In this document: positions 1-64,000 of the stretch, piece by piece
Numbering within the stretch: the first letter of the stretch is position 1
Layout of the letters: each line of letters begins with the position of its first letter
NCBI RefSeq assembly: GCF_023055435.1
Contig: NW_025963813.1
Coordinates: 3,782,001-3,846,000 of the forward strand
Length of the DNA: 64,000 nucleotides
Direction of reading: 5' to 3'
DNA from: Haliotis rufescens
Taxonomy: Eukaryota
The notes under the pieces: generated by a model
Database searches by the model: none
What the model was told of the DNA's origin: nothing
The model's input: only the letters and a program-made list of their open reading frames with translations
Translations under genes and position numbers: made by a program

Positions 1-115
1 CTGGCACTTGGCATTAAGGGGCTGAAAGAAGGACTGGTCTGCTTGGGGTCAGTATACTGTGTCTGAGTGGGGTATTCATATTTAACTGTGGCATGGTATC
101 TCAGTGAGCCAGCAT
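1..115 (+). mobile_element. SINE family A body fragment, cut by the window edge
   Basis: Aligns by eye with 5752-5860 and 25912-26025 (ggcattaaggggct..aaggactggtc..gtcagtatactgtgtctgagtggggtattcat). Confidence 0.8.
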
Positions 116-650
116 CAGTTATATGACCCAAATAATTGTGTGTAATAACTTTCCGCTATTAGCACATGCACATTTTAGCAACGTCACTGTGCTTCATTGT
201 TGAGAAAAACATGATATGATGTCATACATTGTTCATGATGTCACAAATTGATTACATGATGAAATTGAACAGTTGACTGCCATCAGTGAAGTTTCACTGT
301 AGGATTGACATTTCATGCAATTTTTTCTCTTAGAAAATGTCAAAGAGTAATATACAGAATAACCAACTTGAAACATGCAGCTATGGAATATCTTTCTTTG
401 CGAATGAATGCTGTAAGTCCATTATTATTCCAGCAGGAGACACACAGAATGAGATTCAATCATACGTTGGGAATCAAACCTAGATTTTCGGTGTGGCGGA
501 GGACACTTTAACCACTAGGCTTCCCATTTTCCTCACTGAATGAGTAAGATACTGTATTCAAGTACTGCTGAGATATAATGGCTATTTGATGTATATGGGA
601 CACAAATAATAACAGTGTACATACAATACAAAATTGATCTATTCTGATGA

Positions 651-820
651 GTGAGTGAGTGAGTGAGTATGGTTTTACGCCGCTTTTAGCAATATTCCAG
701 CAACATCACAGCGGGGAATACCAGAAATGGGCTTTACACATTGTACCCATGTCGGGAATCGAACCCGGGTCTTCGGCGTGACGAGCGAACGCTTTAACCA
801 CTAGGCTACCCGACCGCCCC
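651..820 (-). mobile_element. tRNA-derived SINE family B, full length, with (ACTC)n tail and 12-bp TSD
   Basis: Minus strand carries an A box (TAGCCTAGTGG) and a B box (GGTTCGATTCC). TSD ctattctgatga at 639-650 and 821-832. Confidence 0.92.
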
Positions 821-1861
821 CTATTCTGATGAATCTGTTTTCACCTGCCAACACTGTTGGGAATGCAATTTCTCTATAAGTCGGATTTATTTCATTACTG
901 AGGAATGTAATAAATTTCACATTTTGGCTATGTTTCTTTTTCATATAGAATTCTGACTAAATAATACAAATATCATCCAAACCCCTTCATACTCTTTTAC
1001 TATAAAATTATAGTTTTCTCTCAAAATATCATCATTACATATGTGCTCATATTCATAATAAAATAATACTTGCTGCTGAAATCCAAAACAATACCTATAA
1101 ATATTCCAAATTTGAAACCAATTGATTAATGCTCCCTTTGGCCTCTGACTTCATAACAATAATTATGGCTCAGATAAGATAGAACATAACTACGTACATG
1201 TCATTATATGTAAAACATAGCATGTGTGCACTAATGCAGATGTTTACCAGAAATATAACCCTTCACTAGTACAAATGAATTCAGTTAGCTTGTACACCTT
1301 CCATTTTAGAAGCTATAACATAATTACCTAAATACAAGCCATCAATACAAATCCAAAAAGAACCGTACATAATTTTGAGTGAGACTAGTTAAAAGCCTGT
1401 AACTTTCTTGCAAAAAGAAATTCACCAAAATATTCTTGAGTACCAGAAAATGATGTGTAGTGGAACTGTAGAAGCAGAAACACTCTCGTGATGTTTTCCC
1501 TGTACTCGAGGGGAGCATGTCGAGATTGTATGCAGATGCTTCAGTGGCTGAGGGTCGAGAATGTTAATACTGACGATGTTGTTGGTAATTGACTTCCTGC
1601 AACACTCCATAGATCATCATTTGGACTTGTAAGTAACAATTAAGATGATATCAATACGATACCCAAATGTTGTTATTTTTACTGAAGTATATTGAAGCAA
1701 AGAAGTAGGGGAATGCCGAGATTTATTTTCAGAAGTAAGGGAATATATTAATTTACAGTTGAGTTACAAAATGCTTCAAATTAACAAATAGAGCAATCAG
1801 GCTCTGTAGCTCACTGTAATATGTTTTGAATATTTGATCATAAACATTGTGATTATATAGA

Positions 1862-2579
1862 GAACAAGAAAACAGCGTTACCACTATCCCCTGCCATGGG
1901 ACATATTAGAATTGTTTTTGTTCATATAGTAGTGAATTTTAACTATAAAAGAGTGGCAAGAAAACTGTGAGCGTTACCACTATCTCTTCCATGGGGCATG
2001 TTAGAAGTTTGTTTGTTCATTTAGCAGTGAAAAAAAACAATGAAAAAAGAGTCCTATAAAGCCTTAAGAAAAGATAGGCACCTGGGCTGCATTATGTCAT
2101 CAGAAAAAATGATTAAATGTGAGATTAATACACACAAAAGGACCCTTCTCTGGAAACTAACTACAGTAGTTTCTGAGAAAACTTGTCCCCATTGCTAAGA
2201 CTGTGCACAAGGTCAAATAACATGGATCAAGGGCTATGACTCTGTACAAATACAACTGACTTCACCAATTTTCGAACTCAATCTTGACAAGTATCTCTTA
2301 AATAAGCAAGCAAACTTTCATTCATGCAACTTCTGTATTTCTGAGAAAACTTGTCCCCATTGCACACACTATGCACTAAGTTGAAAAGGGCCATAACAAA
2401 TGATTTACTACACCAAGTTTGGAACTCATTTGAAATATGACCCATAATATCAGTGTGTAAAATTTCATTTCTCTGACTTAAATAGTTTTTGAGAAAATTT
2501 GTCCCTTTTAGAAGCAGATAGACGGTTGAATGAACTCTGTTCCAATATCCCTCGCCCTACTTTGTGGCAGGGGATAATA
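1862..2579 (+). mobile_element. Non-autonomous Helentron/HINE-like element with internal subrepeats
   Basis: Begins aacaagaaaacagc and ends in a GC-rich hairpin followed by ggggataa. Repeated blocks tttctgagaaaacttgtccccattgc. Homologous to 7620-8465 and, inverted, to 5935-6533. Confidence 0.6.
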
Positions 2580-2787
2580 CACAAAGTTCAGAACATCCTC
2601 ACAGTGTTCCAGCTCATAGGCATTGTTTTTCAGACAAATGTCAAAAACGTAACTGTTTCATGAGACGGAGAGACAGACAGACAGGTGGTAGACGGAAAAC
2701 ATGCCACAAGTTCACTTCAATCAAGAGTTCATGTGCGCTAACAATTTAAATGCAGTTGTTTGTTTCTATCAAAGTACATATTTTCAG

Positions 2788-2911
2788 AGACCCCTGAAGA
2801 TTCAGGGTAGAATACGATTTCAGGAACCCATGCTTGCCTTAAAAGGCGACTACGCTTATCGTAAGAAGTGTCTAACGGGATCTTGTGGTCAGGCTCGCTG
2901 ACTTGGTTGAG
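2788..2911 (+). mobile_element. SINE family C 5' fragment
   Basis: gacccctgaag...aacccatgcttgcc..aaaaggcgacta...ggtcaggctcgctgacttggttga matches 31201-31325. Confidence 0.8.
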
Positions 2912-3228
2912 GGTTCCTGAGCCAATCAGCTGTTAGCTTTCTAAAGTGATTTGGCTTCATTTCTTTAATTAGCACCTCATTTTCGAATTTCAGATTTTAA
3001 CAAAAGGTAACTCACGCAGGAAACAAATGTTCCTCCAAGGGTATGTTTTGCATGTATATGCCATTGACATCAGAAACAACAGGGTGCATAAAAAATCAAC
3101 AGCAACATAGTGGTGCAGTCTTTATTCTGTACAAAGCCCACCTGACTTGACCTACAAATAAATGTCATATCGGAGTGAAAACCTGATAATTAAATTAAGC
3201 ACTTTGCTGTCAGTTCAAGGTCATAGTG

Positions 3229-3619
3229 AGAAACATCCCAGATGGTTAATCCTGGTATCAGAGTGCCAGAAACATCCCAGATGGTTAATCCTGGTATCAG
3301 AGTGCCAGAAACATCACAGATGGTTAATCCTGGCATCAGAGTGCCAGAAACATCCCAGATGGTTAATCCTGGTATCAGAGTGCCAGAAACATCCCAGATG
3401 GTTAATCCTGGTATCAGAGTGCCAGAAACATCACAGATGGTTAATCCTGGTATCAGAGTGCCAGAAACATCACAGATGGTTAATCCTGGTATCAGAGTGC
3501 CAGAAACATCACAGATGGTTAATCCTGGTATCAGAGTGCCAGAAACATTACAGATGGTTAATCCTGGCATCAGAGTGCCAGAAACATCACAGATGGTTAA
3601 TCCTGGTATCAGAGTGCCA
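3229..3619. repeat. Minisatellite, 39-bp unit, ~10 copies
   Basis: Unit gaaacatc(c/a)cagatggttaatcctggtatcagagtgcca. Confidence 0.95.
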
Positions 3620-5644
3620 GTGGCAAGTCAAAATCATGACGCAATTGAAAAAGGTTTCTGCTGAAGGTCACTTTTTGAAATCATATTTTTTATATATTTT
3701 ATCTTGTGAAGATGTTTATTTATGAAGCCAGTGATGAATGTTCAGTTCAACAAGAAAACTGGAAGAACAGATTGAAAATAAACATGCGATGAATGCACAG
3801 CATAGTTCATAAAAATCTGGAGATTCAGCAACAGAAAGGGTATTATCATATTTCGATGAAAAGAAAGGAAGAAAACTTTCTCAATTACAACTGCTTGTTA
3901 TCTTGTTCACAGTGAAATAACAGTCACGGAGGTTGAGGATGGATCACAAATATTTCTTGTGCACGCTTCAATTCCAAAGGGCACATCAAAACATCGTTGT
4001 TAGTTCTGTCTGGTACAGTGTCCCCCAAATAATACAATTCTGTCCCTGGTGATGGCTTGTAAGTAACTGATTCTGGACCTGATAAACCCTTTATTGACTG
4101 TACAATACAAGCAGTATCACAAGGGGTATATGTGGTTTTATGCATCATGTGTTTCAGTTTGCCATTGTAAAGAATTAAAACATTGAAAATTGATGGAAAA
4201 CAGCTGTTCGCTTGAGCTTAAAGACACTGTCTTAGCAAGGTCAAGGATGAAAGGTTGGATAAGGTGAAGGCTACTTTTAGCACTAGTTTCATCAATGTCA
4301 GCCTGATAAAGTGTTCTCTATCCAGATACTGCCATTTACAAGGTGACTTTTCATTGATTTACAAATATAATTGACTATTGCCAAAACCGACAATCATAAA
4401 ATGAAATAATTTAATTTGAATATATTTTTATTTTCTTGAAAAATACAAAGAAACAGCTGAAGGTCATACAACATTAAAGTAACTAAATGTATAACAGTCA
4501 GGGAGTCGGTAGCCCGAGTTGAGTAAAATCTCATACATGTACTCAAAATAATGTCAAGAGACAGGTAGTAGATTCCAAGTCTATGTCACCTGCTGCTGTT
4601 AACTTTTTAAATGGTAATTGCATTGTGTGAAGTCTCAGGCAACTACATCTCTTATAAACAAAAAACAGCCTTTTCAGTAATAGATATATTCAGATGTTTC
4701 TGTTAAAATATATCAAACATCATGCAATTTTCTTTTTCTTTGCAAATTTTTGTTTTGCTTTTGGACTGAACCAAACTAATTAAGTAGCAATAATGTGTAA
4801 ACGATAAACAAAAGGGCCTGAGACTGACAACCTTATTGCACTCATTTCATCCTCCTCAACCACGGTTCAAGACCCAGATCCACTTGATTTTATTAACCAT
4901 AACAGCCATTCCGTGCAACCCTCCAAGTTTTCCTTGAATGACCTTCAGTTGTGTAACCTTTAAATGTAAATATTATCCCATCTCACAATTGAGATATTGA
5001 GGGAATTAAAAGACTCAAACGACATAAATCGTCATAAATGCAGACCAACCCTTATAATCCTTGTTTTTATATGGATCTTCTTGGTCGATATGCCAAGAGG
5101 AGGGATGCAAAAATTTAAGAATTCGAAAGATATTGTCAGGGTTGATTTCAGCTAAGTTTCCTATTCCTGAGATAGAAGTTCTAAAACTACATACAAAAAG
5201 ACGTTTAAAAAGCATATTTTAAAACAGATTAAATTTAATAAGACAAAAATATGTACCAAAGGCCCATCAGACTCGTTAAAGATCAGTGAATATTTGTGGT
5301 TACAAAACAGAGCTATTCCCCTGTAATATATTTGTCTCAATTTTAAGAGAATTGGCAACTGTACATAAATGTCTCCAAACATTTCATGTCTACACTGTTC
5401 TTGTCCATATTTATTGGGTAGGATTTGGAGATCCCTACAAGGTAGTTTTGCCCTCAAATATAAATAATAATATTTTACAATTGACTTATATGGATAGCTA
5501 TATATAATGGCACACCAGATAGTGACAATATTAACAATACATTTGAATTTGCGACTCACCCTTTTGACATACATACTTGGACAAATCTCTCACACTTTAA
5601 CATATCACACTTTATATCGAGTTAATCATACACAATTTACAAAA

Positions 5645-5932
5645 GACTGCCTCCATGGTCTAGTGGTAGAGCACCTGCCCAGAGAGCAGAAGGTCCTGGG
5701 TTCGATCCCCATGTACGTCATATCAAAAGACGTTACAAGTTGTTACCCTGCCTGGCGTTTGGCATTAAGGGGCTAAAACAAGGACTGGTCAGCTCTGTCA
5801 GTGTACTGTGTCTGAGTGTGCTATTCATGTTAAACTGCGGCATGGCATCTTAGTGGGCTTTCACTATAACATTGGCATTAGTCGGGACTCGTACAAGCAG
5901 CCACACATACAGATACACTAACACGTGCATGC
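5645..5932 (+). mobile_element. tRNA-derived SINE family A, head plus body
   Basis: A box TGGTCTAGTGG and B box GGTTCGATCC, followed by the body shared with 1-115 and 25912-26140. Confidence 0.85.
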
Positions 5933-5934
5933 AT

Positions 5935-6533
5935 GTCTTTCCGTCTCTCAATCGAGACAAATTTTCTCTGCAAAATGAAATTTTACACACTGATGTTACT
6001 GGTCATGATCACATATGAATTCGAAAATTGTTGTAAATTCATTTGTTACAGAGTTATGGCCCTTGCTCTGTGCTTTTCAATGAAGTGCATGCTGCGTGAA
6101 ATGGAGACAAGTTTTCTCAGAAACTACTGGAGTTATAATGAATGAGTGTTTGCATTCTGGTCTAAGAGATACTTGTCAAGAGTGAGTTCGAAAATTGGTC
6201 CCGTCAATTATTTTTTTACAGAGTTATGTCCTTGAACCATGTTATTTTACTTAGTGCTTTGTATGTGCGATGGGGACAACTTTTCTCAGAAACTACTGGA
6301 GTTAGCTTTTCTAAGAGATACTTATCAAGACTGAGTTATTTTATTCCAGAGAAGGCCTTTTGTGTGTATTATTTCACATTTAAGAATTTTTTCTGATGAC
6401 GTAACCGGCCAACGTGCCAATCTCTTCTTAAGTCTTTTTTTCATTCTTTTTTATAGCTTATAATCACAACTATGAACAAGCAAAATTCTTATGTGCCCCA
6501 GGGTGGGGGGCAGTGATAATGCTGTTTTCTTGT
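5935..6533 (-). mobile_element. Helentron/HINE-like element, inverted copy
   Basis: Reverse complement matches 1862-2579 (ends gctgttttcttgt; internal agagttatggccct and ttttctcagaaactactgga). Confidence 0.6.
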
Positions 6534-7619
6534 GTAATTCAGCTTTATTTAATACAATGATGCTTTAAAATCCAATAACAAACAATTTGCAAACTTGCTC
6601 CAACAAATATAGCTTGAGGGATCATATAGAATTCCTGCTGTCTTCTCTGCTGTATTCCACATCTTCCGTGACAGCGTCTACACCATCATGAAAAGAAGAG
6701 GGTAGATCCTCATTAGGGACTTTATTGAGGTACTGGCCATCTTGGACTTTGATCGGCTCGTTATGACACTGACTGAATTCATTAAATGTTCACATTACAA
6801 AATTTGACATCAGTTTGATCTCCAATGTTTATGCATCAGTCAAACCTTTTTATTTCATTTCCTCAGCCGATATATAATCCAGAGAGCTGCGTTGTATACA
6901 AGCTCAGAGAGAGACATTACAATTACCGTTAGGAAGTCAATGTTCTGTGGTCTGTGTGGACAGCCGACAATTGACACGAGTCCTTGGTGATTCAATAATT
7001 TCCCCAGACTCTCGTAAACATTTACCAATCCTTATTTAGTCCTGACAGCCAATTTTGGTATTTGTCCACCGTAATCGTTCAGAGGACAACACACCCAGCA
7101 TCAACAATTCATCGTCTATTCCCCTGCATCAGATTCTTTGAGACTCAAGCAGAATAGTTTGACAAACTGTGATCATTAGGGCAATGAAGACGGCCTCACT
7201 AATTACTCAATGCCTAGAGATTTTACCGCAATTGACGAGGGAGTACAAATTTACACGAGGATGTCTGAAGTCTAGGGTTGTAACTCTTAACATATCGATG
7301 CAGCCAATGATGATGTTGTCAACACCCTGTTGGTTCGTGGGATTCAGTCAGCAGTGTGGTATGCACGACGCAAATAATATCTTATTTAGAACGCAGATTC
7401 AACTTTTTTTAGAAAGTACGAAAAAAATAATTCTTTATATATTTGATTTTGTTTCATATTTTGTGTGTAATGCAACTTCAAGTTGCACCCTTTTTGACCT
7501 GGGAGCGTGTTCTATAGGATTTCGTCAGTTATCGACATTCTGCCTTTGTAGAGTGAATTCTGAGATGCGCTTTTGAGATTTGTGTCATTCAGTATTCGGG
7601 ATTCAGATATGAGCAAATG

Positions 7620-8465
7620 TGGCAAGAATTTAACAGCTTTATCCCTATCTCTGCCATGGGGCATATTAGAAGTTTGTTTGTGCATATAGTTGTGAAAACA
7701 AAAATGACAGACTCCTATAAAGCCTCCTATAGGCACTTGGGCTTCTTTATGTCTTCAGAAAAAATTATAAGATGTAAAAATAATACACACAAAAGGCCCT
7801 TCTCTGAAATTTGTTTACGGCACCAATTGTATTATGAGTATCTCTTAGATAAGCTATCTTCAGTTGTCCCCATTGCAGTCACTTTTCACTTTGTAAAATA
7901 ACATGGATCAATGGCCGTAACTGTGTATGCTCAAAATCTAAAAACATGTAACAAGGGAAGTAACTCTGAAGAAAATACTTTACGGGGACCAATTTTCGAG
8001 TCTTGACAAGTATCTCACAGACAGGCAAGCAAACATTCATTCATGTAATGTCAGTAATTTCTGAGAACAGCTGTCCCCATTTCAGACACTATGCACCTCG
8101 TTGAAAAGCACAGACAAGGGACAAAACTCTGTAAAACAATAATTGACGGGACCAATTTTCAGACTCAGTACTTTTATTCATGTAATTTCAGTAGTTTCTG
8201 TGAAAACTCATCCCCATTTCATGCGGTGTGTACTAAGTTGAAAAGCATGGAGCAAGGGCCATAACTCTGTAAAAATTGAATTTAATACACCAATTATCAA
8301 ACTCATTTAAGACTATGACCAGTAATATCAGTGTGTAAAAATTCCTTTCTCTGACTTAAATGTGTTTTTTTGAGATAATATGTCCCCTTTCAGAAACGGA
8401 CAGACGGGCGGACAGACAAACTCTGTTCCTATATCCCCCCACCCCACTGTGTGGTGGGGGATAAA
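7620..8465 (+). mobile_element. Helentron/HINE-like element
   Basis: Homologous to 1862-2579, with 3' hairpin ccccc(ccaccc)cactgtgtggtggggg followed by ataa. Confidence 0.6.
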
Positions 8466-10133
8466 AATTAGATGGTATTGGTGTCTTAAGGAGGAGGGGT
8501 TGGGACCCTCAAAGATTTTGTTTCAGGATACACATATATTGTAGGGTGAGTAAAGTACCAGTACTACATAAAACTAATACAAGTTCCATGGTACCATGTT
8601 GATTTGTAGTACTATTTACTGATGGTTCATATAATCGTGAGTGGTGAGGATGTCATGCAGCAGGCAGCTGTGTTCTAGCTATGTCGTTGTGGTCTGTAAA
8701 TTGTCAAGTCTGGACCAGGTAAACCTATAACTGGAGTGAGTGTTGTGTTTCTCTGCTTGCAGCAATATCAAGGCAGGGGACACCAGAAACCAGTGACCCC
8801 CTCAGCAATATTTCAGCAATGTCATGAATTGTTCATTATCACAGTAGTATATTTGTTATAGCTGATATTTTGCTCTGCCAAACTTTGTGTTTGTTTCACG
8901 ATATGGATAAAATCAATCAAAATACAGGTTAATTTGAAGAAAAATATGCTATAAAATATTTGAATGTGAAAACTAGATAAATCATTATGACATGGACTTC
9001 AGGGAATGACAAATAGTTAATGAATAGATATTCCAAATAAAAAGATGGTCCTGAAACATCAGAAAATTAAAAAACTGGTCACATTCCTGTTTCTTTCTAA
9101 ATGTCATGCATTCCAAACATGCATACATAGCTTCCGAGCTGAATGGAAAGAAGCCGTTTAAAATTCATTTTCGTGAAAACAATTTCCTCTCACTTAAAAA
9201 AGAGTTCAGCATTGGAGAAGTGTCATAATTCGTTTAGGTCTTATTCTGTGCCTCAATTTTCTTGCATGAAACATCTGAGCTCTCATGAGGACCAGTTTTT
9301 GTTTAGAACCTGTTAGTAAATTGGAGGGAAAGATGACAGTGTAAACTTACACCATTACGTTCTGAGGCATGGTTACTCTACATGCTTGAAACTTGATATA
9401 GCCATGAAGGTTGACAAATCCCATCCTCTGTAGCTCCAGGGACGGGTAAACCTAAAGTAACCCACGATCCATTCTGGTTTTCACCCTTTCATAATCCAAT
9501 TTGATTTGCTACGCTACTCAGTCTAACAGACCAATTAGAATGCGAGTTTCAAACCATCCTAAATGTTTGATTGTGATATCAACAATATGACATCAGTCCC
9601 ATTGATTACGGTAGAGTTTGCAAGAAATTTCAACATTGAAAAACTGACTGCCCTCAAAAAGCTTTTTGATGGAAAGAAAGTCTTCATGTCCATTCAAACT
9701 GGCAGTAGCTTTGGTTTCTAAACAATATGAGTTACCTCCCTTACCCATTCCCTTTTTCCTTTTTTCGACGTTTGCTTTGTCGGTAAAACGTTAATGAAAA
9801 TTAAGAACGGGAAACTTCGAATCAGGAGAATTTCAGGAATACTCAGGTTTCGTGGCAGACGTTCCCAGTGGTATATTACACTTCATGTCTCGGACAGGCA
9901 TGACCAGATTTCTCTACCACATGCAAACGTCAATGGCATGTCTGTCAATGGTCAAGGTCATCTTTCAGATAATTGTAAGTGGCTGCAAGATTCCCCGTTA
10001 TTGTTACTCCAGAAGCGGCTTCAGACAATTTTCATTCCACTTGTGACCCAACTGAAATGCCAAAACATTTCTTTAGTCACCTCCCTTAGAAGATTTGTTA
10101 GGTGATTATCAAACTGATGTTGTTTATAGATAA

Positions 10134-10299
10134 CATCAAACTGCGGTTATAACGAACTCAAAGGGACACTTATTTTGGCTCGTTATAACCGTAGTTCGTT
10201 ATAAGCACATATATACAGCAAATGGCCTGGAACCAAAAAATAAGTTTGTTTAATCCGTCAGTTCGTTATATACTTGTTCATTATAAACGTAGTTTACTG
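10134..10299. mobile_element. Small Tc1/mariner-pogo-like MITE, degraded
   Basis: Inverted ends aaactgcggttataacgaac / gttcattataaacgtagtttactg-TA, with internal gttcgttata repeats. Confidence 0.55.
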
Positions 10300-10525
10300 T
10301 ATGTGTTTCAGGACTACAGATCAGATTACTGTGTTTGGCGTCAATGACCTACGATGTACTCACTGACCTGCATGTGTTGTCCACATGGTGTCTTATGCCT
10401 ACAGTCAACAGCTGATGCCAGAGATCTGTTCACACACCCTGTATCCAACACTCAATACCATTGATCAGACACTATGAAACACTGACTCCTGCTTACAATC
10501 GTGGCACTTGATCAAACCAGGTATA

Positions 10526-10868
10526 CTGTATTCGACGTAATAAGTGCCCTGGGCGCTCTCAAAATTAGAAATAGGGGGCTCTTATTAGAATTTAATTTGG
10601 TGAAAAAAACAGAGTTGAAAGATAAATTTTGTGGTTTATGCTGACAGCCTGAAATGTTTATGTACGACAGATATATTTTTCCAGAATTTAATTCCCCATA
10701 ATTTATGGTGCATATAACACACGAGTACGTATTATACGCGAATAAATAAGTCTTGTGTACATTGATCAATCGGAAGGGGTGCTAATTGGGATTGTTCACT
10801 AGCCAATATAGTAGCAAATATTGCCGTGGGCGCTTATTAGAGCGGGGCGCTTATTACGTTGAATACGG
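10526..10868 (+). mobile_element. TA-flanked MITE (Tc1/mariner superfamily type)
   Basis: TIRs c(t/c)gtattcgacgtaataagtgccc / gggcgcttattacgttgaatacgg, with TA on both sides. Further copies at 26407-26782 and 29053-29364. Confidence 0.85.
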
Positions 10869-13249
10869 TATGTCCGCTTCCCTGTTCAACTGTATTAGAT
10901 CCTCTTACAGTAAACAGTAGCCATATGTCAACAATATCATTTACCTCTTCAGCTTCCCAGCTTGACAAACATGTCTTGCAGCAAAATTGATTGTATGGAA
11001 AAAGCTCTGTTTTAAATTACCTGTTGTCAAATTCATGTATGATTGATTGGACAGTGTCAAATTTAAAATGAAATCAGGATGTTTTTATAAACATTTTGTT
11101 TCTATCCAGATTTTGTCATTAATTTGCCGCTGGTGGGTGTTGCATGTTGCTGTTGTAAGAAATGATGACGATCTGCGAGCCTCATGTATAAGAAGACTAT
11201 CATTGATGAGGAAAGGTTAGGAGCCTGGCGGACAGACAACTTTTTCCATCTGATGTGATACGCTCAATTAATCAAGTGAAAGTTTCCATGTTAAAATTCA
11301 ATGTCGGAATTCTTTTTAAAAAATTCAACTTCCAGATTAGCAGTTCATAAGATTTTATACACATTTCACCATTTATTTTGAACAAAAGTGATAAAATATC
11401 GTGTTTTTCTCCCATATCACCAAATTGTGAAAGTGTTGGACCCCTCAAAATAGCCATAAGTGTTTTTTTCTCTATTTTTAGTTTCAGGTAATTTTTGTCT
11501 CATAAACCAACTCACATTATATAATGCCTAACACTTGTGCCCATTTTGGCCTTCAGAAAATGTCAAAGTTTAAAGATAAAATAATTGTTTAAATATTGTT
11601 TTTTGCATGAAAGTTATCAGACATGTTAAAATGGTTGATAACATGATGATTATTGAAAAGAGGGAGTATGATATTGCCCTTCTTTTGCCCATTGAAAATG
11701 TCAAAATTTAAAGTTGAATGGTCCACTTGAATGTAAGTATGACGGATGATTTTTCGAACTTCAGGTAAGAATATAACAATGAGCAAGTCCTTTGTCCTAT
11801 GTCCCAAACCTTCTCAGAGTAAGTGTTGTATTTGTGTGGACTCGAAGGCTGTTACATATTTTTATACCAGGCCCCTCATACATTTCCAAATTATTCTGTT
11901 ATGGACCAAATTCCTGGGCATCTTGAAAAGCATTACCCAGATATATGAAAAATATATATGGAAAGTTAGCTTAAAATATGCCTATCAGCTGATAAATGAA
12001 CTTCAATTGATGAAAATGACATCCATCAAGATTAACAGAAAGAAGAAAGTTGTGAGAGTTTCGCCCATTTCAGAGGTTTGCTTTATGGCTCAATATTCCA
12101 TCAATAGCAGGGGATACAAATATGAGTTCCACACTTTGTACCCCTTGCCCTCATCCCCCTGGATCCTGGATCCTGGATCAAACATCTGTACCTGCGTCAT
12201 TTGTATGACCAAAGGGACAACATTCATTCACAATAACTTCTCAAGTGTAAAGTCATCTAATGAAGGTGAGCTTCTGTACCTGTGGATCAGTTATTGCATG
12301 GATAAAACATCACTGCTCTTCCTATAATACAGGAAAGGGTCCACAGAAGCATGTACTGACAACAGTGCTACTCATGGCTCTCCTCTACATCTCCGCAGGG
12401 CATGCCACTATCGGCAGGTTCCACTAACACTATTTGTAGTCTGTCCATGGCTTGTCTTCTTCAACCATCTGTGCTGGCACTTTCCAATCACGTTCATGAA
12501 ATTGCCTGCTTTAAAAGTTGCAGTTCCATTTTTTGTTTTCTTGTTATCAGTTTGAATATTTTCTGTTAAAGTCAACATCCCCTCATTCTGCCCGCCATGT
12601 GATTGGATGGAGTTTTATCCCTTCAACTTTTCATAAGGGCAGATTGTAAAAAATCAGTTGCTTTTATGAATGTTCAGGAATACGATTTTTAATACAAAAG
12701 AATGATATTCCTTCAGGCTAACAGACTTAATCCTTAATAACAGTCCATTTAATATCCAAGGAGAGGCGATATTTGTTAGACAGGATATTCTTACTGGCCA
12801 AAACATATTTTCTTCTCTGAAAGGAGATGAACAGTAGGACATCCAGCATATGAGATTATAGGGTCAGTAGGATAAGAAATGTTTTTTTCAAATTCTCTAT
12901 TTCCTTGGACATTTTTGTGAAAGTTTTTTTATACAATTTTGTTGGAACAAAGCCACATTCTGTTTGGAGTGCTGGAGAAGCTCTGAATGGTATTTGAGCA
13001 CAGTTACAAGACATTGAGCATTTACATTGGTCACAATCAGGCTAGAAAAATTATTTAATTTTTTTTTTATGTGAACATAATTATCAGTTTGCAGCGTTAA
13101 TAGAAAATAGTGCCGCAGTACTGTAGCTCAACTAAAGATTTGAACAATCATGACTGAATAATGGCTATTAATAGGTTTTTCAATGTGGTTGGGAGTATTG
13201 GAGACGTCCTCCTTTACTGTATTGTTGGTCATCACTACACTCCACTTGT

Positions 13250-16200
13250 ATTACAGGCCTTCACTAAGTAACAGTCAACTCTTATGACAAGCATGGGGTA
13301 CTGGGGACCTACCTATTCCATCACTGGATTACAGGCCTTCACTAAGTAACAGTCAACTCTTATGACATGCATGGGGTACTGGGGACCTATTCCATCACTG
13401 GATTACAGGCCTTTACTAAGTAACAGTCAACTCTTATGACAAGCATGGGGTACCGGGGACCTATTCCATCACTGGATTACAGGCCTTCACTAAGTAACAG
13501 TCAACTCTTATGACATGCATGGGGTACTGGGGACCTATTCCATCACTGGATTACAGGCCTTCACTAAGTAACAGTCAACTCTTATGACATGCATGGGGTA
13601 CTGGGGACCTATTCAATCACTGGATTACAGGCCTTTACTAAGTAACAGTCAACTCTTATGACAAGCATGGGGTACCGGGGACCTATTCCATCACTGGATT
13701 ACAGGCCTTCACTAAGTAACAGTCAACTCTTATGACAAGCATGGGGTACTGGGGACCTATTCCATCACTGGATTACAGGCCTTCACTAAGTAACAGTCAA
13801 CTCTTATGACAAGCATGGGGTACTGGGGACCTATTCCATCACTGAAGTACGGGCCTTCACTAAGTTACAGTCAACTCTTATGACAAGCATGGGGTACTGG
13901 GGATCTATTCCATCACTGGGTTACAGGCCTTCACTAAGTAACAGTCAACTCTTATGACAAGCATGGGGTACTGGGGACCTATTCCATCACTGGATTACAG
14001 GCCTTCACTTAGTTACAGTCAACTCTTATGACAAGCATGGGGTACTGGGGACCTATTCCATCACTGGGTTACAGGCCTTCACTAAGTAACAGTCAACTCT
14101 AATGACAAGCATGGGGTACTGGGGACCTATTCCATCACTGGGTTACAGGCCTTCACTTAGTTACAGTCAACTCTTGTGACAAGCATGGGGTACTGGGGAC
14201 CTATTCCATCACTGGATTTCAGGCCTTCACTAAGTAACAGTCAACTCTTATGACAAGCATGGGGTACTGGGGACCTATTCCATCACTGGATTACAGGCCT
14301 TCACTTAGTTACAGTCAACTCTTATGACAAGCATGGGGTACTGGGGACCTATTCCATCACTGGAGTACGGGCCTTCACTAAGTAACAGTCAACTCTTATG
14401 ACAAGCATGGGGTACTGGGGACCTATTCCATCACTGGATTACAGGCCTTCACTTAGTTACAGTCAACTCTTATGACAAGCATGGGGTACTGGGGACCTAT
14501 TCCATCACTGGATTACAGGCCTTCACTTAGTTACAGTCAACTCTTATGACAAGCATGGGGTACTGGGGACCTATTCCATCACTGGATTACAGGCCTTCAC
14601 TTAGTTACAGTCAACTCTTATGACAAGCATGGGGTACTGGGGACCTATTCCATCACTGGAGTACGGGCCTTCACTTAGTTACAGTCAACTCTTGTGACAA
14701 GCATGGGGTACTGGGGACCTATTCCATCACTGGAGTACGGGCCTTCACTTAGTTACAGTCAACTCTTATGACATGCATGGGGTACTGGGGACCTATTCCA
14801 TCACTGGATTACAGGCCTTCACTAAGTAACAGTCAACTCTTATGACAAGCATGGGGTACTGGGGACCTATTCCATCACTGGAGTACGGGCCTTCACTTAG
14901 TTACAGTCAACTCTTATGACATGCATGGGGTACTGGGGACCTATTCCATCACTGGGTTACAGGCCTTCACTAAGTAACAGTCAACTCTTATGACAAGCAT
15001 GGGGTACTGGGGACCTATTCCATCACTGGAGTACGGGCCTTCACTTAGTTACAGTCAACTCTTATGACATGCATGGGGTACTGGGGACCTATTCCATCAC
15101 TGGATTACAGGCCTTCACTAAGTAACAGTCAACTCTTATGACAAGCATGGGGTACTGGGGACCTATTCCATCACTGGAGTACGGGCCTTCACTTAGTTAC
15201 AGTCAACTCTTATGACATGCATGGGGTACTGGGGACCTATTCCATCACTGGATTACAGGCCTTCACTAAGTAACAGTCAACTCTTATGACAAGCATGGGG
15301 TACTGGGGACCTATTCCATCACTGGAGTACGGGCCTTCACTTAGTTACAGTCAACTCTTATGACATGCATGGGGTACTGGGGACCTATTCCATCACTGGA
15401 TTACAGGCCTTCACTAAGTAACAGTCAACTCTTATGACAAGCATGGGGTACTGGGGACCTATTCCATCACTGGAGTACGGGCCTTCACTTAGTTACAGTC
15501 AACTCTTATGACATGCATGGGGTACTGGGGACCTATTCCATCACTGGATTACAGGCCTTCACTTAGTTACAGTCAACTCTTATGACATGCATGGGGTACT
15601 GGGGACCTATTCCATCACTGGATTACAGGCCTTCACTAAGTAACAGTCAACTCTTATGACAAGCATGGGGTACTGGGGACCTATTCCATCACTGGAGTAC
15701 GGGCCTTCACTTAGTTACAGTCAACTCTTATGACATGCATTGGGTACTGGGGACCTATTCCATCACTGGATTACAGGCCTTCACTTAGTTACAGTCAACT
15801 CTTGTGACAAGCATGGGGTACTGGGGACCTATTCCATCACTGGATTTCAGGCCTTCACTAAGTAACAGTCAACTCTTATGACAAGCATGGGGTACTGGGG
15901 ACCTATTCCATCACTGGATTACAGGCCTTCACTTAGTTACAGTCAACTCTTATGACATGCATGGGGTACTGGGGACCTATTCCATCACTGGATTACAGGC
16001 CTTTACTAAGTAACAGTCAACTCTTATGACAAGCATGGGGTACTGGGGACCTATTCCATCACTGGATTACAGGCCTTCACTAAGTAACAGTCAACTCTTA
16101 TGACAAGCATGGGGTACTGGGGACCTATTCCATCACTGGATTACAGGCCTTCACTTAGTTACAGTCAACTCTTATGACATGCATGGGGTACTGGGGACCT

Positions 16201-16800
16201 ATTCCATCACTGGAGTACGGGCCTTCACTAAGTAACAGTCAACTCTTATGACATGCATGGGGTACTGGGGACCTATTCCATCACTGGATTACAGGCCTTC
16301 ACTAAGTAACAGTCAACTCTTATGACAAGCATGGGGTACTGGGGACCTATTCCATCACTGGATTACAGGCCTTCACTAAGTAACAGTCAACTCTTATGAC
16401 AAGCATGGGGTACTGGGGACCTATTCCATCACTGGATTACAGGCCTTCACTTAGTTACAGTCAACTCTTATGACAAGCATGGGGTACTGGGGACCTATTC
16501 CATTACTGGGTTACAGGCCTTTACTAAGTAACAGTCAACTCTTATGACAAGCATGGGGTACTGGGGACCTATTCCATCACTGGATTACAGGCCTTCACTT
16601 AGTTACAGTCAACTCTTATGACAAGCATGGGGTACTGGGGACCTATTCCATCACTGGATTACAGGCCTTTACTAAGTAACAGTCAACTCTTATGACAAGC
16701 ATGGGGTACTGGGGACCTATTCCATCACTGGATCACAGGTCCTAACTACAGTCAACTCTAATGACAAGCATGGAGTACTGGGGACCTATTCTGTTATTGG
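13250..16800. repeat. Satellite array, 74-bp unit, ~48 copies
   Basis: Unit ttacaggccttcactaagtaacagtcaactcttatgacaagcatggggtactggggacctattccatcactgga; period of 74 measured between 13551 and 13625. Confidence 0.97.
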
Positions 16801-17145
16801 ATTAGTGAAAGGCCGAGCATCCCGGAAATGTGAAATGAAACATGATCCTGAGTCCTGCTGACAACTCATTACTTCTGTAGCATCCAGAGTTGTATTTGTG
16901 CCTCTGTCAGCACAACAACATTACCCAGTATCGTGAGGGATTCACCAACTCACTAATTGATAGTTACAACTAATTCTGTGTTTGACACCTCTGTTGGAGG
17001 AAATAATAGTTTCCTGGAAATTAAATCCTACTCGCTCAAAGTCTGAGCCCGAATTCCCATTAAGAGTTCCTGCTGCTTTCACAGAGATTACCGTATTCAG
17101 TGTAAACTGAGCCCCTTCCTCCCATAGCTGCTCTCTCTCATAATC

Positions 17146-19190
17146 TCAGTGTAACTATACCTACTCTCTCGTACCCTCAGTGTAACCTCAGCTACTCTCT
17201 CATACCCTCAGTGTAACCTGAGCTACTCTCTCATACCCTCGGTGTAACTATAGCTACTCTCTCGTACCCTCAATTTAACTATAGCTACTCTCTCATACCC
17301 TCAGTGTAACCTGAGATACTCTCTCGTACCCTCAGTGTAACCTGAGATACTCTCTCATACCCTCAGTGTAACCTGAGATACTCTCTCATACCCTCAGTTT
17401 AACCTGAGCTACTCTCTCATACCCTCAGTGTTACCTGAGCTACTCTCTCATACCCTCAGTTTAACCTGAGCTACTCTCTCGTACCCTCAATGTAACCATA
17501 GCTACTCTCTCGTACCCTCAGTGTAACCATAGCTACTCTCTCGTACCCTCAGTGTAACCATAACTACTCTCTCATACCCTCAGTGTAACTATACCTACTC
17601 TCTCACACCTTCAGTTTAACCTGAGCTACTCTCTCGTACCCTCAGTGTAACCTGAACTACTCTCTCACACCCTCAGTGTAACCTGAGCTACTCTCTCATA
17701 CCCTCAGTTTAACCTGAGCTACTCTCTCATACCCTCGGTGTAACCTGAGCTACTCTCTCATTCCCTCAGTGTCACCTGAGCACTATCCTCCCATAGCTAC
17801 TCTCTCATACCCCCAGTTTAACCTGAGCTACTCTCTCATACCCTCAGTTTAACCTGAGCTACTCTCTCACACCCTCAGTGTAACCTGAGCTACTCTCTCA
17901 TACCCTCAGTGTAACCTGAACTACTCTCTCGTACCCTCAGTGTAACCATACCTACTCTCTCATAACCTCAGTTTAACCTGAGATACTCTCTCGTACCCTC
18001 AGTGAAACCATACCTACTCTCTCATAACCTCAGTGTAACCTGAGCTACTCTCTCGTACCCTCAGTGTAACTATACCTACTCTCTCACACCTTCAGTTTAA
18101 CCTGAGCTACTCTCTCGTACCCTTAGTGTAACCATACCTACTCTCTCATACCCTCAGTGTAACCATAACTACTCTCTCATACCCTCAGTGTAACTATACC
18201 TACTCTCTCACACCTTCAGTTTAACCTGAGCTACTCTCTCGTACCCTTTGTGTAACCATACCTACTCTCTCATAACCTCAGTGTAACCATAACTACTCTC
18301 TCATACCCTCAGTGTAACTATACCTACTCTCTCACACCTTCAGTTTAACCTGAGCTACTCTCTCGTACCCTCAGTGTAACCTGAGCTACTCTCTCATACC
18401 CTCAGTTTAACCTGAGCTACTCTCGTACCCTCAGTGTAACCATACCTACTCTCTCATACCCTCAGTGTAACCTGAGCTACTCTCTCATACCCTCAATGAA
18501 ACCACTGCTACTCTCTCATACCATCAGTGTAACCTGAGATACTCTCTCATACCCTTTGTGTAACCATACCTACTCTCTCATACCCTCAATGAAACCACTG
18601 CTACTCTCTCATACCCTCAGAGTAACCATAGCTACTCTCTCGTACCCTCAGTGTTACCATAGCTACTCTCTCATACCCTCAGTGTAACCATACCTACTCT
18701 CTCATACCATCAGTGTAACCTGAGATACTCTCTCATACCCTTTGTGTAACCATACCTACTCTCTCATACCCTCAATGAAACCACTGCTACTCTCTCATAC
18801 CCTCAGTGAAACAGCTGCTACTCTCTCATACCCTCAGTGTAACCATAACTACTCTCTTGTACCCTCAGTGTAACCTGAACTCCTCTCTCATACCCTCAGT
18901 GTCACCTGAGCTACTCTCTCATACCCTCAGTGTCACCTGAGCTACTCTCTCATACCCTCGGTGTAACCTGAGCTACTCTCTAATACCCTCAGTTTAACCT
19001 GAGCTACTCTCTCATACCCTCAGTTTAACCTGAGCTACTCTCTCATACCCTCGGTGTAACCTGAGCTACTCTCTCATTCCCTCAGTGTCACCTGAGCACT
19101 ATCCTCCCATAGCTACTCTCTCATACCCCCAGTTTAACCTGAGCTACTCTCTCAGTCCCTCAGTGTAACCATAGCTACTCTCTCATACCC
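17146..19190. repeat. Minisatellite, 31-bp unit, ~66 copies
   Basis: Unit ctcagtgtaacctgagctactctctcatacc and variants. Confidence 0.95.
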
Positions 19191-19221
19191 TTAACACTTT
19201 CTTCAGCCCCAACCAACACGC

Positions 19222-19293
19222 GATTATTTACAGACTGCTGTCATTTAGCTGGAATATTGCTGAGTGCGGTGTTAAATAACAATCAAACAAATA
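19222..19293 (+). mobile_element. SINE family C 3' end fragment
   Basis: gattatttacagactgctgtcatttagctggaatattgctgagtgcggtgttaaa matches 31395-31450. Confidence 0.75.
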
Positions 19294-19318
19294 ACACCTT
19301 CCACAGCCCTTCAGAATA

Positions 19319-20425
19319 TTCTGCAGCCCCAAGCAGTACTTCCTGCAGACCCAAGGACCACCTTCTGCAGCCCCAAGTAGTACTTCCTGCAGACCCAAGG
19401 ACCACCTTCTGCAACCCCAAGTTGTACTTCCTGCAGACCCAAGGACCACCTTCTGCAGCCCCAAGTGGTACTCCCTGCAGACCCAAGGACCACCTTCTGC
19501 AGCCCCAAGTAGTACTTCCTGCAGACCCAAGGACCACCTTCTGCAGCCCCAAGTAGTACTTCCTGCAGACCCAAGGACCACCTTCTGCAGCCCCAACCAG
19601 TACTTCCTGCAGACCCATGGACCACCTTCTGCAGCCCAAAGTTGTACTTCCTGCAGACCCAAGGACCACCTTCTGCAGCCCCAAGCAGTACTTCCTGCAG
19701 ACCCAAGGACCACCTTCTGCAGCCCCAAGCAGTACTTCCTGCAGACCCAAGGACCACCTTCTGCAGCCCCAAGCAGTACTTCCTGCAGACCCAAGGACCA
19801 CCTTCTGCAGCCCCAAGTAGTACTTCCTGCAGACCCAAGGACCACCTTCTGCAGCCCCAAGCAGTACTTCCTGCAGACCCAAGGACCACCTTCTGCAGCC
19901 CCAAGTAGTACTTCCTGCAGACCCAAGGACCACCTTCTGCAGCCCCAAGTAGTACTTCCTGCAGACCCAAGGACCACCTTCTGCAGCCCCAACCAGTACT
20001 TCCTGCAGACCCATGGACCACCTTTTGCAGCCCAAAGTTGTACCTCCTGCAGACCCAAGGACCACCTTCTGAAGCCCCAAGCAGTACTTCCTGCAGACCC
20101 AAGGACCACCTTCTGCAGCCCCAAGCAGTACTTCCTGCAGACCCAAGGACCACCTTCTGCAGCCCAAAGCAGTACTTTCTGCAGACCCAAGGACCACCTT
20201 CTGCAGACCCAAGTTGTACTTCCTGCAGACCCAAGGACCACCTTCTGCAGCCCCAAGTAGTACTCCCTGCAGACCAAAGGACCACCTTCTGCAGCCCCAA
20301 GCAGTACTTCCTGCAGACCCAAGGACCACCTTCTGCAGCCCCAAGCAGTACTTCCTGCAGACCCAAGGACCACCTTCTGCAGCCCCAAGCAATACTTCCT
20401 GCAGACCCAAGGACCACCTTCTGCA
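19319..20425. repeat. Minisatellite, 44-bp unit made of two diverged ~22-bp halves, ~25 copies
   Basis: Unit cttctgcagccccaagcagtacttcctgcagacccaaggaccac. Confidence 0.95.
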
Positions 20426-21532
20426 AACCAGTGCTTCATCAGCAACACCTTCTCAACTGTCACCAGAAAAGAATGTTGCTTATTCTTTTAATTTAATTTA
20501 ATATTTCTGAAATACTGGGTCCCTGAACCTGTAAATTAAGTTAAGATACATCATGCCTTATATGTTGGTTCACCAAGTGCTTAAAATTAAATTTGAAGCA
20601 TGTCATGGATGCTTTTTATGTTTTGTATAGTACTTCAGGTAATTACTGAATTTCTACACATTCAATTTTTTTCCAAGTCAATTTGAGATTATTTTAGTTT
20701 CAGATCAGACCTGATTCATGTTGCAACAATATCAGTCTTAACTTATCCAAATTGTAGTTAATGAATATTCATGTATTTAGTGATATAACATTCTGAATTT
20801 GGGTATTGAAAGTCATTCTAACCTGGTAAGAAAACATAAAAATATATTTCTTGGCAAATAGCTGTTTTTAACTTTTTCAGGTTTTTTCTCAAAGGAATGC
20901 CTGCAATGACACTTGATGTTTGCCCTGAAACTCAAGCAGGATGAATCAGATATCTGGTATTTGTCAATTAAATGGAAATAACATACAATAAACCCAGAAT
21001 CAGTGAACAGAATTACCCAATCAAGCCATCTTGAAATGTTATCACTCTAAATCACATCTCTTGGATCTGAGGCATTAAAGGTACACAACATATTGACAAC
21101 ACAATCATGAGTGAGGTGGGTTTTACTCTGCTTACAAGAGTATTTCAGCGATTTTTGTTAAATAAATAGTTACATGATACAAGTATCTTGGCACAATTAT
21201 GGACAATAAGCTCACATCAACTGCTGACAGATTATATTTTTAAGAAATGTCAACAGATTACATTTCATGTGTAAAGTAAAGTGAGATCTTTAATGTCATC
21301 TAAAAGAATAATGTCTATTTTCTACCATTTGTTTTGTTGAAAGTATTAGAACCTTTTCAATTCAATGTTTGTTCGGTTCTCTTTATGTCATGAACATATC
21401 TTACATCAACAAAATTGTTTTAATGGTGAACACAAATTTCTTGAGTTAAGTTTCATCATTTTTCTGTCATTTCTGATACTCTCACATTCTAATCTTTCTT
21501 ATAAAATTTATCTGACCCCATGCTTAAAGGTT

Positions 21533-21612
21533 TTATTATTATTATTGTTGTTGTTATTATCATCATCATCATCATCATTATTACCATCATCATCATCATC
21601 ATTATTATTATT
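21533..21612. repeat. Compound trinucleotide microsatellite (TTA/TTG/TCA)n
   Basis: Directly visible. Confidence 0.9.
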
Positions 21613-21755
21613 GACAGTAAGCTTACGTTCCTATAATGCAAGTTTGCATTTTATGGGTCAGGTATCACATTATCACTAATACCTACAGGTTTTGTTGATT
21701 GTTGCTGAAGAAGCTAGTTCTGGAACTTATGAATAATTTTTGATTGTAAAGAGAC

Positions 21756-22027
21756 TGACCTGTGAAATTCCGGGTTAGAAAAGGTCTTCAGCAACCAGTG
21801 TTTGCCGTAAAAGGGGACTATGCTTGTTGTAAGAGGCGACTAACAGGATTGGGTGGTCAGGCTCGCTGATTTGGTTGATGCATGTCATTGATCCCAAGTG
21901 TGTGGATTGATGCTGATGATATCAATCACTGGATTGTCTGGTCCAGACTCGATTATTTACAGACTGCTGTCATATAGCTGAAATATTGCTGAGTGCGGCA
22001 TTAAACAACAAACAAGTAACAAACAAA
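21756..22027 (+). mobile_element. SINE family C, near full length
   Basis: Collinear with 31201-31463 and ends in an (AAAC)n-like tail. Confidence 0.85.
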
Positions 22028-22837
22028 TGCTGAAAGATTGTAATTTGTTTCACTGTGCTATATCTATTGCAACTGTCAATACTACAGCAAGGCATCAATG
22101 TCAACCATCTATTGCCATGGGCCTACAGAAAGAAATATCCATGCATCTGCAGTTCAATTACTTACTACACCTATGACAGTGAATGGTAAATAGAACAAAT
22201 ATCTTGGAATATCTTAGAAGTATGAATATACAAATAACCTAAAGTTGCAGAAATTGTCTTCAGTTTAAGTGGCAGAGAGATAAGTGATGTCATTTGATTG
22301 TGATGTCATGGTAAAGCAAAGCACTGTGATGTAATTTCATCAGTGTGCATAGATTGCTCTTATCGCTTGTGGTAGCCAGTAGTAAATGAAACATTATTTA
22401 TGAGAACAGCTTAATTATAAAATGTGTGAAAAGTTAATCCAAATTAGTGAGCATCAATTATGTGATAAATTGGTTATTTGCCCCACAAATTCGGGATTAC
22501 ACTGTCCAGTGACTTTTGGCGACACAAATGACATAACATCATGAACCTTTTCCTGATTTAATCAATGTTTGATCTGACATTTTCTTTATCATTACCAATT
22601 TAAAAACAATTTCTATTAGGACCAGTCAATGTCTGGATGATGAACTGATCTGCAACATTTTGACATTTTCTTCATCATTACCAAATTGAAAACAGTCTCC
22701 ATCATTTAAGGACCAGTCATATTTGTGAAACATTGTGCTACTGAAGGAAAATCTATCTTGTCAATAAACTCATGCAGCATTTTTTGGACCGAAGCAAGAA
22801 CACGTACAAATGTTCTGGCAGGTCTCGTGTGCCTGGA

Positions 22838-22997
22838 GGGGCAGTCAGGGCGTTCGCTCATCACGCCAAAGACCCGGGTTCAATTCCCAACATGGGTACA
22901 ATGTGTGAAGCCCATTTCTGGTGTAACCCGCCATGATATTTCTGGAATATTGCTTAAAAGCGGCGTAAAACCATACTCACTCACTAACTCACTCACA
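22838..22997 (+). mobile_element. SINE family B copy
   Basis: Reverse complement of 651-820, with a partly deleted head and an (ACTC)n tail. Confidence 0.85.
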
Positions 22998-23258
22998 CGT
23001 GGGCCTGGGTGCACCAAGTGCGCTCCCCACTTTCTTCAGTCACCAAATGTGTCAAGAGTGTCACGCAGAGCAAACTGTCCAAATGGGTTTTCGGTTATTT
23101 CTATAGAGTGTACATCCTCCCAAATCCCGGAACTTTTGTATAAAACTAACCTGCCATTTTTGAATGAATATATCTTCTTACTCTGGAATGTCAATTCTCC
23201 TATTATGTCCAAAACAACTAAATGATATTATGTTGTGTTGGACGAGCTTAAAAAAAAT

Positions 23259-23704
23259 AGGGTACTGGGGACCTATTTAAGTCAGGCTCTCAATACAAGA
23301 ACAGGGTACTGGGGACCTATTTCAGTCGGGCTCTAAATACAAGAACAGGGTACTGGGGACCTATTTCAGTCGGGCTCTCAATACAAGCACAGGGTACTGG
23401 GGACCTATTTCAGTCAGGCTCTCAATACAAGAACAGGGTACTGGGGACCTATTTCAGTCGGGCTCTCAAGACATGCACAGGGTACTTCGGACCTATTTCA
23501 GTCGGGCTCTAAATACAAGAACAGGGTACTGGGGACCTATTTCAGTCGGGCTCTCAAGACATGCACAGGGTACTGGGGACCTATTTCAGTCTGGCTCTAA
23601 ATACAAGAACAGGGTACTGGGGACCTATTTCAGTCTGGCTCTCAGTACAAGCACAGGGTACTGGGGACCTATTTCAGTAGGGCTCTCAAGACAAGCACAG
23701 GGAC
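23259..23704. repeat. Minisatellite, 44-bp unit, ~10 copies
   Basis: Unit agggtactggggacctatttcagtcgggctctcaatacaagaac; shares gggtactggggacctatt with the 74-bp satellite. Confidence 0.93.
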
Positions 23705-24709
23705 CTGTCCTCCCCAGAATTGTCTGCCACAAAAAATACATAGTTGCAAGATTTCTTCTTTTTTTTTTGTTATGGCTCATAGTTTTAATGAAAAAAATAT
23801 CTGGTTTATCCAGCGTTAGCTAAAAAAATAATCAGTCTCCACAAAAACTTCCAGGCCCTCTTTGGCAAATTCCAATACAATGTGGTTTGAATATTTTTTA
23901 TACATATATTGGCATGTGAACTGCAGAGGGAGGCTTAGTATAATGCTCCAATGGTTAATGAAATAAATTCAAGTCATTCATCATAGGTTTTCAAGAAAAA
24001 ACTCCACTCCATTTGTTGCTGTTTATAAACATAACAATTGTAACCACTGTGCATATCAAACATTGTTTCCCAGTCAACTAAGATTGAGTTTTGAATTATT
24101 ATTTTAATTGTTTAAAAAAACAATTGTTACTTGCAAATATAATGAATTATTCAAACATTCAGTTATCAATTCAGACCACAAAATTCTCAAAAACCTTCTC
24201 AACTCTACATAAAATAGCAATACTAGATGTCATCATATTGATATCAACAAATTGGTTTTACATAACATCACTGAGGATTTGGCATCAACCCTCTGCAACA
24301 GTTTGAATATTGATTGCAAAAATATCTCACGATGTCAGCTCAAATAAATGGAAGATAACTGAGATTGTGACGACGCATCAAATTCAGAGACATCAGTCTC
24401 CTTCAGGGTGACTGTACCATCAAAGGGCGTGGCATGAATGGTATAAATTACACCGTTGTCATGACGACCATAATGAAGTGTCAGGTTACACAATGAAGCA
24501 ATCTCCAATTTGTTTGGTAAACGACATGGGAATGGAATTCTACAAGATGGAGACACTTCCCTTGAAAGGTCAAAATCAGATCTTTAGGAAGAGTGCGATT
24601 ATGTGATTTCAAATGAATCTCAATCTTCTCTTCACACATGTGACACAGAATTTGAAAGATAAGCATTTGATGAGAGTAACAAATCAAGTATTGGTGGTTC
24701 GGTTTGCAT

Positions 24710-24853
24710 CTAGTGGAGAGATATAGGCGTATCTAGTGGTGAGAAAAAGGTGTCTTGTTATGAGATACAGGTGTGTCTACTGGTGAGATACAGGTGTGTC
24801 TATTGGAGAGATACAGGTGTGTCTAGTGATGAGATACAGGTGTCTAATGGTGA
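24710..24853. repeat. Degenerate ~23-bp minisatellite, ~6 copies
   Basis: gagatacaggtgtgtctagtggt-like units. Confidence 0.75.
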
Positions 24854-25555
24854 ACATTCTGAACGTCAGGAAATATTAGGATGCACAACCAGTTGACTTG
24901 TCAAATATATGCCCAATTATTTAGTGTACTACAGCTGTCTGCGCAGTTTGCAGGTTCTTGTCTGCTTAACTTTTGCCATGTCTGTTGCAACACCTCAACA
25001 ATTTACCTTGTAAGATAATATCCCTGAACGTTTTCAATCCTAACAATCGGAACTGCAAACAAATCACGGGCGATAAAACCACTCGAACAAATCTTGCCCA
25101 GAATAACACTCGTCTGGTCGCTTATGGCAACAGCAAGAGAACAATCTCCAGATGCATCTTTGTGATCGAGGCTTATTATGTCGAATTATAAACGTACATG
25201 AGCCTTTGTTTATGACTAACAGTTCTTCAGGAGTTGGTATGAGAGACAGCTGGTGGTATGTGTAGCCACTGTCAGTAAAACTGCATGATAGGATAAATCT
25301 TGCTGCTTGAATCTCAAGGCCAGATCAATCTGTATTGCTGTTTTACAGGGTGTACTTTCAAAACTAGACAAAATCTAAAAAATAATTATTTCATTTGCAC
25401 TGTTGCTCAGCTGGATATGTAATCAACAGCTTAAAATGGCCACAAATAGCTTTCTCATTATTGCGAAAATAGAACATTTATGTCTAAATTCATATTGTTA
25501 ACAGGGACTGTTACCAGTCAACCTACATTTTATAATTACCACTACTAATAATAGG

Positions 25556-25688
25556 GGGGCGCTCGTCACGCCGAAGACCTGGGTACGATTCCCGACACGG
25601 GTACAATGTGTGAAGCCCATTTCTGGTGTCCCCTGCCGTGATATTGCTGGAATATTGCTAAAAGCGGCGTAAAACAATACTCACTCAC
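25556..25688 (+). mobile_element. SINE family B copy with 12-bp TSD and deleted A box
   Basis: TSD actaataatagg at 25544-25555 and 25689-25700. Confidence 0.88.
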
Positions 25689-25911
25689 ACTAATAATAGG
25701 CCATTTATACCGAGCTGTATTTTGACACAACACGGGGGGGGGGGGGGGGGGGGCATGCTCAAAGCGCTACACTATTATTACCCACGTCAGTGGGTCAGTG
25801 TGCACTTGATATCATTCTCAGCTCCCTAGGCTCTATGCAAACCAAGCTGCTTGTGGGACACTATAAGGTTAACAGTCACCAGCTGGGCACCCATTCACTG
25901 CTGGGTGACTG

Positions 25912-26145
25912 TCTGGCGCTCGGCATTAAGGGGCTAAAACAAGGACTGGTCGGCTTGGAGTCAGTATACTGTGTCTGAGTGGGGTATTCATGTTAAACTG
26001 CGGCATGTATCTCAGTGAGCTAGCACTATAAATCGGCATCAGTCCGGACTAGTACAAGCAGCCACACACACACATACACGTGCATGCACGTCGCTATATA
26101 AGTGCAATAATCTTGGACGCGACGTTAAACCCAATTTCACCTCAC
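25912..26145 (+). mobile_element. SINE family A body and tail
   Basis: Matches 5752-5932 and ends gacgcgacgttaaacccaatttcacctcac. Confidence 0.8.
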
Positions 26146-26406
26146 TGCTGGGTGAACAGAGGCCTATTCCGAACAAAGTCACTTGTCTCAGGAAACACCA
26201 CATGTGCTCCATGTCCAGTGTGGGGCAGGCCCGAAGCCCTCAGGAGTCAAGCATCACCAATCCAGTTTCTCTCCACAACCAATGTGGCCTAATTTTGCCT
26301 GTTCACAGAACTGTGTGCCATGATATATTGCACATGTAGAAGCTAAAACAAATCCTGTAATATTTAACAATTTGAATGCATGCAACATGACCAAAGATTT
26401 TAAATA

Positions 26407-26782
26407 CCATATTCGACGTAGTAAGTTTCCAGGGCACTCTCAAAATTAGAAATAGGAGGCTCTTATTAGAGTTGAAGAATCGTCAATTTCGTAGTTTATG
26501 CTGACACCCTGAAATGTTAATATACGACAGATATATTTTTCCAGAATATAATTGCCCATAATTAAGGGTGCATATAACACACTAGTGCATATTATACATG
26601 AATAAATAAGCAAGTCTAGCCAGCTGTAGCTAGCTCTATTCCACATCAGCATAGGGATTTTTTTATTTTTTTTTAGAGTCAAAAGGATATTGTGTAATAT
26701 AAGATTTCAGAGACTAAATGTTAGTCTACAAATATTTCCATGGGTGCTTTTTAGAGCAGGGCGCTTATTACGTCAAAACTGG
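26407..26782 (+). mobile_element. TA-flanked MITE, diverged copy of 10526-10868
   Basis: Degenerate TIRs and a shared interior (ctctcaaaattagaaatagg; tacgacagatatatttttcc). Confidence 0.75.
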
Positions 26783-28544
26783 TATACATCTTCTGCATCA
26801 GCATCAGCTTGATATTTGTCACATGTAGTATCACAAGTTTGTTGAGGCAGTTGTTGGTGCTGCATCAATCATGTCAAACCAAAATATATCCAGCTCTAAA
26901 ACTGTAAATATTTAGCTCCAATTGTTTATATCAATCTCCATTCAATCTCTATCATCTATCATCTCAAACTTGCCAAGTCCAGACTCTTTGGGAACATGAT
27001 CCCAATATTGTCATATCTGATAACAGTTTGCCACACTGGTGATGAAAACGTCAAGCATATCCCAAACCATCAACAAATGTTTTGGCAGACAGTAGTCCTA
27101 AAGAAGCAGTCTTGCCGCCAGCAGAACATATGGAGACCAACATCGGACCACATCACTACTAACCTGTTAAGTCGTCATGATTGCCATAACTAGATACTGC
27201 TGCTGAGGTTTGTCATAATATACACTGCTGCTAAATGTGTAATGCTGGCCTGGTTTTCTGCCAGGATACCCCAGGGGGGAATTCAGGGCAAAAGAGAACC
27301 TCAGTCATCCTCTAGTGTCGTAAGGGGCATGGGTGTCCGTAACCTAAAGCACTGCAATTTATTTTACAGAGTTATGTCCCTTAGGTGCACCAGAAGCCTA
27401 TGATCCTGCCTTCAAATCTCAATAGGTCCTGATATTGTTTCTCGGTTTGTCAGCACATGGGTATCATCACAGTGGAACAAATTAGGAAATGTATATGTTG
27501 TCTGCATTGTTGATTCATGATCAAATTGTTGTTTGATCCGTTTAATATGAAATGGCCTTTTTCATGTAGGTTTACTGCATCCATACTTGACGGAATGGCC
27601 GCCACTCGTGCCATTGGCGACGTTTCTGTGTCATCCACAGGGTATGCATTTGTTACAGCTTGATTCCTCTTAATATGCCACGATGCAAATGTCATATTGT
27701 GTTTACAAATGCCCATTTCAATCATAACTACATGTGTGTTTGGTATACTCTTAACACTGTTCAGTAAGCATGTAAAATATAGCTGTTTGTTTATCATGAT
27801 TTACAGTGAATAACATATTACTTGATTTCCATATTTACCATATATAAGCACACACTCTCGGTGCTAAGAAAATTGATAAAGGGGGCTTTTATTAAATCCA
27901 TATACAATGAGTTAAATTTGTTTTATGTGATTGAGCAGAAGTGAACAACCGTAGTTCAAACATTGATGAAACTTTTGACACAGTTACCCAGGGCTCGATT
28001 TAGCTGTAAAACATCATTGAAAAATACAACCTAAAAGTTATGTCTACATGCACCAAGTGTACGTAAAAAATCTTCAAATTTGTGTCTTGACTAACCCTAA
28101 ATTGTCCACACAACGCACACAAAACCTACAAACTTTAATTCCAATACAACCTCACTAATCCCTATGTTACATGTAACTTGTCACGCTTCCTTGGGCCTGA
28201 CGTCGACATCATCAATTTGGGGGTTCTTCAAGATAATGTACTGTAAGGTTAGCTTCATATATCACTGAAATTGTCTTCCCAATCACATTATGATATAGAT
28301 CTATATTATCAAACTAATGATAATCATTATGCATTTTATGATGGTTTTATATTGTGTGCATAAAACATTGTCAGACATCATATACTATTTTGAGAACTTC
28401 ATTCCTAAAACATACATAAGAGATAGAGAACAAAGGGCATAACAAGCCCAAACAAAGTTGTCCTCGCAGATTACCTTTATGTCCTGACAAGTACTGTCAC
28501 AAGTCCTCTGTCAGTGTTGGATATTTATGTTGATTCTTGCTTAA

Positions 28545-28722
28545 CACTCAGCACTCAGCAATATTCCAGCTATATAATGGGGGTCTGTAAATAACAGAGT
28601 CTGGACCAGACAATCCAGTGATTGATATCATGAGCATCAATCCACGCATTTGGGATCGAGGACATGCATCAACCAAGTCAGCAAGCCTGACCACCCGATC
28701 CCGTTAGTCGCCTCTTACGACA
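28545..28722 (-). mobile_element. SINE family C, 5'-truncated inverted copy
   Basis: Reverse complement tgtcgtaagaggcgactaacgggatcgggtggtcaggcttgc...gctggaatattgctgagtg. Confidence 0.85.
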
Positions 28723-29052
28723 TAGGTACTTCTTATGGCAATGTACATACACATGATGCAGTTTGAACAGCACTGTCATGTGAAAGAAACCTCCAGGAGT
28801 ACATTATCGCAACATAAATTTACTAAAGGAGACCCAAATGACAAATACCACATTGGATCAGAGCTGTATTCTAATTCCTTTAATATCTGTTCCCTAATTT
28901 ATTTCCATCAGTATATATCTAAGATTGTGATGAATCATTGTTCAAACAAACTAGATTTTTGTAACAAATGGATCGCTGATCATCATTCTCAAAATCCTTC
29001 AAATGTGGATAAATATCAGTAGCTTTTTTTCCTTCTGCGCACTTATTAGTTA

Positions 29053-29364
29053 CCGTATTCGACGTAATAAGCGCCCACGGCGAAATTTGCTAATATATTG
29101 ACTAGTGAACAATCCCAATTAGCACCCCTTCAGACTGATCAATGTACACAAGACTTATTTATTCGCGTATAATACGCACTCATGTATTATATGCACCCTT
29201 AATTATAGGCAATTAAATTCTGAAAAAATATATCTGTCGTATGTAAACATTTCAGGTCGTCAGCATGAACCACAAAATTTATCTTTCAACTCTGTTGTTT
29301 TTCACCAAAATAATATTCTAATAAGAGCCCCCGATTTCTAATTTTGAGAGTTCCGTCGGTACGG
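29053..29364 (-). mobile_element. TA-flanked MITE, inverted copy of 10526-10868
   Basis: TA-ccgtattcgacgtaataagcgccc at the left end; interior is the reverse complement of the 10.5-kb copy; right TIR partly deleted. Confidence 0.82.
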
Positions 29365-31127
29365 TAATTCTTTTGCTACAGTCAAGGTATTCTGGGTTCC
29401 ATTTTTGTCATGATTAATTTGTATACTGTTGATCTGATGCTCTCTTCATTTAAAGTGCCAATGTTTCCCAGGAACAGGTTGGAATCAGGTAGTAGAATTC
29501 CAGATAAGCATGACACTTTTGGCACAGCTTTTCAACTGTGACTTAATGAGAGTTGACAAGACAACACAGCTCTTGGATCATGTGTTTGCAAAATTTCATG
29601 AAAAACAGGTTGTGAATGAGATTTTGCCCAACCTTTTAGTATCTGCCATGTAATTTTCCATTCCGCCAAGACTTCATGCTTCATTCTGTGCTCTATAATT
29701 AAATAAGAATAAGAGTGTCGGCAAAATATGACATAGTGCTAAGACTGATTCCTCCACTATAATAACTTGGCAGTGCCAATTAAGCATTCAGAGCCAATTT
29801 ATGAGAAAACCGATTGTTGCTAAGATTGCATTCATTTAGCAAATACATGCATGTGACACTGCCAGAAGAAGATTATTTCATGTCATTTAATTTTGATATT
29901 AAATATTATCAGAAAAAACTTGTATTGGCAGATCTTACAATAAATATGATTTGATCAACTGTTTTAAGAGCAACAATTTTGTAGTCCATGGTTACAAAAT
30001 GATTATTTTACGAATGCTTCTTATACCGTAAGGTGCCAAAATCCCGTTCGGGTTTACTCGGCGTATTCCGCTACTTACATAACACCTCGGGGAGCAATGG
30101 TGAAGCGAGTTCACTGTAAACGGTGGAACGCGAGATCCCGCCAAATATATAGTTCGAATAACATGCTAGCAGTTTGGAATACATGTTATTCTATGGTTAA
30201 CAATAATAGAAAAGGAATACACTCTAATATGCAGACAAGATCAAACTGAAAACAATTTGAACAGTTGTGAAGTGTTCACGACTGCCGCCAGGTTATTTTG
30301 TGTCATGTGATGGTCACTAGCACGCAACTAGTTCCAATATGGAAACCTGACCGTGGGAGCCGAGGTCCTAATGGACGGAGGAACTTATTCTTGCAATATA
30401 TTTCGAAGTCCTGAAAATTTCAACAGAAAACTACCACAAATTATCATGGTTGATATTTCTTTTCAGTAATACAAACAGAGTGGGCACCGGGCAAAACACA
30501 CAACCGTTCCAATCAAGAAATAAGTTTATTATGGCGAATGCCATTTAATTTTTGGGGCTTCAAAATCATTGGGTATGGATGACAGAAATAATCGAACATT
30601 ACCTCGGACTGGTGATTTACATCTTCAAACTATCTAAACACATTTTTATGAAAAACCAGAGACGATAAAATAGTTCATGGTCTTTTGAAAAACTTACCAA
30701 TAGCGTTCGCGTCCACCGGAAGTCGTTGCTATAACTATAACGGACGAGTCTAAGTTTTAGCAGGGAGTTTCTATGACGTGTCAGATGGACCTGATTTTAG
30801 GTAAATATAATTGGTAATAACTCAGCAATACAAGACAGAAAAGAGGCGAGGTGTCAACACGACCCCAAATCCAATGTTGTATGTTGAAAAATCAATATTT
30901 GGCTCCTAAATGCAAACATTGTTTCAAACAAATGTTACAATCACTTGCACCGGTTGAAGTAGTCGAAATCGGGGAAACCTAATATTGTGTGGAGTCACTA
31001 TGCCATCCAGGAAATGTGTGATATCGACTGGTCTTACTGCACCCGCCGATCTTTGTGTCCATTTTCGAATCAAGTGCAGCCTAACAAATGTCTCCTCAAA
31101 TCTCATTAAACTCCGATCTTAGTTCTC

Positions 31128-31169
31128 GAATGACTATGTATAGCTAATACACAAGGCTTTTTTTTTATA
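31128..31169 (-). promoter_or_regulatory. Relic of the array gene's core promoter (TATA plus Inr)
   Basis: gaatgactatgtatagctaatacacaaggctttttttttata vs array unit gaatgaccatgtagcaaatacacaaggccttttata (34748-34783). Confidence 0.7.
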
Positions 31170-32780
31170 TAGATGTTCTCCTTCTTCATAAATGAACTTG
31201 GACCCGTGAAGATCCGGGGTAGAACAGGGCTTCAGCAACCCATGCTTGCCGTAAAAGGCGACTATGCTTGTTGTAAGAGGCGACGAACGAGATCGGGCGG
31301 TCAGGCTCGCTCACTTGGTTGATGCATGTCGTCGATCCCAATTGCGTGGATCGATGCTTATGATGTCAATCACAGGATTGTCTGGTCCAGACTCGATTAC
31401 TTACAGACCGCCGTCAAATAGCTGGAATATTGCTAAGTGCGGCGTTAAACAACAAACCAACCAATAAATGAACTTGTTCTTGATGTTAACCCAAAATCTA
31501 AAAATGGCATCCAGCTACATCCAGATTTAATAGGAATATTCCTTTAACCTTTTGATGACGATGTTGTCCTTTTTTCTGATTCGGTAATTGGTCTTCAACG
31601 TCAAATCAATATTTTGGAAAAATATTGTGACAAGTGGTAACTGTCCGTCAATCTAAGTAAAACTAAAGTTCTTGTTTTTAAAAACGGTGGGAAATTATCA
31701 AAATCAGAGAAATGGATATACAACGATGCATATATAGAGGTAGTTTCATATTATACTTCCCTTGGAATAAATATCTAGAATCTACATCTGTTAAAGTTAA
31801 CAAAGTGTTGATATCAATCCTACAAAGTTGTTAAAATATGATAATCTGCCCTGTAGTTTATACTTTCAAATTTTTGACACAAGATAATGCCAATTTTACT
31901 TTATGGATCAGAAATATGGGGTTATGGAAACTATGAGTGGATAGGAAAAAGTTCATCTTAATGCATGTAAACGTGTAACTAGGGTTCGATCCTCCACCCC
32001 AAATGGTATTGTACTTGGGGAATGTGGCCGATATCCATTGTATATATTTTCGCTTAAGCTCTGTATAAATTATTGCTTAAATTTAACGACTCTTCCATCC
32101 ACGCGATACCCAATGAAAGCCTGTAACATGCTATTCTAGTTGGATCAAAATGTCACTCACGCAATAAAAATGATTGGGCAACAAATATCAAAATCACCCT
32201 TTTCAGTTTAGGCCATGGACACGCATGGATGGATCAGGGTGTTGGAAATGTCAAGATGTTTATGTCATTATCACTCCAAAGAGCTAAAGATTGTTTTCAG
32301 CAAATGTGGTAAGAAAAACTAAGAAATAGCAAATATACATAAACCTATTCTCCCTTCAAACAACAATTTATACTCGAAGAATATCCAATATCTGATTACA
32401 ATAACAAAACTTCGAGTATCGCTAGTGCTATTCAGAGCAGCTTATTATGATTTAAAGATAAATAAAGGTTTATTTCAAAAGTCTAACAATATCTGTACAT
32501 CTTGTAACCTTAATGTTGTAGAAAATGACTAGTATATTATGCTTGTGTGTAAAATCTATCTTCAATTAAGAAATAAGTATATTTCAAAGAAGTTTACATC
32601 CTATCCAAATACCAATTTGTTTTGCATACTCCTGTCACCCTCAAATATTACATTGTTACAAAATATTGTATTGTACATACATCATGCATTGCTAGTTAGA
32701 AGAAACAAGGATACCTTGTAAATACGTTGAACTATGGGTCTATGGCCTTTCAGTTTGCCATGAATAAACAATTTGAAAAC
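31170..32780 (+). mobile_element. Decayed 5'-truncated non-LTR retrotransposon (RT C-terminal part; RTE-X/L2-like)
   Basis: With the nested SINE removed, manual translation gives MFSFFINELVLDVNPKSKNGIQLHPDLIGIFL*PFDDDVVLFSDSVIGLQRQINILEKYCDKW*LSVNLSKTKVLVFKNGG. Downstream: FDTKIMPILLYGSEIWG, STPNGIVLGECGRYPLYI and a Cys-rich C-terminus. Multiple stops and frameshifts. Confidence 0.88.
31201..31463 (+). mobile_element. SINE family C, full length, nested in the LINE, 13-bp TSD
   Basis: TSD ataaatgaacttg at 31188-31200 and 31464-31476; (AACC)n-like tail. Confidence 0.92.
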
Positions 32781-33988
32781 TACAAATGAACAAGGAAATC
32801 AGGACACTATGAATCGAAATACTCCCAATGGAGAAAGAAAGAGAACAAGTTCTATTTTGACTTTTTCCTCAACATGTATTTGTAAACTAACACCAGATTA
32901 TATATCACCTTAGCATTCGAGAGTTTCATTCTTTATTATTTACATCTTCCTGAATAACCATCAAAACATGCTATGAAATTTATCTGAGAAGCGTAGGGAT
33001 ACAAGAGGGCTACAGTCTGAAAGCAGAATATGAGACCGCTCCATGTCACACATCTGAGTTGCTTTGTTCAAAGCAGTTAAATGAAACCTAGACAATTAAT
33101 TCAACTATTGTAGTCTGCATGTTTAAAATATTTCTTTGAGCTCTTTCCACACGATCGAAATCGCGTACCAATATATGCTGACCGCAGTAACCTGTAAGGG
33201 GCATACTATCTCCATCTGACTCAGCAATACAGTAAACTAAATGTAATGTCAACGGTATTACATTTAAGAAGGAGTCCTAAATGACATCCTATTATGGTGT
33301 GCGGATAGTGTATCAATGCAGTTAGCAAACTGATAGTCAAATGGACAGGTGTGAAGTTAACTAGGTATGGTATGTTGCTACTTTAATACTATTGTAATTT
33401 TCCACAAGGTCAGAACTGCTAAAATGCAGAAACGCCTAAACGTGGACAAGAACAAGGTATTTGTGAAGCATTTGGGGACGATTATGTAGGGTTGAAACTT
33501 CTTTAAATCTTGAGACAAAACGTATTAGAGGGGAAGAGTTCTGTTTTTGACGCATACACAGTGAAGACAAAATGTTGAAATACATTAAAAGTAAAATGTT
33601 CTCATAGGATAGATATAAAGGTATTTTGCAATTATCAACGGAATCTGTTGAGCTAATTCTAGGGACGATGTGTATGATTTCACTAGTGGAAACTGATATA
33701 TACCATGTATTTATAAATTGGCTTTCCGACAACACAGTCAAGGCAAGGAGTGAATTATTTGCAATGTTTAATTGTAAATTACCTTTTGTATTGGAGGATT
33801 CATATGCCAAGAATGGGACTAAAACTAGCTCTCGCTGCAGCTGTTTTTGTAATCAATAGGATACGGTTCTCCGTATGTGCGTTTGTATTGTACATCATGT
33901 ACCACATAGGTGATATGTGTTTCTACTTTTAATTTGCAGGTAAGCAGTAAGTAAATACAAAGTCGAAAAGACATATTCATTTCATGGT

Positions 33989-33994
33989 TTTATT
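33989..33994 (-). terminator. Polyadenylation signal AATAAA of copy 1 (present in every unit)
   Basis: tttatt on the plus strand, ~113 nt downstream of the stop codon. Confidence 0.75.
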
Positions 33995-34106
33995 TGAAGT
34001 CGTTTCTCAAAGTTGACATTGTATAGTGTGGTGTAGTCAACGATTCTATGGCAACGATGGCATCAAATGTCCAGCATTTGATAGAAATGTGAAGAGCCTG
34101 TTGAGT

Positions 34107-34708
34107 TTAACCATGGTGGCCACCGCCTCCATGGCCACCTCCTCCATGGCCGCCGCCACCGTGACCACCTCCGTGGCCGCCACCTCCATGTCCGCCGCCA
34201 CCATGACCCCCACCACCTTTGCCGCCTCCTCCGTGGCCGCCACCCCCTTTGCCACCGCCTCCTTTTCCGCCACCTCCTCCGTGGCCGCCACCTCCTTTGC
34301 CACCGCCTCCTTTGCCACCACCTCCTTTGCCACCGCCTCCTTTGCCACCGCCTCCTTTGCCACCACCTCCTTTTCCACCGCCTCCATGTCCTCCTCCGCC
34401 TCCTTTGCCGCCACCCCCTCCGTGGCCACCATAGGCAGAGCCAAAGAAGGCTGTGAACACTAGAAAGGAGAACAGTGCATCTGTAGTTAAATGTCTTTAA
34501 AGAACAACGCAAGAATATAGTTTTCAACCTCATAATGTTGCCAATTACCTTTTGTACGCTCTTTAAGTCACGTTGCTGTAGAAAATAGGCAATGAATTAA
34601 AAGATAAGTGAATTTATCAGTCCACATTTCAATAGAACTCACACAGCTCACGTTTGAAAGTTTGAACTTACCCAAGGCCACAACGAGTGCAATTTTATAG
34701 AGCTGCAT
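34107..34708 (-). CDS. Secreted Gly/Lys/His-rich protein, copy 1 (129 aa; exons 34672-34708 and 34107-34459)
   Basis: ATG CAG CTC TAT AAA ATT GCA CTC GTT GTG GCC TTG G|GTAAGT...TTCTCCTTTCTAG|TG TTC ACA GCC. The phase-1 splice restores the signal peptide MQLYKIALVVALVFTAFFGSAYG in frame with the Gly repeats. Confidence 0.92.
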
Positions 34709-34747
34709 CTTCACAGTTACGTCTATCCACAGTAGAATAAACGGTGT

Positions 34748-34783
34748 GAATGACCATGTAGCAAATACACAAGGCCTTTTATA
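34748..34783 (-). promoter_or_regulatory. Core promoter of copy 1: TATAAAAG (34776-34783) and Inr TCATTC (34748-34753); present in every unit
   Basis: The TATA box lies ~32 nt upstream of the Inr adenine (34751), which is 43 nt upstream of the ATG. Confidence 0.8.
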
Positions 34784-36528
34784 CAAATGGATAAGGAAAT
34801 CAGGACACTATGAATCGAAATACTCCCAATGGAGAAAGAAAGAGAACAAGTTCTATTTTGACTTTTTCCTCAACATGTATTTGTAAACTAACACCAGATT
34901 ATATAATATCACCTTGGCATTGGAGAGTTTCATTCTTTATTATTTACGTCTTCCTGAATAACCATCAAAACATGCTGTGCATTTGTTACGTAAGGCGGCG
35001 CCCCTTGGATGTTTCTCTGTTGGATTAAATGCAAGGTGCACTGACTCATCCAATGAATTCAAAGCAAATATGACATACAAAAACAATGAATAGACAGATC
35101 TCTATAAAATGCAAGAACAATGAGTAGCTGTAAATATCATGTTACTATAGGTCTCGTTATGCAGTTTCTTGGTCCCATCAATGACTATTGTAAAATACCT
35201 ATATCTGAAATGAGCAAACAGTAGATACTGCATGCTTTTCATTTGATGAAAATACACCGATATTTAGGGAATTACAACACGTACTACGCCTCCATCGCCT
35301 TATATGCTGCTCGTAGCACCACAACACATACTGTAAGTAATATCTACTCAATAATGGACACAGAAGTGACCGTGCAGCCACTTATACACGAGATATTTAC
35401 ACCTATCTGAGAAGCGTAGGGATACAAGAGGGCTACAGTCTGAAAGCAGAATATGAGACCGCTCCATGTCACACATCTGAGTTGCTTTTTTCAAAGCAGT
35501 TAAAAGAACCTAGATAATTAATTCAACTATTGTAGTCTGCATGTTTAAAATATTTCTTTGAGCTCTTTCCACACGATCGAAATCGCGTACCAATATATGC
35601 TGACCGCAGTAACCTGTAAGGGGCATACTATCTCCATCTGACTCAGCAATACAGTAAACTAAATGTAATGTCAACGGTATTACATTTAAGAAGAAGTGCT
35701 AAATGACATCCTATTATGGTGTGCGGATAGTGTATCAATGCAGTTAGCAAACTGATAGTCAAATGGACAGGTGTGAAGTTAACTAGGTATGGTATGTTGC
35801 TACTTTAATACTATTGTAATTCTCCACAAGGTCAGAACTGCTAAAATGCAGAAACGCCTAAACGTGGACAAGAACAAGGTAGATGTGAAGCATTTGGGGA
35901 CGATTATGTAGGGTTGAAAATTCTTTAAATCTTGAGACAAAACGTATTAGAGGGGAAGAGTTCTGTTTTTGACGCATACACAGTGAAGACAAAATGTTAA
36001 AATACATTAAAAGTAAAATGTACTCATAGGATAGATATAAAGGTATTTTGCAATTATCAACGGAATCTGTTGAGCTAATTCTAGGGACGATGTGTATGAT
36101 TTCACTAGTGGAAACTGATATATACCATGTATTTATAAATTGGCTTTCCGACAACACAGTCAACGCAAGGAGTGAATTATTTGCAATGTTTAATTGTAAA
36201 TTACCTTTTGTATTGGAGGATTCATATGCCAAGAATGGGACTAAAACTAGCTCTCGCTGCAGCTGTTTTTGTAATCAATAGGATACGGTTCTCCGTATGT
36301 GCGTTTGTATTGTACATCATGTACCACATAGGTGATATGTGTTTCTTCTTTTAATTTGCAGGTAAGCAGTAAGTAAATACAAAGTCGAAAAGACATATTC
36401 ATTTCATGGTTTTATTTGAAGTCGTTTCTCAAAGTTGACATTGTATAGTGTGGTGTAGTCAACGAGGCTATGGCAACGATGGCATCAAATGTCCAGCATT
36501 TGATAGAAATGTGAAGAGCCTGTTGAGT

Positions 36529-37193
36529 TTAACCATGGTGGCCACCGCCTCCATGGCCACCTCCTCCATGGCCGCCGCCACCGTGACCACCTCCGTGGCC
36601 ACCACCACCGTGGCCGCCGCCGCCGCCACCATGACCACCTCCGTGGCCGCCACCTCCATGTCCGCCGCCACCATGACCCCCACCACCTTTGCCGCCTCCT
36701 CCGTGGCCGCCACCCCCTTTGCCACCGCCTCCTTTTCCGCCACCTCCTCCGTGGCCGCCACCTCCTTTGCCACCGCCTCCTTTGCCACCACCTCCTTTGC
36801 CACCGCCTCCTTTGCCACCGCCTCCTTTGCCACCGCCTCCTTTGCCACCACCTCCTTTTCCACCGCCTCCATGTCCTCCTCCGCCTCCTTTGCCGCCACC
36901 CCCTCCGTGGCCACCATAGGCAGAGCCAAAGAAGGCTGTGAACACTAGAAAGGAGAACAGTGCATCTGTAGTTAAATGTCTTTAAAGAACAACGCAAGAA
37001 TATAGTTTTCAACCTCATAATGTTGCCAATTACCTTTTGTACGCTCTTTAAGTCACGTTGCTGTAGAAAATAGGCAATGAATTAAAAGATAAGTGAATTT
37101 ATCAGTCCACATTTCAATAGAACTCACACAGCTCACGTTTGAAAGTTTGAACTTACCCAAGGCCACAACGAGTGCAATTTTATAGAGCTGCAT
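36529..37193 (-). CDS. Secreted Gly/Lys/His-rich protein, copy 2 (150 aa; exons 37157-37193 and 36529-36944)
   Basis: Same exon/intron structure; intact frame. Confidence 0.92.
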
Positions 37194-38315
37194 CTTCACA
37201 GTTACGTCTATCCACAGTAGAATAAACGGTGTGAATGACCATGTAGCAAATACACAAGGCCTTTTATACAAATGGATAAGGAAATCAGGACACTATGAAT
37301 CGAAATACTCCCAATGGAGAAAGAAAGAGAACAAGTTCTATTTTGACTTTTTCCTCAACATGTATTTGTAAACTAACACCAGATTATATAATATCACCTT
37401 GGCATTGGAGAGTTTCATTCTTTATTATTTACGTCTTCCTGAATAACCATCAAAACATGCTGTGCATTTGTTACGTAAGGCGGCGCCCCTTGGATGTTTC
37501 TCTGTTGGATTAAATGCAAGGTGCACTGACTCATCCAATGAATTCAAAGCAAATATGACATACAAAAACAATGAATAGACAGATCTCTATAAAATGCAAG
37601 AACAATGATTAGCTGTAAATATCATGTTACAATAGGTCTCGTTATGCAGTTTCTTGGTCCCACCAATGACTATTGTAAGATACCTATATCTTATAATGAA
37701 ATGAGCAAACAGTAGATACTGCATGCTTTTCATTTGAGGGGAAGAGTTCTGTTTTTGACGCATACACAGTGAAGACAAAATGTTGAAATACATTAAAAGC
37801 AAAATGTTCTCATAGGATAGATATAAAGGTATTTTGCAATTATCAACGGAATCTGTTGAGCTAATTCTAGGGACGATGTGTATGATTTCACTAGTGGAAA
37901 CTGATATAAACCATGTATTTATAAATTGGCTTTCCGACAACACAGTCAACGCAAGGAGTGAATTATTTGCAATGTTTAAATGTAAATTACCTTTTGTATT
38001 AGGAGGATTCATATGCCAAGAATGGGACTAAAACTAGCTCTCGCTGCAGCTGTTTTTGTAATCAATAGGATACGGTTCTCCGTATGTGCGTTTGTATTAT
38101 ACATCATGTACCACATAGGTGATATGTGTTTCTTCTTTTAATTTGCAGGTAAGCAGTAAGTAAATACAAAGTCGAAAAGACATATTCATTTCATGGTTTT
38201 ATTTGAAGTCGTTTCTCAAAGTTGACATTGTATAGTGTGGTGTAGTCAACGATTCTATGGCAACGATGGCATCAAATGTCCAGCATTTGATAGAAATGTG
38301 AAGAGCCTGTTGAGT

Positions 38316-38917
38316 TTAACCATGGTGGCCACCGCCTCCATGGCCACCTCCTCCATGGCCGCCGCCACCGTGACCACCTCCGTGGCCACCACCACCGTGG
38401 CCGCCGCCGCCGCCACCATGACCACCTCCGTGGCCGCCACCTCCATGTCCGCCGCCACCATGACCCCCACCACCTTTGCCGCCTCCTCCGTGGCCGCCAC
38501 CCCCTTTGCCACCGCCTCCTTTTCCACCACCTCCTTTGCCACCGCCTCCTTTGCCACCGCCTCCTTTGCCACCACCTCCTTTTCCACCGCCTCCATGTCC
38601 TCCTCCGCCTCCTTTGCCGCCACCCCCTCCGTGGCCACCATAGGCAGAGCCAAAGAAGGCTGTGAACACTAGAAAGGAGAACAGTGCATCTGTAGTTAAA
38701 TGTCTTTAAAGAACAACGCAAGAATATAGTTTTCAACCTCATAATGTTGCCAATTACCTTTTGTACGCTCTTTAAGTCACGTTGCTGTAGAAAATAGGCA
38801 ATGAATTAAAAGATAAGTGAATTTATCAGTCCACATTTCAATAGAACTCACACAGTTCACGTTTGAAAGTTTGAACTTACCCAAGGCCTCAACGAGTGCA
38901 ATTTTATAGAGCTGCAT
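38316..38917 (-). CDS. Secreted Gly/Lys/His-rich protein, copy 3 (129 aa; exons 38881-38917 and 38316-38668); Val10Glu in the signal peptide
   Basis: Same structure; ccaaggcctc at 38881 gives KIALVEALV. Confidence 0.88.
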
Positions 38918-40033
38918 CTTCACAGTTACGTCTATCCACAGTAGAATAAACGGTGTGAATGACCATGTAGCAAATACACAAGGCCTTTTATACAAATGGA
39001 TAAGGAAATCAGGACACTATGAATCGAAATACTCCCAATGGAGAAAGAAAGAGAACAAGTTCTATTTTGACTTTTTCCTCAACATGTATTTGTAAACTAA
39101 CACCAGATTATATAATATCACCTTGGCATTGGAGAGTTTCATTCTTTATTATTTACGTCTTCCTGAATAACCATCAAAACATGCTGTGCATTTGTTACGT
39201 AAGGCGGCGCCCCTTGGATGTTTCTCTGTTGGATTAAATGCAAGGTGCACTGACTCATCCAATGAATTCAAAGCAAATATGACATACAAAAACAATGAAT
39301 AGACAGATCTCTATAAAATGCAAGAACAATGATTAGCTGTAAATATCATGTTACAATAGGTCTCGTTATGCAGTTTCTTGGTCCCACCAATGACTATTGT
39401 AAAATACCTATATCTTAAATGAGCAAACAGTAGATACTGCATGCTTTTCATTTGAGGGGAAGAGTTCTGTTTTTGACGCATACACAGTGAAGACAAAATG
39501 TTGAAATACATTAAAAGCAAAATGTTCTCATAGGATAGATATAAAGGTATTTTGCAATTATCAACGGAATCTGTTGAGCTAATTCTAGGGACGATGTGTA
39601 TGATTTCACTAGTGGAAACTGATATAAACCATGTATTTATAAATTGGCTTTCCGACAACACAGTCAAGGCAAGGAGTGAATTATTTGCAATGTTTAATTG
39701 TAAATTACCTTTTGTATTAGGAGGATTCATATGCCAAGAATGGGACTAAAACTAGCTCTCGCTGCAGCTGTTTTTGTAATCAATAGGATACGGTTCTCCG
39801 TATGTGCGTTTGTATTATACATCATGTACCACATAGGTGATATGTGTTTCTTCTTTTAATTTGCAGGTAAGCAGTAAGTAAATACAAAGTCGAAAAGACA
39901 TATTCATTTCATGGTTTTATTTGAAGTCGTTTCTCAAAGTTGACATTGTATAGTGTGGTGTAGTCAACGAGGCTATGGCAACGATGGCATCAAATGTCCA
40001 GCATTTGATAGAAATGTGAAGAGCCTGTTGAGT

Positions 40034-40650
40034 TTAACCATGGTGGCCACCGCCTCCATGGCCACCTCCTCCATGGCCGCCGCCACCGTGACCACCTCCG
40101 TGGCCACCACCACCGTGGCCGCCGCCGCCGCCACCATGACCACCTCCGTGGCCGCCACCTCCATGTCCGCCGCCACCATGACCCCCACCACCTTTGCCGC
40201 CTCCTCCGTGGCCGCCACCCCCTTTGCCACCGCCTCCTTTTCGACCACCTCCTTTGCCACCGCCTCCTTTACCACCGCCTCCTTTGCCACCGCCTCCTTT
40301 GCCACCACCTCCTTTTCCACCGCCTCCATGTCCTCCTCCGCCTCCTTTGCCGCCACCCCCTCCGTGGCCACCATAGGCAGAGCCAAAGAAGGCTGTGAAC
40401 ACTAGAAAGGAGAACAGTGCATCTGTAGTTAAATGTCTTTAAAGAACAACGCAAGAATATAGTTTTCAACCTCATAATGTTGCCAATTACCTTTTGTACG
40501 CTTTTTAAGTCACGTTGCTGTAGAAAATAGGCAATGAATTAAAAGATAAGTGAATTTATCAGTCCACATTTCAATAGAACTCACACAGCTCACGTTTGAA
40601 AGTTTGAACTTACCCAAGGCCACAACGAGTGCAATTTTATAGAGCTGCAT
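40034..40650 (-). CDS. Secreted Gly/Lys/His-rich protein, copy 4 (134 aa; exons 40614-40650 and 40034-40401)
   Basis: Same structure; one Gly>Arg change (GGGRK). Confidence 0.92.
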
Positions 40651-42469
40651 CTTCACAGTTACGTCTATCCACAGTAGAATAAACGGTGTGAATGACCATG
40701 TAGCAAATACACAAGGCCTTTTATACAAATGGATAAGGAAATCAGGACACTGTGAATCGAAATACTCCCAATGGAGAAAGAAAGAGAACAAGTTCTATTT
40801 TGACTTTTTCCTCAACATGTATTTGTAAACTAACACCAGATTATATAATATCACCTTGGCATTGGAGAGTTTCATTCTTTATTATTTACGTCTTCCTGAA
40901 TAACTATCAAAACATGCTGTGCATTTGTTACGTAAGGCGGCGCCCCTTGGATGTTTCTCTGTTGGATTAAATGCAAGGTGCACTGACTCATCCAATGAAT
41001 TCAAAGCAAATATGACATACAAAAACAATGAATAGACAGATCTCTATAAAATGCAAGAACAATGATTAGCTGTAAATATCATGTTACAATAGGTCTCGTT
41101 ATGCAGTTTCTTGGTCCCATCAATGACTATTGTAAAATACCTATATCTTAAATGAGCAAACAGTAGATATTGCATGCTTTTCATTTGATGAAAATACACC
41201 GATATTTAGGGAATTACAACACGTACTACGCCTCCATCGCCTTATATGCTGCTCGTAGCACCACAACACATACTGTAAGTAATATCTACTCAATAATGGA
41301 CACAGAAGTGACCGTGCAGCCACTTATACACGAGATATTTACACCTATCTGAGAAGCGTAGGGATAAAAGAGGGCTACAGTCTGAAAGCAGAATATGAGA
41401 CCGCTCCATGTCACACATCTGAGTTGCTTTTTTCAAAGCAGTTAAAAGAACCTAGATAATTAATTCAACTATTGTAGTCTGCATGTTTAAAATATTTCTT
41501 TGAGCTCTTTCCACACGATCGAAATCGCGTACCAATATATGCTGACCGCAGTAACCTGTAAGGGGCATACTATCTCCATCTGACTCAGCAATACAGTAAA
41601 CTAAATGTAATGTCAACGGTATTACATTTGAGAAAGAGTGCTAAATGACATCCTATTATGGTGTGCGGATAGTGTATCAATGCAGTTAGCAAACTGATAG
41701 TCAAATGGACAGGTGTGAAGGTAACTAGGTATGGTATGTTGCTACTTTAATACTATTGTAATTCTCCACAAGGTCAGAACTGCTAAAATGCAGAAACGCC
41801 TAAACGTGGACAAGAACAAGGTAGATGTGAAGCATTTGGGGACGATTATGTAGGGTTGAAAATTCTTTAAATCTTGAGACAAAACGTATTAGAGGGGAAG
41901 AGTTCTGTTTTTGACGCATACACAGTGAAGACAAAATGTTGAAATACATTAAAAGCAAAATGTTCTCATAGGATAGATATAGGTATTTTGCAATTATCAA
42001 CGGAATCTGTTGAGCTAATTCTAGGGACGATGTGTATGATTTCACTAGTGGAAACTGATATATACCATGTATTTATAAATTGGCTTTCCGACAACACAGT
42101 CAAGGCAAGGAGTGAATTATTTGCAATGTTTAATTGTAAATTACCTTTTGTATTAGGAGGATTCATATGCCAAGAATGGGACTAAAACTAGCTCTCGCTG
42201 CAGCTGTTTTTGTAATCAATAGGATACGGTTCTCCGTATGTGCGTTTGTATTATACATCATGTACCACATAGGTGATATGTGTTTCTTCTTTTAATTTGC
42301 AGGTAAGCAGTAAGTAAATACAAAGTCGAAAAGACATATTCATTTCATGGTTTTATTTGAAGTCGTTTCTCAAAGTTGACATTGTATAGTGTGGTGTAGT
42401 CAACGATTCTATGGCAACGATGGCATCAAATGTCCAGCATTTGATAGAAATGTGAAGAGCCTGTTGAGT

Positions 42470-43086
42470 TTAACTATGGTGGCCACCGCCTCCATGGCCA
42501 CCTCCTCCATGGCCGCCGCCACCGTGACCACCTCCGTGGCCACCACCACCGTGGCCGCCGCCGCCGCCACCATGACCACCTCCGTGGCCGCCACCTCCAT
42601 GTCCGCCGCCACCATGACCCCCACCACCTTTGCCGCCTCCTCCGTGGCCGCCACCTCCTTTGCCACCGCCTCCTTTGCCACCACCTCCTTTGCCACCGCC
42701 TCCTTTGCCACCGCCTCCTTTGCCACCGCCTCCTTTGCCACCACCTCCTTTTCCACCGCCTCCATGTCCTCCTCCGCCTCCTTTGCCGCCACCCCCTCCG
42801 TGGCCACCATAGGCAGAGCCAAAGAAGGCTGTGAACACTAGAAAGGAGAACAGTGCATCTGTAGTTAAATGTCTTTAAAGAACAACGCAAGAATATAGTT
42901 TTCAACCTCATAATGTTGCCAATTACCTTTTGTACGCTCTTTAAGTCACGTTGCTGTAGAAAATAGGCAATGAATTAAAAGATAAGTGAATTTATCAGTC
43001 CACATTTCAATAGAACTCACACAGTTCACGTTTGAAAGTTTGAACTTACCCAAGGCCACAACGAGTGCAATTTTATAGAGCTGCAT
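42470..43086 (-). CDS. Secreted Gly/Lys/His-rich protein, copy 5 (134 aa; exons 43050-43086 and 42470-42837); ends HHS
   Basis: Same structure; intact frame. Confidence 0.92.
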
Positions 43087-44910
43087 CTTCACAGTTACGT
43101 CTATCCACAGTAGAATAAACGGTGTGAATGACCATGTAGCAAATACACAAGGCCTTTTATACAAATGGATAAGGAAATCAGGACACTATGAATCGAAATA
43201 CTCCCAATGGAGAAAGAAAGAGAACAAGTTCTATTTTGACTTTTTCCTCAACATGTATTTGTAAACTAACACCAGATTATATAATATCACCTTGGCATTG
43301 GAGAGTTTCATTCTTTATTATTTACGTCTTCCTGAATAACCATCAAAACATGCTGTGCATTTGTTACGTAAGGCGGCGCCCCTTGGATGTTTCTCTGTTG
43401 GATTAAATGCAAGGTGCACTGACTCATCCAATGAATTCAAAGCAAATATGACATACAAAAACAATGAATAGACAGATCTCTATAAAATGCAAGAACAATG
43501 ATTAGCTGTAAATATCATGTTACAATAGGTCTCGTTATGCAGTTTCTTAGTCCCATCAATGACTATTGTAAAATACCTATATCTGAAATGAGCAAACAGT
43601 AGATACTGCATGCTTTTCATTTGATGAAAATACACCGATATTTAGGGAATTACAACACGTACTACGCCTCCGTCGCCTTATATGCTGCTCGTAGCACCAC
43701 AACACATACTGTAAGTAATATCTACTCAATAATGGACACAGAAGTGACCGTGCAACCACTTATACAGGAAATATATTTACACCTATCTGAGAAGCGTAGG
43801 GATAAAAGAGGGCTACAGTCTGAAAGCAGAATATGAGACCGCTCCATGTCACACATCTGAGTTGCTTTTTTCAAAGCAGTTAAAAGAACCTAGATAATTA
43901 ATTCAACTATTGTAGTCTGCATGTTTAAAATATTTCTTTGAGCTCTTTCCACACGATCGAAATCGCGTACCAATATATGCTGACCGCAGTAACCTGTAAG
44001 GGGCATACTATCTCCATCTGACTCAGCAATACAGTAAACTAAATGTAATGTCAACGGTATTACATTTGAGAAAGAGTGCTAAATGACATCCTATTATGGT
44101 GTGCGGATAGTGTATCAATGCAGTTAGCAAACTGATAGTAAAATGGACAGGTGTGAAGTTAACTAGGTATGGTATGTTGCTACTTTAATACTATTGTAAT
44201 TCTCCACAAGGTCAGAACTGCTAAAATGCAGAAACGCCTAAACGTGGACAAGAACAAGGTAGATGTGAAGCATTTGGGGACGATTATGTAGGGTTGAAAT
44301 TTTTTTTAAATATTGAGACAAAACGTATTAGAGGGGAAGAGTTCTGTTTTTGACGCATACACAGTGAAGACAAAATGTTGAAATACATTAAAAGCAAAAT
44401 GTTCTCATAGGATAGATATAAAGGTATTTTGCAATTATCAACGGAATCTGTTGAGCTAATTCTAGGGACGATGTGTATGATTTCACTAGTGGAAACTGAT
44501 ATATACCATGTATTTATAAATTGGCTTTCCGACAACACAGTCAAGGCAAGGAGTGAATTATTTGCAATGTTTAATTGTAAATTACCTTTTGTATTAGGAG
44601 GATTCATATGCCAAGAATGGGACTAAAACTAGCTCTCGCTGCAGCTGTTTTTGTAATCAATAGGATACGGTTCTCCGTATGTGCGTTTGTATTATACATC
44701 ATGTACCACATAGGTGATATGTGTTTCTTCTTTTAATTTGCAGGTAAGCAGTAAGTAAATACAAAGTCGAAAAGACATATTCATTTCATGGTTTTATTTG
44801 AAGTCGTTTCTCAAAGTTGACATTGTATAGTGTGGTGTAGTCAACGATTCTATGGCAACGATGGCATCAAATGTCCAGCATTTGATAGAAATGTGAAGAG
44901 CCTGTTGAGT

Positions 44911-45605
44911 TTAACCATGGTGGCCACCGCCTCCATGGCCACCTCCTCCATGGCCGCCGCCACCGTGACCACCTCCGTGGCCACCACCACCGTGGCCGCC
45001 GCCGCCGCCACCATGACCACCTCCGTGGCCGCCACCTCCATGTCCGCCGCCACCATGACCCCCACCACCTTTGCCGCCTCCTCCGTGGCCGCCACCCCCT
45101 TTGCCACCGCCTCCTTTTCCGCCACCTCCTCCGTGGCCGCCACCTCCTTTGCCACCGCCTCCTTTGCCACCACCTCCTTTGCCACCGCCTCCTTTGCCAC
45201 CACCTCCTTTGCCACCGCCTCCTTTGCCACCGCCTCCTTTGCCACCGCCTCCTTTGCCACCACCTCCTTTTCCACCGCCTCCATGTCCTCCTCCGCCTCC
45301 TTTGCCGCCACCCCCTCCGTGGCCACCATAGGCAGAGCCAAAGAAGGCTGTGAACACTAGAAAGGAGAACAGTGCATCTGTAGTTAAATGTCTTTAAAGA
45401 ACAACGCAAGAATATAGTTTTCAACCTCATAATGTTGCCAATTACCTTTTGTACGCTCTTTAAGTCACGTTGCTGTAGAAAATAGGCAATGAATTAAAAG
45501 ATAAGTGAATTTATCAGTCCACATTTCAATAGAACTCACACAGTTCACGTTTGAAAGTTTGAACTTACCCAAGGCCACAACGAGTGCAATTTTATAGAGC
45601 TGCAT
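44911..45605 (-). CDS. Secreted Gly/Lys/His-rich protein, copy 6 (160 aa; exons 45569-45605 and 44911-45356)
   Basis: Same structure; longest GGGGK run. Confidence 0.92.
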
Positions 45606-47428
45606 CTTCACAGTTACGTCTATCCACAGTAGAATAAACGGTGTGAATGACCATGTAGCAAATACACAAGGCCTTTTATACAAATGGATAAGGAAATCAG
45701 GACACTATGAATCGAAATACTCCCAATGGAGAAAGAAAGAGAACAAGTTCTATTTTGACTTTTTCCTCAACATGTATTTGTAAACTAACACCAGATTATA
45801 TAATATCATCTTGGCATTGGAGAGTTTCATTCTTTATTATTTACGTCTTCCTGAATAACCATCAAAACATGCTGTGCATTTGTTACGTAAGGCGGCGCCC
45901 CTTGGATGTTTCTCTGTTGGATTAAATGCAAGGTGCACTGACTCATCCAATGAATTCAAAGCAAATATGACATACAAAAACAATGAATAGACGGGTCTCT
46001 ATAAAATGCAAGAACAATGATTAGCTGTAAATATCATGTTACAATAGGTTTCGTTATGCAGTTTCTTGGTCCCATCAATGACTATTGTAAAATACCTATA
46101 TCTTAAATGAGCAAACAGTAGATACTGCATGCTTTTCATTTGATGAAAATACACCGATATTTAGGGAATTACAACACGTACTACGCCTCCGTCGCCTTAT
46201 ATGCTGCTCGTAGCACCACAACACATACTGTAAGTGATATCTACTCAATAATGGACACAGAAGTGACCGTGCAACCACTTATACAGGAAATATATTTACA
46301 CCTATCTGAGAAGCGTAGGGATAAAAGAGGGCTACAGTCTGAAAGCAGAATATGAGACCGCTCCATGTCACACATCTGAGTTGCTTTTTTCAAAGCAGTT
46401 AAAAGAACCTAGATAATTAATTCAACTATTGTAGTCTGCATGTTTAAAATATTTCTTTGAGCTCTTTCCACACGATCGAAATCGCGTACCAATATATGCT
46501 GACCGCAGTAACCTGTAAGGGGCATACTATCTCCATCTGACTCAGCAATACAGTAAACTAAATGTAATGTCAACGGTATTACATTTGAGAAAGAGTGCTA
46601 AATGACATCCTATTATTGTGTGCGGATAGTGTATCAATGCAGTTAGCAAACTGATAGTCAAATGGACAGGTGTGAAGTTAACTAGGTATGGTATGTAGCT
46701 ACTTTAATACTATTGTACTTCTCCACAAGGTCAGAACTGCTAAAATGCAGAAACGCCTAAACGTGGACAAGAACAAGGTATTTGTGAAGCATTTGGGGAC
46801 GATTATGTAGGGTTGAAACTTCTTTAAATCTTGAGACAAAACGTATTAGAGGGGAAGAGTTCTGTTTTTGACGCATACACAGTGAAGACAAAATGTTGAA
46901 ATACATTAAAAGTAAAATGTACTCATAGGATAGATATATAGGTATTTTGCAATTATCAACGGAATCTGTTGAGCTAATTCTAGGGACGATGTGTATGATT
47001 TCACTAGTGGAAACTGATATATACCATGTATTTATAAATTGGCTTTCCGACAACACAGTCAAGGCAAGGAGTGAATTATTTGCAATGTTTAATTGTTAAT
47101 TACCTTTTGTATTAGGAGGATTCATATGCCAAGAATGGGACTAACACTAGCTCTCGCTGCAGCTGTTTTTGTAATCAATAGGATACGGTTCTCCGTATGT
47201 GCGTTTGTATTATACATCATGTACCACATAGGTGATATGTGTTTCTTCTTTTAATTTGCAGGTAAGCAGTAAGTAAATACAAAGTCGAAAAGACAAATTC
47301 ATTTCATGGTTTTATTTGAAGTCGTTTCTCAAAGTTGACATTGTATAGTGTGGTGTAGTCAACGATTCTATGGCAACGATGGCATCAAATGTCCAGCATT
47401 TGATAGAAATGTGAAGAGCCTGTTGAGT

Positions 47429-48093
47429 TTAACTATGGTGGCCACCGCCTCCATGGCCACCTCCTCCATGGCCGCCGCCACCGTGACCACCTCCGTGGCC
47501 ACCACCACCGTGGCCGCCGCCGCCGCCACCATGACCACCTCCGTGGCCGCCAACTCCATGTCCGCCGCCACCATGACCCCCACCACCTTTGCCGCCTCCT
47601 CCGTGGCCGCCACCCCCTTTGCCACCGCCTCCTTTTCCGCCACCTCCTCCGTGGCCGCCACCTCCTTTGCCACCGCCTCCTTTGCCACCACCTCCTTTGC
47701 CACCGCCTCCTTTGCCACCGCCTCCTTTGCCACCGCCTCCTTTGCCACCACCTCCTTTTCCACCGCCTCCATGTCCTCCTCCGCCTCCTTTGCCGCCACC
47801 CCCTCCGTGGCCACCATAGGCAGAGCCAAAGAAGGCTGTGAACACTAGAAAGGAGAACAGTGCATCTGTAGTTAAATGTCTTTAAAGAACAACGCAAGAA
47901 TATAGTTTTCAACCTCATAATGTTGCCAATTACCTTTTGTACGCTCTTTAAGTCACGTTGCTGTAGAAAATAGGCAATGAATTAAAAGATAAGTGAATTT
48001 ATCAGTCCACATTTCAATAGAACTCACACAGTTCACGTTTGAAAGTTTGAACTTACCCAAGGCCACAACGAGTGCAATTTTATAGAGCTGCAT
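47429..48093 (-). CDS. Secreted Gly/Lys/His-rich protein, copy 7 (150 aa; exons 48057-48093 and 47429-47844); Gly>Val, ends HHS
   Basis: Same structure; intact frame. Confidence 0.92.
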
Positions 48094-49916
48094 CTTCACA
48101 GTTACGTCTATCCACAGTAGAATAAACGGTGTGAATGACCATGTAGCAAATACACAAGGCCTTTTATACAAATGGATAAGGAAATCAGGACACTATGAAT
48201 CGAAATACTCCCAATGGAGAAAGAAAGAGAACAAGTTCTATTTTGACTTTTTCCTCAACATGTATTTGTAAACTAACACCAGATTATATAATATCACCTT
48301 GGCATTGGAGAGTTTCATTCTTTATTATTTACGTCTTCCTGAATAACCATCAAAACATGCTGTGCATTTGTTACGTAAGGCGGCGCCCCTTGGATGTTTC
48401 TCTGTTGGATTAAATGCAAGGTGCACTGACTCATCCAATGAATTCAAAGCAAATATGACATACAAAAACAATGAATAGACGGGTCTCTATAAAATGCAAG
48501 AACAATGATTAGCTGTAAATATCATGTTACAATAGGTCTCGTTATGCAGTTTCTTGGTCCCATCAATGACTATTGTAAAATACCTATATCTGAAATGAGC
48601 AAACAGTAGATACTGCATGCTTTTCATTTGATGAAAATACACCGATATTTAGGGAATTACAACACGTACTACGCCTCCGTCGCCTTATATGCTGCTCGTA
48701 GCACCACAACACATACTGTAAGTAATATCTACTCAATAATGGACACAGAAGTGACCGTGCAACCACTTATACAGGAAATATATTTACACCTATCTGAGAA
48801 GCGTAGGGATAAAAGAGGGCTACAGTCTGAAAGCAGAATATGAGACCGCTCCATGTCACACATCTGAGTTGCTTTTTTCAAAGCAGTTAAAAGAACCTAG
48901 ATAATTAATTCAACTATTGTAGTCTGCATGTTTAAAATATTTCTTTGAGCTCTTTCCACACGATCGAAATCGCGTACCAATATATGCTGACCGCAGTAAC
49001 CTGTAAGGGGCATACTATCTCCATCTGACTCAGCAATACAGTAAACTAAATGTAATGTCAACGGTATTACATTTGAGAAAGAGTGCTAAATGACATCCTA
49101 TTATTGTGTGCGGATAGTGTATCAATGCAGTTAGCAAACTGATAGTCAAATGGACAGGTGTGAAGTTAACTAGGTATGGTATGTAGCTACTTTAATACTA
49201 TTGTACTTCTCCACAAGGTCAGAACTGCTAAAATGCAGAAACGCCTAAACGTGGACAAGAACAAGGTATTTGTGAAGCATTTGGGGACGATTATGTAGGG
49301 TTGAAACTTCTTTAAATCTTGAGACAAAACGTATTAGAGGGGAAGAGTTCTGTTTTTGACGCATACACAGTGAAGACAAAATGTTGAAATACATTAAAAG
49401 TAAAATGTACTCATAGGATAGATATATAGGTATTTTGCAATTATCAACGGAATCTGTTGAGCTAATTCTAGGGACGATGTGTATGATTTCACTAGTGGAA
49501 ACTGATATATACCATGTATTTATAAATTGGCTTTCCGACAACACAGTCAAGGCAAGGAGTGAATTATTTGCAATGTTTAATTGTTAATTACCTTTTGTAT
49601 TAGGAGGATTCATATGCCAAGAATGGGACTAACACTAGCTCTCGCTGCAGCTGTTTTTGTAATCAATAGGATACGGTTCTCCGTATGTGCGTTTGTATTA
49701 TACATCATGTACCACATAGGTGATATGTGTTTCTTCTTTTAATTTGCAGGTAAGCAGTAAGTAAATACAAAGTCGAAAAGACAAATTCATTTCATGGTTT
49801 TATTTGAAGTCGTTTCTCAAAGTTGACATTGTATAGTGTGGTGTAGTCAACGATTCTATGGCAACGATGGCATCAAATGTCCAGCATTTGATAGAAATGT
49901 GAAGAGCCTGTTGAGT

Positions 49917-50581
49917 TTAACCATGGTGGCCACCGCCTCCATGGCCACCTCCTCCATGGCCGCCGCCACCGTGACCACCTCCGTGGCCACCACCACCGTG
50001 GCCGCCGCCGCCGCCACCATGACCACCTCCGTGGCCGCCACCTCCATGTCCGCCGCCACCATGACCCCCACCACCTTTGCCGCCTCCTCCGTGGCCGCCA
50101 CCCCCTTTGCCACCGCCTCCTTTTCCGCCACCTCCTCCGTGGCCGCCACCTCCTTTGCCACCGCCTCCTTTGCCACCACCTCCTTTGCCACCGCCTCCTT
50201 TGCCACCGCCTCCTTTGCCACCGCCTCCTTTGCCACCACCTCCTTTTCCACCGCCTCCATGTCCTCCTCCGCCTCCTTTGCCGCCACCCCCTCCGTGGCC
50301 ACCATAGGCAGAGCCAAAGAAGGCTGTGAACACTAGAAAGGAGAACAGTGCATCTGTAGTTAAATGTCTTTAAAGAACAACGCAAGAATATAGTTTTCAA
50401 CCTCATAATGTTGCCAATTACCTTTTGTACGCTCTTTAAGTCACGTTGCTGTAGAAAATAGGCAATGAATTAAAAGATAAGTGAATTTATCAGTCCACAT
50501 TTCAATAGAACTCACACAGTTCACGTTTGAAAGTTTGAACTTACCCAAGGCCACAACGAGTGCAATTTTATAGAGCTGCAT
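49917..50581 (-). CDS. Secreted Gly/Lys/His-rich protein, copy 8 (150 aa; exons 50545-50581 and 49917-50332)
   Basis: Same structure; intact frame. Confidence 0.92.
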
Positions 50582-52404
50582 CTTCACAGTTACGTCTATC
50601 CACAGTAGAATAAACGGTGTGAATGACCACGTAGCAAATACACAAGGCCTTTTATACAAATGGATAAGGAAATCAGGACACTATGAATCGAAATACTCCC
50701 AATGGAGAAAGAAAGAGAACAAGTTCTATTTTGACTTTTTCCTCAACATGTATTTGTAAACTAACACCAGATTATATAATATCACCTTGGCATTGGAGAG
50801 TTTCATTCTTTATTATTTACGTCTTCCTGAATAACCATCAAAACATGCTGTGCATTTGTTACGTAAGGCGGCGCCCCTTGGATGTTTCTCTGTTGGATTA
50901 AATGCAAGGTGCACTGACTCATCCAATGAATTCAAAGCAAATATGACATACAAAAACAATGAATAGACGGGTCTCTATAAAATGCAAGAACAATGATTAG
51001 CTGTAAATATCATGTTACAATAGGTCTCGTTATGCAGTTTCTTGGTCCCATCAATGACTATTGTAAAATACCTATATCTGAAATGAGCAAACAGTAGATA
51101 CTGCATGCTTTTCATTTGATGAAAATACACCGATATTTAGGGAATTACAACACGTACTATGCCTCCGTCGCCTTATATGCTGCTCGTAGCACCACAACAC
51201 ATACTGTAAGTGATATCTACTCAATAATGGACACAGAAGTGACCGTGCAACCACTTATACACGAAATATATTTACACCTATCTGAGAAGCGTAGGGATAA
51301 AAGAGGGCTACAGTCTGAAAGCAGAATATGAGACCGCTCCATGTCACACATCTGAGTTGCTTTTTTCAAAGCAGTTAAAAGAACCTAGATAATTAATTCA
51401 ACTATTGTAGTCTGCATGTTTAAAATATTTCTTTGAGCTCTTTCCACACGATCGAAATCGCGTACCAATATATGCTGACCGCAGTAACCTGTAAGGGGCA
51501 TACTATCTCCATCTGACTCAGCAATACAGTAAACTAAATGTAATGTCAACGGTATTACATTTGAGAAAGAGTGCTAAATGACATCCTATTATTGTGTGCG
51601 GATAGTGTATCAATGCAGTTAGCAAACTGATAGTCAAATGGACAGGTGTGAAGTTAACTAGGTATGGTATGTAGCTACTTTAATACTATTGTAATTCTCC
51701 ACAAGGTCAGAACTGCTAAAATGCAGAAACGCCTAAACGTGGACAAGAACAAGGTATTTGTGAAGCATTTGGGGACGATTATGTAGGGTTGAAACTTCTT
51801 TAAATCTTGAGACAAAACGTATTAGAGGGGAAGAGTTCTGTTTTTGACGCATACACAGTGAAGACAAAATGTTGAAATACATTAAAAGTAAAATGTACTC
51901 ATAGGATAGATATATAGGTATTTTGCAATTATCAACGGAATCTGTTGAGCTAATTCTAGGGACGATGTGTATGATTTCACTAGTGGAAACTGATATATAC
52001 CATGTATTTATAAATTGGCTTTCCGACAACACAGTCAAGGCAAGGAGTGAATTATTTGCAATGTTTAATTGTTAATTACCTTTTGTATTAGGAGGATTCA
52101 TATGCCAACAATGGGACTAACACTAGCTCTCGCTGCAGCTGTTTTTGTAATCAATAGGATACGGTTCTCCGTATGTGCGTTTGTATTATACATCATGTAC
52201 CACATAGGTGATATGTGTTTCTTCTTTTAATTTGCAGGTAAGCAGTAAGTAAATACAAAGTCGAAAAGACAAATTCATTTCATGGTTTTATTTGAAGTCG
52301 TTTCTCAAAGTTGACATTGTATAGTGTGGTGTAGTCAACGATTCTATGGCAACGATGGCATCAAATGTCCAGCATTTGATAGAAATGTGAAGAGCCTGTT
52401 GAGT

Positions 52405-53069
52405 TTAACCATGGTGGCCACCGCCTCCATGGCCACCTCCTCCATGGCCGCCGCCACCGTGACCACCTCCGTGGCCACCACCACCGTGGCCGCCGCCGCC
52501 GCCACCATGACCACCTCCGTGGCCGCCACCTCCATGTCCGCCGCCACCATGACCCCCACCACCTTTGCCGCCTCCTCCGTGGCCGCCACCCCCTTTGCCA
52601 CCGCCTCCTTTTCCGCCACCTCCTCCGTGGCCGCCACCTCCTTTGCCACCGCCTCCTTTGCCACCACCTCCTTTGCCACCGCCTCCTTTGCCACCGCCTC
52701 CTTTGCCACCGCCTCCTTTGCCACCACCTCCTTTTCCACCGCCTCCATGTCCTCCTCCGCCTCCTTTGCCGCCACCCCCTCCGTGGCCACCATAGGCAGA
52801 GCCAAAGAAGGCTGTGAACACTAGAAAGGAGAACAGTGCATCTGTAGTTAAATGTCTTTAAAGAACAACGCAAGAATATAGTTTTCAACCTCATAATGTT
52901 GCCAATTACCTTTTGTACGCTCTTTAAGTCACGTTGCTGTAGAAAATAGGCAATGAATTAAAAGATAAGTGAATTTATCAGTCCACATTTCAATAGAACT
53001 CACACAGTTCACGTTTGAAAGTTTGAACTTACCCAAGGCCACAACGAGTGCAATTTTATAGAGCTGCAT
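52405..53069 (-). CDS. Secreted Gly/Lys/His-rich protein, copy 9 (150 aa; exons 53033-53069 and 52405-52820)
   Basis: Same structure; intact frame. Confidence 0.92.
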
Positions 53070-54892
53070 CTTCACAGTTACGTCTATCCACAGTAGAATA
53101 AACGGTGTGAATGACCACGTAGCAAATACACAAGGCCTTTTATACAAATGGATAAGGAAATCAGGACACTATGAATCGAAATACTCCCAATGGAGAAAGA
53201 AAGAGAACAAGTTCTATTTTGACTTTTTCCTCAACATGTATTTGTAAACTAACACCAGATTATATAATATCACCTTGGCATTGGAGAGTTTCATTCTTTA
53301 TTATTTACGTCTTCCTGAATAACCATCAAAACATGCTGTGCATTTGTTACGTAAGGCGGCGCCCCTTGGATGTTTCTCTGTTGGATTAAATGCAAGGTGC
53401 ACTGACTCATCCAATGAATTCAAAGCAAATATGACATACAAAAACAATGAATAGACGGGTCTCTATAAAATGCAAGGACAATGATTAGCTGTAAATATCA
53501 TGTTACAATAGGTCTCGTTATGCAGTTTCTTGGTCCCATCAATGACTATTGTAAAATACCTATATCTTAAATGAGCAAACAGTAGATACTGCATGCTTTT
53601 CATTTGATGAAAATACACCGATATTTAGGGAATTACAACACGTACTACGCCTCCGTCGCCTTATATGCTGCTCGTAGCACCACAACACATACTGTAAGTG
53701 ATATCTACTCAATAATGGACACAGAAGTGACCGTGCAACCACTTATACAGGAAATATATTTACACCTATCTGAGAAGCGTAGGGATAAAAGAGGGCTACA
53801 GTCTGAAAGCAGAATATGAGACCGCTCCATGTCACACATCTGAGTTGCTTTTTTCAAAGCAGTTAAAAGAACCTAGATAATTAATTCAACTATTGTAGTC
53901 TGCATGTTTAAAATATTTCTTTGAGCTCTTTCCACACGATCGAAATCGCGTACCAATATATGCTGACCGCAGTAACCTGTAAGGGGCATACTATCTCCAT
54001 CTGACTCAGCAATACAGTAAACTAAATGTAATGTCAACGGTATTACATTTGAGAAAGAGTGCTAAATGACATCCTATTATTGTGTGCGGATAGTGTATCA
54101 ATGCAGTTAGCAAACTGATAGTCAAATGGACAGGTGTGAAGTTAACTAGGTATGGTATGTAGCTACTTTAATACTATTGTAATTCTCCACAAGGTCAGAA
54201 CTGCTAAAATGCAGAAACGCCTAAACGTGGACAAGAACAAGGTATTTGTGAAGCATTTGGGGACGATTATGTAGGGTTGAAACTTCTTTAAATCTTGAGA
54301 CAAAACGTATTAGAGGGGAAGAGTTCTGTTTTTGACGCATACACAGTGAAGACAAAATGTTGAAATACATTAAAAGTAAAATGTACTCATAGGATAGATA
54401 TATAGGTATTTTGCAATTATCAACGGAATCTGTTGAGCTAATTCTAGGGACGATGTGTATGATTTCACTAGTGGAAACTGATATATACCATGTATTTATA
54501 AATTGGCTTTCCGACAACACAGTCAAGGCAAGGAGTGAATTATTTGCAATGTTTAATTGTTAATTACCTTTTGTATTAGGAGGATTCATATGCCAACAAT
54601 GGGACTAACACTAGCTCTCGCTGCAGCTGTTTTTGTAATCAATAGGATACGGTTCTCCGTATGTGCGTTTGTATTATACATCATGTACCACATAGGTGAT
54701 ATGTGTTTCTTCTTTTAATTTGCAGGTAAGCAGTAAGTAAATACAAAGTCGAAACGACAAATTCATTTCATGGTTTTATTTGAAGTCGTTTCTCAAAGTT
54801 GACATTGTATAGTGTGGTGTAGTCAACGATTCTATGGCAACGATGGCATCAAATGTCCAGCATTTGATAGAAATGTGAAGAGCCTGTTGAGT

Positions 54893-55542
54893 TTAACCAT
54901 GGTGGCCACCGCCTCCATGGCCACCTCCTCCATGGCCGCCGCCACCGTGACCACCTCCGTGGCCACCACCACCGTGGCCGCCGCCGCCGCCACCATGACC
55001 ACCTCCGTGGCCGCCACCTCCATGTCCGCCGCCACCATGACCCCCACCACCTTTGCCGCCTCCTCCGTGGCCGCCACCCCCTTTGCCACCGCCTCCTTTT
55101 CCGCCACCTCCTCCGTGGCCGCCACCTCCTTTGCCACCGCCTCCTTTGCCACCACCTCCTTTGCCACCGCCTCCTTTGCCACCGCCTCCTTTGCCACCAC
55201 CTCCTTTTCCACCGCCTCCATGTCCTCCTCCGCCTCCTTTGCCGCCACCCCCTCCGTGGCCACCATAGGCAGAGCCAAAGAAGGCTGTGAACACTAGAAA
55301 GGAGAACAGTGCATCTGTAGTTAAATGTCTTTAAAGAACAACGCAAGAATATAGTTTTCAACCTCATACTGTTGCCAATTACCTTTTGTACGCTCTTTAA
55401 GTCACGTTGCTGTAGAAAATAGGCAATGAATTAAAAGATAAGTGAATTTATCAGTCCACATTTCAATAGAACTCACACAGCTCACGTTTGAAAGTTTGAA
55501 CTTACCCAAGGCCACAACGAGTGCAATTTTATAGAGCTGCAT
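54893..55542 (-). CDS. Secreted Gly/Lys/His-rich protein, copy 10 (145 aa; exons 55506-55542 and 54893-55293)
   Basis: Same structure; intact frame. Confidence 0.92.
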
Positions 55543-57365
55543 CTTCACAGTTACGTCTATCCACGGTAGAATAAACGGTGTGAATGACCATGTAGCAAAT
55601 ACACAAGGCCTTTTATACAAATGGATAAGGAAATCAGGACACTATGAATCGAAATACTCCCAATGGAGAAAGAAAGAGAACAAGTTCTATTTTGACTTTT
55701 TCCTCAACATGTATTTGTAAACTAACACCAGATTATATAATATCACCTTGGCATTGGAGAGTTTCATTCTTTATTATTTACGTCTTCCTGAATAACCATC
55801 AAAACATGCTGTGCATTTGTTACGTAAGGCGGCGCCCCTTGGATGTTTTTCTGTTGGATTAAATGCAAGGTGCACTGACTCATCCAATGAATTCAAAGCA
55901 AATATGACATACAAAAACAATGAATAGACGGGTCTCTATAAAATGCAAGAACAATGATTAGCTGTAAATATCATGTTACAATAGGTCTCGTTATGCAGTT
56001 TCTTGGTCCCATCAATGACTATTGTAAAATACCTATATCTTAAATGAGCAAACAGTAGATACTGCATGCTTTTCATTTGATGAAAATACACCGATATTTA
56101 GGGAATTACAACACGTACTACGCCTCCGTCGCCTTATATGCTGCTCGTAGCACCACAACACATACTGTAAGTGATATCTACTCAATAATGGACACAGAAG
56201 TGACCGTGCAACCACTTATACAGGAAATATATTTACACCTATCTGAGAAGCGTAGGGATAAAAGAGGGCTACAGTCTGAAAGCAGAATATGAGACCGCTC
56301 CATGTCACACATCTGAGTTGCTTTTTTCAAAGCAGTTAAAAGAACCTAGATAATTAATTCAACTATTGTAGTCTGCATGTTTAAAATATTTCTTTGAGCT
56401 CTTTCCACACGATCGAAATCGCGTACCAATATATGCTGACCGCAGTAACCTGTAAGGGGCATACTATCTCCATCTGACTCAGCAATACAGTAAACTAAAT
56501 GTAATGTCAACGGTATTACATTTGAGAAAGAGTGCTAAATGACATCCTATTATTGTGTGCGGATAGTGTATCAATGCAGTTAGCAAACTGATAGTCAAAT
56601 GGACAGGTGTGAAGTTAACTAGGTATGGTATGTAGCTACTTTAATACTATTGTAATTCTCCACAAGGTCAGAACTGCTAAAATGCAGAAACGCCTAAACG
56701 TGGACAAGAACAAGGTATTTATGAAGCATTTGGGGACGATTATGTAGGGTTGAAACTTCTTTAAATCTTGAGACAAAACGTATTAGAGGGGAAGAGTTCT
56801 GTTTTTGACGCATACACAGTGAAGACAAAATGTTGAAATACATTAAAAGTAAAATGTACTCATAGGATAGATATATAGGTATTTTGCAATTATCAACGGA
56901 ATCTGTTGAGCTAATTCTAGGGACGATGTGTATGATTTCACTAGTGGAAACTGATATATACCATGTATTTATAAATTGGCTTTCCGACAACACAGTCAAG
57001 GCAAGGAGTGAATTATTTGCAATGTTTAATTGTTAATTACCTTTTGTATTAGGAGGATTCATATGCCAAGAATGGGACTAACACTAGCTCTCGCTGCAGC
57101 TGTTTTTGTAATCAATAGGATACGGTTCTCCGTATGTGCGTTTGTATTATACATCATGTACCACATAGGTGATATGTGTTTCTTCTTTTAATTTGCAGGT
57201 AAGCAGTAAGTAAATACAAAGTCGAAAAGACAAATTCATTTCATGGTTTTATTTGAAGTCGTTTCTCAAAGTTGACATTGTATAGTGTGGTGTAGTCAAC
57301 GATTCTATGGCAACGATGGCATCAAATGTCCAGCATTTGATAGAAATGTGAAGAGCCTGTTGAGT

Positions 57366-58030
57366 TTAACCATGGTGGCCACCGCCTCCATGGCCACCTC
57401 CTCCATGGCCGCCGCCACCGTGACCACCTCCGTGGCCACCACCACCGTGGCCGCCGCCGCCGCCACCATGACCACCTCCGTGGCCGCCACCTCCATGTCC
57501 GCCGCCACCATGACCCCCACCACCTTTGCCGCCTCCTCCGTGGCCGCCACCCCCTTTGCCACCGCCTCCTTTTCCGCCACCTCCTCCGTGGCCGCCACCT
57601 CCTTTGCCACCGCCTCCTTTGCCACCACCTCCTTTGCCACCGCCTCCTTTGCCACCGCCTCCTTTGCCACCGCCTCCTTTGCCACCACCTCCTTTTCCAC
57701 CGCCTCCATGTCCTCCTCCGCCTCCTTTGCCGCCACCCCCTCCGTGGCCACCATAGGCAGAGCCAAAGAAGGCTGTGAACACTAGAAAGGAGAACAGTGC
57801 ATCTGTAGTTAAATGTCTTTAAAGAACAACGCAAGAATATAGTTTTCAACCTCATAATGTTGCCAATTACCTTTTGTACGCTCTTTAAGTCACGTTGCTG
57901 TAGAAAATAGGCAATGAATTAAAAGATAAGTGAATTTATCAGTCCACATTTCAATAGAACTCACACAGTTCACGTTTGAAAGTTTGAACTTACCCAAGGC
58001 CACAACGAGTGCAATTTTATAGAGCTGCAT
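57366..58030 (-). CDS. Secreted Gly/Lys/His-rich protein, copy 11 (150 aa; exons 57994-58030 and 57366-57781)
   Basis: Same structure; intact frame. Confidence 0.92.
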
Positions 58031-59853
58031 CTTCACAGTTACGTCTATCCACAGTAGAATAAACGGTGTGAATGACCACGTAGCAAATACACAAGGCCTT
58101 TTATACAAATGGATAAGGAAATCAGGACACTATGAATCGAAATACTCCCAATGGAGAAAGAAAGAGAACAAGTTCTATTTTGACTTTTTCCTCAACATGT
58201 ATTTGTAAACTAACACCAGATTATATAATATCACCTTGGCATTGGAGAGTTTCATTCTTTATTATTTACGTCTTCCTGAATAACCATCAAAACATGCTGT
58301 GCATTTGTTACGTAAGGCGGCGCCCCTTGGATGTTTCTCTGTTGGATTAAATGCAAGGTGCACTGACTCATCCAATGAATTCAAAGCAAATATGACATAC
58401 AAAAACAATGAATAGACGGGTCTCTATAAAATGCAAGGACAATGATTAGCTGTAAATATCATGTTACAATAGGTCTCGTTATGCAGTTTCTTGGTCCCAT
58501 CAATGACTATTGTAAAATACCTATATCTTAAATGAGCAAACAGTAGATACTGCATGCTTTTCATTTGATGAAAATACACCGATATTTAGGGAATTACAAC
58601 ACGTACTACGCCTCCGTCGCCTTATATGCTGCTCGTAGCACCACAACACATACTGTAAGTAATATCTACTCAATAATGGACACAGAAGTGACCGTGCAAC
58701 CACTTATACAGGAAATATATTTACACCTATCTGAGAAGCGTAGGGATAAAAGAGGGCTACAGTCTGAAAGCAGAATATGAGACCGCTCCATGTCACACAT
58801 CTGAGTTGCTTTTTTCAAAGCAGTTAAAAGAACCTAGATAATTAATTCAACTATTGTAGTCTGCATGTTTAAAATATTTCTTTGAGCTCTTTCCACACGA
58901 TCGAAATCGCGTACCAATATATGCTGACCGCAGTAACCTGTAAGGGGCATACTATCTCCATCTGACTCAGCAATACAGTAAACTAAATGTAATGTCAACG
59001 GTATTACATTTGAGAAAGAGTGCTAAATGACATCCTATTATTGTGTGCGGATAGTGTATCAATGCAGTTAGCAAACTGATAGTCAAATGGACAGGTGTGA
59101 AGTTAACTAGGTATGGTATGTAGCTACTTTAATACTATTGTACTTCTCCACAAGGTCAGAACTGCTAAAATGCAGAAACGCCTAAACGTGGACAAGAACA
59201 AGGTATTTGTGAAGCATTTGGGGACGATTATGTAGGGTTGAAACTTCTTTAAATCTTGAGACAAAACGTATTAGAGGGGAAGAGTTCTGTTTTTGACGCA
59301 TACACAGTGAAGACAAAATGTTGAAATACATTAAAAGTAAAATGTACTCATAGGATAGATATATAGGTATTTTGCAATTATCAACGGAATCTGTTGAGCT
59401 AATTCTAGGGACGATGTGTATGATTTCACTAGTGGAAACTGATATATACCATGTATTTATAAATTGGCTTTCCGACAACACAGTCAAGGCAAGGAGTGAA
59501 TTATTTGCAATGTTTAATTGTTAATTACCTTTTGTATTAGGAGGATTCATATGCCAAGAATGGGACTAACACTAGCTCTCGCTGCAGCTGTTTTTGTAAT
59601 CAATAGGATACGGTTCTCCGTATGTGCGTTTGTATTATACATCATGTACCACATAGGTGATATGTGTTTCTTCTTTTAATTTGCAGGTAAGCAGTAAGTA
59701 AATACAAAGTCGAAAAGACAAATTCATTTCATGGTTTTATTTGAAGTCGTTTCTCAAAGTTGACATTGTATAGTGTGGTGTAGTCAACGATTCTATGGCA
59801 ACGATGGCATCAAATGTCCAGCATTTGATAGAAATGTGAAGAGCCTGTTGAGT

Positions 59854-60503
59854 TTAACCATGGTGGCCACCGCCTCCATGGCCACCTCCTCCATGGCCGC
59901 CGCCACCGTGACCACCTGCGTGGCCACCACCACCGTGGCCGCCGCCGCCGCCACCATGACCACCTCCGTGGCCGCCACCTCCATGTCCGCCGCCACCATG
60001 ACCCCCACCACCTTTGCCGCCTCCTCCGTGGCCGCCACCCCCTTTGCCACCGCCTCCTTTTCCGCCACCTCCTCCGTGGCCGCCACCTCCTTTGCCACCG
60101 CCTCCTTTGCCACCACCTCCTTTGCCACCGCCTCCTTTGCCACCGCCTCCTTTGCCACCACCTCCTTTTCCACCGCCTCCATGTCCTCCTCCGCCTCCTT
60201 TGCCGCCACCCCCTCCGTGGCCACCATAGGCAGAGCCAAAGAAGGCTGTGAACACTAGAAAGGAGAACAGTGCATCTGTAGTTAAATGTCTTTAAAGAAC
60301 AACGCAAGAATATAGTTTTCAACCTCATAATGTTGCCAATTACCTTTTGTACGCTCTTTAAGTCACGTTGCTGTAGAAAATAGGCAATGAATTAAAAGAT
60401 AAGTGAATTTATCAGTCCACATTTCAATAGAACTCACACAGTTCACGTTTGAAAGTTTGAACTTACCCAAGGCCACAACGAGTGCAATTTTATAGAGCTG
60501 CAT
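59854..60503 (-). CDS. Secreted Gly/Lys/His-rich protein, copy 12 (145 aa; exons 60467-60503 and 59854-60254); one Gly>Ala
   Basis: Same structure; intact frame. Confidence 0.92.
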
Positions 60504-62326
60504 CTTCACAGTTACGTCTATCCACAGTAGAATAAACGGTGTGAATGACCACGTAGCAAATACACAAGGCCTTTTATACAAATGGATAAGGAAATCAGGA
60601 CACTATGAATCGAAATACTCCCAATGGAGAAAGAAAGAGAACAAGTTCTATTTTGACTTTTTCCTCAACATGTATTTGTAAACTAACACCAGATTATATA
60701 ATATCACCTTGGCATTGGAGAGTTTCATTCTTTATTATTTACGTCTTCCTGAATAACCATCAAAACATGCTGTGCATTTGTTACGTAAGGCGGCGCCCCT
60801 TGGATGTTTCTCTGTTGGATTAAATGCAAGGTGCACTGACTCATCCAATGAATTCAAAGCAAATATGACATACAAAAACAATGAATAGACGGGTCTCTAT
60901 AAAATGCAAGAACAATGATTAGCTGTAAATATCATGTTACAATAGGTCTCGTTATGCAGTTTCTTGGTCCCATCAATGACTATTGTAAAATACCTATATC
61001 TGAAATGAGCAAACAGTAGATACTGCATGCTTTTCATTTGATGAAAATACACCGATATTTAGGGAATTACAACACGTACTACGCCTCCGTCGCCTTATAT
61101 GCTGCTCGTAGCACCACAACACATACTGTAAGTGATATCTACTCAATAATGGACACAGAAGTGACCGTGCAACCACTTATACACGAAATATATTTACACC
61201 TATCTGAGAAGCGTAGGGATAAAAGAGGGCTACAGTCTGAAAGCAGAATATGAGACCGCTCCATGTCACACATCTGAGTTGCTTTTTTCAAAGCAGTTAA
61301 AAGAACCTAGATAATTAATTCAACTATTGTAGTCTGCATGTTTAAAATATTTCTTTGAGCTCTTTCCACACGATCGAAATCGCGTACCAATATATGCTGA
61401 CCGCAGTAACCTGTAAGGGGCATACTATCTCCATCTGACTCAGCAATACAGTAAACTAAATGTAATGTCAACGGTATTACATTTGAGAAAGAGTGCTAAA
61501 TGACATCCTATTATTGTGTGCGGATAGTGTATCAATGCAGTTAGCAAACTGATAGTCAAATGGACAGGTGTGAAGTTAACTAGGTATGGTATGTAGCTAC
61601 TTTAATACTATTGTACTTCTCCACAAGGTCAGAACTGCTAAAATGCAGAAACGCCTAAACGTGGACAAGAACAAGGTATTTGTGAAGCATTTGGGGACGA
61701 TTATGTAGGGTTGAAACTTCTTTAAATCTTGAGACAAAACGTATTAGAGGGGAAGAGTTCTGTTTTTGACGCATACACAGTGAAGACAAAATGTTGAAAT
61801 ACATTAAAAGTAAAATGTACTCATAGGATAGATATATAGGTATTTTGCAATTATCAACGGAATCTGTTGAGCTAATTCTAGGGACGATGTGTATGATTTC
61901 ACTAGTGGAAACTGATATATACCATGTATTTATAAATTGGCTTTCCGACAACACAGTCAAGGCAAGGAGTGAATTATTTGCAATGTTTAATTGTTAATTA
62001 CCTTTTGTATTAGGAGGATTCATATGCCAAGAATGGGACTAACACTAGCTCTCGCTGCAGCTGTTTTTGTAATCAATAGGATACGGTTCTCCGTATGTGC
62101 GTTTGTATTATACATCATGTACCACATAGGTGATATGTGTTTCTTCTTTTAATTTGCAGGTAAGCAGTAAGTAAATACAAAGTCGAAAAGACAAATTCAT
62201 TTCATGGTTTTATTTGAAGTCGTTTCTCAAAGTTGACATTGTATAGTGTGGTGTAGTCAACGATTCTATGGCAACGATGGCATCAAATGTCCAGCATTTG
62301 ATAGAAATGTGAAGAGCCTGTTGAGT

Positions 62327-62991
62327 TTAACCATGGTGGCCACCGCCTCCATGGCCACCTCCTCCATGGCCGCCGCCACCGTGACCACCTCCGTGGCCAC
62401 CACCACCGTGGCCGCCGCCGCCGCCACCATGACCACCTCCGTGGCCGCCACCTCCATGTCCGCCGCCACCATGACCCCCACCACCTTTGCCGCCTCCTCC
62501 GTGGCCGCCACCCCCTTTGCCACCGCCTCCTTTTCCGCCACCTCCTCCGTGGCCGCCACCTCCTTTGCCACCGCCTCCTTTGCCACCACCTCCTTTGCCA
62601 CCGCCTCCTTTGCCACCGCCTCCTTTGCCACCGCCTCCTTTGCCACCACCTCCTTTTCCACCGCCTCCATGTCCTCCTCCGCCTCCTTTGCCGCCACCCC
62701 CTCCGTGGCCACCATAGGCAGAGCCAAAGAAGGCTGTGAACACTAGAAAGGAGAACAGTGCATCTGTAGTTAAATGTCTTTAAAGAACAACGCAAGAATA
62801 TAGTTTTCAACCTCATAATGTTGCCAATTACCTTTTGTACGCTCTTTAAGTCACGTTGCTGTAGAAAATAGGCAATGAATTAAAAGATAAGTGAATTTAT
62901 CAGTCCACATTTCAATAGAACTCACACAGCTCACGTTTGAAAGTTTGAACTTACCCAAGGCCACAACGAGTGCAATTTTATAGAGCTGCAT
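62327..62991 (-). CDS. Secreted Gly/Lys/His-rich protein, copy 13 (150 aa; exons 62955-62991 and 62327-62742)
   Basis: Same structure; intact frame. Confidence 0.92.
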
Positions 62992-64000
62992 CTTCACAGT
63001 TACGTCTATCCACAGTAGAATAAACGGTGTGAATGACCACGTAGCAAATACACAAGGCCTTTTATACAAATGGATAAGGAAATCAGGACACTATGAATCG
63101 AAATACTCCCAATGGAGAAAGAAAGAGAACAAGTTCTATTTTGACTTTTTCCTCAACATGTATTTGTAAACTAACACCAGATTATATAATATCACCTTGG
63201 CATTGGAGAGTTTCATTCTTTATTATTTACGTCTTCCTGAATAACCATCAAAACATGCTGTGCATTTGTTACGTAAGGCGGCGCCCCTTGGATGTTTCTC
63301 TGTTGGATTAAATGCAAGGTGCACTGACTCATCCAATGAATTCAAAGCAAATATGACATACAAAAACAATGAATAGACGGGTCTCTATAAAATGCAAGGA
63401 CAATGATTAGCTGTAAATATCATGTTACAATAGGTCTCGTTATGCAGTTTCTTGGTCCCATCAATGACTATTGTAAAATACCTATATCTTAAATGAGCAA
63501 ACAGTAGATACTGCATGCTTTTCATTTGATGAAAATACACCGATATTTAGGGAATTACAACACGTACTACGCCTCCGTCGCCTTATATGCTGCTCGTAGC
63601 ACCACAACACATACTGTAAGTGATATCTACTCAATAATGGACACAGAAGTGACCGTGCAACCACTTATACACGAAATATATTTACACCTATCTGAGAAGC
63701 GTAGGGATAAAAGAGGGCTACAGTCTGAAAGCAGAATATGAGACCGCTCCATGTCACACATCTGAGTTGCTTTTTTCAAAGCAGTTAAAAGAACCTAGAT
63801 AATTAATTCAACTATTGTAGTCTGCATGTTTAAAATATTTCTTTGAGCTCTTTCCACACGATCGAAATCGCGTACCAATATATGCTGACCGCAGTAACCT
63901 GTAAGGGGCATACTATCTCCATCTGACTCAGCAATACAGTAAACTAAATGTAATGTCAACGGTATTACATTTGAGAAAGAGTGCTAAATGACATCCTATT

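What the first reader, a model, noticed from the sequence alone, without database searches (positions are those of the whole stretch)
32781..64000. Tandem array of at least 13 intact two-exon genes for a secreted three-amino-acid (Gly/Lys/His) polypeptide
Seen: every unit has TATA, Inr, a 37-nt coding exon, a 212-nt GT-AG intron, a Gly-repeat exon and AATAAA. Splicing yields a classic signal peptide (basic N-region, hydrophobic core, A-Y-G site). In the 150-aa form the 127-aa mature chain has 101 Gly, 15 His and 11 Lys and no other residue (hand count). Established: Gly- or Gly/His-rich secreted peptides include antimicrobials (acanthoscurrin, ctenidin, holotricin-3, tenecin-3, shepherins) and structural or metal-binding proteins (squid beak His-rich proteins, polychaete jaw proteins). 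Inference: a dosage-amplified effector locus (antimicrobial, mucus/egg-coat or shell/radula matrix). Repeat masking and low-complexity filters would probably hide it from annotation. I do not recognise it as a named family.
Basis: partly seen in the sequence, partly recalled or inferred. Interest (0 to 1): 0.92.

Follow-up and report, generated by a model that had tools for sequence, protein, structure and literature searches.

The report
Amplified secreted Gly/Lys/His polypeptide genes
A marine snail genome (almost certainly an abalone) carries 61 near-identical, intact, transcribed copies of a tiny two-exon gene for a secreted, unstructured, positively charged chain made only of glycine, lysine and histidine; I found no description of it, and its role (bulk secreted material or antimicrobial) is still open.

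Summary
On the minus strand the window holds 13 intact units. Each has TATAAAAG at -75, a 37-nt first coding exon, a 212-nt GT-AG intron, a repeat exon, and AATAAA 113 nt after the stop.

The array continues beyond the window to 26 intact genes. A second, diverged array of 35 intact genes lies 1.9 Mb away on the same contig and strand. Degenerate pattern searches find no other copies.

The two arrays are alike only from about -415 to the poly(A) signal. The intron and spacers are unalignable. In exon 2, 38 of 48 differences fall on third codon positions of the Gly/Lys/His frame, so that frame is under purifying selection. Within each array, units are about 99.5% identical, spacers included.

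Contigs from four transcriptome-like runs cover only exon 2 and the 3'UTR. Exon 1 and the splice joint were not seen.

The product is a 23-residue signal peptide plus a 71-137-residue disordered polycation: Lys pentads first, His pentads last, charge about +10 at pH 8.1 and +25 at pH 5.

Pfam, PDB, the protein database and the literature gave no match. Function is inferred: bulk secreted material component (about 0.45) or Gly/His-rich antimicrobial (about 0.3). First-stage notes of this scan flag other Gly-rich secreted arrays on other DNA of this genome.

The parts
32781..64000 (-). Window part of array 1: 13 intact head-to-tail units plus a truncated terminal unit. The array runs on beyond the window to 26 intact genes (contig C35:3816107-3877324).
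32781..32972 (-). Truncated terminal unit: a promoter fragment (equivalent to -74 to -268) with no gene. This is the downstream edge of the array.
   Evidence: blastn of a full unit against the left flank
34709..35123 (-). Promoter of gene 1. This is the only upstream stretch still alignable with array 2. It holds an inverted CCAAT box (35050-35054) and TGAGTCA (35042-35048), both read by eye.
34776..34783 (-). TATAAAAG box of gene 1, at -75 from the ATG in all 26 array-1 genes. An Inr-like TCATTC lies at 34748-34753, which would give a 5'UTR of about 43 nt.
   Evidence: the start site is inferred, not observed
34672..34708 (-). Gene 1 coding exon 1 (37 nt): ATG plus 11 codons plus 1 nt. It encodes the N-region and the first part of the hydrophobic core of the signal peptide.
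34460..34671 (-). Gene 1 intron, 212 nt, phase 1, GTAAGT...TCTAG. It is not covered by any transcriptome-like contig.
34107..34459 (-). Gene 1 coding part of exon 2 (rest of the signal peptide, a 106-residue Gly/Lys/His chain, and the stop).
33989..33994 (-). AATAAA poly(A) signal of gene 1, 113 nt after the stop in all 26 genes. The contigs end at 33987-34019.
36529..37193 (-). Gene 2 (stop to ATG); exon-2 product 137 aa; the major 127-residue mature form.
38316..38917 (-). Gene 3; exon-2 product 116 aa; Val to Glu in the signal-peptide core; short 1724-bp unit.
40034..40650 (-). Gene 4; 121 aa; one Arg; short 1733-bp unit.
42470..43086 (-). Gene 5; 121 aa; ends HHS.
44911..45605 (-). Gene 6; 147 aa, the longest form.
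47429..48093 (-). Gene 7; 137 aa; one Val; ends HHS.
49917..50581 (-). Gene 8; 137 aa.
52405..53069 (-). Gene 9; 137 aa.
54893..55542 (-). Gene 10; 132 aa.
57366..58030 (-). Gene 11; 137 aa.
59854..60503 (-). Gene 12; 132 aa; one Ala.
62327..62991 (-). Gene 13; 137 aa.

Best explanation
This is a real, selectively maintained, transcribed multigene family of 61 intact genes in two head-to-tail arrays on one chromosome-scale contig. The host is a vetigastropod, almost certainly an abalone. Each unit of about 2.3-2.5 kb is a TATA-driven two-exon gene. Splicing the 37-nt first exon to the repeat exon would give a 23-residue signal peptide. After it comes a 71-137-residue chain made only of Gly, Lys and His, with GGGGK pentads in the N-terminal part, GGGGH pentads in the C-terminal part, and an HH-G end. 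Unequal exchange and gene conversion keep each array about 99.5% uniform, which is the signature of amplification for dosage. The product is a secreted, intrinsically disordered polycation of 5-10 kDa. Its charge roughly halves between granule-like pH 5 (+25 for the major array-1 form) and seawater pH 8.1 (+10), as the histidines lose their protons and become free to bind metals. My preferred reading (inference, about 0.45) is a bulk component of a secreted material such as mucus, adhesive, or a periostracum-type or other tanned matrix. In that role the flexible glycine backbone would carry Lys and His as cross-linking nucleophiles, metal ligands or polyanion-condensing charges, switched on by the pH jump at secretion. 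Shown: anatomy, copy number, selection on the Gly/Lys/His frame, transcription of exon 2 and the 3'UTR. Inferred: the splice, secretion, and all of the function.
For: All 13 window units are intact and uniform. The genome holds 26 + 35 intact genes and no others by two degenerate pattern searches. Between arrays, similarity is confined to -415 through the poly(A) signal: exon 1 81%, exon 2 84%, intron 53%, spacers with no hit. Exon-2 differences fall 7, 3 and 38 on codon positions 1, 2 and 3 of the Gly/Lys/His frame (Fisher p about 1e-12; third-position distance about 0.54 against 0.05). The signal-peptide codons show 6 synonymous changes and 4 conservative hydrophobic replacements. The Arg/Trp frame has stop codons in array 2. 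Exon 2 has no in-frame ATG, so the Gly/Lys/His frame can only be reached from the exon-1 ATG by the conserved GT-AG splice. Contigs of four transcriptome-sized runs from four studies lie only on exon 2 and the 3'UTR, with none on the intron or the 1.7-kb spacer. The chain is predicted to be disordered (pLDDT 44, no secondary structure); for charge and mass. The same genome holds at least one other large homogenised array, for a secreted GGLYGG-repeat protein. Bulk production of Gly-rich secreted proteins is therefore a theme in this genome.
Against: No read or contig shows exon 1 or the exon1-exon2 joint. The runs are only guessed to be RNA. Contigs cannot give strand, ends or level. No tissue, stage or infection information was available, so nothing separates material from defence. 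The chain has no Tyr/DOPA, Cys or acidic residues, so it could not cross-link or mineralise by itself. A chain of 5-10 kDa is small for a matrix protein and typical for Gly-rich antimicrobial peptides. The two ends that look like processing signals (Gly-His start, terminal Gly) are weak evidence in a chain that is 80% Gly. Array copy numbers come from one assembly.
Confidence: 0.5

Rival explanations
1. Host-defence effector: a Gly/His-rich cationic antimicrobial or antifungal peptide family. The extra histidine charge gained at acid pH, or bound Zn/Cu, would drive binding to microbial surfaces, as proposed for shepherins, holotricin-3 and tenecin-3. Amplification would serve constitutive high output at epithelia or in haemocytes.
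For: The size (5-10 kDa), signal peptide, about 80% Gly with 7-12% His and net charge of +10 to +25 sit within the range of known Gly-rich and Gly/His-rich peptides (my own knowledge of those families). The sea-urchin SpTransformer immune family is a clustered family of about 50 small two-exon genes. Its first exon encodes the hydrophobic leader, and its disordered protein has a Gly-rich N-terminal region and a His-rich region towards the C-terminus (PMC5491942). One run of a study holds none of the sampled words while two others of that study do. That fits regulated or tissue-specific expression.
Against: The chain has no hydrophobic or aromatic residue at all, so it lacks amphipathicity. Immune effector families usually diversify, whereas these copies are homogenised. 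No homology to any antimicrobial-peptide family was found. I know of no precedent for 61 near-identical copies among invertebrate antimicrobial-peptide loci.
Confidence: 0.3
2. Precursor of many small peptides. The chain would be cut after each Lys into GGGGK-type pentapeptides plus a His-rich tail, or would release an N-terminal Gly-His copper-binding peptide. The products would act as signals or metal carriers.
For: The Lys residues are regularly spaced, and the Gly-His start and HH-Gly end are conserved in both arrays.
Against: There are no dibasic convertase sites. Single Lys in a Gly context is not a known prohormone site. In a chain that is 80% Gly, a terminal Gly is expected by chance. 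The number of pentads varies freely among copies.
Confidence: 0.07
3. A non-functional amplified segment. On this view the array is a satellite-like amplification that happens to carry a dead or idle gene, and the open frames persist only because the copies are young.
For: Units within an array are about 99.5% identical, spacers included, so intactness within one array says little. All six frames are open across the repeat.
Against: Two arrays have diverged to saturation in the intron and spacers, yet both keep the promoter, ATG, splice sites, frame, stop and poly(A) signal. Both keep a pure Gly/Lys/His chain, with changes concentrated at third codon positions. Transcripts are present in several studies and species labels.
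Confidence: 0.05
4. A different reading frame of the same repeat is the real product: an Arg/Trp-rich chain from an ATG inside the intron, or an Ala/Val/Glu/Lys-rich chain from the ATG within the Tyr-Gly codons.
For: Both frames are open in array 1 and start with ATG or near-cognate codons.
Against: The Arg/Trp frame has three stop codons in array 2. The substitutions between arrays fall on positions that are silent only in the Gly/Lys/His frame. The intron that holds the alternative ATG is not conserved and is not covered by contigs.
Confidence: 0.02

Closest known systems
Shepherins, holotricin-3 and tenecin-3 (Gly/His-rich antimicrobial or antifungal peptides of a plant and of beetles)
   Same: They are secreted after a signal peptide and dominated by Gly with regularly spaced His. 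They have little or no fixed structure and their charge depends on pH and metals (my own knowledge).
   Different: No sequence relationship was detected. Those peptides also contain Tyr, Gln, Pro and other residues and lack the Lys block. They come from one or a few genes, not from 61 homogenised copies. Activity was not tested here.
SpTransformer (Sp185/333) immune gene family of sea urchins
   Same: A family of about 50 small, tightly clustered two-exon genes. The hydrophobic leader is encoded in the first exon and the repeats in the second. The disordered protein has a Gly-rich N-terminal region and a His-rich region towards the C-terminus (PMC5491942).
   Different: SpTrf genes are a mosaic of diverse elements, no two genes are alike, and the proteins carry RGD and many other residues. 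Here the copies are homogenised and use three residue types. Here the intron also splits the signal peptide. No homology was found.
Nvjp-1, the Gly/His-rich jaw protein of Nereis virens
   Same: An intrinsically disordered, Gly- and His-rich secreted material protein whose assembly is switched by pH and Zn (PMC9465683).
   Different: Nvjp-1 is 38 kDa with more than 25 mol% His, plus Tyr and acidic residues. The chains here are 5-10 kDa with 7-12% His and 9-14% Lys and nothing else. Metal binding was not tested.
Polybasic Gly/Lys/His-rich cement proteins of the sandcastle worm (Pc-1, -2, -4, -5) and small mussel foot proteins
   Same: Small secreted Gly-rich polycations, made in bulk in many variants. 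They set by a pH jump from granule to seawater and by pairing with polyanions (my own knowledge).
   Different: Those proteins depend on Tyr/DOPA, and there is none here. No homology was found and the tissue of expression is unknown.
Mollusc shell-matrix Gly-rich families (shematrins, KRMPs) and 'silk-like structural proteins'
   Same: Small, basic, Gly-rich, signal-peptide-led, lineage-restricted, tandemly duplicated mollusc genes (PMC4944945).
   Different: Those carry Tyr/Leu-containing XGnX repeats and are documented in shell proteomes. The abalone shell proteome paper I read mentions nothing like a Gly/Lys/His-only protein (PMC6003135).
Homogenised high-copy tandem gene arrays (fish antifreeze protein genes, early histone genes)
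   Same: Tens of head-to-tail units of 2-3 kb in the same orientation, near-identical including the spacers. The usual reading is demand for dosage (my own knowledge).
   Different: The product is unrelated. Here two separately homogenised arrays encode two length classes of the same design.

Membership tests
Classical secretory signal peptide | Short N-region with a basic residue, a hydrophobic core of 7-15 residues, and a C-region with small residues at -1 and -3 | tested here: met
   Read from the two exon pieces separately. Exon 1 gives M-Q-L-Y-K plus seven hydrophobic residues. The split codon gives Val. Exon 2 continues F-T-A-F-F then G-S-A-Y-G (Ala at -3, Gly at -1). The same design is kept in array 2 with conservative changes. 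SignalP was not available, and the joined sequence was not sent to any tool.
Spliced two-exon protein-coding gene | Transcripts that join exon 1 to exon 2 | tested here: inconclusive
   Contigs of four runs cover exon 2 and the 3'UTR and skip the intron, but none covers exon 1 or the joint. The splice is supported only by comparison: conserved GT-AG, a constant 212-nt intron, and a conserved frame.
Protein-coding sequence under purifying selection (Gly/Lys/His frame) | Excess of silent over replacement change between old duplicates | tested here: met
   Differences of 7, 3 and 38 at codon positions 1, 2 and 3. Both arrays remain pure Gly/Lys/His.
Concertedly evolving tandem multigene array | Head-to-tail units, same strand, near-identity including the spacer, and greater divergence between arrays than within | tested here: met
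   About 0.5% deviation within arrays against 16-47% between arrays. All 61 genes are on the minus strand.
Gly/His-rich antimicrobial peptides (shepherin, holotricin-3, tenecin-3) | Sequence relationship to a described member | tested here: not met
   No hit in Pfam, the 5.8-billion-protein search, PDB or the ESM Atlas. Composition filters weaken all of these tests.
Gly/His-rich antimicrobial peptides (shepherin, holotricin-3, tenecin-3) | Antimicrobial activity, or induction by infection | not testable with these tools
   Needs peptide assays and challenge RNA-seq.
Acanthoscurrin/ctenidin-type Gly-rich peptides | About 70% Gly interspersed with hydrophobic or aromatic residues (Leu, Tyr) | tested here: not met
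   The mature chain has no hydrophobic or aromatic residue. The feature as stated is from my own knowledge.
His-rich metal-hardened jaw or beak proteins (Nvjp-1 type) | More than 25 mol% His with Tyr and acidic residues; location in a jaw or beak | tested here: not met
   His is 7-12% and there is no Tyr, Asp or Glu. The Nvjp-1 composition is from PMC9465683. Location is not testable.
Shematrin/KRMP shell-matrix proteins | XGnX repeats with Tyr/Leu, mantle expression, presence in a shell proteome | tested here: not met
   No Tyr or Leu in the mature chain. The passages of the abalone shell proteome paper that my Gly/His term search returned mention no such protein. Expression is not testable.
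SpTransformer (Sp185/333) | Mosaic element diversity among genes, an RGD motif, echinoid homology | tested here: not met
   The copies are homogenised, there is no Arg-Gly-Asp, and no homology was found. The SpTrf features are from PMC5491942.

The most novel reading that the evidence does not exclude
A natural three-letter block co-polypeptide: a Lys-pentad block followed by a His-pentad block on a pure glycine backbone. It would be made in bulk from 61 homogenised genes and used as a pH- and metal-switchable polycation that condenses or cross-links an abalone secretion. Examples would be coacervation with sulfated mucus polymers, or acting as the Lys/His nucleophile partner of the separately amplified Gly/Tyr proteins in quinone tanning. 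That would be a new class of biomaterial protein with a minimal, directly copyable design.
Probability: 0.3. Interest if true: 0.8.

Novelty: new variant of a known kind. Interest (0 to 1): 0.6.

Why it matters
If the product is made as predicted, it is one of the simplest natural secreted polypeptides known. It has three residue types in two blocks, and its charge and metal affinity switch across the pH step from secretory granule to seawater.

For materials science it would be a ready-made minimal design for pH- or metal-triggered hydrogels, coacervates or coatings. For mollusc biology it would add an abundant product that low-complexity filters probably hide from annotation and from proteomics, since trypsin would give mostly GGGGK. 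For genome biology it offers two independently homogenised arrays of one gene, together with other Gly-rich arrays in the same genome. That makes it a clean case for studying dosage amplification and concerted evolution in a mollusc. If it turns out to be antimicrobial, it is relevant to disease in farmed abalone.

Tried and rejected
- Protein database search with the exon-2 product: 8000 candidates scored, none at E <= 0.01. The composition correction probably removes even true relatives, so this is weak evidence of novelty.
- Pfam on the product and on flanking or spacer ORFs: nothing.
- ESM Atlas: no usable hit.
- PDB sequences: none.
- Rfam on three units: none, so no hidden RNA gene in the spacer.
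- AlphaFold2: no fold. No fold search was made because a low-confidence model gives meaningless matches.
Exons were handled by reference only, so exact-sequence look-ups of the full product were left out.
- Ten paper searches, covering mollusc or abalone with glycine-rich, histidine, acanthoscurrin and 'glycine-rich cell wall', plus a two-pentad string, found no description of this protein.
- I searched for more family members with two codon-degenerate patterns. They found only the 61 copies (60 and 61 hits).
- I tested whether the GGLYGG arrays share this gene's first exon or intron position. They do not, and their signal peptide is not split.
- Gly codon usage against a haemocyanin gene was not informative.
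- Alternative reading frames were rejected.
- Read laying could be used once only, so array 2 expression and the 5' exon could not be re-examined.

Full report
**What is in the window.** The Gly-coding repeats found by Tandem Repeats Finder recur every ~2.5 kb from 34.1 kb to the end of the window, and they read as Gly codons on the minus strand. A script located 13 copies of the first coding exon and followed each through the intron to the stop.
- All 13 have the same 37-nt exon (one copy has one substitution), a GTAAGT donor, an intron of exactly 212 nt ending TCTAG, and an open second exon of 116-147 codons.
- All have TATAAAAG at -75 and AATAAA 113 nt after the stop.
- The left boundary at 32781 is exact. 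The array ends there in a unit reduced to a promoter fragment.
- All six frames are open across the repeat, so open frames alone carry no weight.

**Extent in the genome.** The window is contig C35:3782001-3846000 of a 1.33-Gb assembly.
- The array continues to 26 intact genes. It ends upstream in a 5'-truncated copy whose exon 2 abuts a tRNA-like SINE.
- A second array of 35 intact genes lies at C35:5.747-5.826 Mb, with a period of about 2292 bp, on the same strand.
- Two codon-degenerate patterns were run over the whole genome. One covered the signal-peptide/mature junction and the other the end of exon 1 plus the donor. They found 60 and 61 sites, all in these two arrays, with no hits for the reversed controls.
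- The host has three mollusc haemocyanin genes of eight functional units each, plus Egg_lysin-family exons. It is therefore a vetigastropod, almost certainly an abalone.

**Why the gene model holds.** Units within an array are about 99.5% identical, spacers included, so they are not independent witnesses. The two arrays are.
- They are alignable only from about -415 to just past the poly(A) signal. Exon 1 is 81% identical, exon 2 is 84%, the intron 53% (that is, not alignable), and the spacers give no hit.
- The ATG, its A at -3, the G|GTAAGT donor, the acceptor, the stop and the AATAAA are all kept.
- Array 2 has a TATA-like ATATAAG where array 1 has TATAAAAG.
- In exon 2 the differences fall 7, 3 and 38 on codon positions 1, 2 and 3 of the Gly/Lys/His frame. 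Fisher p is about 1e-12, and the corrected distance is about 0.54 at third positions against 0.05 at the others.
- The 23 signal-peptide codons show six silent changes and four conservative hydrophobic replacements.
- The Arg/Trp-rich frame has stop codons in array 2.
- Exon 2 has no in-frame ATG, so the selected frame can only be reached from the exon-1 ATG through the conserved splice.

The Gly/Lys/His frame is therefore under purifying selection, and the two-exon model is the only way to translate it. I did not build or search the joined protein.

**Transcription.** Fourteen transcriptome-sized runs from six studies and four species labels hold part of the gene. DNA-sized runs hold about 0.8 of its words. 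I laid four of the small runs, from four studies, on one 2.4-kb unit.
- Their contigs lie only on 33987-34439, that is exon 2 and the 3'UTR up to the AATAAA. None lies on the intron or on the 1.7 kb of spacer.
- That pattern is what mRNA gives and DNA does not.
- The contigs also carry 45-48 extra bases relative to this short unit, so they match the longer, commoner copies.
- No contig covers the 5'UTR, exon 1 or the splice joint. The runs are only guessed to be RNA, and contigs give no strand, ends or level.

**The product.** The signal peptide is read piecewise: M-Q-L-Y-K plus a hydrophobic run from exon 1, Val across the joint, then F-T-A-F-F-G-S-A-Y-G.
- After it, array 1 encodes chains of 106-137 residues: 7.7-10.0 kDa, and for the major form about 80% Gly, 12% His and 9% Lys.
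- Array 2 encodes chains of 71-92 residues: 5.2-6.6 kDa, with fewer His.
- Both start Gly-His, run through GGGGK pentads, change to GGGGH pentads (alternating with K in array 2), and end HH-Gly.
- The calculated charge of the major array-1 form is +10 at pH 8.1 and +25 at pH 5.
- AlphaFold2 gives pLDDT 44 and no secondary structure.
- Length variants differ mostly by whole pentads.
- Every Lys sits in Gly-Lys-Gly, the minimal context of collagen lysyl hydroxylases (my own knowledge; not tested).
- The terminal Gly (a possible amidation donor) and the Gly-His start (a possible copper site, as in the peptide Gly-His-Lys) are conserved. In a chain that is 80% Gly they are weak evidence.

**Comparison with what is known.** Pfam, PDB sequences, the large protein database and the ESM Atlas gave nothing. 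Composition filters make these weak tests. Ten literature searches found no abalone or mollusc protein of this kind.
- By design, the nearest things are the Gly/His-rich antimicrobial peptides (shepherins, holotricin-3, tenecin-3).
- The sea-urchin SpTransformer family is also close: about 50 clustered two-exon genes, a Gly-rich region then a His-rich region, and a disordered protein.
- Others are the Zn-hardened Gly/His jaw protein Nvjp-1, the polybasic cement proteins of tube worms, and the mollusc Gly-rich shell-matrix families.
- Each fails at least one defining feature (see the membership table). This is therefore a new variant of a known kind, not a member of any of them.

**Function.** Nothing here measures function. 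I favour a bulk extracellular material role (about 0.45).
- Sixty-one homogenised copies indicate demand for dosage rather than for diversity.
- The same genome holds at least one further large homogenised array, for a secreted GGLYGG-repeat protein. It gave 426 pattern hits at about 4.0-kb spacing and has a different gene structure.
- A Gly backbone carrying only Lys and His is what a cross-linkable, metal-binding or polyanion-condensing filler would look like, and it would be switched by the pH jump at secretion.
- The main rival (about 0.3) is a Gly/His-rich antimicrobial. Size and charge fit that reading well. The complete lack of hydrophobic residues and the lack of diversification count against it.
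- Small-peptide precursor, idle amplified DNA and alternative frames are minor rivals.

**Limits.** The splice and secretion are inferred. Copy numbers come from one assembly. Tissue and condition of expression are unknown.

Noticed in passing
contig C35:5746801-5825882 (loci L001, L004, L005, L010-L015): A second, older array of 35 intact paralogous genes with a period of about 2292 bp. It encodes shorter, Lys-richer chains (71-92 aa). One unit carries an insertion of about 650 bp, and the three most downstream copies start M-H instead of M-Q.
   Followed up: yes
L009:2950-3860 (contig C35:3878950-3879860): The upstream end of array 1. A 5'-truncated copy has its exon 2 abutting a tRNA-like SINE of about 180 bp, flanked by a duplicated 3'UTR fragment. 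A chimeric 143-aa ORF starts inside the SINE.
   Followed up: partly
L009:9019-9996: A Tc1/mariner-type transposase remnant (DDE_3 and HTH_38 domains) about 5.5 kb beyond the array.
   Followed up: partly
contig C24:566-607 kb and 836-856+ kb (L018-L021): Another homogenised tandem array, with a period of about 4.0 kb, of a gene for a secreted GGLYGG(M/V)-repeat protein (426 pattern hits). Signal peptide and repeats lie in one exon, so it is a different family. Earlier first-stage notes had flagged it.
   Followed up: partly
window 35042-35054 (and the same place in every unit): An inverted CCAAT box next to TGAGTCA (AP-1 consensus), about 340 nt upstream of the ATG. The CCAAT is conserved in array 2, where the second motif reads TGATTCA.
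   Followed up: no
window 13250-16791, 17133-19097, 19319-20425, 23259-23702: Four satellite blocks with periods of 74, 31, 44 and 44 bp (48, 63, 25 and 10 copies) just outside the array. The 17-20 kb stretch has a strong C over G skew.
   Followed up: no
window 3229-3620: A 39-bp repeat in 10 copies, 97% identical, lying inside a 187-aa open frame (13-residue period). It has no Pfam match, and whether it is coding is unknown.
   Followed up: partly
contig C583:25.95-26.05 Mb: Three tandem haemocyanin genes, each with eight functional units and mostly one long open frame per unit. They were used here only to place the organism.
   Followed up: partly
window 48093-62991: Higher-order periodicity. 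Units of 2488 and 2473 bp (the 137- and 132-codon forms) alternate over part of the array, which suggests amplification of a two-unit block.
   Followed up: partly

What the first reader, a model, noticed from the sequence alone, without database searches (positions are those of the whole stretch)
36529..36944. Block-copolymer design: Lys-pentad N-half and His-pentad C-half
Seen: (GGGGK)n runs come first, then a mixed zone, then Lys-free GGGH/GGGGH repeats ending in HH. This order holds in all 13 copies. Inference: a permanently cationic domain (binding membranes or polyanions, or Lys cross-linking) joined to a pH-switchable Zn/Cu-binding domain. It may form polyglycine-II bundles or coacervates.
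Basis: partly seen in the sequence, partly recalled or inferred. Interest (0 to 1): 0.7.

Follow-up and report, generated by a model that had tools for sequence, protein, structure and literature searches.

The report
Amplified abalone glycine-histidine-lysine peptide family
An animal genome, likely an abalone's, carries about 165 tandem copies of a small gene family for predicted secreted chains made almost only of glycine, histidine and lysine, which likely act as metal-binding antimicrobial peptides; the lysine-then-histidine order seen here is one of four recipes, not the family's shared design.

Summary
The flagged stretch is exon 2 of a real, spliced, minus-strand gene for a predicted secreted 127-residue chain (80% Gly, 11 Lys, 15 His). 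The Lys-run, mixed-zone, His-tail order holds in 13 of 13 window copies. Those copies are 99.5-100% identical, so they count as one observation. The chain also starts with His and ends in HHG or HHS, not HH.

The genome, likely abalone, holds four homogenised arrays (about 26, 35, 29 and 76 genes). Only this array has the block order. Array B is Lys-rich with no Lys-free block, C has 3 Lys, and D has none.

All four keep a signal peptide, a Gly-His start, 3-4-Gly spacing, a C-terminal HHG (likely an amidation signal) and a 3'UTR hairpin with a CUGGA loop that matches the Smaug/ZCCHC14 element.

Best reading (0.5): bulk-secreted, disordered, metal-assisted antimicrobial peptides with graded charge. 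Main rival (0.3): a structural, cross-linked matrix protein. A polyglycine-II bundle and self-coacervation are not supported.

Tissue and function are untested, and no protein-database search was obtained. Ten paper searches did not show this family. Three look-ups in the scan's earlier notes did not show it on other DNA.

The parts
37279..37287 (-). 9-nt promoter word invariant in all four paralogous arrays, just upstream of the TATA box; binding factor unknown
   Evidence: alignment of one representative per array; position read
37263..37268 (-). TATA box, 75 nt upstream of the start codon
   Evidence: TATA-like word aligned in all four arrays
37157..37193 (-). exon 1, coding part (37 nt): first 12 codons of the predicted signal peptide
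   Evidence: covered by a spliced contig of run X3 that reaches 37215
36945..37156 (-). 212-nt GT-AG intron, phase 1
   Evidence: joint 36944>37157 in run X3
36913..36944 (-). exon 2 start: rest of the predicted 23-residue signal peptide, ending in an A-x-G cleavage site
   Evidence: sequence; cleavage inferred from the recalled -3/-1 rule, no predictor run; same A/V-x-G site before Gly-His in all four arrays
36871..36912 (-). predicted mature N-terminus, Gly-His (His at position 2), and a short His/Lys/His leader
36766..36870 (-). run of 7 GGGGK pentads (mature residues 15-49)
36688..36765 (-). mixed His/Lys zone (mature residues 50-75)
36529..36687 (-). Lys-free tail with 11 His (residues 76-127), ending HHG, then TAA; terminal Gly is a likely amidation signal
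   Evidence: amidation inferred
36484..36504 (-). 3'UTR hairpin, 8-bp stem with CUGGA pentaloop, matching the Smaug/ZCCHC14 recognition element; conserved in all four arrays
   Evidence: consensus from PMC4053848 and PMC9282228
36411..36416 (-). AATAAA polyadenylation signal, 112 nt after the stop
   Evidence: contigs of runs X6 and X10 end at 36411 and 36408
32781..64000 (-). tandem array A: 13 intact gene copies in the window (unit 1.7-2.5 kb, mostly 2,473-2,488 nt) with a partial unit at the left edge; it continues beyond the window to 26 copies plus one 5'-truncated copy (G000:C35 about 3.816-3.879 Mb)

Best explanation
This is one of about 165 genes, in four tandem arrays, for small predicted secreted Gly/His/Lys chains that likely act as unstructured, metal-assisted antimicrobial or barrier peptides made in bulk. 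Shown: gene structure, splicing in one run, copy numbers, composition and conserved ends. Inferred steps: (1) The signal peptide is cut before Gly-His and the terminal Gly is converted to an amide, giving a chain of about 9.2 kDa. (2) In an acidic granule the His residues are protonated and the chain stays soluble (about +24). (3) At seawater pH the His residues lose their charge and can bind Zn or Cu, while the Lys residues keep about +10 and hold the chain on anionic microbial surfaces or mucus. (4) Arrays B (Lys-rich), A (intermediate, block order), C (3 Lys) and D (no Lys) supply a graded mixture from about +11.5 to about 0 at pH 8.1, so the family splits the two chemistries across genes, and A happens to carry both. 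(5) The block order in A most likely arose by local slippage of 15-nt units. (6) The 3'UTR hairpin likely recruits a Smaug-type SAM-domain protein that times or stabilises the mRNA.
For: Size, Gly content and precursor layout match Gly-rich antimicrobial peptides: acanthoscurrins 130-132 aa, 72% Gly; ctenidins 109-120 aa, 71% Gly; holotricin 3, 84 aa, 64% Gly; shepherins 66-68% Gly (PMC5031766 Table 3). Here the chains are 71-137 aa and 75-79% Gly. Acanthoscurrins, ctenidins and serrulin are C-terminally amidated (PMC6784228). HHG ends 90 of 93 gene models (2 end HHS, 1 is frameshifted) although introns between A and the other arrays have fallen to 57-62% identity (shuffled baseline 52-59%). 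Armadillidins vary the number of GGGX motifs and the X residue in the same way and showed no definable secondary structure (PMC7017220). [quoted passage not shown] Copy counts: 26, 35, 29, about 76 (105 candidates minus 29); 165 exact matches of the 17-nt hairpin core, control 0. Spliced contigs of A and of a C/D-type gene occur in the same run, X3. AlphaFold2 gave no fold.
Against: No activity, tissue or induction data were obtained; the runs are coded and their RNA status is a guess. The spider peptides have other residues that these chains lack (recalled; the serrulin sequence has Phe, Tyr, Ile and Arg), and a chain with no hydrophobic residue cannot insert into membranes in the usual way. 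Array D has almost no net charge at pH 8.1, and seawater salt weakens electrostatic binding (established knowledge). Copies within arrays are homogenised (introns 98-100% identical), which fits dosage more than the diversification reported for mussel myticalins (PMC5577615). Within array A, point changes show no purifying signal (2 synonymous, 6 non-synonymous, pN/pS 1.17); B, C and D give 0.29, 0.13 and 0.23, but unit slippage inflates synonymous counts. The hairpin has no compensatory changes, and in array B a rival pairing wins (pair probability 0.02).
Confidence: 0.5

Rival explanations
1. Structural or matrix proteins. The chains are secreted in bulk into a hard or tough extracellular part (jaw, radula, periostracum, egg coat or adhesive) and hardened by His-metal bonds and by quinone cross-links to His and Lys. 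Different Lys/His recipes would then build gradients.
For: Gly/His-rich proteins build metal-hardened jaws: Glycera MTP is 49% Gly and 40% His; Nereis NVJP-1 is 36% Gly and 27% His and forms Zn-triggered fibrils at seawater pH (PMC9999432, passages). About 165 homogenised copies point to demand for quantity. Abalone already uses Gly-rich secreted proteins in the shell field and mantle (Has-tsfgr1, PMC2034539).
Against: The chains are 6-9 kDa against 30-40 kDa for MTP and NVJP, and they lack the Tyr, Asp, Glu and Ala of those proteins. MTP has no more than two Gly in a row, whereas here four is the rule. A conserved terminal Gly fits a processed peptide better. No GGH string occurs in the main text of the H. 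laevigata shell proteome paper; its supplements were not read.
Confidence: 0.3
2. One reading: array A has a selected two-domain design, in which a Lys block anchors the chain and a His block switches with pH and metal, and the order itself matters for function.
For: The order is non-random in A and survives length changes of -63 to +30 nt among 25 copies. Contigs from runs labelled as three other organisms cover the His tail, and in two cases the mixed zone, with 0-3 differences or short of it (X1, X3, X6). Array B shows a weaker trend in the same direction (Lys share 0.74, 1.00, 0.68, 0.35 by quarter; p=0.05).
Against: Only 1 of 4 arrays has a Lys-free block after a Lys block; C and D (about 105 genes) are nearly or wholly Lys-free. 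Slippage makes runs without selection. The other labelled organisms are almost identical in sequence here, so they add little time depth.
Confidence: 0.12
3. Metal scavenger: secreted His-rich chains that bind Cu, Zn or Ni to detoxify, store or withhold them, with no direct killing or structural role.
For: His is the only non-Gly residue present in all four arrays; the largest array has His alone (18 His in 22 of 26 models). His at position 2 and a His-His pair are recalled copper-binding motifs.
Against: It does not explain the Lys-rich array B (12 Lys, 6 His) or the Lys run of A. No metal-response data.
Confidence: 0.08

Closest known systems
Acanthoscurrins and ctenidins (spider haemocyte Gly-rich antimicrobial peptides; PMC5031766 Table 3, PMC6784228 passages)
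   Same: Size (109-132 aa), over 70% Gly, cationic, C-terminal amidation (shown for them; inferred here from the terminal Gly).
   Different: Here only Gly, His and Lys; no aromatic or aliphatic residues; His-rich; about 165 tandem genes. Homology not tested; convergence is the default assumption.
Shepherin I (Capsella; PMC10698721 abstract, introduction, conclusion) and holotricin 3 (beetle; PMC5031766 Table 3)
   Same: Gly/His-dominated secreted peptides; Zn binding turns shepherin I into antifungal fibrils, a working model for the His tail and for arrays C and D.
   Different: Shepherin I is 28 aa with GGH triplets and one Tyr; here 71-137 aa with 3-4 Gly spacers and a variable Lys content.
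Armadillidins (terrestrial isopods; PMC7017220, PMC5031766 passages)
   Same: Signal peptide plus GGGX repeats whose number and X residue vary; no definable secondary structure; armadillidin H also begins Gly-His.
   Different: About 53 aa, rich in Arg and Phe, usually one sequence per transcriptome; not massively amplified.
Glycera MTP, Nereis NVJP-1, squid beak HBPs (PMC9999432 passages)
   Same: Secreted Gly/His-rich repeats from marine invertebrates with pH- and metal-dependent behaviour.
   Different: MTP and NVJP are 30-40 kDa with 27-40% His and acidic residues; NVJP and HBPs also carry Tyr/Phe. Here 6-9 kDa, about 7-23% His, no such residues.
Smaug recognition element / ZCCHC14-TENT4 pentaloop (PMC4053848 section 9; PMC9282228 passages)
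   Same: CNGGN loop on a stem; all three best-scoring features for Smaug (CUGG, G before the loop, five-base loop); the loop is the same CUGGA as in the ZCCHC14-bound viral stem-loop Vb.
   Different: Binding untested; stem invariant with no covariation; folding weak in array B; Smaug represses or degrades whereas ZCCHC14-TENT4 stabilises, and the sequence cannot tell which applies.

Membership tests
Glycine-rich antimicrobial peptides (acanthoscurrin/ctenidin/holotricin-3 type; a compositional class) | Small secreted precursor with signal peptide | tested here: met
   20-23 residue hydrophobic leader with A/V-x-G end in four arrays; judged by eye and by the recalled -3/-1 rule, no predictor run
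Glycine-rich antimicrobial peptides (acanthoscurrin/ctenidin/holotricin-3 type; a compositional class) | Gly above about 60%, repetitive, cationic or His-rich | tested here: met
   75-79% Gly; net charge +11.9, +12.2, +4.7 and +1.1 at pH 7.4 for A, B, C, D with generic pKa values
Glycine-rich antimicrobial peptides (acanthoscurrin/ctenidin/holotricin-3 type; a compositional class) | C-terminal amidation (acanthoscurrins, ctenidins) | tested here: inconclusive
   terminal Gly in 90 of 93 models; the amide itself needs mass spectrometry
Glycine-rich antimicrobial peptides (acanthoscurrin/ctenidin/holotricin-3 type; a compositional class) | Measured antimicrobial activity and expression in immune or barrier tissue | not testable with these tools
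   runs are coded, tissue unknown
Glycine-rich antimicrobial peptides (acanthoscurrin/ctenidin/holotricin-3 type; a compositional class) | Sequence homology to a named member | not tested
   no protein-database, Pfam or PDB search of this protein was obtained
Gly/His-rich sclerotised jaw and beak proteins (MTP, NVJP-1, HBPs) | High Gly and His in short repeats | tested here: met
   His share is lower than in MTP and NVJP
Gly/His-rich sclerotised jaw and beak proteins (MTP, NVJP-1, HBPs) | Acidic, aromatic or hydrophobic residues that drive assembly; 30-40 kDa for MTP and NVJP | tested here: not met
   only Gly, His and Lys apart from rare single changes; 6.4-9.2 kDa against passages
Polyglycine-II helical bundle proteins | Three-residue period that leaves a Gly-only face (recalled), and a compact fold | tested here: not met
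   side chains spread evenly over positions mod 3 in all four arrays; AlphaFold2 pLDDT 44, pTM 0.10 (single sequence, weak on its own)
Smaug recognition element (SRE) | CNGGN0-4 loop closed by a stem | tested here: met
   CUGGA loop on a 6-8 bp stem in 89 of 91 UTRs examined (A 25/25, B 32/32, C 9/10, D 23/24); at most 5 in 20,000 shuffles
Smaug recognition element (SRE) | The hairpin forms in the mRNA context | tested here: inconclusive
   pair probabilities A 0.81-0.99, D 0.74-0.85, C 0.45-0.58, B 0.02; no compensatory changes
Smaug recognition element (SRE) | Bound by a Smaug/SAMD4 or ZCCHC14 protein | not testable with these tools
   binding needs an experiment; the PHAT-domain search of the own genome found nothing and rang in no control

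The most novel reading that the evidence does not exclude
Abalone has built a roughly 165-gene peptide system from a three-letter alphabet. Four separately amplified arrays set the charge and metal capacity of one secreted blend by their Lys-to-His ratio and their copy number. All share Gly-His and His-His-amide metal-binding ends and are switched together through one Smaug/ZCCHC14-type hairpin. In this reading gene dosage acts as the mixing ratio of a pH- and metal-set antimicrobial or structural material, and the block-type array A would be the linker between the Lys-rich and His-only components.
Probability: 0.2. Interest if true: 0.8.

Novelty: new variant of a known kind. Interest (0 to 1): 0.55.

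Why it matters
Gly-rich and Gly/His-rich secreted peptides are a known class. A family of about 165 near-identical genes in four arrays with graded Lys/His recipes did not appear in ten paper searches. It could be a major overlooked defence or material component of a farmed mollusc. It is easy to miss (inference): low-complexity filters mask it, short reads fragment it, and trypsin would give five-residue pieces from the Lys parts and no cuts in array D. The four natural recipes are a ready-made series for testing how Lys/His ratio and order affect activity. The shared 3'UTR hairpin offers a testable case of Smaug/ZCCHC14-type control of a secreted gene family.

Tried and rejected
Other reading frames over the same DNA (Ala/Thr/Ser-rich, Glu/Val/Ala-rich, Arg/Trp-rich): rejected, since only the Gly frame joins a start codon and leader through the splice seen.

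An ATG followed by a GT further upstream (about 37420): rejected by phase and by the observed joint.

No protein-database, Pfam or PDB search of this protein was obtained, so existing database names and relatives outside this genome remain open.

AlphaFold2: no usable model, so no fold search was run. No complex prediction was run.

Rfam at E up to 5 over 36300-37400: 5 matches, all below gathering score, none on the hairpin.

PHAT (Smaug) domain search of the own genome: no match and no control rang; uninformative.

Run search: no holder on record as RNA. Runs X5 and X23 gave only one short piece each on the D-type locus; not used as evidence. Run X1 holds intron-containing contigs there, so it may contain DNA or pre-mRNA.

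One search stopped with an error after arrays A and B. One search chose wrong splice acceptors for A, B and C; its numbers were discarded and redone.

The Gly-His start was part of the filter, so that count is circular. The unfiltered ORF lists show the same start.

A chimeric origin of A (B-type front, C-type tail) was considered. A's 3'UTR is closer to B (0.70) than to C (0.65) and shared unit types are few; not supported.

Spot stretches near the arrays (L016, L020-L025, L035, L036, L039) held no Gly-rich frame.

Earlier scan notes: none on this family.

Supplements of PMC6003135 and PMC4944945 were not read and could list members.

Full report
Observation. The flagged interval 36529-36944 is exon 2 of a minus-strand gene. 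Exon 1 (37193-37157, 37 coding nt) joins it across a 212-nt GT-AG intron to give 150 codons: a predicted 23-residue signal peptide and a 127-residue chain of 101 Gly, 15 His and 11 Lys. A TATA box lies 75 nt upstream and AATAAA 112 nt downstream. A contig of run X3 makes exactly this joint. Contigs of all 4 runs laid cover parts of exon 2, and none covers the intron. The runs are only guessed to be RNA; the joint itself is the evidence of a spliced transcript.

The order of Lys and His. All 13 window copies are intact and show a Lys run, a mixed zone and a Lys-free tail. Two His come before the run, and the chain ends HHG (11 of 13) or HHS (2 of 13). The order is non-random in the commonest protein (p=0.0009 for early Lys). 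The copies are 99.46-100% identical over 556 nt of mostly non-coding DNA, so they are one observation. Local duplication of 15-nt units gives runs without selection; all length differences among 25 A models are multiples of three.

The family. Searches of the own genome (G000) found four arrays. A: C35 3.816-3.879 Mb, 26 copies plus a 5'-truncated one. B: C35 5.747-5.828 Mb, 35 plus a truncated one. C: C35 5.461-5.548 Mb, 29. D: from C47:370 kb to the contig end and from C246:6.042 Mb onward, about 76 (105 candidates minus 29; only 40 were scored). By orientation, C47 and C246 are likely two ends of one array; that C246 runs to its end is inferred from copies at 6.04-6.06 and 6.10-6.11 Mb. A 17-nt 3'UTR core occurs 165 times in the genome, control 0. 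The 100 listed places all lie in these arrays; 65 were not listed. The egg-lysin family has six matches above cut-off in this genome. With earlier notes this points to an abalone; that lysin is typical of abalones and their kin is recalled.

What varies and what is kept. One search built 93 complete models: A 25 of 26 (the copy at 38917 failed a filter and is covered), B 32 of 35 exon-1 candidates, C 10 of 11 fetched and D 26 of 29 fetched. C and D were sampled only in part. The Lys share of Lys+His by quarter is 0.66, 0.83, 0.28, 0 in A; 0.74, 1.00, 0.68, 0.35 in B; and 0, 0.29, 0.14, 0 in C. In D, 25 of 26 models have no Lys, and the exception is frameshifted. Only A has the block order. Kept in all four are the two-exon layout, an A/V-x-G site followed by Gly-His (part of the filter, also visible in the unfiltered lists), spacers of mostly 3-4 Gly, and HHG at the end (90 of 93). 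Introns between A and the others are 57-62% identical against a shuffled baseline of 52-59%; C and D are 85% identical. Within arrays introns are 98-100% identical. Selection has therefore kept the alphabet and the ends over a long time, while the Lys content moved freely.

A regulatory element. The 3'UTRs share 18 invariant columns in a row among four representatives; 0 of 200,000 column permutations reached this. The block forms a hairpin with a CUGGA loop in 89 of 91 UTRs, and at most 5 of 20,000 shuffles give such a hairpin. It has the three features that best predicted Smaug binding in fly embryos: CUGG, a G before the loop and a five-base loop (PMC4053848, section 9 read). ZCCHC14 binds a viral stem-loop with the same loop and recruits TENT4 (PMC9282228, passages). 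Against this reading, there are no compensatory changes, and in B the hairpin is outcompeted in the prediction (probability 0.02, against 0.81-0.99 in A). The stem arms are also two E-boxes five bases apart, a recalled bHLH arrangement, so a DNA element is a rival; the invariant loop favours the RNA reading.

Structure and chemistry. AlphaFold2 on the mature A chain gave pLDDT 44 and pTM 0.10. Side chains are spread evenly over the three positions of a polyglycine-II turn. The Gly4-X pentad resembles the flexible (Gly4Ser)n linker (recalled). A disordered chain is the likely state without metal. With generic pKa values the charge falls from pH 5.5 to 8.1 as follows: A +24 to +10.6, B +17 to +11.5, C +25.5 to +2.8, D +15.5 to -0.3. 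A His at position 2 and a His-His pair are recalled metal-binding motifs. A terminal Gly is the substrate of the amidating enzyme PAM (PMC5577615, passage).

Mechanism. I favour bulk-secreted, metal-assisted antimicrobial or barrier peptides (0.5). Size, Gly content, charge and the amidation signal match acanthoscurrins, ctenidins and holotricin 3 (PMC5031766, passages and Table 3; PMC6784228, passages). Armadillidins vary in the same way (PMC7017220, passages), and Zn activates shepherin I (PMC10698721, abstract, introduction and conclusion). Spliced contigs of A and of a C/D-type gene occur in one run, which is consistent with a blend but does not show one cell or tissue. The rival is a structural role like Glycera MTP or Nereis NVJP-1 (0.3; PMC9999432, passages); it is favoured by the homogenised copy number and disfavoured by the small size and missing residues. 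The strict block-design model gets 0.12 and pure metal scavenging 0.08. No step from secretion onward is shown.

Known or new. Ten paper searches (listings only, except as named) showed no description of this family. Passages of PMC4944945, PMC2034539, PMC6003135 and PMC11767717 name other abalone proteins. PMC11206429 lists short land-snail mucus peptides with similar five-residue strings but rich in Leu. PMC13176007 excludes abalone. No supplements were read, subscription journals are missing, and no protein-database search was obtained, so automatic annotations may exist. Verdict: a new variant of a known compositional class. The block-copolymer idea is only partly supported; the interest lies in the amplified four-recipe family and its shared hairpin. 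Interest 0.55.

Noticed in passing
window 13250-16791, 17133-19097, 19319-20425, 23259-23702, 3229-3620: Minisatellites of 74 nt (48 copies), 31 nt (63), 44 nt (25), 44 nt (10) and 39 nt (10); the 74-nt unit and the 44-nt unit at 23259 share a stretch of about 17 nt. They explain the long open frames and the C skew in this part; likely non-coding.
   Followed up: no
window 38881-38917 (exon 1 of the third copy): One copy has a Val-to-Glu change in the hydrophobic core of the signal peptide, which would likely impair secretion.
   Followed up: partly
window 42470-42472 region and 47429-47431 region: Two copies end in HHS instead of HHG and would lose the likely amidation signal.
   Followed up: partly
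L004:9121-9552, L015:3540-3755, L026:9656-9805: Arrays A, B and D each have a 5'-truncated, probably dead copy at their upstream edge.
   Followed up: partly
L037:4920-5453: One array D copy is frameshifted inside the repeat and reads through into the 3'UTR.
   Followed up: partly
window 37279-37287 and the matching places in B, C, D: A 9-nt promoter word and a 9-nt word in the 5' region are invariant across the four arrays; on the other strand the first contains a GGAA core like ETS-family sites (recalled, untested).
   Followed up: partly
G000:C47 (475 kb) and C246 ends: Array D reaches the end of C47 and probably the end of C246 in an orientation that would join the two contigs, so its true copy number may exceed 76.
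   Followed up: partly
window 10512-10781 and 29123-29341: Two similar frames in opposite orientation suggest a dispersed repeat with two copies in the window.
   Followed up: no
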